In this document: positions 1-37,078 of the stretch, one piece after another
How positions within the stretch are numbered: position 1 is the stretch's first letter
Layout: every line of letters starts with the position of its first letter
Origin: a virus
Taxonomy: Duplodnaviria > Caudoviricetes
Reading direction: 5' to 3' (one strand)
Length of the DNA: 37,078 nt
IMG/VR virus record: IMGVR_UViG_3300034420_000015
Location: 1-37,078 of that record
Made by a program: the position numbers and the translations under genes
The notes under the pieces: model-generated
What the model saw: only the letters and a program-made list of their open reading frames with translations
Told to the model about the DNA's origin: nothing
Database searches by the model: none

Positions 1-2715
1 GATCCAACTAGCGCCGCTCAAACACAGGCGCAGTTGCAGAACACGCTCAATAAAGGCACGAATCCAGCGCAAGCCAATAAGAACATTGGATCGCTGAATG
101 CGTCCGTTGTTCGGCTCGGCAATTCTATCCGCCAAGCTGGCTTGGTGTTCTTGACGTATTTCGGTGGGCGAATGCTTATTCGCTTCGTCGAAGACTCGGT
201 GATGATGTTTGCCAAGTTCGACCAGAAACTACAACAGTCTATCGCCATCATGGACAAGGTAGACGCGACGATGCGCCGGAAGCTCGGCGACACGGCGCGT
301 CAGGTGTCACGTGAGTTGAACCTATCGGCGGCTGATGTCGCTGAAGGTTACTACTTCTTGGCGTCGGCTGGCTTCACAGCCGAACAATCGCTCAAGGCGC
401 TACCAGCCATTGCTACGTTTGCGAAGGCCGGTATGATGGATCTGGCAAAGGCCACCGAACTTATGACCCAAGCGCAGTCGGCGCTGGGTATGAAGTCGGA
501 AGATGCTAACCAGAATCTGATCAATCTTCAATATATCATGGACGCGATTTCCGCCGCCGCCGCTAAGTCTCAGGCGACGATTTCGCAATTCGCTGACGCG
601 CTCAGTAATAAGGCTGGCGCGTCGCTACGCATGTTCCACAAGGACGTATCTGAGGGCGTCGCGGCACTTGCAGTTATGGCTGATCAAGGCGTCAAGGGAC
701 GGCTAGCTGGCGAGCGTCTTGACATCTTCCTGCGTCAGGTCACACAGGCCGCGACCAAGCACGCGTCGGTCTTCAAGGCGTACGGCATCACGATCTTCGA
801 TGGTGCTGGCAAGATGCGTCATTTCGCCGACATCGTTGACGACCTTACCAAATCGCTTGGTAGTCTCAGTGATGAGAATCAGGTGCTGGCCTTGGAGCAA
901 CTCGGATTCCAAGTCCGTACTATCGCCGTTATCAAGTCGTTCATTGGTATGGGCGACAAGATTCGCGAGTACGAGACATTGATGAAGAGTGCTGGCGGCG
1001 TTACTGAGAAGATGGCGAAGGAACAACTCAAGACGCCGATCGAGCAATTCGGTCTGATGAAGCAAAAGATTAACGACGCCAGAATGGAACTAGGAGAAGC
1101 GTTGATTCCAGCGTTGACGGATTTTGGTAACGCCATGGCGGATGAGAATGACCCGCTTAGCGCTGTCAATGCACTACGCGCATTTACCAAGTATCTAGTC
1201 GAGAATGGTGCTCAGCTTGGTAAAGTTGCCGGTGCATTGATGTGGTTCGTTACTGGAGCGTTGTCGTTCTTGGTCGATTCGTTGAATATAGTTGCTGACG
1301 TCATCGTGGTTGGTGTGAATGTGCCACTTATGACGCTTGGATTCATCGTATCTGGCGTGACGATCCTTTGGGGCGGCATGACTCAGGCTGTCGGCGATTT
1401 CTTACTCGCAGTCACAGACGGTGCGCTAGGTAAGGGAATTTCTGATCTCGGTAAGAAACTGATAGGTCTTGGTATGGCGGCTGGAGCATTCAGCAAGGGA
1501 CGCGCTGAGAATTCGTGGTCAGCAATCGAGGACTTTGTGAAGCGTGGGTCTGGTGGTCTCGCCGGATTCGGCTCCGGTGGCCGCGATCGTAAGATTCCGC
1601 GTCCTCCTAAGGGTAAGCCGGATGTTCCAGGCGGAACGCCAACAAATGATGATCCTCCGATTGTTCCAGATGAAGAGGAAGAGAAGAAGCGCGCGAATAA
1701 GATTGAAAATCTCATGGATCGTCTCACAAAGACGATTCTTAGACATAGTAAGGAGCGCACAGACGACCAACTAGAGGACCTACGTGAGCTAGAGCGTGAA
1801 TTCAAGAAACTATATGGTGCCAAACTGCCGAAGGCCGTGCAGGACGGCCTCAATAAGCTACGCGAGCTTATCGGTAAGGAAGGCATCGCAAAGATGCATA
1901 CTGACGATCTTGATAAGTTTATCAAGACAGTTGATGATCCTACCCGTTGGGACACGCAGAATCTGCTTGATTACATCGACGAAATGACAGCGCTTCGCGA
2001 GACAACGGAAGAAGGTAGTCTCGCTTGGGCGATGTACACAGACGCCATCAATAAGGCGAAAGAAGCACTCGATGATTGGTCGCGCAAGATCCGCGAAGAA
2101 GAGGATCGAGCGCGCGAGGCTGATGCACGTAAGCGTGCTCAGGAAGTCGAAGAGCGCATGCGTAGAATACGTCGTGTTGGCGAGCAAGCCGCAGACGCAA
2201 TGGCTGACGCGTTTGAGCGTTTTGCTATCGTGATGGTGCGTGGATCGAAGCGAGGCGAGGACGCGTTCGAGCAATTGGGTCGATCGATTTCCCGTGCGCT
2301 TATGGGCGCCCTGTCTGGATACGCGATGACACGCGCTCGCGCGGCGTATGCCGAGGCGGCAGAAGCGATAGCTAAGGGCGTTGGTTACCTGTCAAGTCCG
2401 TTTACGAAGCAGTATGCGGCTGGACAGTTCGCCGCCGCCGCTAAGTTCGCGGCTGTAGGTACAATGTGGGCCGCTCTGGGTGGTTTGGTGGGTGGTGCCA
2501 CTACGACGAATAGCGGATCAGGAATGCCTGGAAATGCCAGTGAGCTTGGCGGCAAGCGAGTTGACGATTCGCGCAACGAAGGATCGACGATCAATATTTA
2601 CATTGATGGCGTCGATCCGAATAATCCGCGTCACCAGCGTTTGCTCGGCGACACGATTGCTGAGTACTCTGAGCGCACGGGCGGTACGATTAACGTAAAT
2701 AGGAGATCGGCATGA
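1..2715 (+). CDS. Phage tail tape measure protein (TP901-like), 5' truncated
   Basis: Frame is open from base 1. Ala/Gly/Leu-rich helical protein with TMP-type segments (YFLASAGF, FAKAG, LAVMADQGVKG), central hydrophobic stretches and a charged coiled coil; first gene of the tail module. Confidence 0.92.
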   Translation, partial: DPTSAAQTQAQLQNTLNKGTNPAQANKNIGSLNASVVRLGNSIRQAGLVFLTYFGGRMLIRFVEDSVMMFAKFDQKLQQSIAIMDKVDATMRRKLGDTARQVSRELNLSAADVAEGYYFLASAGFTAEQSLKALPAIATFAKAGMMDLAKATELMTQAQSALGMKSEDANQNLINLQYIMDAISAAAAKSQATISQFADALSNKAGASLRMFHKDVSEGVAALAVMADQGVKGRLAGERLDIFLRQVTQAATKHASVFKAYGITIFDGAGKMRHFADIVDDLTKSLGSLSDENQVLALEQLGFQVRTIAVIKSFIGMGDKIREYETLMKSAGGVTEKMAKEQLKTPIEQFGLMKQKINDARMELGEALIPALTDFGNAMADENDPLSAVNALRAFTKYLVENGAQLGKVAGALMWFVTGALSFLVDSLNIVADVIVVGVNVPLMTLGFIVSGVTILWGGMTQAVGDFLLAVTDGALGKGISDLGKKLIGLGMAAGAFSKGRAENSWSAIEDFVKRGSGGLAGFGSGGRDRKIPRPPKGKPDVPGGTPTNDDPPIVPDEEEEKKRANKIENLMDRLTKTILRHSKERTDDQLEDLRELEREFKKLYGAKLPKAVQDGLNKLRELIGKEGIAKMHTDDLDKFIKTVDDPTRWDTQNLLDYIDEMTALRETTEEGSLAWAMYTDAINKAKEALDDWSRKIREEEDRAREADARKRAQEVEERMRRIRRVGEQAADAMADAFERFAIVMVRGSKRGEDAFEQLGRSISRALMGALSGYAMTRARAAYAEAAEAIAKGVGYLSSPFTKQYAAGQFAAAAKFAAVGTMWAALGGLVGGATTTNSGSGMPGNASELGGKRVDDSRNEGSTINIYIDGVDPNNPRHQRLLGDTIAEYSERTGGTINVNRRSA

Positions 2716-3125
2716 AGTGGGTTCCCAAGATCTCATATGGCACAGGGCCAACGGTAGTTACGTTTACACAGGCACAGAAGTTATGGTCGCCGAGTGCTCG
2801 TGATATCGGTGGTTCGAATAAGAGCGACGCTGGTATTCCTGAGGCGTTCATTATCAGGCGCGATCAGTTGTGCGACGTTGAATTGCGTTTCCTTGAGTCC
2901 GAGTGGGCTACTGTTGATACGTGGCTTGCGTACGTGATTCAAGGGTTCTCGTTCGATTTTTGGTTCAATAAGACAGACAACGCCACGAAGTACACGGTCT
3001 ATCTTGAGTCCCCGAAGGTTGGGGACGACATCAAGCCGAAGCGCGAGCCGTATGGCAAAGTAATGTCGCTATCGTTGACCTTGCGTACTACCGCTGGCGG
3101 TAGATTCACAACTGGAGCATTCTAA
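2712..3125 (+). CDS. Putative minor/distal tail protein
   Basis: 137 aa, ATGA overlap with the TMP stop, AGGAG RBS; occupies the position directly after TMP where Dit-like genes sit. Confidence 0.6.
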   Translation: MKWVPKISYGTGPTVVTFTQAQKLWSPSARDIGGSNKSDAGIPEAFIIRRDQLCDVELRFLESEWATVDTWLAYVIQGFSFDFWFNKTDNATKYTVYLESPKVGDDIKPKREPYGKVMSLSLTLRTTAGGRFTTGAF

Positions 3126-6100
3126 TGTCTGCTGTTCGCCATCAGCGCGTAACGATATTCGCCGACGATGATGTAACCCCACTGGTTGGGTCTGTTGATA
3201 TAAACGGGCTTGTTACTGACCCGACATGTTCAACAGACTCGGCACATGCGCGCCCGTATCTACTGCGCGCTTTGGAGCTGTCTGGTGCGACCGTTGATTT
3301 TATCAATGGATCGAGCACCATCGGACAGATGAATATCGAGATTCTCGACAAGAGACTTACCGCGTCTGACCAGACTACTGGTTGGTTTACGAATCTGCTG
3401 GCGTCTGCTGGTGGTATTCCGCAAATCTCTGGTCGTCGTATCCTGTTTGAGCAACAGGATACAAACGGCACGTGGTATGTTGTGTTGAATGGCATCGCTG
3501 GCGATGTCCGGTTGAAGCCAGATTACGTAACATATACGTTGCCCGTTCGCGACATGCGTGAGCGTGAGCGCAATATGCGCCTATTCAGTTCGAATAGCGG
3601 CACGGTTACGGCGCTCCCGATTCGCGGTAGCGTGAATGGATGGGGCAGGTTGAATGGTGGCAGTCGTTATGTTATTCAACCTGCGACACCGCTACAGGCC
3701 AAATTCCATCTTGAGTCTGGTACTGGTGGTCTTGCTGGCGTGGCGGTGTTTTTGACGCCAGCCGTGAAGCGTGGTGCGATCATGGACGGCTACCGTGGTG
3801 TTTACGCCACGAATTGGGTGAACGAAGTAACGTCATTTGAGCCTGATTTTACGAATAGTGCGTCTATTGAAGACGCTATGAATAACTCGGTCGTAAAGAC
3901 GGTCGAAATTTGGTGGCGTGCTTCCGGTAGCGGTGGCGCGTGGACTGTTCTAAACAATCTTCGGCGCGTGCCTACGTCTGTGTGGACAGCTTGGGGCTGC
4001 TTGTTCCAGCCATGGATGGCGATTGATAAGTCTGGTCGCTATCGCGCGGACACGTCGCAAAAAGATCAGGCGATTTCTATGTTGTCGCCAGACGACGCGG
4101 CCAAGTTGCCAGCCAATGGTGCAATGATTGAGCTTTTGGTCGTCATGCGCACCGTGCCATCAGAGAGTGAACCGTTGTTGCTCGAAATGTCGTTCGGGCA
4201 ACTGTTGAAGAATATTTACGACGGTGTATATTCTCCGGCTGGTACGCTCCCTGTCAAGTATGATAGCGCGGCGATGACAAGTATGGTTACAAATACTCCT
4301 ACTGCGCGTGTTCGTATTACCGAGACGGTAAACGACGCACGTACGTGGGTTGAAGACAACATCTACAAGCCACTTGGGTACGCTCCACTACTAAACAATC
4401 GTGGAGAAATCAAGCCAGTCAAGTACACGCTACCCGACGCGACTGTTACACTACCGCAACTCGACAACACGAACATCGTCGAGGGTAGTGGTGAATGGTT
4501 GCACTCTGCGAAGGCCGCAGTAACAAAGGTGGTGTTTAAGTACGTCGCCGAAATCTTGTCGCGTAACGCTGAAGGGGATTATACCACTTCGTATCGCGAC
4601 ATGGAAGTTGTGAACGTAAATGCGGCGGCTAGCATTTTTGGCAATCAGACCGTCGAATACGCTCCCGTTACTGTTCGCACATTGATTGACTCAACAGCCG
4701 CTAATAGTGGTGCTGGCGGTGCTGGTGAGTGGATTGATGATCTTGGCGGTCGCCTAGCGCGCGAGAGAGCCGCCGATCTTATCAACCGATTCTCGTATGG
4801 CGCACAGCAAGTTCGAGTTAACGGTCAACGTAGTGATCCGGTCATAGCGGCTTTGGTGCCTGGAGATTGGGTACTGTTGGCGTCGTCTTGGATGCCAGAA
4901 TATGGAACGCGTAAGCGCGGTGCGAATCGCGTTTGCCAAGTAATATCAATCCAAGACACCGATCCGGCGACTCGCTCTATCGAAATTCTCGATGGCGGTC
5001 CAGGGCTGTCTCCAGTAACACAGCCCACAGTATCGTCGGCGACATACAACACTGGTACTGGTTGTGTTGACGTCGCCGTTACGACAGCCGCGAGTGTTGA
5101 AGCTCGTATTGATTTTGCTGTCAATCCGACGATGCCAACGCAAACGTCTGGACTTTGGACATATGCTGGCCGCTTGATAACTAGCGGCACGCTCAGTATA
5201 TACGATATTTCTGAGAATGTCGTGGTGTGGATTCGCGTGCGCGGCGAAGCCGATAATCGTAGGCCGTCTGCGTGGACCACGCCAGTAAGCGTGGCAATCC
5301 CAATTCGCCCTCGCGTGTTCAATCTGCAGATCGCGCTCAAGGATGATAGTGATCCAATCATCTATTTCGAGAAGTCTGCGTCGTGTGGTGGAGTTAGAAT
5401 CCAGTACGCCGTGTTTGGACAAGCCGACGCGATCCCAACGGCGTATACTACGTATGGAGACGCGAGCGCTGTTAGCCCAATTACGCTTACTGGTGTTCGC
5501 GTAAATCAGTTCTCGCGCATACTTGTTCGAGTGCAGGGATATGAAGGTTTCAGCGCTGGTGTTGTAACTGGCGCGGCTGGCGCCACGGCGCAAAGCATCG
5601 CACAGCGCGTGTCTGCGACGCTAATACTACCAGAAGTCAAAGAAGTCCGTAGCCAGACGACTACGGACGGCATGCTTGAAATTGAGTCTGTGTATGATCC
5701 GCAATTCAGGTTGACGAAATACGAATTCCGTTCCAAGGAAGGAGATCTTGGAGCGTGGTCGGCGTGGGCCGAAGATACGACTGACCCATACAGCACGAGT
5801 GTCTTGCTCGTCGAGGCTGAAACGTCAATCATTGAGTATCGTGTTTCGGCGCTCGATATGGACGGTATAGAATTGGTCGTCGCATCTGGTTCTGTCGGGT
5901 ACTATAAGGGCGAGACAGTTGGTTTTGCTGAATGCCGTGCCCGTGTAACAGCCGCGACAGCAACGCAAATTACCGTAGATGTCGATGGTATTTCGCCTAA
6001 TGGTGGTACTCCAACAGTACAGCTAGTAGCCATCACCGGATCGACGGCACTAGTCAGCGGGGCGGCGATCGGAAGTCCCGTGGCGTCTGGGAGTCAGTGG

Positions 6101-8854
6101 GTATTCAGTCGTGGTGCCGCGCTGGGTGGCAATGGACAGACTCAATTCCGTGCTACGCAATCTGGAGGCGTTCAAAGCGATGACGATTTTGTGGAGATTC
6201 CAGAACAGGGTCGAGACACGACATACGTTGCAACAAGAGCGCGCGTGCTCGCAACGAGTCCGACAACTGTTACCATTCGCGTTGCCGTTGTTGATCCATA
6301 TCCTCAGGGCGTAAATAGTGCTAGTATTGCACACGTTTATCAAATCAGCACCGGCGCTGGGACGGTAGATAAGACGTCGCCGCAAACGTGTACTCCGGAA
6401 TCGACATTCACTGAGAATGCTGGTACGTATGTTGATTACGTAGTGAATCGCCCCGCGTTCGCAACTGGCACTGGTCGCATAACGTTTACGGCGTCTGCGG
6501 CTGGTCGTGTGAGTGACGCGGACGCTGTTGATATTCCGGCGATTGAACAAGATACAACGTATGTCGAATGTCGCGCCGCGATTACTTCAGTAAGCGCGAC
6601 ACAAATCACCGTCACGGTGAGCGCCGTGTGTACTCTTGGAACACCAACCGTCGGACTGGTTGGTGTGTCTGGCTCTGTGAGTTTGGCGTCGGGTCACGCC
6701 GCTGGAACGTATACTTACGCGCAAAATGGCGTAGATAACATTTGGGTATTTAATCGTGGCGCTTTCCAATCTGGTATCGGACAAGTACAATTCCGCGCTA
6801 TTTACACTGGCGCTCAAAGCGACGATGACTTCGTAGACGTCGCGGATCAAGGTCGCGATACTACTTATACGGAATGTCGTGCGACGATTACTGCAGTAAG
6901 CGCAACGCAGGTTACAGTTACCGTAACTGGAGTTGTACTTACTGGTACTCCGACTGTTGGCTTGGTGGGTGTAATTGGCGCCGCGCTCGCGTCTGGGCAC
7001 GCCGCAGGGACGTACACATATGCTCAAAACGGAACTGACAACGTATGGGTATTCAATCGTCCCGCGTTTGGCGCTGGGCAAGGACAGGCGCAGTTTAGGG
7101 CTGTGACAAACGGCGCACAGGACGATGATGATTTTGTGGAAATTCCAGAAGTTGGCCGCGATACAGTTCCAGTGACACTTCGCGCACGCGTAATAAGTGT
7201 CACCGCCTCCACGATAGTTGCCCGTGTGGCGTTGGCTGATCCATATCCGCAGGGTGCAAGTACTGGTAGTATCGCTTGGGTCGAACACAATGTCGGTGCC
7301 GGTACGTCTCCAGCCACTCCACAGACTGTAACTCCAGAAGCCACTATAACGGAGGCCGCTGGTACGTATGTTGATTTCACGATTACGCGTCCTGCGTTTG
7401 GTACTGGCGCCGGTCGTGTGACATTTACTGGCTCTGCGTCTGGGCGAGTGAGTGATTCTGATGCGGTTGATGTACCAGAAGTTGGACGCGACACCGTAAA
7501 TCTGGTGATGCGTGCTCGCGTAACATCAACGAATGCTACTACAGTTGTTGTTCGTGTTGCGGTCGCTGACCCATATCCACAAGGCGCCGCGAGTGCAACA
7601 ATAGCGTATCAAGATCAGGGTACTGGTGGTGTGTCTCCAGCGTCCGGTGGCACCGTAACGCCAGCCGCGACTCTTACAGAAGCCGCTGGAACGTACATTG
7701 ATTATACCATTACGCGTCCAGGTATCGGAACTGGTACAGGGCGTGTGACATTTACAGCAACGGCGTCTAGTAGGATGTCAGATTCTGATGCCGTTGACAT
7801 ACCAGCTCAGGAAGCTATCGTTCCTGAATGCCGTGCTCGCGTGACAGCCACAACAGCAACGCAAATTCAAGTTACTGTCGATGGTGTGATGGGCGGCTAC
7901 TCTCCGACTGTTCACCTAGTTGCAATTACCGGATCAGCGACGCTCTACAGTGGTCCCGCTGTCGGCGCTACTGGTCAAGCGAGTGGGACTGTATGGGTAT
8001 TTAATCGCGGCGCCGCTCTTGGTGGCAACGGGCAAGTACAATTCCGAGCCACACTCGGATCGCAAACAGATGATGATTTTGTTGAAATTCCAGAGATAGG
8101 CAGAGACACCGTAAATCTAGTTTGTGCGGCATCGTTGTATGGCACGCAGTCGGAAACAGCAACCGCCGTTCGCGTGACTGTCACAGATCCTGTTCCGATG
8201 GGTGGCACGCCATATACTTTGACTGTTGCCGCCACGGGATGTACTGTTTCTCCTAACGATTCAGCAAGTTTGGCAAATGGCGGTACTCGTGATTTTACGA
8301 TTACAAGACCAGCCGCTGGGTCTGCGGCTGGACGCGTAATATTCACTGTGAGCGCGTCTGGCAGAACAAGCGACATTGACGTTGTTGACGTTCCGGCTGT
8401 CGCTGTACAGCATGCTGTGTTCCGGATGAAGCTTCGTAAGATCGCGTTTGCGTCCGGAACGTATACTGTTGAAGTCGATGTCTATAAGTACGACGGTGGC
8501 GGTACTTGGACGCAAATCAAATCGTGGACGTCAATTGGTCCTGGCTTGGGCGTTGGTACTGCAAATTGTCGCGAATTTGGTAGTACTACAGATATTACAG
8601 TGACGGAAACCACTCCTGGGTATGGATACGAGCAATATCCATTCATTTGGACATTCTCAGGATCACAGAGTAAAGAGTATGTCTTTAACGCGACATTCGC
8701 TCCGAATGCGTCCATAGCGTGGGGGAGTGGCGCATTAGCAAATCAAGACGCGTCGCTACAGATAACAATTCCGGCGATGACGAATCTAGTTACCGTTAGT
8801 ACGTCCACGCCGTCTGGTAGCGGAACCGATGGTCAATTTTGGGCACAAATCTAA
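3125..8854 (+). CDS. Large tail tip / host-recognition protein with tandem Ig-like modules
   Basis: 1909 aa; N-terminal hub-like region, an FN3-like segment (VWIRVRGEADNRRPSAWT), eight ~100-aa beta-rich repeats, and a C-terminal STSTPSGSGTDGQFW motif typical of fibre ends. Confidence 0.8.
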   Translation: MSAVRHQRVTIFADDDVTPLVGSVDINGLVTDPTCSTDSAHARPYLLRALELSGATVDFINGSSTIGQMNIEILDKRLTASDQTTGWFTNLLASAGGIPQISGRRILFEQQDTNGTWYVVLNGIAGDVRLKPDYVTYTLPVRDMRERERNMRLFSSNSGTVTALPIRGSVNGWGRLNGGSRYVIQPATPLQAKFHLESGTGGLAGVAVFLTPAVKRGAIMDGYRGVYATNWVNEVTSFEPDFTNSASIEDAMNNSVVKTVEIWWRASGSGGAWTVLNNLRRVPTSVWTAWGCLFQPWMAIDKSGRYRADTSQKDQAISMLSPDDAAKLPANGAMIELLVVMRTVPSESEPLLLEMSFGQLLKNIYDGVYSPAGTLPVKYDSAAMTSMVTNTPTARVRITETVNDARTWVEDNIYKPLGYAPLLNNRGEIKPVKYTLPDATVTLPQLDNTNIVEGSGEWLHSAKAAVTKVVFKYVAEILSRNAEGDYTTSYRDMEVVNVNAAASIFGNQTVEYAPVTVRTLIDSTAANSGAGGAGEWIDDLGGRLARERAADLINRFSYGAQQVRVNGQRSDPVIAALVPGDWVLLASSWMPEYGTRKRGANRVCQVISIQDTDPATRSIEILDGGPGLSPVTQPTVSSATYNTGTGCVDVAVTTAASVEARIDFAVNPTMPTQTSGLWTYAGRLITSGTLSIYDISENVVVWIRVRGEADNRRPSAWTTPVSVAIPIRPRVFNLQIALKDDSDPIIYFEKSASCGGVRIQYAVFGQADAIPTAYTTYGDASAVSPITLTGVRVNQFSRILVRVQGYEGFSAGVVTGAAGATAQSIAQRVSATLILPEVKEVRSQTTTDGMLEIESVYDPQFRLTKYEFRSKEGDLGAWSAWAEDTTDPYSTSVLLVEAETSIIEYRVSALDMDGIELVVASGSVGYYKGETVGFAECRARVTAATATQITVDVDGISPNGGTPTVQLVAITGSTALVSGAAIGSPVASGSQWVFSRGAALGGNGQTQFRATQSGGVQSDDDFVEIPEQGRDTTYVATRARVLATSPTTVTIRVAVVDPYPQGVNSASIAHVYQISTGAGTVDKTSPQTCTPESTFTENAGTYVDYVVNRPAFATGTGRITFTASAAGRVSDADAVDIPAIEQDTTYVECRAAITSVSATQITVTVSAVCTLGTPTVGLVGVSGSVSLASGHAAGTYTYAQNGVDNIWVFNRGAFQSGIGQVQFRAIYTGAQSDDDFVDVADQGRDTTYTECRATITAVSATQVTVTVTGVVLTGTPTVGLVGVIGAALASGHAAGTYTYAQNGTDNVWVFNRPAFGAGQGQAQFRAVTNGAQDDDDFVEIPEVGRDTVPVTLRARVISVTASTIVARVALADPYPQGASTGSIAWVEHNVGAGTSPATPQTVTPEATITEAAGTYVDFTITRPAFGTGAGRVTFTGSASGRVSDSDAVDVPEVGRDTVNLVMRARVTSTNATTVVVRVAVADPYPQGAASATIAYQDQGTGGVSPASGGTVTPAATLTEAAGTYIDYTITRPGIGTGTGRVTFTATASSRMSDSDAVDIPAQEAIVPECRARVTATTATQIQVTVDGVMGGYSPTVHLVAITGSATLYSGPAVGATGQASGTVWVFNRGAALGGNGQVQFRATLGSQTDDDFVEIPEIGRDTVNLVCAASLYGTQSETATAVRVTVTDPVPMGGTPYTLTVAATGCTVSPNDSASLANGGTRDFTITRPAAGSAAGRVIFTVSASGRTSDIDVVDVPAVAVQHAVFRMKLRKIAFASGTYTVEVDVYKYDGGGTWTQIKSWTSIGPGLGVGTANCREFGSTTDITVTETTPGYGYEQYPFIWTFSGSQSKEYVFNATFAPNASIAWGSGALANQDASLQITIPAMTNLVTVSTSTPSGSGTDGQFWAQI
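5928..8400 (+). repeat. Eight intragenic tandem modules of two types (A1-B1-A2-A3-B2-B3-A4-B4)
   Basis: Type A: ECRA...TQITV...WVF(N/S)R...QFRA...DDDFV. Type B: RARV...VADPYPQG...AGTY(V/I)D...R(V/I)TFT...SD.DAVD(I/V)P. B4 is divergent. Boundaries approximate. Confidence 0.9.
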
Positions 8855-9297
8855 TGCCACTATCGGTGCGCGACGCTGGCTCGTGGAACACAGTAAACGC
8901 TCTTTGGGTGCGTAGTGGCGGCGCATGGGAGAAAGTTAAAGCTCTTTGGGTATACAGTAGCGGGTCGTGGAATCAGTGTTTCGCGGCACAAAATCTATTG
9001 ACGTTTTCAGCGTATGTGCTGTATAACGATCCAACATTGGGCGACGTACGTTTCGAGTGGACTGCTGGATACTTAACTGGCGACACGGTGAAAATAGAAG
9101 CGAACTGTAATAGTGCTGGCTGGAATACGGTCAGTAGTACTGAAGATCCAAGCACTGGTTTCCTAGAAACTAACATATCCGGATTTGGCGGATTTGATTC
9201 TATTCAGAATACCGATTTTAGAGCGCAACTTTTGGATGGTGGTTCTACGCCTATAGGCGATCAAATAAACATCTATCCGTCGTACCCATTGATCTAA
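8854..9297 (+). CDS. Small tail-fibre-associated protein
   Basis: TAATG overlap with the tail-tip gene; N-terminal triple V(R/Y)xxGxW repeat (LSVRDAGSW, LWVRSGGAW, LWVYSSGSW) common in short tail fibre proteins. Confidence 0.6.
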   Translation: MPLSVRDAGSWNTVNALWVRSGGAWEKVKALWVYSSGSWNQCFAAQNLLTFSAYVLYNDPTLGDVRFEWTAGYLTGDTVKIEANCNSAGWNTVSSTEDPSTGFLETNISGFGGFDSIQNTDFRAQLLDGGSTPIGDQINIYPSYPLI

Positions 9298-9333
9298 CCT
9301 ACCGGCGCGAACCCACATGGCAGATATAGTGGT

Positions 9334-9732
9334 ATGCGCACACGTATTGTTGAGGTCCTAGAGCGTATTACTCCACGAGACGGCAGGAATACGTCTGATA
9401 GGACCTCAACGCTACGCGCCAGATTCGTTGAGTATGACGCTCTAGCCACGGTAATATCACGTGAAATAGCTGAGCTTAGAGCACAGATGGTGTCGCTCGA
9501 TACTAGCGAGTATGACGGCGCTGTTGTAAACAGGATAGAGCGCATGAAGCGCATCGTTTCGGCAATGGAGTTGCAGGTAGCGGAAATGGGGCGATCAGTA
9601 AAGGCGGCTAGCGCATACAGTCACTTGCTCGATCAATGTGCAATCTTAGCTTGGGCGGATCTAGGGATAGATCGACCCGACTCACAGGATGAAAGTCCAT
9701 GTCAACACAACAGCGTAGATTGCTCGCAATAG
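9334..9732 (+). CDS. Hypothetical coiled-coil protein
   Basis: 132-aa ORF filling the gap between tail and lysis genes; no recognisable motif. Confidence 0.5.
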   Translation: MRTRIVEVLERITPRDGRNTSDRTSTLRARFVEYDALATVISREIAELRAQMVSLDTSEYDGAVVNRIERMKRIVSAMELQVAEMGRSVKAASAYSHLLDQCAILAWADLGIDRPDSQDESPCQHNSVDCSQ

Positions 9733-9953
9733 GTTTGATTACGGCCATTGTGGGCGCAGTTTCGTTGCCGGTGCTTCAAGCTGTGTGGAATGCGAAGGTG
9801 TCTACTGCAGACTTCAACATCCACATTATCACCGACAACGCACGTTGGACAGCAGATTCGCTTGAACGCGCACGGCAGACGAAGATGCTTAAGAGTGTGC
9901 TATGCACAGTGAAGCCGCAAGACACTCAGTGTGACGATAAAGGAGCCAAATGA
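9699..9953 (+). CDS. Small single-TM membrane protein (holin/antiholin-like)
   Basis: 84 aa with one hydrophobic helix (LLAIGLITAIVGAVSLPVL); lies in the lysis cassette. Confidence 0.55.
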   Translation: MSTQQRRLLAIGLITAIVGAVSLPVLQAVWNAKVSTADFNIHIITDNARWTADSLERARQTKMLKSVLCTVKPQDTQCDDKGAK

Positions 9954-10291
9954 CACGGCTTAAGAAGCTGGCGTACAGAATCTTCTTTACCAAAGACGAT
10001 GACATGGACCTGACGCAACTCTATTTCGGGATTGCGGTCATGTACTTCTTCGTGCTAATTTATAAGGTAGGCACGAAGCAATGGTCACTACCTACTGCAG
10101 CTTGGGCTACGTTCGGTAGTGTGTTTGGTGTCCTCGCGATCGCTGGCACGAGTCACGCCGTGTCGAAGCGGATCGCCGATAGCAAACTTCCTGGAGAGAT
10201 CGCACAGGGCATCGCTCAATCCAGTACAGAACCCAACGTCTGGAAGGACGACGAACGCGGCGAGCATACAGAGCGCGACTATGCTGGGTAA
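9950..10291 (+). CDS. Putative holin
   Basis: 113 aa, two TM segments, charged C-tail, AGGAG RBS, directly upstream of the endolysin. Confidence 0.65.
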   Translation: MTRLKKLAYRIFFTKDDDMDLTQLYFGIAVMYFFVLIYKVGTKQWSLPTAAWATFGSVFGVLAIAGTSHAVSKRIADSKLPGEIAQGIAQSSTEPNVWKDDERGEHTERDYAG

Positions 10292-10805
10292 CTATGGCAA
10301 GTTGCGCGAGCCTAGAATCGGCGTAATGCTCCATTACGACGGCAGTACAAGCGACGCTGGGGCCATCGCGTGGCTTTTGCGCGACGAGCGGTGTAAGGTA
10401 TCCTACACCGACATTGTTACAGACGACGGCAAGATAACGCACGTGGCGCCACGTAATGCCCGTGCTTGGCACGCTGGTGCGTGCAAGCCTTCGCATCCTA
10501 GATTCAAGTATCGCGATGCCAATAGTGCATTTTACGGCCTCTCCGTCGCGTGTGGCGGACTCGATATCGCAACTAAGCCACAAATACTCGGCGTTGTCAC
10601 GACGATTCTTGAGTATTTCGCCATCGAAGGATGGTCGCTCAACGACATCTGGCGTATTACAGACCACGAGGCCGAAGCATGGCCTCGTCGTCGTAAGGTT
10701 GATATATGGGGCGACAAGGAGAAGCGTTCTAAGGCCGGATTGATTGTGCCAGTGCTCGACATAGACACGGTGCGCGAAGACGTACGCCAAGCCCTAGGAG
10801 GCTAA
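10281..10805 (+). CDS. Endolysin, N-acetylmuramoyl-L-alanine amidase (Amidase_2 family)
   Basis: Motifs VMLHYD, VSY, RAWHAG, N-x-x-x-x-GLSV, TDH and RKVD (Zn ligands H/H/D). Start placed at ATG 10281, overlapping the holin end. Confidence 0.88.
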   Translation: MLGNYGKLREPRIGVMLHYDGSTSDAGAIAWLLRDERCKVSYTDIVTDDGKITHVAPRNARAWHAGACKPSHPRFKYRDANSAFYGLSVACGGLDIATKPQILGVVTTILEYFAIEGWSLNDIWRITDHEAEAWPRRRKVDIWGDKEKRSKAGLIVPVLDIDTVREDVRQALGG

Positions 10806-10806
10806 G

Positions 10807-11532
10807 ATGCTGAAATATTGGAAGATCGTTCAATCGATACCTAGTCAGGTGTATCTGATTGGCGTGATTTTGGCCTTGTCCTCGACCATTGCCATCATGC
10901 AACGCACGTACGCGCGTAAGACGATGGAAGGCCAGTTGCTCGTCGATAGCCTAGTTGCTGACGCGGACACAACGCGTGTTGCGAGGGCGCTCGACGATGT
11001 TCAACGTCAGGTATTCATGCGTCGAGCGATCCAAGCGGAAATGAAAGCTGACGCGCTCAACAAGAAGCTTAAGACAGAAAGTTCGGTACGGGCGACGTTG
11101 CAATTCTTCGTTGACTCGGTTTACAACGGCAACGCGGATACAAACGTCGATGGCCTCGACGGCGACACGTTACCGGACGTACTCAACGTCGAGTTTAACG
11201 GTTACACGCCGCCATTCAAGGTGTCTGGTGTCACGATTATTGATTTCGTTGAAGACACCGCTGGCACCAAGTATAGCGTCGTGATGGACCCATTCAAGAT
11301 TGGCATGCGTGTCGAGTGCAGTAATAAGGCCATTAATGGAGTAAGACAGGCTACTGTACTTGTTGACGCGCCATTATTCGTGCGCGTGTCGCTCGATACG
11401 CTTCGTCAGTCGCCGGATGTCTGTTCGCCGCCGCCGTCTGTACCGATCGCGACGAGTAGCAACCGGAATAAGCTGTGGACGGCTCTCGGATTTGGTGTTG
11501 GCGTGTATGTTGGCAGTAAAATCCTAAAATAG
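10807..11532 (+). CDS. Spanin-like envelope protein
   Basis: Follows the endolysin with an AGGAGG RBS; N-terminal TM, coiled coil, beta-rich region and a hydrophobic Gly-rich C-terminus (LWTALGFGVGVYVG). Confidence 0.5.
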   Translation: MLKYWKIVQSIPSQVYLIGVILALSSTIAIMQRTYARKTMEGQLLVDSLVADADTTRVARALDDVQRQVFMRRAIQAEMKADALNKKLKTESSVRATLQFFVDSVYNGNADTNVDGLDGDTLPDVLNVEFNGYTPPFKVSGVTIIDFVEDTAGTKYSVVMDPFKIGMRVECSNKAINGVRQATVLVDAPLFVRVSLDTLRQSPDVCSPPPSVPIATSSNRNKLWTALGFGVGVYVGSKILK

Positions 11533-11541
11533 GAGCGTACG

Positions 11542-11787
11542 GTGTCAAAGTCAACGAAAGTCTCAACTTCGTCGCGTCCCACCCTCGCTGAGTTCATCAT
11601 GGACAAGAAACGTGCGGCCTGTGCGATTTGCAGGCTACCGGCGGCAATTCGTTCAGAACTATCCGACGCTCGTAAGAAGCGTTACTCCAGAGCGGAACAG
11701 ATTGAGTGGCTACAGACGGTGTTCAAGATCAAGATTACCACTCAAGACTTTCAGACTCACCAATCTGGTCAACACGAGGCATCATGA
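11542..11787 (+). CDS. Small basic protein with CxxC, possible Zn/DNA binding
   Basis: AGGAG RBS and GTG start; CAIC plus a late HxxxxH; ATGA-coupled to the phosphoesterase. Confidence 0.6.
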   Translation: MSKSTKVSTSSRPTLAEFIMDKKRAACAICRLPAAIRSELSDARKKRYSRAEQIEWLQTVFKIKITTQDFQTHQSGQHEAS

Positions 11788-12875
11788 CTCCCAAGGACGT
11801 AAAGCGTGGATCGTTCGAGAAGTTTACTGCGGAGAAAGCGCAGGCACGGTTCGCAGAGAATCAGGAGATTGCGCGTGTGGTGCGTACGCTCAAGAGTACG
11901 GTCGCGGCGCAAGAGCACGAACTTTCGTCGTTGAAGAAGAAGCTTGGTCTCCACGAGCGCATTGACCAAGCTCGTCTCGATCCCCCCGTGTGGCTTCGTA
12001 CGGCAAGCACTAAAACTGGCCATCGAGCTATTCCGTCGTTCGTGCTATCTGATTGGCATTGGGGCGAGAAGGTTATGCCAAGTCAGATTGACGGCCTGAA
12101 CATGTACAACGTGCGCATCGCCGAAATGCGCATGAAGAAGGCATTCGAGAGTACGGTCCGAATTTGCCGTGACTACATCAAGGGCATGGATTACGAGGGG
12201 ATTCAAGTGTTCCTGCCTGGAGACATGATCTCTGGCAACATCCACGAAGAGCTTAAGGAAACAAACGAACAGACAGTCGCCGAGTCTGTGGTGAGCATCG
12301 TCGAGCCGCTAGAAGCTGGCATTAACCTTCTAGTGAAGGAATTCGGCAAGGTTAACATCAGCTGTGTGGTTGGGAACCATCCACGCGGCACACGTAAGCC
12401 AGTCGCGAAGAATCGCGCCCAAGACAACATGGATTGGCTTATCTACAAGCTCATAGAGCGCGATATGAAGAACAATCCGGCTGTTACGATCGACGTTAGT
12501 AACGCCGCCGACGCCCATGTACAGCTATACAAGACGAGATATGTCCTGACTCACGGCGATCAGTTTAGGGGCGGAGGCGGCATAGCTGGCATACTATCGC
12601 CACTATTGCTGGGATCGCATCGCAAGACTCGTCGGGCGGCAACTGCCGGTAATCCTTACGATGTCATGGTGTTCGGCCATTTCCATCAGTCGCTGTGGTT
12701 CCCAAGCAAGGGTCTGATCGGAAGCGGGTGTGGTATCGGTTACAACGAGTACGCGTACGTGAACAACTTCGAGCCTGAGCCGCCACAATGCGCGCTTTGG
12801 CTAACAACACCAGAACACGGTATTACAGTGAATGCTCCCGTGTTCGTAGCCGACCGAGAGGCCGAGGGCTGGTAA
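11784..12875 (+). CDS. Calcineurin-like metallophosphoesterase with N-terminal coiled coil
   Basis: All five motifs present: SDWH, GDMISG, GNH, THGD, GHFH. Confidence 0.9.
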   Translation: MTPKDVKRGSFEKFTAEKAQARFAENQEIARVVRTLKSTVAAQEHELSSLKKKLGLHERIDQARLDPPVWLRTASTKTGHRAIPSFVLSDWHWGEKVMPSQIDGLNMYNVRIAEMRMKKAFESTVRICRDYIKGMDYEGIQVFLPGDMISGNIHEELKETNEQTVAESVVSIVEPLEAGINLLVKEFGKVNISCVVGNHPRGTRKPVAKNRAQDNMDWLIYKLIERDMKNNPAVTIDVSNAADAHVQLYKTRYVLTHGDQFRGGGGIAGILSPLLLGSHRKTRRAATAGNPYDVMVFGHFHQSLWFPSKGLIGSGCGIGYNEYAYVNNFEPEPPQCALWLTTPEHGITVNAPVFVADREAEGW

Positions 12876-12879
12876 AAGC

Positions 12880-13407
12880 ATGCCAAGAACTAAACCGCAA
12901 TTGGCCATTTTCGACCTAGACGGTGTAATCATCGCAAATCCAGATGACGCGCAAAGTGGTCCGCCGAAGACATGCGGTGACTACTGGACGCGCCACTGGA
13001 CGAACCCTGACATGAGCAGAATCAACAAGGAAATAGTGTTGATGGCTCAGGTGTTGTCGGACTCTGGCGTGCTTATTCAAGTGTTGACGGCGCGACCGGA
13101 GCGATTCTATAGCTCCACACACAACCTGCTCGTAATGGCTGAGTTCCCGTACGACAGGTTGGACATGCTTCCAGGCACAGACGTACCACAGTCTAGCGCC
13201 GCTTGGAAGCAGGAGCGCGTGGCGGAGTTGAAGCGCACGTACGATGTGTTGTTCATGATAGAAGACTATCGCCCGAATGCTGAGGCGGTGCGCTCTCAGG
13301 TGCCGGTCCTGCTTTACGAGCGTAAGAAGCCCAGCGTACACCTTGAGAACGTCTGCGGTATGTGCGGTGGGCTGGTCCGTTGCCTGTGTGACGGGCAAGC
13401 GCACTAG
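12880..13407 (+). CDS. HAD-family phosphatase (similar to the PNKP phosphatase domain)
   Basis: IFDLDGVI (motif I), LTAR (II), K (III), IED (IV); Cys-rich tail CxxC...CxC. Confidence 0.85.
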   Translation: MPRTKPQLAIFDLDGVIIANPDDAQSGPPKTCGDYWTRHWTNPDMSRINKEIVLMAQVLSDSGVLIQVLTARPERFYSSTHNLLVMAEFPYDRLDMLPGTDVPQSSAAWKQERVAELKRTYDVLFMIEDYRPNAEAVRSQVPVLLYERKKPSVHLENVCGMCGGLVRCLCDGQAH

Positions 13408-13437
13408 TCAGGCCGCGCGCCGGATTGACTACGATTG

Positions 13438-13459
13438 TGGGGGCGCACCAGCGCCCCCA
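13438..13459. terminator. GC-rich hairpin at the convergence of the two operons
   Basis: Perfect 9-bp stem TGGGGGCGC-ACCA-GCGCCCCCA; no strong U-tract on either side. Confidence 0.5.
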
Positions 13460-13474
13460 TCGTTGTATCGGTAA

Positions 13475-13546
13475 TTGCCTAGAGTGGATTCGAACCACTA
13501 TTTCCGGATCCAAAGTCCGAAGTCCTAGCCGTTGGACGACTAGGCA
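13475..13546 (-). tRNA. trnQ: tRNA-Gln (anticodon UUG), CCA not encoded
   Basis: Folded by hand: acceptor TGCCTAG/CTAGGCA (U1-A72), D-arm GTCC/GGAC, anticodon arm TCGGA-CTTTGGA-TCCGG, T-arm AGTGG-TTCGAAT-CCACT. Confidence 0.93.
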
Positions 13547-13551
13547 AAAGC

Positions 13552-14241
13552 CTACGCTTTCACCTTGATCTTGCGCCATTCTTCCTGCACAGACTCGACG
13601 TACTCGTCCACTACATGCTGTGGAACGCGTCCCTTGAATTTCTTCTCGGTCTGATTGGCGACTACCTCAGCCATCGCGCCCATCAAGCGATAGAAATCAC
13701 TCAATGAAATCGCATTGGCTGAGCGTTGCTTGTGGACCATATTTACGACTTCTGCAATCTTCTTGACGACTTCCGCGACATCCATCATGTCGGGGACTTT
13801 GTGTAGGAGAGGTTTGCGCTTCTCAATCTTGGCATCGCCAGCCTCTGCTTCATTCCAAGCGATGATCGCATCGCGGAAATTGGTGAAACGCTCTGTGACG
13901 TCGCGAGCGATAGCGCGTAGGAATTGTGCCTCTGGGAGTACGTCCATCTGCTCCTTTTCGGTTTCCAATTCCAGCTTCTCTAGCTGTTCGGCGATACTGT
14001 CACGTACGACATCTGAATATCGTCCATGCACGATTGGTGTCGAACCGCCGTGATTCCGACACCGACCTTGACCTAGATGGTCAGTTCCCTGACCGGCACG
14101 TGCATAGCAGTACTTCTCTCGCTTTGTATTACGAGCGCGACAGAAGTAATTCGGCGGAAGTTCGACGTCCTTATCGTAAGGAGGGACGTAGTATTCTGGA
14201 TCGTGTTCCTTGCCAGCAGGAACGATAGTGAATGGCGCCAT
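13552..14241 (-). CDS. HGGxSTG-motif protein, probable terminase small subunit
   Basis: CRA...C...AGQGTDHLGQGRCRNHGGST...HGRYS followed by helical oligomerisation-like region. Confidence 0.65.
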   Translation of the reverse strand: MAPFTIVPAGKEHDPEYYVPPYDKDVELPPNYFCRARNTKREKYCYARAGQGTDHLGQGRCRNHGGSTPIVHGRYSDVVRDSIAEQLEKLELETEKEQMDVLPEAQFLRAIARDVTERFTNFRDAIIAWNEAEAGDAKIEKRKPLLHKVPDMMDVAEVVKKIAEVVNMVHKQRSANAISLSDFYRLMGAMAEVVANQTEKKFKGRVPQHVVDEYVESVQEEWRKIKVKA

Positions 14242-14753
14242 TATTCAGTTACTCCCTTGTGCTTGAGTTCATCGTACGCCGCATTCAGTCGTTGCATCAT
14301 TTCGACATCGCCACCCTTGTCGGGGTGGTAGATTACCGAAAGCGCACGGTACGCGGCTTTGATTACTGCGGCTGGCGCATTGTTCCGAACGAACAATACT
14401 GCGTATGCACCGTCATCGCTCTTTGTTGGTCGAGCGGCGCCGCGCTTCTCTTGCTTCTGACGCTTGGCGGAACCGGCGATCCAAACATCGAACTTCTCTT
14501 TCCAGTCTTCTGCTTGCGCTTCTTCTAGACCGCCTACCGAGTCAATGAATGCACCACCGAAGAAATGCCGAAGGGTGTGTAGTGCAAATCCATAGTAACG
14601 CTTCGACACGAGCCACAGGCGTGAATTTGGATCCCACTGTCTGTCTTGCGGCGGAACGCAATACTTCAAACATTCAACGTAGTCTTCGTTGTATGGCGTT
14701 TCGAGTGCCAGCATCCCGAAAGCCTTAGAGATCCTCGGCTTTACGAAGCGCAT
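14241..14753 (-). CDS. J-domain (DnaJ-like) protein
   Basis: C-terminal AYAVL...IKAAYRALSVIYHPDKGGD...LNAAYDEL with the HPD motif; N-terminal PY...LK...RQWDP..RLWLV domain. Confidence 0.88.
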   Translation of the reverse strand: MRFVKPRISKAFGMLALETPYNEDYVECLKYCVPPQDRQWDPNSRLWLVSKRYYGFALHTLRHFFGGAFIDSVGGLEEAQAEDWKEKFDVWIAGSAKRQKQEKRGAARPTKSDDGAYAVLFVRNNAPAAVIKAAYRALSVIYHPDKGGDVEMMQRLNAAYDELKHKGVTE

Positions 14754-15121
14754 AGCTCTGTGTCCGCTGGGATGACTCGGATCATCATGCGCGTTCTACG
14801 GCGCTGGCGATCGTCGATGATTGTCGAGAAGTATGGAACGCAGTAGACGTTTATATTGGCCTCGTCGCGTAGTTCGTCTCGGACGATAGCAATCGCCTTG
14901 ATTGCCTGATTCACACAGGCGGCACCGATACACGCAAGATCAACATAACGCCACTGGTGTGTGTCATCTGGTTGAATCTTGCGACGAATCTGGCGCACAA
15001 GATGGTGAATCTCGTCGTTGTTACGAACCCAAATTTCGTCGCTTGGCGTTTCGTGTACTTCGCCTTCAATCATCTTTGTCGGCGTGGCAATGAGCAGATC
15101 GAGGTCGTCAGTTGCTGACAT
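14741..15121 (-). CDS. spoVS: SpoVS-like (Alba-fold) protein
   Basis: IGAACVNQAIKAIAIVR...VYCVPYFSTI closely matches the SpoVS core IGAGALNQAVKAIAIAR...LICIPAFTDI. Confidence 0.8.
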   Translation of the reverse strand: MSATDDLDLLIATPTKMIEGEVHETPSDEIWVRNNDEIHHLVRQIRRKIQPDDTHQWRYVDLACIGAACVNQAIKAIAIVRDELRDEANINVYCVPYFSTIIDDRQRRRTRMMIRVIPADTELCAS

Positions 15122-17924
15122 CTATTCTCCGTAGTTCGCTGATGATTTTACTGTCGAGTGTTGCAACTGCGCGCTTTACGATCGGTAGCTCCCATGTAGG
15201 CTTACGCTGGAGCGCCGTGCCGCCGAACGACGACTGTGAACGTACGACGCGATCTTTCCCGAATTGTAGCGGGGCGTCTGGTATCGGGTCCATACTAACA
15301 GACCAGCCCATCTTCTCCAGTTCGGTTATTGTAGCACCAGTGGGCGTCAGTAGAATATTCGTAGTCAGTAGCACGGGCCGTCCGGACGATTCCACGATTA
15401 TTTGCACGTTCGAAATACCATTGTCGTCGTTCATAGCCTGTAGAGCGGCCAAGTCGGTGAAATCGGTATCTGGCATGCCGACGCTGAGTAGTTCGGCGTC
15501 TGGTCGCGCTCGATCTATGCGAATGACGCGATCTGCCTTGAATGACCACCCGAATCTGGCGTCGTACTCTTTGCGCCCATAGAACACAAGCACTTCGTCC
15601 TTCTTCGTGATGTGCCGCGCTTCTTTCCAGTTGGACGCGAAGATCGTGACGTCTGGCATGTCGGTGATTCCTGTCTCGATCGTTACCCATGCCATTTCGC
15701 CATTCTTGGCCTGATGGGTACGGATTTCGAGCACCATACCGCCAATTGCGCACTTGTTATCTAAGTCCTCAAATGTGCCGTCGATGTTGGCGTCGTACCG
15801 GACCAGTTCGTGCTTATAATGCGCGAGCGGGTGGCTCGTGATATAGAAGCCTAGTACCTCCTTCTCCATCTTGAGCAATTCAGTATCGCCTACTCGCGCA
15901 GATAGCTTCGGTCGTACTGGTGGACGGCCAGCTTTGGCGCTGACGTTGAGTTCCTCGGCGCACGCGAGCAGGAACGGGCGCTCTTCTACTCCGAACGCAC
16001 CAGCCGCGATCAGACTCTTCTTGATAGCAATGTTGATATGGCCGAGTCTTGCGCAGAAATCCCAATACTGCATGAAGCCGTCGTCCGTACCGTACGGCTT
16101 CGGCGTATTCTTGACGCGGTTCGTTACCTTGACGGACGCCTTATATGGCGTTCCATCTGGCTTAACCTTGTCTATACGCCTCGACGAGTATTCATTACGT
16201 TCGTTGCTATCGCGATGCTCGATAATGTCAAGTACACTTGCGTCTCCGAGTCCCTTGACCGCGCCAATCCCGAACAGGATATCATCGCCATCGAGTGTGA
16301 ATCCAATGCCCGACTTGTTGATATTGGGAACACGAATAGAGATACCGTGCTTCTCTGCGTCTCTAAGAATCGTTCCAATTCGCGCCGTGTCTCCGATGAC
16401 GGAGTTGAGATTAGCGACGAAAAACTCTCTTGGGTAATTGGCCTTGAGGTAGGCCGTCCAGTAGGTGATGAAGGCATATCCAGTGGCGTGTCCTAGGTTG
16501 AAGCCATAGCGACCGAAGTAGAAGATCTGGTCGCCGATCGTATGTAAGAGGCGCTCGTCATGACCAAGCGCCATTGCTCGCTTGATGAACGTGTCAATGT
16601 TCTCGCGGATGAGCGGCACTAGCTTCTTACCGATCGCCTTGCGGAACATGTCGGCTTCGCCAGCGGTGTATCCGCCCAACTCGCGTACGATGCCCATGAC
16701 CTGTTCCTGATAGACGATCAGGCCGTACGTGCGTTCTAGGATCTTTTTGAGCGCTTGGTGGGCATACACCACTCGCTCTTCGCCGTGCTTACGTGCGAAG
16801 TACGATCCAAGTTGCTCCATCGGGCCTGGGCGGTAAAGTGCAATCAGGGCGATAATGTCTTCGAATCTGTCTGGCTTCATTCCGCGACAGGCGTTCGTGA
16901 TGCCGTCGCCTTCAAGCTGGAATACGCTCGATGTGTCGCCGTCCGTGAGCATGTCGAACGTACGCTGGTCGTCTAGTGGAACGCCCTTGATTGTAAAGTC
17001 TGGATTGTGTTTCTGGACGAGCTTCTCAGCGTCCCCGATTACCGTTACGGTGCGTAGGCCGAGGATGTCCATTTTGAGTAGGCCAGCAGTTTCGCAGTCG
17101 CGCATGTCGAATTGCGTCTGGATTTCTGCGTCTTTATTCTTCTTGTAGAGCGGGGCCAATTCGATCAGTGGGCGATTCGCCACCACCACGCCAGCGGCGT
17201 GGACCGAACCATGCCGACGCAGACCTTCAAGCGTCATACATGTCTCGGTAACGCTGATGTTCTGTCCTTCGAATGGTATAACCAGCGAGTTGAGCTTGTC
17301 GGCGAATTCTTTGCCGCCGTCGCTCTCCATGAACTCACTGAGCATCACCATGTCGGCACCGGATCCCTCAGGGATCATCAGCGCGAGTTTGTCGCCTGTT
17401 TCGTTCGATTTAACCCCGCGAAGAACGTCATCAACGTGTAGCACTCGGCACACATCGCGGACGACGCCTTTAGCGTTGAGAGGAGTGAAGGTAATGATGT
17501 TTGCAACTGCATCGCGTCCGTAGGTTGCACGAAGGTATTCGATAACTTCACCGCGTCTTACTTGGCATATGTCTAAGTCAATATCCGGTTGTGTGATGCG
17601 TTCTAGGTGTAGGAAACGTTCAAATGGAATGTCAAATTGTAGTGGATCAACGTCTGTAATACGTGTAGCGTACGCTACAGCACTTCCGCAAACTGATCCT
17701 CGGCCTGGTCCAGTTGGAATTCCAGACTCCCTACAAAAGCGCAGGATGTCCTGCACAATTAGAAAATAGCCTGGAAATCCCGCTTTGTCGAGTGTTGTAA
17801 GCTCGTGATTGATACGTCGTGTTACTTCGTGGTCTGGCTCTATTTCGATATTAACTCCATACCTAGCAATACAGCCTCGGTATGATAGGTATCTTAGATA
17901 ATTTATTTCAGAAGATGTGGACAT
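15108..17924 (-). CDS. dnaE: DNA polymerase III alpha (DnaE), polymerase part (palm, thumb, fingers, HhH, OB); lacks PHP
   Basis: GFPGYFLIV, GPGRGS, FERFL, PDIDLD, HAAGVV, LLKMDILGL, YRPGP, VYQEQVM, YGFN, AYLKANYP, EKEVLGFYITSHPL. Confidence 0.96.
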   Translation of the reverse strand: MSTSSEINYLRYLSYRGCIARYGVNIEIEPDHEVTRRINHELTTLDKAGFPGYFLIVQDILRFCRESGIPTGPGRGSVCGSAVAYATRITDVDPLQFDIPFERFLHLERITQPDIDLDICQVRRGEVIEYLRATYGRDAVANIITFTPLNAKGVVRDVCRVLHVDDVLRGVKSNETGDKLALMIPEGSGADMVMLSEFMESDGGKEFADKLNSLVIPFEGQNISVTETCMTLEGLRRHGSVHAAGVVVANRPLIELAPLYKKNKDAEIQTQFDMRDCETAGLLKMDILGLRTVTVIGDAEKLVQKHNPDFTIKGVPLDDQRTFDMLTDGDTSSVFQLEGDGITNACRGMKPDRFEDIIALIALYRPGPMEQLGSYFARKHGEERVVYAHQALKKILERTYGLIVYQEQVMGIVRELGGYTAGEADMFRKAIGKKLVPLIRENIDTFIKRAMALGHDERLLHTIGDQIFYFGRYGFNLGHATGYAFITYWTAYLKANYPREFFVANLNSVIGDTARIGTILRDAEKHGISIRVPNINKSGIGFTLDGDDILFGIGAVKGLGDASVLDIIEHRDSNERNEYSSRRIDKVKPDGTPYKASVKVTNRVKNTPKPYGTDDGFMQYWDFCARLGHINIAIKKSLIAAGAFGVEERPFLLACAEELNVSAKAGRPPVRPKLSARVGDTELLKMEKEVLGFYITSHPLAHYKHELVRYDANIDGTFEDLDNKCAIGGMVLEIRTHQAKNGEMAWVTIETGITDMPDVTIFASNWKEARHITKKDEVLVFYGRKEYDARFGWSFKADRVIRIDRARPDAELLSVGMPDTDFTDLAALQAMNDDNGISNVQIIVESSGRPVLLTTNILLTPTGATITELEKMGWSVSMDPIPDAPLQFGKDRVVRSQSSFGGTALQRKPTWELPIVKRAVATLDSKIISELRRIDVSN

Positions 17925-18313
17925 GTGCCGCCATTTGTGGATTTGCCGGTATTACAGTTGAAACACAATGTCTGGAACCCATCCGGAAAGTCATTCGCAA
18001 CCAGCCATAGGTATAATTGCCCAAAGCCTATCTCGTCGCGATGTCGTCTACCGCCGCCGTCAATGTGGTCAATCGTCGAGAATCGTATGTCTTTCTCTGG
18101 GCATTTTGGACACGAGCATGCCCAGCCGTAGTGATCGAATACCAACTTCTTAGCCGAGTGACGACGGATTGTTTGACGAATATTAGACTTAGCCCTGCAT
18201 GTTTTACACATGATCGTGCTTCCAGCAGACACTGGCCTCATACCACATTGTGTACAAATACCTTTTGCTTTATTAGCGTAGTAGCGTTCTCTATCTGCAA
18301 TTCTTTGCGTCAT
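17903..18313 (-). CDS. HNH-like (Zn-binding) endonuclease, putative free-standing homing endonuclease
   Basis: CxxC pairs, TIDHIDGGG, QTLCFNCNTGK, CPH; overlaps the dnaE-C start by 22 nt. Confidence 0.75.
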   Translation of the reverse strand: MTQRIADRERYYANKAKGICTQCGMRPVSAGSTIMCKTCRAKSNIRQTIRRHSAKKLVFDHYGWACSCPKCPEKDIRFSTIDHIDGGGRRHRDEIGFGQLYLWLVANDFPDGFQTLCFNCNTGKSTNGGTCPHLLK

Positions 18314-18408
18314 GTAAGTATGCCTTTTGGTGTCGGGCCGTGAACAGGCCCATATGGGTTGCCGTACATGAAGATATTTTCAAGTGCTCGCCATTCAGCT
18401 TCCGTCAT
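18310..18408 (-). CDS. 32-aa hypothetical peptide (MTEAEWRALENIFMYGNPYGPVHGPTPKGILT)
   Basis: Not in the ORF track; ATGA overlaps at both ends fill the gap exactly. Confidence 0.6.
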   Translation of the reverse strand: MTEAEWRALENIFMYGNPYGPVHGPTPKGILT

Positions 18409-18647
18409 ACGACGAATCCTCTATCGCACTTCGGATTTGGACATTGATCCTTGAAGTGTGTGCCTTCAATGTTGTCATCGTGTTTGCTGAGTGGCGACCA
18501 AATAAAGCCCTCGCCACCGCACGAATCGCAGACCTTTGCGCCACAGAACACGCAAATATTCTTGCTATTCACCCATCCATGGCCGCATGTTTTGGTGTCG
18601 CGTCCGCGCATCTGCACGTGGAAATACTTGTCTTCGTAATGAGTCAT
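18405..18647 (-). CDS. Small Cys-rich (Zn-finger-like) protein
   Basis: CGH, CVFC, CDSCGGEG, CPNPKCDRG; ATGA-coupled at both ends. Confidence 0.7.
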   Translation of the reverse strand: MTHYEDKYFHVQMRGRDTKTCGHGWVNSKNICVFCGAKVCDSCGGEGFIWSPLSKHDDNIEGTHFKDQCPNPKCDRGFVV

Positions 18648-18814
18648 GGGATTGTGAGCGTGTCAACGTGTGATTTGCACTCGACAAGTGCAATGAATTT
18701 AACATTAGTGCTGTCTTGCGCGAAACCAGCGCACGCTGGTTTTGGTGGCGGTTCTGTCGGAGTAGAACATGCTGAAAGTACGACAAGTAAGACTAACGTG
18801 GATATATTTGTCAT
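18644..18814 (-). CDS. 56-aa putative lipoprotein (MTNISTLVLLVVLSACSTPTEPPPKP...)
   Basis: Not in the ORF track; hydrophobic leader plus lipobox LSA-C; ATGA-coupled at both ends. Confidence 0.7.
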   Translation of the reverse strand: MTNISTLVLLVVLSACSTPTEPPPKPACAGFAQDSTNVKFIALVECKSHVDTLTIP

Positions 18815-19089
18815 GTTGTCTTCTGTGTTTTCGAGCGCGACTCGTCGGCCACTTTAAATAGATGCGCCATCGCTCGCGCTCCATGCATGCTTGGGAACGT
18901 TGCTGTGAATGTGCCGTCCGAGCACCAGCCAAAATCCCCAGCAGACTGCAATAGATCGCCTACTGGTCCTTTAAGCGCTTCGACTATTGGTGCGTCGGAG
19001 CACGTAGCTGTGCCGTCGCGACAGTCAATGAAGCCAACTATGTCGGAGTCTTCCTGTTTCCGACACGCATTACAGTAGAAGATCGACAT
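18811..19089 (-). CDS. Hypothetical protein (CNAC motif)
   Basis: Start MSIFYCNAC after a GGAG RBS, 1 nt after the upstream stop. Confidence 0.6.
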   Translation of the reverse strand: MSIFYCNACRKQEDSDIVGFIDCRDGTATCSDAPIVEALKGPVGDLLQSAGDFGWCSDGTFTATFPSMHGARAMAHLFKVADESRSKTQKTT

Positions 19090-19090
19090 A

Positions 19091-19330
19091 TTAGTCTCCG
19101 TAGACCTTACACCCAGCGTCGCGATGCATTTCGAGTGCCGCGAAGTGGCCCTTCGCGACGGCTTCCCATGCCTTGGCGTTGCGCGTAACAATGTCATTCC
19201 GGCTTTGTAGCGCGCGCACGAGCGAGCGCATGATATCTGTTGCTGTCAACGTACATGCAAATCCGCTGGAGTACGTTGATCCGTGCTGGTGGTGTTCTGC
19301 ATCTCGATTGCACTTTGGGCAGAGTATCAT
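19091..19330 (-). CDS. Hypothetical protein (CPKC motif)
   Basis: Start MILCPKC 2 nt after the stop of the PHP gene. Confidence 0.6.
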   Translation of the reverse strand: MILCPKCNRDAEHHQHGSTYSSGFACTLTATDIMRSLVRALQSRNDIVTRNAKAWEAVAKGHFAALEMHRDAGCKVYGD

Positions 19331-19332
19331 CG

Positions 19333-20307
19333 TTATCCCTGTCGTGTGAGCCACGCTTCAAACTCCGGATCGTCCGGAATCTTGAAACTTGGCATGGTGT
19401 TGGCGCCCAGCGGCACTACGTCTGCTTCGCACATGTCAGCAACAATAGCTGTGTTAGCGCAAGCTGTTTCCCACCACGCTTCGCTGGAAACATCGCGCAT
19501 TTCTGATTCTGATTTGACATAAAACTCCCATGATGCGACATCAGCGCCTGGAAAGCGCATTCTATCTGGCTTGTCCTTCCATGCGCCCATTCCGATGCAG
19601 AGTAGCGTGTCGTGGTGCTGTCCGTGTTCACGACGTAGATAATGGGCGTCGTTTGTAGCGACGACTCCAGCCCCGATCTTGTTGGCGATGTTGACGAGTG
19701 CTTCATTTAGCTGAGTCTCCGTCAATTCGACCACGCCATCGCGCTCAATGCGTACGTGGTCTAGGCCGTTGTTTGCGCCGTGCGCCATGACTTCGATGAA
19801 GAAGTTGTCGCCGTGCACACGTTGGTATTGCTGAGCAAGTCGCAGTCCTGCGACCTCTCCGTGCTCGATGATCATTTGTGGGATTTCGGCGCCAATGCAC
19901 CCACTCAATACGATAACGCCCTCGGCGTGTGCCGCCAGTAGCGCTCGGTCGATGCGTGGCTTATAGCTGAATCCCGCGATGTGTGCGAGGGATGTTAACC
20001 GCATCAGGTTGTCGTAGCCTTTGCGGTTCTTCGCCAGCAACGTCAGGTGGTAGTTATCGCCAGCGCTCTTAGCGCCTGTCTTGTGGTCGCCGTTGGACGC
20101 GATGTAGGTTTCCATCCCGATAATCGGGCGGATTCCAGCGTCTTTGGCGGCTTGGACAAACTTAACGGCGCTGGCGATCCAGCCGTGGTCGGTAATCGCT
20201 ACCGAAGTCTGTCCTAGTTCGACGGCACGACGACATAACTCCGAGGTCTTAATAGCACCGTCGAGCAAACTGAACTCTGAATGTACATGGAGATGGGAGA
20301 ATGCCAT
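19333..20307 (-). CDS. dnaE: DnaE N-terminal PHP domain encoded as a separate gene
   Basis: HLHVHSEFSLLDG, AITDHG, PIIGMETY, YHLTLLAKN..GY.NL, KPRID, LSGC, ATNDAHY; ends at the PHP/palm linker (MPSFKIP). Confidence 0.95.
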   Translation of the reverse strand: MAFSHLHVHSEFSLLDGAIKTSELCRRAVELGQTSVAITDHGWIASAVKFVQAAKDAGIRPIIGMETYIASNGDHKTGAKSAGDNYHLTLLAKNRKGYDNLMRLTSLAHIAGFSYKPRIDRALLAAHAEGVIVLSGCIGAEIPQMIIEHGEVAGLRLAQQYQRVHGDNFFIEVMAHGANNGLDHVRIERDGVVELTETQLNEALVNIANKIGAGVVATNDAHYLRREHGQHHDTLLCIGMGAWKDKPDRMRFPGADVASWEFYVKSESEMRDVSSEAWWETACANTAIVADMCEADVVPLGANTMPSFKIPDDPEFEAWLTRQG

Positions 20308-20354
20308 TGTGGTGTCGGTGGTGTACGTACGTATCGGCGTGTGAACCTTCGCCG

Positions 20355-20669
20355 CTAGATCAGGCCCTGCAACAACCTCCTAGCAATCGTCTTGGTGTCG
20401 CCGTATTGCTCGGCTGATTGTACGCGTTCATTAATTTCGGCGTATCCAGCGATGTCAACGTTCGTGTCGCGCTTGTGCCCACGACCAGAACGAACGAGCT
20501 TGAATGCCAGCTTAACGCCGGTTACGTCTGACGGCGTAATGAGCTTTCCGCGAGTGACGGTCGCCACGATCGCCTCTCGTACCGCATTCTCGACAGGATC
20601 GCCATACTCATCCTGTCGAGTAGAATTGACTGTGCTATCGGCCTCAGCCAAAATGCTCTTGCTCTTCAT
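20355..20669 (-). CDS. DUF6378-like small all-alpha protein (possible nucleotide pyrophosphatase)
   Basis: IL.EA...V...RQ.EYG.P.EN...K..R...D..VDIAGYA pattern. Confidence 0.7.
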   Translation of the reverse strand: MKSKSILAEADSTVNSTRQDEYGDPVENAVREAIVATVTRGKLITPSDVTGVKLAFKLVRSGRGHKRDTNVDIAGYAEINERVQSAEQYGDTKTIARRLLQGLI

Positions 20670-21151
20670 TACGCCCCCGACGATCCGAAGCCAGTAGCAC
20701 CGCGATCAGTGGGTAGTAGTTCGTGGACGCGGCGAATCTCTGGACGGACAGCATTGAAGAAGATTACCTGCGCATAGCGCTCGTCGTGCTTGACGATACG
20801 AGGCAGCCACCCGAAGTTGCCGAGCACAGTGTATAGCTCGCCCCTGTACCCAGAATCGAGCACTCCACCGAGGACGATCATGCGCTTGCGTGATGTACTG
20901 GAACGAGCAACAATCCATGCCCAGACCCCATCGTGGAGTCCAAGGTGAAGTCCGCTGTTGATGATTCGCTCGCTATGTGGCATCACAACGATGCAGTCGC
21001 GCCCGACGAATAGCGATACGATCTTATCGAGGATCGTCATGTGGTCGCGACCAATCACGGTATGAATGTCATGCCCGACGTCGCCACTTTTCTTTGGCGT
21101 GAACGGCACCAAACGCGACATCGGGCCAGCTAGTTCGATGACATTACGCAT
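20669..21151 (-). CDS. dut: Trimeric dUTPase
   Basis: GDVGHDI, ARSS, GVLDSGYRGE, ERYAQ, RGATGFGSSG. Start placed at ATG 21151. Confidence 0.93.
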   Translation of the reverse strand: MRNVIELAGPMSRLVPFTPKKSGDVGHDIHTVIGRDHMTILDKIVSLFVGRDCIVVMPHSERIINSGLHLGLHDGVWAWIVARSSTSRKRMIVLGGVLDSGYRGELYTVLGNFGWLPRIVKHDERYAQVIFFNAVRPEIRRVHELLPTDRGATGFGSSGA

Positions 21152-21722
21152 TGTGAGTGGCCTTGAATTTGACGATAGCGTTGAACGCCTGATTGAGTTG
21201 ATACCACTCGTCGCCGATCGGAATATGCTCCATGGAAACGCCATCCATGTTATTAATCGACTCGATCAGGGGCCATGTCTCGCGCCAGAATCCATCTAGG
21301 CGCTCGTTGATCGTGGCGCTGTCATCGTCGCCGCGACCACGCAGGGTCAGGCGCATCTTGGCCATACCATCATTACAGCCAAGGTAGAGCACGAGGATTT
21401 GCGAGAGTGGAACCGCCTCTGTCATCTGCGCGAATTGGCGCATGTAGCGAGGGTATCCATCGAGAATGATGTGGTCGTACTGTCCGCTCTTGGCATCCTC
21501 GATTTCTGCGATCATCGCCTCGTTCATTTTATCGCGTGGTGCGAAGTCACCGGCTGTTAAGGCGATACGTGTCTCTTCGTCTGTCTCGGCCAGCCTACGC
21601 GCGACGTCACCAGCCGCGATGTATGCGGTCTTGAGCGTGGACCTGTTCAACTGCTGTGTTAGTGCGGAAGTCAGCGTGGACTTACCTGCTCCAGGCATTC
21701 CGACGATCGGGATGAAGATCAT
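21144..21722 (-). CDS. adk: Adenylate-kinase-family NMP kinase (short LID)
   Basis: GMPGAGKST, GDVARR, GDFAP, LDGYPR...Q, RGRGDD...I..RL. Confidence 0.82.
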   Translation of the reverse strand: MIFIPIVGMPGAGKSTLTSALTQQLNRSTLKTAYIAAGDVARRLAETDEETRIALTAGDFAPRDKMNEAMIAEIEDAKSGQYDHIILDGYPRYMRQFAQMTEAVPLSQILVLYLGCNDGMAKMRLTLRGRGDDDSATINERLDGFWRETWPLIESINNMDGVSMEHIPIGDEWYQLNQAFNAIVKFKATHNA

Positions 21723-22480
21723 ACGTGCTTGTACTCCGTTGCGATGTAGTGTACGCCATCGTCGCTGATGGCACGGTTGAAATCACTGAACAGGAGCGGT
21801 GCTTCGGCCTTCAACGTGATGAGGACCCACAACGCGAGGGTACGAATCTCCCTGTCGGCGGCTGGCGATCCGCGCATCGTCAAGAAATGGCGCCACGCAC
21901 GTACGTTTGCCGTAACTACGATCTTCGTTTCGGCGCAGTTTGGGAGTACAGAGCGAGCGCACTCACGGAGTTTCTTCGCTTCGATGGTGCTCTCCGATCC
22001 GCGCATCTGGTCGATGATTGTCTTGTACGCCGCCTGTGCATTTTCGCAGAGCTTGATCCATGCGTGATACGCGTTGCTTCCGTGTTCGAGAGCCGGTGGT
22101 TGGACGAACGCAATATCTGTCGGTTCGACGAATCTCTGGCTCAACTGGCTATACGCGAATCCGGCGCGATGCCGTACCAGTTCATGAGTCAGGGAGCGTG
22201 ACACGCCCTCAAATAGGAGCGAATAGGTGGCGTGTTCGAACACCGATCCATGGCCCTGATCCTTGATGTTCTGAAAGTACTTCTCGATTGTCTTGCGGCC
22301 CTGCACCGTCTTGTGGCCGTCCATCGTTCCTTCGCCGAAGCTCATGTAACACAGCCGACTTGCGAACTCGCTCAAGTCTTGAGCATTGCTCTCGTGGCTG
22401 GCTTTGAACTTGAAGTGGTCTGGATTGATGAAGTGAGGTCGTGCGAGTAGCGTTACTTTGGGTTGAGTAATAATCTGCAT
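21719..22480 (-). CDS. thyX: Flavin-dependent thymidylate synthase
   Basis: GHGSVFEH, SRSLTHELVRHRAGFAYSQLSQRF (RHRx7S), ARSVLP, N.RAWRHF...R...A.REIR. Confidence 0.97.
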   Translation of the reverse strand: MQIITQPKVTLLARPHFINPDHFKFKASHESNAQDLSEFASRLCYMSFGEGTMDGHKTVQGRKTIEKYFQNIKDQGHGSVFEHATYSLLFEGVSRSLTHELVRHRAGFAYSQLSQRFVEPTDIAFVQPPALEHGSNAYHAWIKLCENAQAAYKTIIDQMRGSESTIEAKKLRECARSVLPNCAETKIVVTANVRAWRHFLTMRGSPAADREIRTLALWVLITLKAEAPLLFSDFNRAISDDGVHYIATEYKHV

Positions 22481-22507
22481 GAACCTGTGGGTGGTGGGTT
22501 GCGGTGA

Positions 22508-25087
22508 TCACTCGGTATCTGCGCGCGGCCTTGGCTTACTAGATACAAACCGATACTCGAACATTCGCATGACCTCTGCGTCGAATATCACGTTTGTTAT
22601 GACACCGCCTCGGCCATGGCGGTGTTTCGCCAATTCCATGATGCGGTTGCCCTTCTCTTTGCCATCGGCATCTATCTCTTCCTTACTCTTCTCGCGGAAG
22701 AAGATGCCAACGTCAGCGTCCTGAATGATCTTGTAGCTCTCGCCGATTGACTCTTTCGCCGTACTACCGGACTTGGCTGATTCGCGGTTATGCTGTGCGA
22801 GTGCTACCAATACGATGTCTAGCTCCTTGGCGATGTTGAGGAATCCACGGCTGATGTGTCCAAGCTCCTGATCGCGACGCTGGGACGATACTTCGCGGTC
22901 AGTAGAGTACATCAGCTGGATATAGTCAACGAACACCACCTTAGTACCGCGACGCAGTACATCGTTGCGAATGATTGCGATGCATTCCTCGTAAGCCACC
23001 CCGCTCTCAGTCAGCGACAGGGGCGATGCCGCGAGTTGTGATGCGGCGTCTTGGACTGCCTCTACTTCTGCGGCGTTGATGAATCCTGTGAGGACTTTAT
23101 CGCTAGGGACCCCGCTGATACTGCTGATAATACGATCCGCGAGAGTTTCCGTCCCAGTTTCAAACGTGAGATAGAGCGAAGGAACACTAAGGTCAACAGC
23201 AAGACGCTTAGCCAAGCAACCTGCAAAAGCCGTCTTACCAACTCCAGTAGGTGCCGAAATAATGACATAACGCCCCGTCTGTAGGCCGTGAAGCGTGTTG
23301 TTCAGAATAGCGAAATCCGCGCCAAGATCGAACCCAACAATTGCATTCGGGTCTGCCATTCTTTCGCTGAGTAGCCCCATTCTCTCAGTAACGACCTTGC
23401 GTACGTCCAATACGCCGCCTCCTTGCGAAACCACGCTAGCAGAGATTGAAGCGCTGAGATTTTGGATGACATGTTTTGCGTCCTGTTTGGTGTCGCCTAG
23501 CCGCTTGATGGCCTCGGTGGCCTTGTCGCGGATAGTGCGGCGGATGGATTTGTCCTTTAAGTCGCCTAGGAAGAATCCAGCGCTCGATCCATCTGCGCTC
23601 GTGATGTCCATTACACTAAACACCACGCCCTTCATCTGTTGGCCGTGCTTGTTCTCGATGACGGTGGTGAGGATGTCTGGTGAAATGTCGCCCTGCGACC
23701 GATAGAGCTTGCCAATCTCATCGAATAGTACGCGATGGCGCGACAGGAAGAAATCCTTAGCGTGTAGATGCGTGAGCGCCTCTCCGACGAACAGGTCGTC
23801 GGTAAGCATGCGCTTCAATACGCATCGTTCGCCGTAGATATTTTGCAGTACGGCGGCGTCTTCTGCTTCCTTGAAGAAGTCTGCGATGATGTCGTCGTCT
23901 AGATCGAGCATGCCACCAAGCATCTTAGCGGCAAGGCTCTTCTCGATTTCTGGTGCGTGGACTAACTTTGGCTTGATTTCGTTCAGGAAGTCTAGACGTT
24001 CAGTGGATTTCGATAGGTTGAATTGCTCAGCCGCAGTAGCGATGACGTATTCGAATGCATATGTGGCCGACGCGATCGCTTGGTCGATGGGACCCGTTCC
24101 ATCCGCCAGCAATATCTCATCTGGATCCTTACCATTCCCAGATAGTCTAGCTATCTTGACTGATACCTTGTGGCCTATCCTAGACTCGGCTACGCGCCTT
24201 GCAAATTCGCGTCCAGGCTCATCGTTATCCGCCATCACAATTACGCGATTGACGCCGATACCATCCAATGCGGCCAGCGCATCGTCGCCTAATTGCGTAC
24301 CGTACGTCGAGGCGACGTTGCAGTATCCGTGAGCCGCCATCTGCCAGACGTCGGGTTCTCCCTCTACCAGTATCAAGGTGCCAGACGCGCGGATGTATTT
24401 CTTCGCCTCGTAGAGTCCGTACAGAGGCGGCATGTCGAGCGGATGTTCCTTTTTCGGACCTACTACTTTGATCTTCGTGACGCCAGTTGGCCTATTGCGG
24501 AAGCCAGCTACTCTGCCGTGCGCATCTCGAACTGGCACAACTATGACGTTTTCCCATTGTCCCGTCCTGTCGAACCCAAGCTCAGCTGGCCCGTCAGGAC
24601 AGCCGTATGAGTAGCCGACGCCGAATGCCTTTAATGCGTCTCTGTTTAGGCGCCGGCGCTCAAGCCAGTCCGTGTATGGTTCTACGTCTGGGTCGGCGAG
24701 TTGTTCCGCCACATTGAAGTTAGCGGTAAACAGGGCTTCGCGAGCGCGGTCTTCTTCGGTTGTCGGAACAGAGTATTGCGATAAGTCAACGCCACCGAAT
24801 TCGGCCAGTTTACGGACTGCCTCGATGTGTTCGATGTTGTCCATCTTCTGGACGAACTTGAACAGATCGCCGCCCTCTTTACACCCGAAGCAATGGTATA
24901 CTTGCCTACTACTACTGATGCCAAAACTCGGAGTCTTCTCGTCGTGGAACGGGCAGAGTCCCTTGAAATCGTCGCCGCCTATTCCAGACAGTTTGATACC
25001 GTATAATTTCTGTGCAACGTCTTCTAGGCGGCACGTTAGGCGAATCTGATCACGTAGCGCGTCTAGGTTGCGAAGCTTATACATCAT
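22508..25087 (-). CDS. DnaG primase - DnaB helicase fusion
   Basis: CHC2 finger (CPFHDEKTPSF...HCFGC), TOPRIM (VEGEPD, DND..G), then DnaB N-domain and RecA-like core (APTGVGKT, VDYIQL, LAQHNR, KHRHG). Confidence 0.93.
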   Translation of the reverse strand: MMYKLRNLDALRDQIRLTCRLEDVAQKLYGIKLSGIGGDDFKGLCPFHDEKTPSFGISSSRQVYHCFGCKEGGDLFKFVQKMDNIEHIEAVRKLAEFGGVDLSQYSVPTTEEDRAREALFTANFNVAEQLADPDVEPYTDWLERRRLNRDALKAFGVGYSYGCPDGPAELGFDRTGQWENVIVVPVRDAHGRVAGFRNRPTGVTKIKVVGPKKEHPLDMPPLYGLYEAKKYIRASGTLILVEGEPDVWQMAAHGYCNVASTYGTQLGDDALAALDGIGVNRVIVMADNDEPGREFARRVAESRIGHKVSVKIARLSGNGKDPDEILLADGTGPIDQAIASATYAFEYVIATAAEQFNLSKSTERLDFLNEIKPKLVHAPEIEKSLAAKMLGGMLDLDDDIIADFFKEAEDAAVLQNIYGERCVLKRMLTDDLFVGEALTHLHAKDFFLSRHRVLFDEIGKLYRSQGDISPDILTTVIENKHGQQMKGVVFSVMDITSADGSSAGFFLGDLKDKSIRRTIRDKATEAIKRLGDTKQDAKHVIQNLSASISASVVSQGGGVLDVRKVVTERMGLLSERMADPNAIVGFDLGADFAILNNTLHGLQTGRYVIISAPTGVGKTAFAGCLAKRLAVDLSVPSLYLTFETGTETLADRIISSISGVPSDKVLTGFINAAEVEAVQDAASQLAASPLSLTESGVAYEECIAIIRNDVLRRGTKVVFVDYIQLMYSTDREVSSQRRDQELGHISRGFLNIAKELDIVLVALAQHNRESAKSGSTAKESIGESYKIIQDADVGIFFREKSKEEIDADGKEKGNRIMELAKHRHGRGGVITNVIFDAEVMRMFEYRFVSSKPRPRADTE

Positions 25088-25736
25088 TCAGTGCGCCTCT
25101 GATGTCCAAGTCATGTTCCATGTCTTTCCAACGATTGGCAAGTACGCGCGCTTCGACGTAATCAAGTGGTTCAGAAGACGTCGCAACGTCCGTTGTGTGG
25201 TGTTGTAGCTTGCTGATTGTCTCCTTGAGTATATTAACACGTGTCTCGAAAGATCGTCTCGCCACGCCGTGTAGATAGAAGATGTTACGTGAGAACTTCT
25301 TTGCCGCCGTTATCTGCATGAGCAGGGTTGTCTTGTCTGGCGCGAGCCTTGGAATCTCTGACACCAGCAGGGCCAGTTCTTTTAGGCCGAAGTCCGCTAA
25401 TAGGAACCCATTGCAAACAGCCGTATAGCACGTAGTAACGTGCTCGTCGATTGCGAAATCCACTGGCTCGGTGCGGTGCGCCACAATTCTCGGAGTGAGC
25501 ATCGACCAAACGGGCTTATGCAAGTAGCGCCAGCCAAACTGATCGAGCTTCTCGATCTTCGCGGCGGCATCTGTCTTGGCGCTAGGCTTCATCACCGACG
25601 CGATGGTGCTCGCGATGTGATTGAACAGGAACTTGCCGACTGTCTGCTCGATGTGTATGTACGAGTCAGGATCGACCGTCACGCCGTAGTCGCCAATCAG
25701 GTTCACTACTTTCCGTGCTTCTGTTGAGCAGTGCAC
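25077..25736 (-). CDS. Hypothetical protein
   Basis: 219-aa ORF overlapping both neighbours; no motif recognised. Confidence 0.65.
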   Translation of the reverse strand: MHCSTEARKVVNLIGDYGVTVDPDSYIHIEQTVGKFLFNHIASTIASVMKPSAKTDAAAKIEKLDQFGWRYLHKPVWSMLTPRIVAHRTEPVDFAIDEHVTTCYTAVCNGFLLADFGLKELALLVSEIPRLAPDKTTLLMQITAAKKFSRNIFYLHGVARRSFETRVNILKETISKLQHHTTDVATSSEPLDYVEARVLANRWKDMEHDLDIRGALNDV

Positions 25737-28204
25737 TATACGTCCGTGATGATGAATTCGGGTTCCGACTCGTAGATTTCTTGGCGCTTCTTGGAGTGGT
25801 CTTGTAGGAACTTGGCCTTGTCGTCGAAATCGATGACTATGGCATTCTTCTTGTTGCCGAATGTACGTAGAACGCGTCCGACTCGCTGTAGTGCGCGTGT
25901 GCTTGACTTGCCGCCGCCGAGTAGCACCAATGCTTCGAGCGGCCTGATGTCGAGTCCTTCGTCTGCGATGGTTGTAGCGACGAGTAGTTTCACTGTGCCG
26001 TCGCGCATGCCCTGAATCGTACTATTGCGTGTGTCGCTGGTGTCCTTGCCGGACAAAAATGGGACTGGCTCGCCCAAAATCGACTCTAGTTCGTTGGCGA
26101 TGAATGCGCCGTGCGAGATATGGCGCACCAGAACCATGGTCGTCTTGCCCTTACGTACCAGCGAGAGCGTCTGTGTAATTCCGAGCGCGTTACGCGCGGA
26201 GTTGTTCACGATGTACTGATCGTACACGGTCGAGTATTTGGTTCCCTTGGGGAACATCACTGGCGGCACTGGTACGAACTTGATGTATGGGCGCACTAGG
26301 TAGCCCATGTTGATCAATGTGCTGGCGGAGATATCAACCACCACCTGACCGAACACAGCTTCGAGCACTAGGTCGGCTCCATCGTCGCGCCACGGCGACG
26401 CTGAAAGCCCGATACGATACATCGCGTTGTCAATCGCGGATAGTACGTTCGTCGCTGTCGGTGCCGCCACGCGGTGGCAGTTGTGTACAAGAATATTTCC
26501 AGCAAAGAATGAGTGCGTTTGCTCTACTTCTAGATCGTAGACATGCTCCCTACGTCCGGCGTCCAGAACAGATGCACGCAAGAGAGCAACAGGACCGCCA
26601 ATGTCTAGGCGCTCGCCACCATCTGCGCATCCGAGTATCTTGTAGCGCATTGACTCAATGATATGTGGGCCAACAATGCGCGTGAACCGATCTATGTTGT
26701 CCCTGCCGGTTGCGTCTAGTCTCCAATATTTGTTCTTTGTGCGAGTTTTCGTCCATATGACGCCATGATGACTATAAAACCAAGATACAATCAAGTCTAC
26801 TGATTCCTCGTCAAATCCTTCTGTGTGGATTGATATGACGGTCCCCCTACCGTTATTGCTCCCGTCGTCCATAAACCACCACGCGAGTCCTCTACTGTCT
26901 AAAGCGTCTAGCCATTCAGCAGTTGGTTTACGCGCAACGTTGATTGGGAGCCGATCAAACAACTTGTCGCATTTAGTGTTGAACCATAAAGTCGTATTAC
27001 CAAACCCCGCATTTCTACGCGACTGTACGCCCGTTCCGACCATTGCTCGAATTGTTCGCTCCTTGGCGTGAATATATTCTTTCTGGTTGGGGCCGTGAAC
27101 GAAGCGCATACGCTTTTTACCGCTCGGTAGCGCGTCGAACGATCCGTCACCAAGACCAGATCCAAGTATCAACTGTTCAATCGCCTCGTCACGCATGGTG
27201 CGTACCAATTCGCCAAGCACTTTATTAGCGTTGACATATCCTTTGTCTTGGACGTAGATTGGATGATCACGCGTGCACGAAAGATTGCCTATCTCAATAA
27301 TATTTTGTACGCCACGTTTTATGCGTCGCAAGATCTTTCTGTTGACGAGTACGCCATCGTGCATAGTCAGAACGCTAGTCCCAACTCCCGACTCCACGAT
27401 ATCCCTGATTGGTACTGCTCCTACGTCTGTTGTTACGAGAGTGTCTCCGGAAATACACTCATCCATGATTACGACGCCAGCACTCTGTATCGTCTGTACA
27501 ACCTGCGGGATTTTGGCGTCGTCCATCTTGGCTTCGTCGTCCTCGTCTTCCGAGTACGCGTACTTCTCATAGTCGGCCTTGAGCGCTAGCGCGGCGGTCT
27601 GAATGGTGCAAATCGTGATGTCGTTCGGCTCGCAGTGGGCGTCGCCGATCAGCCCGACGCGATCTTCGCCAAAGATCTTGGCGAAGACGTCGTGTGCTTG
27701 ATACATCAAGTCCTTGGTGTGCACCAAGAAGATGGTGGGCATGCCACACTCGGCGATCACACGAGCGGCAATGTATGTCTTGCCGCCGCCAGTGGCTACC
27801 TTGACCATACAACGGCCCGTTTCCATAATCACGCGTACTGCTTCCTCTTGGTATCCTCGCTGTTCGAATCCGCTGAGGTCTGTGGTGTACGTGCGCCATG
27901 CGGCCCACGGCTTGGTGTTGTACTCGGTGTTGTACTCGATGTGGTTTGCAGTCAGAATATATTCTACTCGCGGAAGCAATCCAGATGGGAACGTGCGGAA
28001 TCCCTTGTGGTATAGCCGCTTCATCCCGTCCCAATTTGCCATCTTACCATATCGAGGGCCGTACTTCATAGCGTTGTTGCGCTTCATGAATTCGGCATTC
28101 TCGACTTGGTATGAGCACGCTTCACTAATGGCGTTCGTTACCGCGAATGGCAATACGCCATCCTCGATGCGTGACGTAGCGTGTCCGACGCGAATCGTGA
28201 TCAT
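25736..28204 (-). CDS. SF2 helicase (ResIII/UvsW/XPB-like), intein-containing
   Basis: RGYQ, ATGGGKT, DE//CH, GLSASP.R.D, DEGLDI, QRVGRVLR. Confidence 0.93.
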   Translation of the reverse strand: MITIRVGHATSRIEDGVLPFAVTNAISEACSYQVENAEFMKRNNAMKYGPRYGKMANWDGMKRLYHKGFRTFPSGLLPRVEYILTANHIEYNTEYNTKPWAAWRTYTTDLSGFEQRGYQEEAVRVIMETGRCMVKVATGGGKTYIAARVIAECGMPTIFLVHTKDLMYQAHDVFAKIFGEDRVGLIGDAHCEPNDITICTIQTAALALKADYEKYAYSEDEDDEAKMDDAKIPQVVQTIQSAGVVIMDECISGDTLVTTDVGAVPIRDIVESGVGTSVLTMHDGVLVNRKILRRIKRGVQNIIEIGNLSCTRDHPIYVQDKGYVNANKVLGELVRTMRDEAIEQLILGSGLGDGSFDALPSGKKRMRFVHGPNQKEYIHAKERTIRAMVGTGVQSRRNAGFGNTTLWFNTKCDKLFDRLPINVARKPTAEWLDALDSRGLAWWFMDDGSNNGRGTVISIHTEGFDEESVDLIVSWFYSHHGVIWTKTRTKNKYWRLDATGRDNIDRFTRIVGPHIIESMRYKILGCADGGERLDIGGPVALLRASVLDAGRREHVYDLEVEQTHSFFAGNILVHNCHRVAAPTATNVLSAIDNAMYRIGLSASPWRDDGADLVLEAVFGQVVVDISASTLINMGYLVRPYIKFVPVPPVMFPKGTKYSTVYDQYIVNNSARNALGITQTLSLVRKGKTTMVLVRHISHGAFIANELESILGEPVPFLSGKDTSDTRNSTIQGMRDGTVKLLVATTIADEGLDIRPLEALVLLGGGKSSTRALQRVGRVLRTFGNKKNAIVIDFDDKAKFLQDHSKKRQEIYESEPEFIITDV
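26480..27457 (-). mobile_element. 326-aa intein with LAGLIDADG homing endonuclease
   Basis: Starts CISGDTLV, block B CTRDHPIY, LAGLIDADG helices LILGSGLGDGS and LAWWFMDDGS, ends VYDLEVEQTHSFFAGNILVHN followed by Cys+1. Confidence 0.95.
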
Positions 28205-28689
28205 TGTACTGGTGGCGTTAGTGTGCAGAAAAACGGTGGAACGTAGAAGTGTCCTGGGAAGTCAAGACGTAGCAATTCAGCATTATGAAGCTCTATGAAG
28301 CGTTTGCGTTGTTCGGCATTCAAGTGCTGAAAGTAGAACTTTGTAGTGTTAATTTGGCGTGTTGTCCAGACCCACTGTGTGGGATCGTCGCCCCTTGGAC
28401 TATCTGGCGCACGAAACGTTTGTTGGAACTGCGCTCCACAAAAATTACGCACGTAGACCTTATAATTCTTGTCAGTCGGCGTGAGTGTAACGTCGCGAAG
28501 TTCGAGTCGTGCCATGAATACGTCTGGGTCGAGCGATCCACAAAAACTACAAGTGTTATCTGGACCCCAAACATCAGACCCAAATGCCTTGAACATTACG
28601 CCTTCTGCGCGTCGTGGGCACGAGTGAATTGGCGAACCAGCGCGGCGCGGGTGGCTCGCCAATAGTTTGTCTTCGAAATCGTTCGACAT
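28201..28689 (-). CDS. Hypothetical protein (CSFCGS motif)
   Basis: GGAG RBS; ATGA overlap with the helicase start. Confidence 0.7.
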   Translation of the reverse strand: MSNDFEDKLLASHPRRAGSPIHSCPRRAEGVMFKAFGSDVWGPDNTCSFCGSLDPDVFMARLELRDVTLTPTDKNYKVYVRNFCGAQFQQTFRAPDSPRGDDPTQWVWTTRQINTTKFYFQHLNAEQRKRFIELHNAELLRLDFPGHFYVPPFFCTLTPPVQ

Positions 28690-28711
28690 TATTCTCCCCT
28701 AGCGACCAGTA

Positions 28712-29185
28712 TCAAGGCACGCTGTCCCATGATGACCTCTTCTCCATGCGCTCGACACGCGCTGTGTGGTTTGCCCTCTCTGGCATATCGCGCTCGTCAT
28801 CGAGAGCCACTGTGATGCGACGGCTGACAGCTTCATACTTGAGCTTCACCGCGTTGCCAAGTTCATAAAGAGCTTCCTTCTTCTTGAGCATCTCGTCTGC
28901 CTTGGCGTCGTCCGAGTACTTGAATCGTGCGCGCTGGTACGACGCCGAGGACCATAGGTAGCGTAGATAAGCGAATAGATTCGCCAGCCGCGCAAGGAGA
29001 TAGTCGAGGCGCTGACGCTCGGCATTCTTGTCGGTCGAGTTACCTTCTGGTACTTTAGCCAGCACCAGCGGCTCTAGAATCGCGAGCATATCCTTGAACG
29101 AGATTTCTGATAGGTTATTCACCGTCAGATTCTTGATCGTGGAAATCTCGTCGAATTCAGCGTCCATGTGACTTTCGCTCGTCAT
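28712..29185 (-). CDS. Helical protein, possible UvsY-like recombination mediator
   Basis: 157 aa, all-helical pattern, lies between RecA/resolvase and a UvsW-like helicase; function is inferred from context only. Confidence 0.45.
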   Translation of the reverse strand: MTSESHMDAEFDEISTIKNLTVNNLSEISFKDMLAILEPLVLAKVPEGNSTDKNAERQRLDYLLARLANLFAYLRYLWSSASYQRARFKYSDDAKADEMLKKKEALYELGNAVKLKYEAVSRRITVALDDERDMPERANHTARVERMEKRSSWDSVP

Positions 29186-29186
29186 C

Positions 29187-29615
29187 TTAGCGCACCGTTA
29201 CAAGGCCCTTTTGGGCCAGATCGTACTGCATTTGCGCAACCGCGTTACCAAGCTGGAGTAGCGGGGCGCTCATGCGCCGTTCCATCGCGGCGAGCATTGA
29301 CCCAGCAATGCCGTCTTGGATAACGTCCTTCACCAGCTTTTCGAGTTCTGCCGGATGATCGGCGATCCATTGATCGACGACAGTTTCTACGTGCGTCTTC
29401 GCCGCTTCCTGGAGCCACTCTACCAAGTATGGCTGGAGAGTCTCCGTGCCGCCCCAAGAGCTACGCTGTACCGTGCGCGGCTTTGTAAATGCTTCGTCCA
29501 ATGTCCGTGCGATCAGAGCGCGAATATCGTCGGCTTCGATGAGATCGCCCAACTGGTCTTGGATTTTAGCGATGATCTTCTCTTGGAGCGGCGTCGGTCC
29601 GATGAGGTTTGTCAT
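29187..29615 (-). CDS. Hypothetical protein
   Basis: Start MTNLIGP overlaps the resolvase stop (ATGA). Confidence 0.65.
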   Translation of the reverse strand: MTNLIGPTPLQEKIIAKIQDQLGDLIEADDIRALIARTLDEAFTKPRTVQRSSWGGTETLQPYLVEWLQEAAKTHVETVVDQWIADHPAELEKLVKDVIQDGIAGSMLAAMERRMSAPLLQLGNAVAQMQYDLAQKGLVTVR

Positions 29616-30163
29616 TTTGACAGGTTGTGTTGGTGGATTAGATCGGAAAAGGTGTACATGTCGAGCATCAGCCACCGCTCGATAGATTCTAGATCGTGAA
29701 GATGAACATCAACCCACAGCGGTGAAGTGAACTCGACAATCGGGACAAAGAACCCATTCTCGTTGCCCGACGCCATGATCGAAAGCGACTGCTCAACACG
29801 GAGTCCGGTTTGCGCGACGAACCACCTGCAATCGTTCTCGCGCATGAACACAGCCGCAACTGATACCTGCATTCCCTTGTTGCGCGTTATGATGATCGGA
29901 GTCCGACCATTAACGGCGCCCTTCTGCATCTGCTTAATCCACTTAGCCTTCACAGAGAAATTCGGCGATTTCGGCTGTGTCTTGCACTCTGCCGACCAGT
30001 ATCCATCTTTCTCGTAGAAGCCATCCACTACGTCGCCGCCGCCCCAATCAACCATGGCTCCAGAGTATGGAACTCTCGTCCAACGTAGGTAGTCAGCAAC
30101 GGACCGCTCGAACGCGCGGCCACGATTCTTATTGAGTCTACCTACCTTGGAGAAGTCTGTCAT
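29612..30163 (-). CDS. Holliday junction resolvase (Hjc-like PD-(D/E)XK)
   Basis: NKNRGRAFER.VA..L, RVPYSGA, GDV, AECK, W..Q. Confidence 0.85.
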   Translation of the reverse strand: MTDFSKVGRLNKNRGRAFERSVADYLRWTRVPYSGAMVDWGGGDVVDGFYEKDGYWSAECKTQPKSPNFSVKAKWIKQMQKGAVNGRTPIIITRNKGMQVSVAAVFMRENDCRWFVAQTGLRVEQSLSIMASGNENGFFVPIVEFTSPLWVDVHLHDLESIERWLMLDMYTFSDLIHQHNLSK

Positions 30164-30468
30164 AGCCCGAAGCTCTCTAGCATAGCTAGCGCCTCACTCG
30201 CCTTTTCGCCTTGCTGGAATCGCACATCGCGGTCCATTGACTGGATCAGCTTGCGAACCATACTGGCCATCTGGCTGAAACGCGCTTCGCGGATGTTACA
30301 GTAGAAATCAAGTAGACGACGCGCTACCTCGTCTGTGTGTTCGGGATCGATCCACAACGTGCCGTCTGTGTCGATCGTCAGAATCGCATTACTTGGCGTG
30401 CCAGCGGACACCACCAATGCGAAATGCTTCGCATCTGGGACCCTGATCGCTAGATCGGTGTCAGTCAT
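30160..30468 (-). CDS. Hypothetical protein
   Basis: Start MTDTD after GGAAGG; overlaps both neighbours. Confidence 0.6.
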   Translation of the reverse strand: MTDTDLAIRVPDAKHFALVVSAGTPSNAILTIDTDGTLWIDPEHTDEVARRLLDFYCNIREARFSQMASMVRKLIQSMDRDVRFQQGEKASEALAMLESFGL

Positions 30469-30667
30469 CGTAATCCTTCCCCTTGTTGCGTTGAAAACCA
30501 CCGCCCATGTCGTGCTCTTCGAACTCGTCGTCTAGATCCCAGAGGGGATTGTCTTCCTCTGGGTCGCGTTCGCGATCGTTGTCTTCGTCTACGTGGCCTT
30601 CGGAAGGCTCAGGCAGTTCGTTGTCTTCATCGTAGGCGTGAAACCACTCGTCGTCTTCGTAAGACAT
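30461..30667 (-). CDS. 68-aa highly acidic protein
   Basis: Starts MSYEDDEWF 1 nt after the recA stop; 29 of 68 residues are D/E. Confidence 0.65.
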   Translation of the reverse strand: MSYEDDEWFHAYDEDNELPEPSEGHVDEDNDRERDPEEDNPLWDLDDEFEEHDMGGGFQRNKGKDYDD

Positions 30668-30668
30668 C

Positions 30669-31679
30669 TTAGTCTGCAGCTTCCGCCTGTAGGATGAGGG
30701 CGCGGATGTAGTCCACGAGGTTTGGCTCTTCCTTGATCGCGTCTTCGAGCGCGGCACGACCAGCGAATCGCTTATCTTCGCCTAGAACCTCGCCAGTTTC
30801 TAGATCGACCATTGGCAGGTAGAACCACGATCCGGACTGACGAATTGCACCGCACGAAATGGCCGTATCAACCATATCGCTTGTCAAGTCGAGTCCCGTA
30901 CTGTACATGAGGTCGAATTCGGACGTCTGGAATGGCACGCCGACCTTGTTCTTGATGATGTTGGTGCGCAAGCGATGGCCAATTCGCATGTCTCCCTTCT
31001 TGTAAACTTGGCCTGGCTTGATTTCAACGATCATCGACGCGTAGTGACGTAGCGCCTTGCCGCCTGGAGCATAGAGTTGCTTACCGCCCTTCCACCAGCT
31101 AGGCGGATTTGGGTTCTCGCGCATCTGGTTGACGAACATTACCGCTGTTCGCTGATGCAGAGTCGCGACAACTTTCGGTAGCTCTTCGGAGTGCATTCGC
31201 GCGACTGCGGCTCGACCACCAGCCTCACCAGCCGCTGTGTCAATCGCGTCACGTGTGGTCAATGCAGTTGTTGAATCAAACCCAACGACATCGAATTGAC
31301 CGCACGACGCCATTTCGCGTAGAAGGTCATACGCCATGTCAAGCGTTGTTGGGCGGCGTACAAATGGTGCGAGTTCCTCCCAATTGACACCCAATAGGCG
31401 CGCAAAATTGGGGGTAAGAGCGTGCTCTGCGTCGATGAATGCACAGCGTCCTCCCTGTGCTTGAGCGTGTGCAATCGTCTTCAACAGCATGAGCGTCTTA
31501 CCGCTATGTTCCTCGCCCTGCATAATCGAGATACGATTACGAGGGAATCCTCCAATGCCGGTGGACGAGTCGAACGAAGTGATCCCTGTGGGGGCAGGGA
31601 CCACTTCGGTAGACCCAATGCCGCCGTCGATCGCGTCGATCTTGGCGAGCAAATCCTTAAGGTCTTTCTCGTCTGACAT
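30669..31679 (-). CDS. recA: RecA/UvsX-like recombinase
   Basis: GIGGFPR.RI, GEEHSGKT, AFIDAEHAL, FVNQMR, PGGKALRHYAS, KNKV..PF, GSWF. Confidence 0.95.
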   Translation of the reverse strand: MSDEKDLKDLLAKIDAIDGGIGSTEVVPAPTGITSFDSSTGIGGFPRNRISIMQGEEHSGKTLMLLKTIAHAQAQGGRCAFIDAEHALTPNFARLLGVNWEELAPFVRRPTTLDMAYDLLREMASCGQFDVVGFDSTTALTTRDAIDTAAGEAGGRAAVARMHSEELPKVVATLHQRTAVMFVNQMRENPNPPSWWKGGKQLYAPGGKALRHYASMIVEIKPGQVYKKGDMRIGHRLRTNIIKNKVGVPFQTSEFDLMYSTGLDLTSDMVDTAISCGAIRQSGSWFYLPMVDLETGEVLGEDKRFAGRAALEDAIKEEPNLVDYIRALILQAEAAD

Positions 31680-32779
31680 TACTCAGCCACCACGGTGCTC
31701 TTGATGTCAACGAGCAGGGTGTCAAGCTGAGCAACCGTGAGATCCTTCAGTCGCGTCTTGCCACCGCCGTGCTTCTTGATGACGTTCACCATTTCGGCAA
31801 CGTCCTCGAAGCGTGGCATAGCCTCGAAGTAGCCCTGGACCTCTTCCAGTAGCTCGCCGCGCTTCTTCGAATCCTCGGCCTTCTTCGGCTCCGGCTTGTC
31901 GGCTTTCGGAGCGTCTGCCTTCTTCGGCGGCTCTGCTGGCTTGTCGGCCTTCGGTAGGGCCTTGGTGTTGCCCTTGCCGATCGTCGCCATGTGCTTCGCG
32001 GCAACGCGGCATGCGGCGGCGAGCTGGTCATTCGTGGTGACGTTCTCGGACGCCCATTCCACGTAGCCAGCGTCCGTAACGAGAACGTCGCCGACCGACT
32101 TGTCCTTGTGCTTGCCGAATGTGAACTTGATGATCTTGGCCTCGTCGAAGCTCATCGAGTCAGCCATCGCCGCCGCTGGGTCGTAGTCGATGTCCAAACC
32201 AGCCTCAGACAACATGCGAATCTGATCTTCTTCGGTCACAGGCGGGAAGACGTTCTCCCACTTCCACGCCTCGTCGCTCTCCATCGCCTGTGTGACCTCG
32301 GCGACATTCAGATCGAACGACTTCGGTGAAGCGGATACTGCGTACTCGGTGTCGCGGCCTTCGCCAGAACGCGTGATCGTGATGTCGTACCCGTTCAGAT
32401 GGCCGTTGTTGTTGTAAATCTCACGCAACTGCTTGAAGATGGCTGGGCCACCCTGCAGGATGCGGATTTCGCCACCTTCGGCGACCGGACGCTTCTTGTC
32501 GTCGAGAGCGTAGACCCACGCCCTCATGTTGAACTGCATCGTGTCCGGATAGCGCTTGCCATTGCGCTTTAGGATGAAGTTGTCATCCGCCTTTGCTGTC
32601 GCTGGAATCGAGCGGAAGACCTCCTGCCCACCCTGCACCTGCGAAATCTTGTGGACCCGCGTCGTGTGCGGTTCCTCGTCGAGCACGCGTAGGCGTAGCG
32701 TCACGCCTGATTCGAACTGCACGAACCTACCTGCACCACCACTACCTCGCCCTGCTCTGTCGATGTCGCCCCAAGCCAT
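31679..32779 (-). CDS. ssDNA-binding protein (gp32-like) with extra C-terminal domains
   Basis: LRVL...H...IRIL.GG.AIFKQL...GYDITITRSGEG.DTEY core, then FGKHK...YVEW module, a K/P/A/E linker and a helical tail; GAGGA RBS. Confidence 0.75.
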   Translation of the reverse strand: MAWGDIDRAGRGSGGAGRFVQFESGVTLRLRVLDEEPHTTRVHKISQVQGGQEVFRSIPATAKADDNFILKRNGKRYPDTMQFNMRAWVYALDDKKRPVAEGGEIRILQGGPAIFKQLREIYNNNGHLNGYDITITRSGEGRDTEYAVSASPKSFDLNVAEVTQAMESDEAWKWENVFPPVTEEDQIRMLSEAGLDIDYDPAAAMADSMSFDEAKIIKFTFGKHKDKSVGDVLVTDAGYVEWASENVTTNDQLAAACRVAAKHMATIGKGNTKALPKADKPAEPPKKADAPKADKPEPKKAEDSKKRGELLEEVQGYFEAMPRFEDVAEMVNVIKKHGGGKTRLKDLTVAQLDTLLVDIKSTVVAE

Positions 32780-32829
32780 GCTGATATCCTCGTTAAAGAT
32801 GTGTATGGGAGTCTGATGACTACTAGGTA

Positions 32830-32835
32830 TTGTAC
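32830..32835 (-). promoter_or_regulatory. Possible -10 element (TACAAT) upstream of the SSB-recA genes
   Basis: Lies in one of the few intergenic gaps; no canonical -35 seen. Confidence 0.3.
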
Positions 32836-32851
32836 GCGCGACGGTTATCGG

Positions 32852-34021
32852 CTAAACGTCGTAGATGAACTGGAGTGAATCGGTGAGATTAATCGTGTGG
32901 TTGTCGTCTGGGCCGGTCTTGATGTAGCCGACGCGCGGACGCATAAAATGGCTGTATCCGTCGAAGATTCCGCGCAGGAACAGGTTGAGCTTCGCCACTA
33001 TTTCGCTATTCGGGTCGTCACGAAGAAGAGCGACGAACCCATCAGTGTCCATACCGTAAAGGCGATGGTCGATATAGTCCGCGAACGTAACGGCCAAGAA
33101 GTCTGGCATGCAGACGTCGAACATCCGGTGTAGGCGGTGATTGTCGATTTCGAAGATGCGACGTACGCGCTTCGTAACCGTAGTGCGCTCGATCAGCGGG
33201 ACAGGGGACCCACTGCGCTGAGTAATCTCATCCCACGTCATTTCACGTCCACCGAACGGACCGGAGTTGCCGATCTGTACTCCGTTCTCGTAGACGTTAC
33301 CGACGCGAATTGGGTACGTCCGGATCGTTGCCGTGACGCTACGCACGTATGTATCTGGAATGCCTAGATCGGCCAGTACTTGCATCGGCGTGGTTTGGCG
33401 GCTCGTGCAGTATGGGTACGCGATCCCGTGATGGATGTCTAGGTCGAAACCCTGCGATCCTTCGACCAGAACATTCTTGCCAGCGCGTATCGCGTTCAGC
33501 GTCAACGCGGTGGTGTCTGTGATGAACGGCTTCAACCATGGAATGTCGCGAGCGAGTTGTACATCCTGCGACCGCATGACCTTACGAGCCAGAGCACGAC
33601 CACATCCCTTGGCAGTAGAAGCCAAGTAGATTGTCTTCGAGCGCTCATATTCTGCATCATCAGGAGATATGATCATCGCTCGATCGCTGATCCGCAGTCG
33701 CTGGTCCGCATTGTAGGCGGAGCACTCGTTCAACTCGGTTTCGAGCCGACTGAGGGTGATTGCTGACGAAGGGCCAATCACCAGATGTGGGATGTCGGGG
33801 TTGACCACTCCGACAGGGAGTTGCTGGACCATCACCTTCTCACACGCTGGCGGTCCACTGATCCAAGTGTGACCAGCGTTTGTCATGAACGTGCAAGCGG
33901 CGATTTCGTAGTCGCCTCGAAGGGCCATATGCCCGACGATGGCTCCCTTGCCTTCGCTACCTGCCTGACCACCGAATACTACGTCTGCTCCGTTAGTCAG
34001 CAGATTCCTGTGCGTCCGCAT
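32852..34021 (-). CDS. purZ: PurA-family synthetase with PurZ/PurZ0 signature (putative diaminopurine pathway enzyme)
   Basis: GGQAGSEGKG (Ser in place of the catalytic Asp of PurA GDEGKG), NAGHT, ST.KG.G, VEGSQGF.LD, YPYCTSR, RTYPIRV.....NSGP, ERTTVTKRVRR, TFADY; short archaeal-PurA-like architecture. Confidence 0.85.
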   Translation of the reverse strand: MRTHRNLLTNGADVVFGGQAGSEGKGAIVGHMALRGDYEIAACTFMTNAGHTWISGPPACEKVMVQQLPVGVVNPDIPHLVIGPSSAITLSRLETELNECSAYNADQRLRISDRAMIISPDDAEYERSKTIYLASTAKGCGRALARKVMRSQDVQLARDIPWLKPFITDTTALTLNAIRAGKNVLVEGSQGFDLDIHHGIAYPYCTSRQTTPMQVLADLGIPDTYVRSVTATIRTYPIRVGNVYENGVQIGNSGPFGGREMTWDEITQRSGSPVPLIERTTVTKRVRRIFEIDNHRLHRMFDVCMPDFLAVTFADYIDHRLYGMDTDGFVALLRDDPNSEIVAKLNLFLRGIFDGYSHFMRPRVGYIKTGPDDNHTINLTDSLQFIYDV

Positions 34022-35276
34022 CTTTAGCCTTGCCCCCTATGAGTGAACGTGCCTTGAGCGACGGTGATACAAATGTCTTACGTACAAGCGCTGTTAGCTC
34101 GTCCTTGAACTCTGGGCGGGCCTTGATGAATCGGTCGATTGCGGTCTTCTGCACGGAAATCACGCCCGACAGTAGGGTGATCGCTTCGTGTTTCTGGAAC
34201 ACGGCGACTACGCCCTTGGCGTCAACGGCAGAGCGCGAGTTCTGTGATAGATATAGCTCGCGCTGGCCGACCTGTAGCGGCTCGCCTAGGTTGTCGTTGA
34301 CGATCTTGGCTCCAATCATCGCCTTGATTTCGTCGGTGCGCTTATCGATGATCTTGCTCAGGTCCGAGAGACGTTCCATCTCGTCGAACATCGCGTTGAT
34401 CGCCTCGTCGGAGTCATTCTTCTCGGTGATTATTGGAAGAACTTCCATTGTAAGGACGGCTTGGTACGCGGAGCAGGTACCTCGGATTTCACACCAGCGG
34501 CAGTACTTATTGATCCGCTCTTCCGGCCTTTGCGAGGCCGCAATCTGTTTCCAAAGCGTAGGCAAATAGTGTCGGAGCGTATCACGTGCATGGTCGTCAA
34601 ACTCGACAGGGAATCGACCGTGGCGAAGCATGTCAAAGATACAAGTGACTGAGACGGCTTCGGGGTACAAAGCGCGAGCCACCAGATCATAAATGCCAAG
34701 TTGCTTGCTATTCTCGACATATTCCCGTGTGAACGGTAGAATGTTGGTCTTGTAGTCGTAGACTTCGACATGGATCCCGTCGTCTTTGTGTGCGATGTCG
34801 ATTCGGTCGATCTTCGACACCACCGGAGTGTGACCGTGCGCCAAAATGCGTTCGACTTCGGTATCTACGTACTCACGATCGTTCACAACGTGGACCGTGT
34901 TACATTCGACGTCTAGAACGAACGCGAGTTCGGTTGCTACCGTGGTGCCGTGGCGCTCGAAAATCGTGCGGCTCAGGAAATCGACGAGCTTATCCTGCGC
35001 CAGCGTGTAGAACTCCGGATCGAGACAGCCAGACAGCGCGAACTGCTTATCGAAATACGCCAGGACGTCTTCCTGCGTAAATCGATGTTCGAGCATCAAC
35101 AGGTTGTGGAAATGTTCGAGTGTGTTGTGTGTAGCTGTGCCGAATCGCGTGGAATCTGTTCCTTCGTTGTCGTCGCCCAAGTCTAGGCGCCTAGCGTACG
35201 ATCGCCAAGCTCTATTGGGGCAGTCGAGCCACCCATTTATAAGTGTGGTCGACAAGTACTTCAAACCATCTGGCAT
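33993..35276 (-). CDS. Cas4/RecB(AddB)-like PD-(D/E)XK exonuclease with probable Fe-S cluster
   Basis: DCP, FGTATH..LE, KIDRID, DYKT, QLGIY, CRWC.....C; GGAG RBS. Confidence 0.9.
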   Translation of the reverse strand: MPDGLKYLSTTLINGWLDCPNRAWRSYARRLDLGDDNEGTDSTRFGTATHNTLEHFHNLLMLEHRFTQEDVLAYFDKQFALSGCLDPEFYTLAQDKLVDFLSRTIFERHGTTVATELAFVLDVECNTVHVVNDREYVDTEVERILAHGHTPVVSKIDRIDIAHKDDGIHVEVYDYKTNILPFTREYVENSKQLGIYDLVARALYPEAVSVTCIFDMLRHGRFPVEFDDHARDTLRHYLPTLWKQIAASQRPEERINKYCRWCEIRGTCSAYQAVLTMEVLPIITEKNDSDEAINAMFDEMERLSDLSKIIDKRTDEIKAMIGAKIVNDNLGEPLQVGQRELYLSQNSRSAVDAKGVVAVFQKHEAITLLSGVISVQKTAIDRFIKARPEFKDELTALVRKTFVSPSLKARSLIGGKAKDADAQESAD

Positions 35277-35347
35277 GCTTGCTCCGTGGTTGGTCGCGCT
35301 GGCCTCGTCACTGTATCGCTAGTGCGCTTACGCCCCCTAATACGCCT

Positions 35348-35375
35348 ACGGCCACCATAGGCTTCAGGTGGCCGT
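35348..35375. other. Inverted repeat at the boundary of early and replication genes
   Basis: ACGGCCACC-N10-GGTGGCCGT, a perfect 9-bp stem in the intergenic gap. Confidence 0.45.
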
Positions 35376-35448
35376 GCGGAACGTAACGACGAGGCCAGCG
35401 CGTTACGCCTGTGCCGCCGCATCTAGCCCCTTTTCGTCCAGCGTCAGG

Positions 35449-35574
35449 TCAGCCATTCCGTCCTCCCTGCGTCCGCACGCGGTCGGCGTGCTTGGTGATG
35501 AGATTCCCGACGAACAGGCCCATGATGAACCCGATCATGTAGCCAATCGCGGTCATCGTCTGTTCATCCGTCAT
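35449..35574 (-). CDS. Small single-TM protein
   Basis: MTDEQTMTAIGYMIGFIMGLFVGNLI after a GGAGGA RBS. Confidence 0.6.
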   Translation of the reverse strand: MTDEQTMTAIGYMIGFIMGLFVGNLITKHADRVRTQGGRNG

Positions 35575-35959
35575 TGCGTCCTCCATCGGGGAGCGGGGCG
35601 GCGAAGTGATACGAGCGCAGCAGGAAGTCCAAGAACGGCTCGTCAATCAGGCGTTGCGGCCCCAACGTTCCATCGGCTCCACGAAGCTGCACCCACCGCG
35701 CACCGCCCTTGTGCGACTTGCCCCACCAGTCCAACGCTTGCTCGACTTCGGCGCGGGTGGGGAGGACTTGGGGTGTTGCCTCCCCCGCTGGCACGCCGTC
35801 CACGACCAGCGACTTCAGCCATGCGGCGTTGAGCGTCGCGATCGGTCGGCCAGTTGCGGACGTGATCTTCACGATGGCGTCGTCTGCTCGCTCATCATCG
35901 CCAAGCCGAAGCCACTCAGAAATGCGCTCCCGCTGAAGCGTCGTCAGTTCGCGTGTCAT
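35564..35959 (-). CDS. Hypothetical early protein
   Basis: 131 aa, GGAG RBS, ATGA overlap. Confidence 0.65.
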   Translation of the reverse strand: MTRELTTLQRERISEWLRLGDDERADDAIVKITSATGRPIATLNAAWLKSLVVDGVPAGEATPQVLPTRAEVEQALDWWGKSHKGGARWVQLRGADGTLGPQRLIDEPFLDFLLRSYHFAAPLPDGGRNDG

Positions 35960-36243
35960 TGCGGTGTCTCCGGTGAGGATGGGGCGGGGACGGCGTGCGT
36001 CGGGAAGAGGTAGTCGATGTCGTCGTCATCAAATGCGATTTCCTTGCCTTCTGCATCGTAGTAGAACTCCTCTGGTCCTCCGCACCCCGTGTCGTGCTTC
36101 TCACAGACAGTCACGACAAGTACGGCGTTCGCAGGGTCAAAGTCGTTGCGCGGCATATTGCTCATCTTCCGCCCGCACGCACGGCATTTCACGTGGATGC
36201 GGTCAGCGCGATGCTTCTTGAAGCCAGCGAGGATGTCTGTCAC
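35956..36243 (-). CDS. Hypothetical Cys-containing early protein
   Basis: GTG start after GGGAGG; CRAC and CEKH..C. Confidence 0.65.
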   Translation of the reverse strand: MTDILAGFKKHRADRIHVKCRACGRKMSNMPRNDFDPANAVLVVTVCEKHDTGCGGPEEFYYDAEGKEIAFDDDDIDYLFPTHAVPAPSSPETPQ

Positions 36244-36348
36244 CGTTCCTCCCATGAGGACGGGGCGGGGCGAAGGACGGCATGCTTGCCATCAAGACGG
36301 CTAGCGCCCCCAAGAACGGGATGCGCCGGAAGAATCCTGCGTTACCGT

Positions 36349-36780
36349 TCACGCGGCACCACCGAAGATTGGATTGGTCGGTACTGCCTTGTCGCCGAGC
36401 GGGTGGCGCTTGAAGACGCGCAGGTATCCGACGACGATGGCCTCGTGCTTGTTGGCCACGTGGCGCCGTGCACCCTGCGCTAGAGCCATCATCTGATTAT
36501 ACGCGAATCCACTCGTCCGCGTCCTCTGATTGGTCCGATTGACGCTCATCTTGACGAAGTGCTTCACCAGCCCATCAGCACGGCGAGGGCGGTTCCGCAG
36601 TCCGTTCTGGAACTTGTCAGTGAGGACGACTGCCTCGCGCACGGGGCGCTCGGCTGGGATTCGAATGCTACCGTAATCCCGCATGTACCACGGGAGGGAG
36701 CATTCGATACAGATGGCGATTACCGGACCGCCATCATCGGGGTGTGTCGCGTGCGAGCACACTCGGTTGTTCGTTCTCAC
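36349..36780 (-). CDS. Hypothetical early protein
   Basis: 143 aa, GTGA overlap with the upstream ORF, CSH...CIEC. Confidence 0.6.
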   Translation of the reverse strand: MRTNNRVCSHATHPDDGGPVIAICIECSLPWYMRDYGSIRIPAERPVREAVVLTDKFQNGLRNRPRRADGLVKHFVKMSVNRTNQRTRTSGFAYNQMMALAQGARRHVANKHEAIVVGYLRVFKRHPLGDKAVPTNPIFGGAA

Positions 36781-37078
36781 TTCTTGTTCCTCGGAGTTGA
36801 GCGCTTACGCGCGGTGGGCCTACTGGTCTTGTTCGGCACGAAATCGCGTGATCTTGTTGAGGTCCTCGGCACGTGCATGTGGCAACGGAACATTCCACTG
36901 AGCATGTCGTCGAGTGCCAAATCGATAATGCTCTTCGCATCGACGTACTCATGCGTACCGACGAAGATTTCGATTACACGCTTGCCCCAGATATTCTTGG
37001 GGATGTACACCGTTGTCGTCTTCGTCTTGCCCAACCGACACGTGTAGCGGAAGTAGTTCTCGGTCTCCCACTCGAAGT
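36777..37078 (-). CDS. Hypothetical protein, 5' truncated
   Basis: Frame is open to the window end (...FEWETENYFRYTCRLGKTK...). Confidence 0.55.
   Translation of the reverse strand, partial: FEWETENYFRYTCRLGKTKTTTVYIPKNIWGKRVIEIFVGTHEYVDAKSIIDLALDDMLSGMFRCHMHVPRTSTRSRDFVPNKTSRPTARKRSTPRNKK

What the first reader, a model, noticed from the sequence alone, without database searches (positions are those of the whole stretch)
15108..34021. Candidate Z-DNA (2-aminoadenine) phage built on a split family C replicase
Seen: one operon carries a PurZ-type synthetase, an AK-family kinase, dUTPase, ThyX, a DUF6378-like protein, a DnaG-DnaB fusion and DnaE as two genes. No family A polymerase or HD-domain DatZ is in the window. 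Known: characterised Z-genome phages pair PurZ with DpoZ (family A) or PrimPol, usually with DatZ/MazZ. Inference: this may be a different Z system, in which a DnaE core plus a free PHP exonuclease and alternative pool-editing enzymes enforce Z over A. About 37 kb is visible, so missing partners may lie elsewhere in the genome.
Basis: partly seen in the sequence, partly recalled or inferred. Interest (0 to 1): 0.92.

Follow-up and report, generated by a model that had tools for sequence, protein, structure and literature searches.

The report
Z-DNA phage lineage using split DnaE
This virus of bacteria carries a gene set that likely swaps adenine for the unusual base 2-aminoadenine (Z) in its DNA, yet it encodes a two-piece bacterial-type replicase (DnaE) instead of the polymerases known from Z-DNA phages, and a cultured relative with the same gene layout already exists for a direct test.

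Summary
The named genes are all present. The synthetase has the PurZ serine (S22) and groups on the PurZ side of the tree, but misses the curated PurZ cut-off and has a PurZ0-like donor residue. The dnaE split is conserved, not an artefact: two complete relatives, the cultured Bacillus phage vB_BpsS-140 and an IMG/VR genome, share the gene order and split point, and have no family A polymerase, DatZ, DUF550 or DUF5664. Both encode a DmtZ-like protein, and the lineage's dUTPase groups with DutZ, so the 'alternative pool editors' are probably the published DutZ/DmtZ kit. Two indirect lines point to adenine modification. Published digests left BpsS-140 uncut by DraI (21 sites), HindIII, PstI and BamHI, all blocked by dZ, though that table is noisy. 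The three genomes avoid 0 of 65 dZ-blocked sites (non-PurZ controls 43 of 256) while purging A-free sites. PHP is predicted to re-dock on the core rather than act freely. Z in the virion and any polymerase selectivity are untested. Verdict: likely a Z-genome lineage (about 75%) replicated by family C; new variant, directly testable.

The parts
33993..35276 (-). PD-(D/E)XK (Cas4/AddB-like) nuclease, first conserved gene of the block
   Evidence: PF12705; same place in BpsS-140 and G001
32852..34021 (-). PurZ-type synthetase, 389 aa: S22 (=VpPurZ S14), E23, T280 (=T262), F313/D315/Y316 (=F295/N297/Y298)
31679..32779 (-). gp32-like single-stranded DNA binding protein
   Evidence: phrog_1192; syntenic in both relatives
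30669..31679 (-). RecA
   Evidence: PF00154
29612..30163 (-). Holliday junction resolvase-like nuclease
   Evidence: phrog_244; syntenic
25736..28204 (-). SF2 helicase with a LAGLIDADG intein (aa 250-575, nt 26480-27457)
   Evidence: relatives lack the insert
22508..25087 (-). DnaG-DnaB primase-helicase fusion
   Evidence: BpsS-140 is the top hit among 50,697 phage records and matches in one piece over 94%
21719..22480 (-). ThyX thymidylate synthase (not fixed in this position in relatives)
   Evidence: PF02511
21144..21722 (-). Adenylate-kinase-family kinase, candidate dZMP kinase (inferred)
   Evidence: PF00406; between primase and dut in both relatives
20669..21151 (-). Trimeric dUTPase-family enzyme, DutZ-like; candidate dATP/dGTP pyrophosphatase (inferred)
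20355..20669 (-). DUF6378 protein, accessory, no match in the two complete relatives
   Evidence: PF19905
19333..20307 (-). Stand-alone PHP domain of DnaE with intact HHDHEHCDH site (H7,H9,D16,H41,E66,H87,C137,D220,H222)
   Evidence: motif definition PMC12926913
18405..19330 (-). Three small ORFs of no known family between the two dnaE halves
17903..18313 (-). HNH endonuclease gene overlapping the DnaE-core start by 22 nt
   Evidence: phrog_2255
15108..17924 (-). DnaE core without PHP (palm, thumb, fingers, HhH, C-terminal domains), catalytic D114, D116, D286

Best explanation
The window is part of a phage from a lineage that likely makes 2-aminoadenine (Z) DNA by re-tooling the nucleotide pool and would copy it with a two-subunit DnaE replicase. 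Shown: the gene set, the conserved gene order, the split point and the diagnostic residues. [quoted passage not shown] (2) The Ser-type synthetase joins aspartate to dGMP, probably using GTP in this phage (D315). (3) Host PurB releases dZMP; the phage kinase and host kinases make dZTP. (4) A DmtZ-like enzyme, seen in both complete relatives and possibly in the missing 37% of this genome, removes dAMP and salvages Z. (5) PHP and core re-assemble into an ordinary proofreading DnaE, which with DnaG-DnaB, SSB and RecA incorporates Z mainly because dATP is scarce, as with the non-selective S-2L PrimPol. The benefit would be protection from restriction enzymes whose sites contain A.
For: Synthetase: Ser for the PurA Asp; best PDB hits are phiVC8 PurZ entries at E 3e-38; inside the PurZ-side group, SH-like support 0.936. 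Cultured BpsS-140 is the top phage record for the synthetase (43%), the dUTPase (35%) and the primase-helicase and shares order and split; G001 (68 kb, terminal repeats) likewise. Both have DnaE and no PolA. 12 of 20 PHP-less DnaE relatives on contigs >=19 kb share a contig length with a synthetase homolog, against 0 of 30 ordinary DnaEs; 5 also match a dUTPase. DmtZ-like proteins in 2 of 2 complete relatives keep Y6, D12, P57, N77, G99, E103 (residues from PMC12884076). The dUTPase clade (0.969) lies in a 29-member group (0.889) with both assayed DutZ enzymes, out of 127 sequences. BpsS-140 DNA was scored uncut by DraI, HindIII, PstI and BamHI (21, 6, 4, 3 sites) and cut by EcoRI; dZ DNA is R, R, R, R and partially resistant to these; DraI cut the other 11 of 12 phages. 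dZ-blocked sites avoided: 0 of 65 here, 7 of 107 in 6 PurZ phages, 43 of 256 in 14 non-PurZ phages; A-free sites 11 of 25, 26 of 66, 42 of 133. With the same host species, BpsS-36 has 0 GATC and BpsS-140 has 327 in about 50 kb each, while both have 0 GGCC and 0 CGCG. PHP-core model 0.89, best control 0.00; mark reached by 116 of 157 solved and 2 of 215 mismatched pairs; runs agree on at least 97% of contacts; partner pLDDT at least 90; expected from likeness to intact DnaE. E. coli takes up Z when given only purZ, datZ and mazZ (19-20% in plasmid DNA), which suggests family C enzymes tolerate dZTP.
Against: No base analysis or enzyme assay exists for any member. The synthetase scores 206.4 bits on the PurZ model, under the 300 cut-off; the BpsS-140 and G001 proteins score higher on the archaeal PurA model than on PurZ. 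F12 is A/V in this lineage and BpsS-140 has Ala at T262. The published digest table is unreliable: in 7 control phages 6 of 25 pairs with >=3 sites were also scored uncut and 3 of 11 zero-site pairs were scored cut; BpsS-140 against controls gives Fisher p 0.067; the BpsS-36 row fits its own genome badly, so label mix-ups are possible, and I could not see the gel. Site avoidance reflects host range as well: 2 of 14 non-PurZ controls also avoid no dZ-blocked site (though they avoid nothing at all), 3 of 6 PurZ phages avoid some, and pooled p-values treat sites as independent. The RSS motif II is not diagnostic (22 of 79 other viral dUTPase loci have it with no synthetase nearby), and 4 of the 29 members of the DutZ group have no synthetase in their flank; the 2 of them that could be searched are fragments without one. 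No DmtZ-like gene is in the window (best E 0.84). Contig-length matching is indirect. Monophyly of the window, BpsS-140 and G001 synthetases has weak support.
Confidence: 0.55

Rival explanations
1. Z-DNA as above, but the split DnaE itself discriminates: the core prefers dZTP and/or the PHP excises A opposite T, making it a family C counterpart of DpoZ.
For: The window's subclade has fixed changes near the fingers and palm: FN(L/R)GH for FNKSH (G478 in 24 of 24 against S in 11 of 12), FLHL for FLNP, RKAIGKK for RRAMGKK. The split is peculiar to this lineage: 79 of 80 other viral DnaEs are fused to PHP. DpoZ arose twice independently in family A (PMC12884076).
Against: BpsS-140 and G001 keep FNKSH and FLN(S/P). 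Clade-fixed residues can be neutral. One clade member (P0163) is fused. S-2L reaches full substitution with a non-selective polymerase.
Confidence: 0.2
2. Ordinary DNA: the synthetase is a divergent PurA-like auxiliary gene that, with the kinase, dUTPase and ThyX, boosts normal dNTP supply, and the dnaE split is a neutral gene fission.
For: Below the PurZ cut-off; relatives score better on archaeal PurA. Kinase, dUTPase and ThyX are common in phages with normal DNA (established knowledge). EcoRI cut BpsS-140 and the digest table is noisy.
Against: The catalytic Asp, kept in 99% of the PurA group, is Ser in 101 SE plus 5 ST of 120 homologs, 14 unparsed. DmtZ-type residues in both relatives. The avoidance contrast and the DraI result.
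Confidence: 0.13
3. Adenine is only partly replaced by Z, or by a different purine made from the same succinyl intermediate, so the genome is mixed.
For: EcoRI cut completely and KpnI poorly. No dedicated dATPase family (HD, DUF550, DUF5664) in either complete genome. The lineage mixes D and N at the donor position.
Against: EcoRI is only partially blocked even by 98% dZ DNA. DutZ alone hydrolyses dATP about tenfold faster than dGTP. No further base-modifying family among 88 proteins scanned from the two relatives or 41 from the window.
Confidence: 0.12

Closest known systems
PurZ0 phages Wayne (Arthrobacter) and Ghobes (Gordonia): PurZ0 + DutZ + DmtZ + DpoZ-1 (PMC12884076)
   Same: Ser/Glu P-loop, Asp at the donor position (window), a dUTPase in the DutZ group, a DmtZ-like protein in relatives, no DatZ/MazZ.
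   Different: The synthetase is outside the PurZ0 clade; the polymerase is a split family C enzyme, not family A; RecA, DnaG-DnaB fusion and a kinase are in the block; the cultured host is a Bacillus.
PurZ phages phiVC8-like and SH-Ab 15497-like: PurZ + DatZ + MazZ/DUF550 + DpoZ-2
   Same: The synthetase is on the PurZ side of the tree and keeps S14, T262, F295, Y298 equivalents.
   Different: E for T15, A for F12, D for N297 in the window; no HD, DUF550 or DUF5664; no family A polymerase.
Cyanophage S-2L: PurZ + DatZ + MazZ with a non-selective PrimPol
   Same: Precedent for Z-DNA enforced by the nucleotide pool with a non-DpoZ polymerase.
   Different: Different pool enzymes and a different polymerase family.
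Bacillus phage vB_BpsS-140 (MH884512, DSM 29700; PMC6375668, PMC6483233)
   Same: Same gene order and same PHP/core split; the 2019 paper lists dnaE_1 and dnaE_2, and GenBank notes likeness of its purA to phiVC8.
   Different: Its synthetase has N at the donor position and Ala at T262; the halves abut with an ATGA overlap; no link to Z-DNA is made in the passages I read.
Bacterial DnaE1 with active PHP (M. tuberculosis type) and fused phage DnaEs
   Same: Intact HHDHEHCDH site and three catalytic aspartates; predicted same PHP-core interface.
   Different: Encoded as two genes; 79 of 80 other viral DnaEs examined are fused.

Membership tests
PurZ (ATP-using dSMP synthetase) | Ser in place of the PurA catalytic Asp (VpPurZ S14) | tested here: met
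   S22
PurZ (ATP-using dSMP synthetase) | T262, F295, Y298 equivalents (bioRxiv 2025.10.22.683976) | tested here: met
   T280, F313, Y316
PurZ (ATP-using dSMP synthetase) | F12 equivalent | tested here: not met
   A20
PurZ (ATP-using dSMP synthetase) | Amide residue at N297 that excludes guanine donors (PMC8342488) | tested here: not met
   D315 in the window; N in BpsS-140 and G001
PurZ (ATP-using dSMP synthetase) | NCBIfam NF038379 cut-off of 300 bits | tested here: not met
   206.4 bits, still its best model
PurZ (ATP-using dSMP synthetase) | dGMP + Asp to dSMP activity | not testable with these tools
   needs an assay
PurZ0 (GTP-using) | Ser-Glu P-loop and Asp at the donor position as in Wayne and Ghobes | tested here: met
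   S22-E23, D315; reading Asp as GTP use is inference from recalled PurA structure
PurZ0 (GTP-using) | Falls in the PurZ0 clade | tested here: not met
   PurZ0 clade (1.0) excludes it
PurA | Catalytic Asp13 | tested here: not met
   Ser; all PurA models under cut-off
DutZ | Groups with the dUTPases of PurZ0 phages | tested here: inconclusive
   29-member group, support 0.889, holds Wayne and Ghobes DutZ but also 4 loci with no synthetase nearby
DutZ | Hydrolyses dATP and dGTP | not testable with these tools
   needs an assay
DmtZ | NDT-family gene in this phage | tested here: inconclusive
   none in the visible 63%; present in 2 of 2 complete relatives
DmtZ | Y6, D12, P57, N77, E103, W124 (relatives' proteins) | tested here: inconclusive
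   five kept, W124 is P, in a four-sequence alignment
DpoZ | Family A polymerase | tested here: not met
   no PF00476 in window ORFs, G001 or BpsS-140
DnaE with proofreading PHP | HHDHEH[C/H]DH site and three catalytic Asp | tested here: met
DnaE split by intein or intron | Intein ends or a self-splicing intron at the junction | tested here: not met
   no intein Pfam hit on either half; Rfam finds only a tRNA in the window; halves abut in relatives
Z-genome phage | dZ replaces dA in virion DNA | not testable with these tools
   only indirect signs

The most novel reading that the evidence does not exclude
A widespread phage lineage with a cultured Bacillus member has a full Z genome copied by a family C replicase that has itself evolved Z-over-A selectivity in its fingers or its separately encoded PHP proofreader: a family C counterpart of DpoZ, built on the same fold as the bacterial chromosomal replicase.
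Probability: 0.2. Interest if true: 0.93.

Novelty: new variant of a known kind. Interest (0 to 1): 0.8.

Why it matters
Characterised Z genomes use family A DpoZ or a PrimPol, and hosts named in the literature I read are Pseudomonadota, Cyanobacteriota and Actinomycetota. A Z genome copied by a proofreading DnaE would show that the bacterial replicase family can sustain a ZTGC genome, which bears directly on efforts to push Z substitution in cells past the 20-60% reported. The synthetases mix PurZ and PurZ0 features and switch between the D and N donor states within one lineage, so they may document the GTP-to-ATP transition. The claim is cheap to test: the relative is deposited as DSM 29700. 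The restriction-site avoidance contrast may also serve as a sequence-only screen for adenine-substituted genomes.

Tried and rejected
Sequencing error or frameshift for the dnaE split: rejected, the halves are 1.4 kb apart here and split at the same place in two complete relatives; most of the 53 closest DnaE proteins start at the same YLRYL-type helix, a few being partial. Intron or split intein: no sign. HNH gene as cause of the split: not needed, relatives have none at the junction. DUF6378 as pool editor: no support; single-sequence fold failed (pLDDT 44.9) so no fold search was run; the Atlas returned only DUF6378 clusters; 3 papers mention it, seen as listings only. RSS motif as DutZ marker: not diagnostic. 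First avoidance test with a second-order model gave no significant R versus S+GC contrast per genome (window p 0.21), partly because sites nest; the maximal-order model and the 0.25 / z<-2 threshold were chosen after seeing that. PstI, HindIII and BamHI non-cutting are weak alone since controls show the same. Promoter and terminator scan: at chance level. Earlier findings of this scan: none. The PAJD-1 genome was left out of the avoidance controls for lack of a fetch slot; five large controls were read only over their first 60 kb.


Full report
Observation. The window is a whole 37,078-nt viral contig, about 63% complete. It runs from a tape-measure gene through tail and lysis genes on the plus strand into a co-oriented minus-strand replication block. 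The two dnaE halves are a 324-aa PHP protein and a 938-aa core, separated by three small ORFs and an HNH gene. The PHP keeps all nine metal-site residues and the core keeps three catalytic aspartates (motif from PMC12926913, passages).

The synthetase. It has GSEGKG where PurA has GDEGKG. Its best solved relatives are phiVC8 PurZ entries, then archaeal PurA, S-2L PurZ and entry 7vf6 (that 7vf6 is PurZ0 is recalled). Against Vibrio PurZ numbering it keeps S14, T262, F295 and Y298, but has A at F12, E at T15 and D at N297. It scores 206.4 bits on NCBIfam PurZ, cut-off 300. In a 74-sequence FastTree tree it lies in the PurZ-side group (0.936), outside the PurZ0 clade (1.0) and outside PurA. Among the best 120 of 1,848 homologs, 101 have SE, 5 ST and 14 were unparsed; 69 have D and 38 N at the donor position, 13 unparsed. 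It is best called a PurZ-type enzyme of its own sub-lineage.

The lineage. Among 50,697 phage records, Bacillus phage vB_BpsS-140 is the top hit for the synthetase, the dUTPase and the primase-helicase fusion. It carries the order nuclease, synthetase, SSB, RecA, resolvase, helicase, DnaG-DnaB, kinase, dUTPase, PHP, DnaE core, with PHP and core as abutting ORFs split at the same point. The 2019 genome paper lists dnaE_1 and dnaE_2 and has no occurrence of 'adenylosuccinate' in its main text (PMC6375668, passages). IMG/VR genome G001 (68 kb, terminal repeats) has the same layout. Of 26 synthetase-bearing records searched, 3 have DnaE and 16 a PolA-family match; G001 and BpsS-140 have DnaE only. 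Neither has HD_3, DUF5664 or DUF550. The 53 closest DnaE proteins form a distinct set; 52 carry no PHP annotation and one is fused. Of 20 such proteins (the window's own left out) on contigs of 19 kb or more, 12 share a contig length with a synthetase homolog, against 0 of 30 ordinary DnaEs; this is indirect, as the contigs could not be fetched. Of 80 other viral DnaE loci, 79 are fused to PHP.

Pool enzymes. PMC12884076 (parts 1, 3, 4, 5 of 7 and passages; supplement text searched, figures not seen) shows that PurZ0 phages use DutZ, a dUTPase that hydrolyses dATP and dGTP, and DmtZ, an NDT-family dAMP hydrolase. The window's dUTPase clade, which includes BpsS-140 and G001, groups with Wayne and Ghobes DutZ in trees of 52 and 127 sequences. 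The group also holds four loci with no synthetase nearby, and the RSS motif is not diagnostic. Both complete relatives encode an NDT-family protein with the DmtZ residues Y6, D12, P57, N77, G99 and E103, but P for W124. None is in the window. DUF6378 has no match in the relatives.

Is adenine modified? First line: PMC6483233 (passages and S3 Table; gel image not seen) scored BpsS-140 DNA as uncut by DraI, PstI, HindIII and BamHI, poorly cut by KpnI and cut by EcoRI. Its genome has 21, 4, 6, 3, 4 and 24 sites. PMC12944874 (abstract, two sections, Table S1) rates dZ DNA resistant to the first four, partially resistant to EcoRI and untested for KpnI. DraI cut the other 11 of 12 phages. The table is noisy, however: in the 7 of those 11 whose genomes I fetched, 6 of 25 pairs with three or more sites were scored uncut and 3 of 11 zero-site pairs were scored cut; binomial p 0.033, Fisher p 0.067. 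Second line: the window, G001 and BpsS-140 strongly avoid 11 of 25 A-free palindromes, 0 of 96 with two or more A, and 0 of 65 dZ-blocked sites. Six PurZ phages give 26 of 66, 4 of 115 and 7 of 107. Fourteen phages without the synthetase give 42 of 133, 35 of 348 and 43 of 256. BpsS-36 and BpsS-140 share a host species and both have no GGCC or CGCG, but GATC counts are 0 and 327. The thresholds were set after a first, weaker test, sites are not independent, and host range confounds the result, so this is supportive and not proof.

Mechanism. The most economical reading is pool control. E. coli given only purZ, datZ and mazZ takes up Z, and S-2L uses a non-selective polymerase (PMC8065100 listing; PMC8342488 passages). 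The PHP-core pair passed the complex test (0.89 against 0.00; 116 of 157 solved and 2 of 215 mismatched pairs reach the mark; contacts agree at 97% or more; partner pLDDT 90 or more), a pass expected from likeness to intact DnaE. The window's subclade has fixed substitutions in the fingers, but BpsS-140 and G001 do not share them, so polymerase selectivity remains open. My odds: Z-DNA by pool control 0.55, Z-DNA with a selective DnaE 0.20, partial or other purine 0.12, ordinary DNA 0.13.

Novelty. Searches for aminoadenine + DnaE and for diaminopurine + DNA polymerase III + phage + purZ gave 0 papers. 'vB_BpsS-140' gave 4 papers, none on Z by title or abstract. Searches gave no listing that joins family C to Z-DNA. 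PMC8599892 has no mention of DnaE or family C. The library lacks most subscription journals; the 2021 Science papers and the 2023 PurZ0 paper are recalled, not read, and BpsS-140 may appear in their tables, in Fig. 5 of PMC12884076, or among the 116 domains of bioRxiv 2025.10.22.683976 (parts 1-4 of 5 read, figures and supplements not seen). PMC13128860 was read in passages for the PacBio test. I rate this a new variant of a known kind, with high interest because a deposited phage makes it testable at once.

Noticed in passing
window 25736-28204 (-), intein 26480-27457: The SF2 helicase carries a LAGLIDADG intein inside its DExH motif; both complete relatives lack it.
   Followed up: partly
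window 14241-15121 (-): A SpoVS-like gene and a J-domain gene follow the DnaE core directly. G001 instead carries SpoIIID and NrdD/NrdG genes.
   Followed up: no
window 11706-13407 (+): A calcineurin-like phosphoesterase and a HAD/polynucleotide-kinase-like phosphatase lie after the lysis genes; the HAD protein could act on nucleotides.
   Followed up: no
window 13474-13547 (-): tRNA-Gln(TTG) at the end of the minus-strand block.
   Followed up: no
window 3125-8854 (+): A 1,909-aa tail-region protein with repeated DSDDD/DVP-type modules has no Pfam or PHROG match.
   Followed up: no
L009, L028, L030, L034, L024 (G005, G008, G010, G012, G014): IMG/VR phages with PurZ-side synthetases, family A polymerases and DutZ-group dUTPases: further mixed PurZ/PurZ0 kits.
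   Followed up: partly
L104 and L032 (G011, 263 kb): A contig of a halophilic archaeal genome and a large virus carry closely related Ser-Glu synthetases with TFxDY.
   Followed up: no
L040:43785-47392 (MH884512): The feature table shown for BpsS-140 omits locus tags 61 and 62, the two dnaE halves, although both ORFs are open.
   Followed up: yes
L395:9337-11955: One other viral DnaE lacks a PHP in frame and within its flank.
   Followed up: no
L140-L142 (BpsS-36): BpsS-36 has 72 HindIII sites but was scored uncut, and was scored cut by three enzymes with no sites; a modification or a label error.
   Followed up: partly
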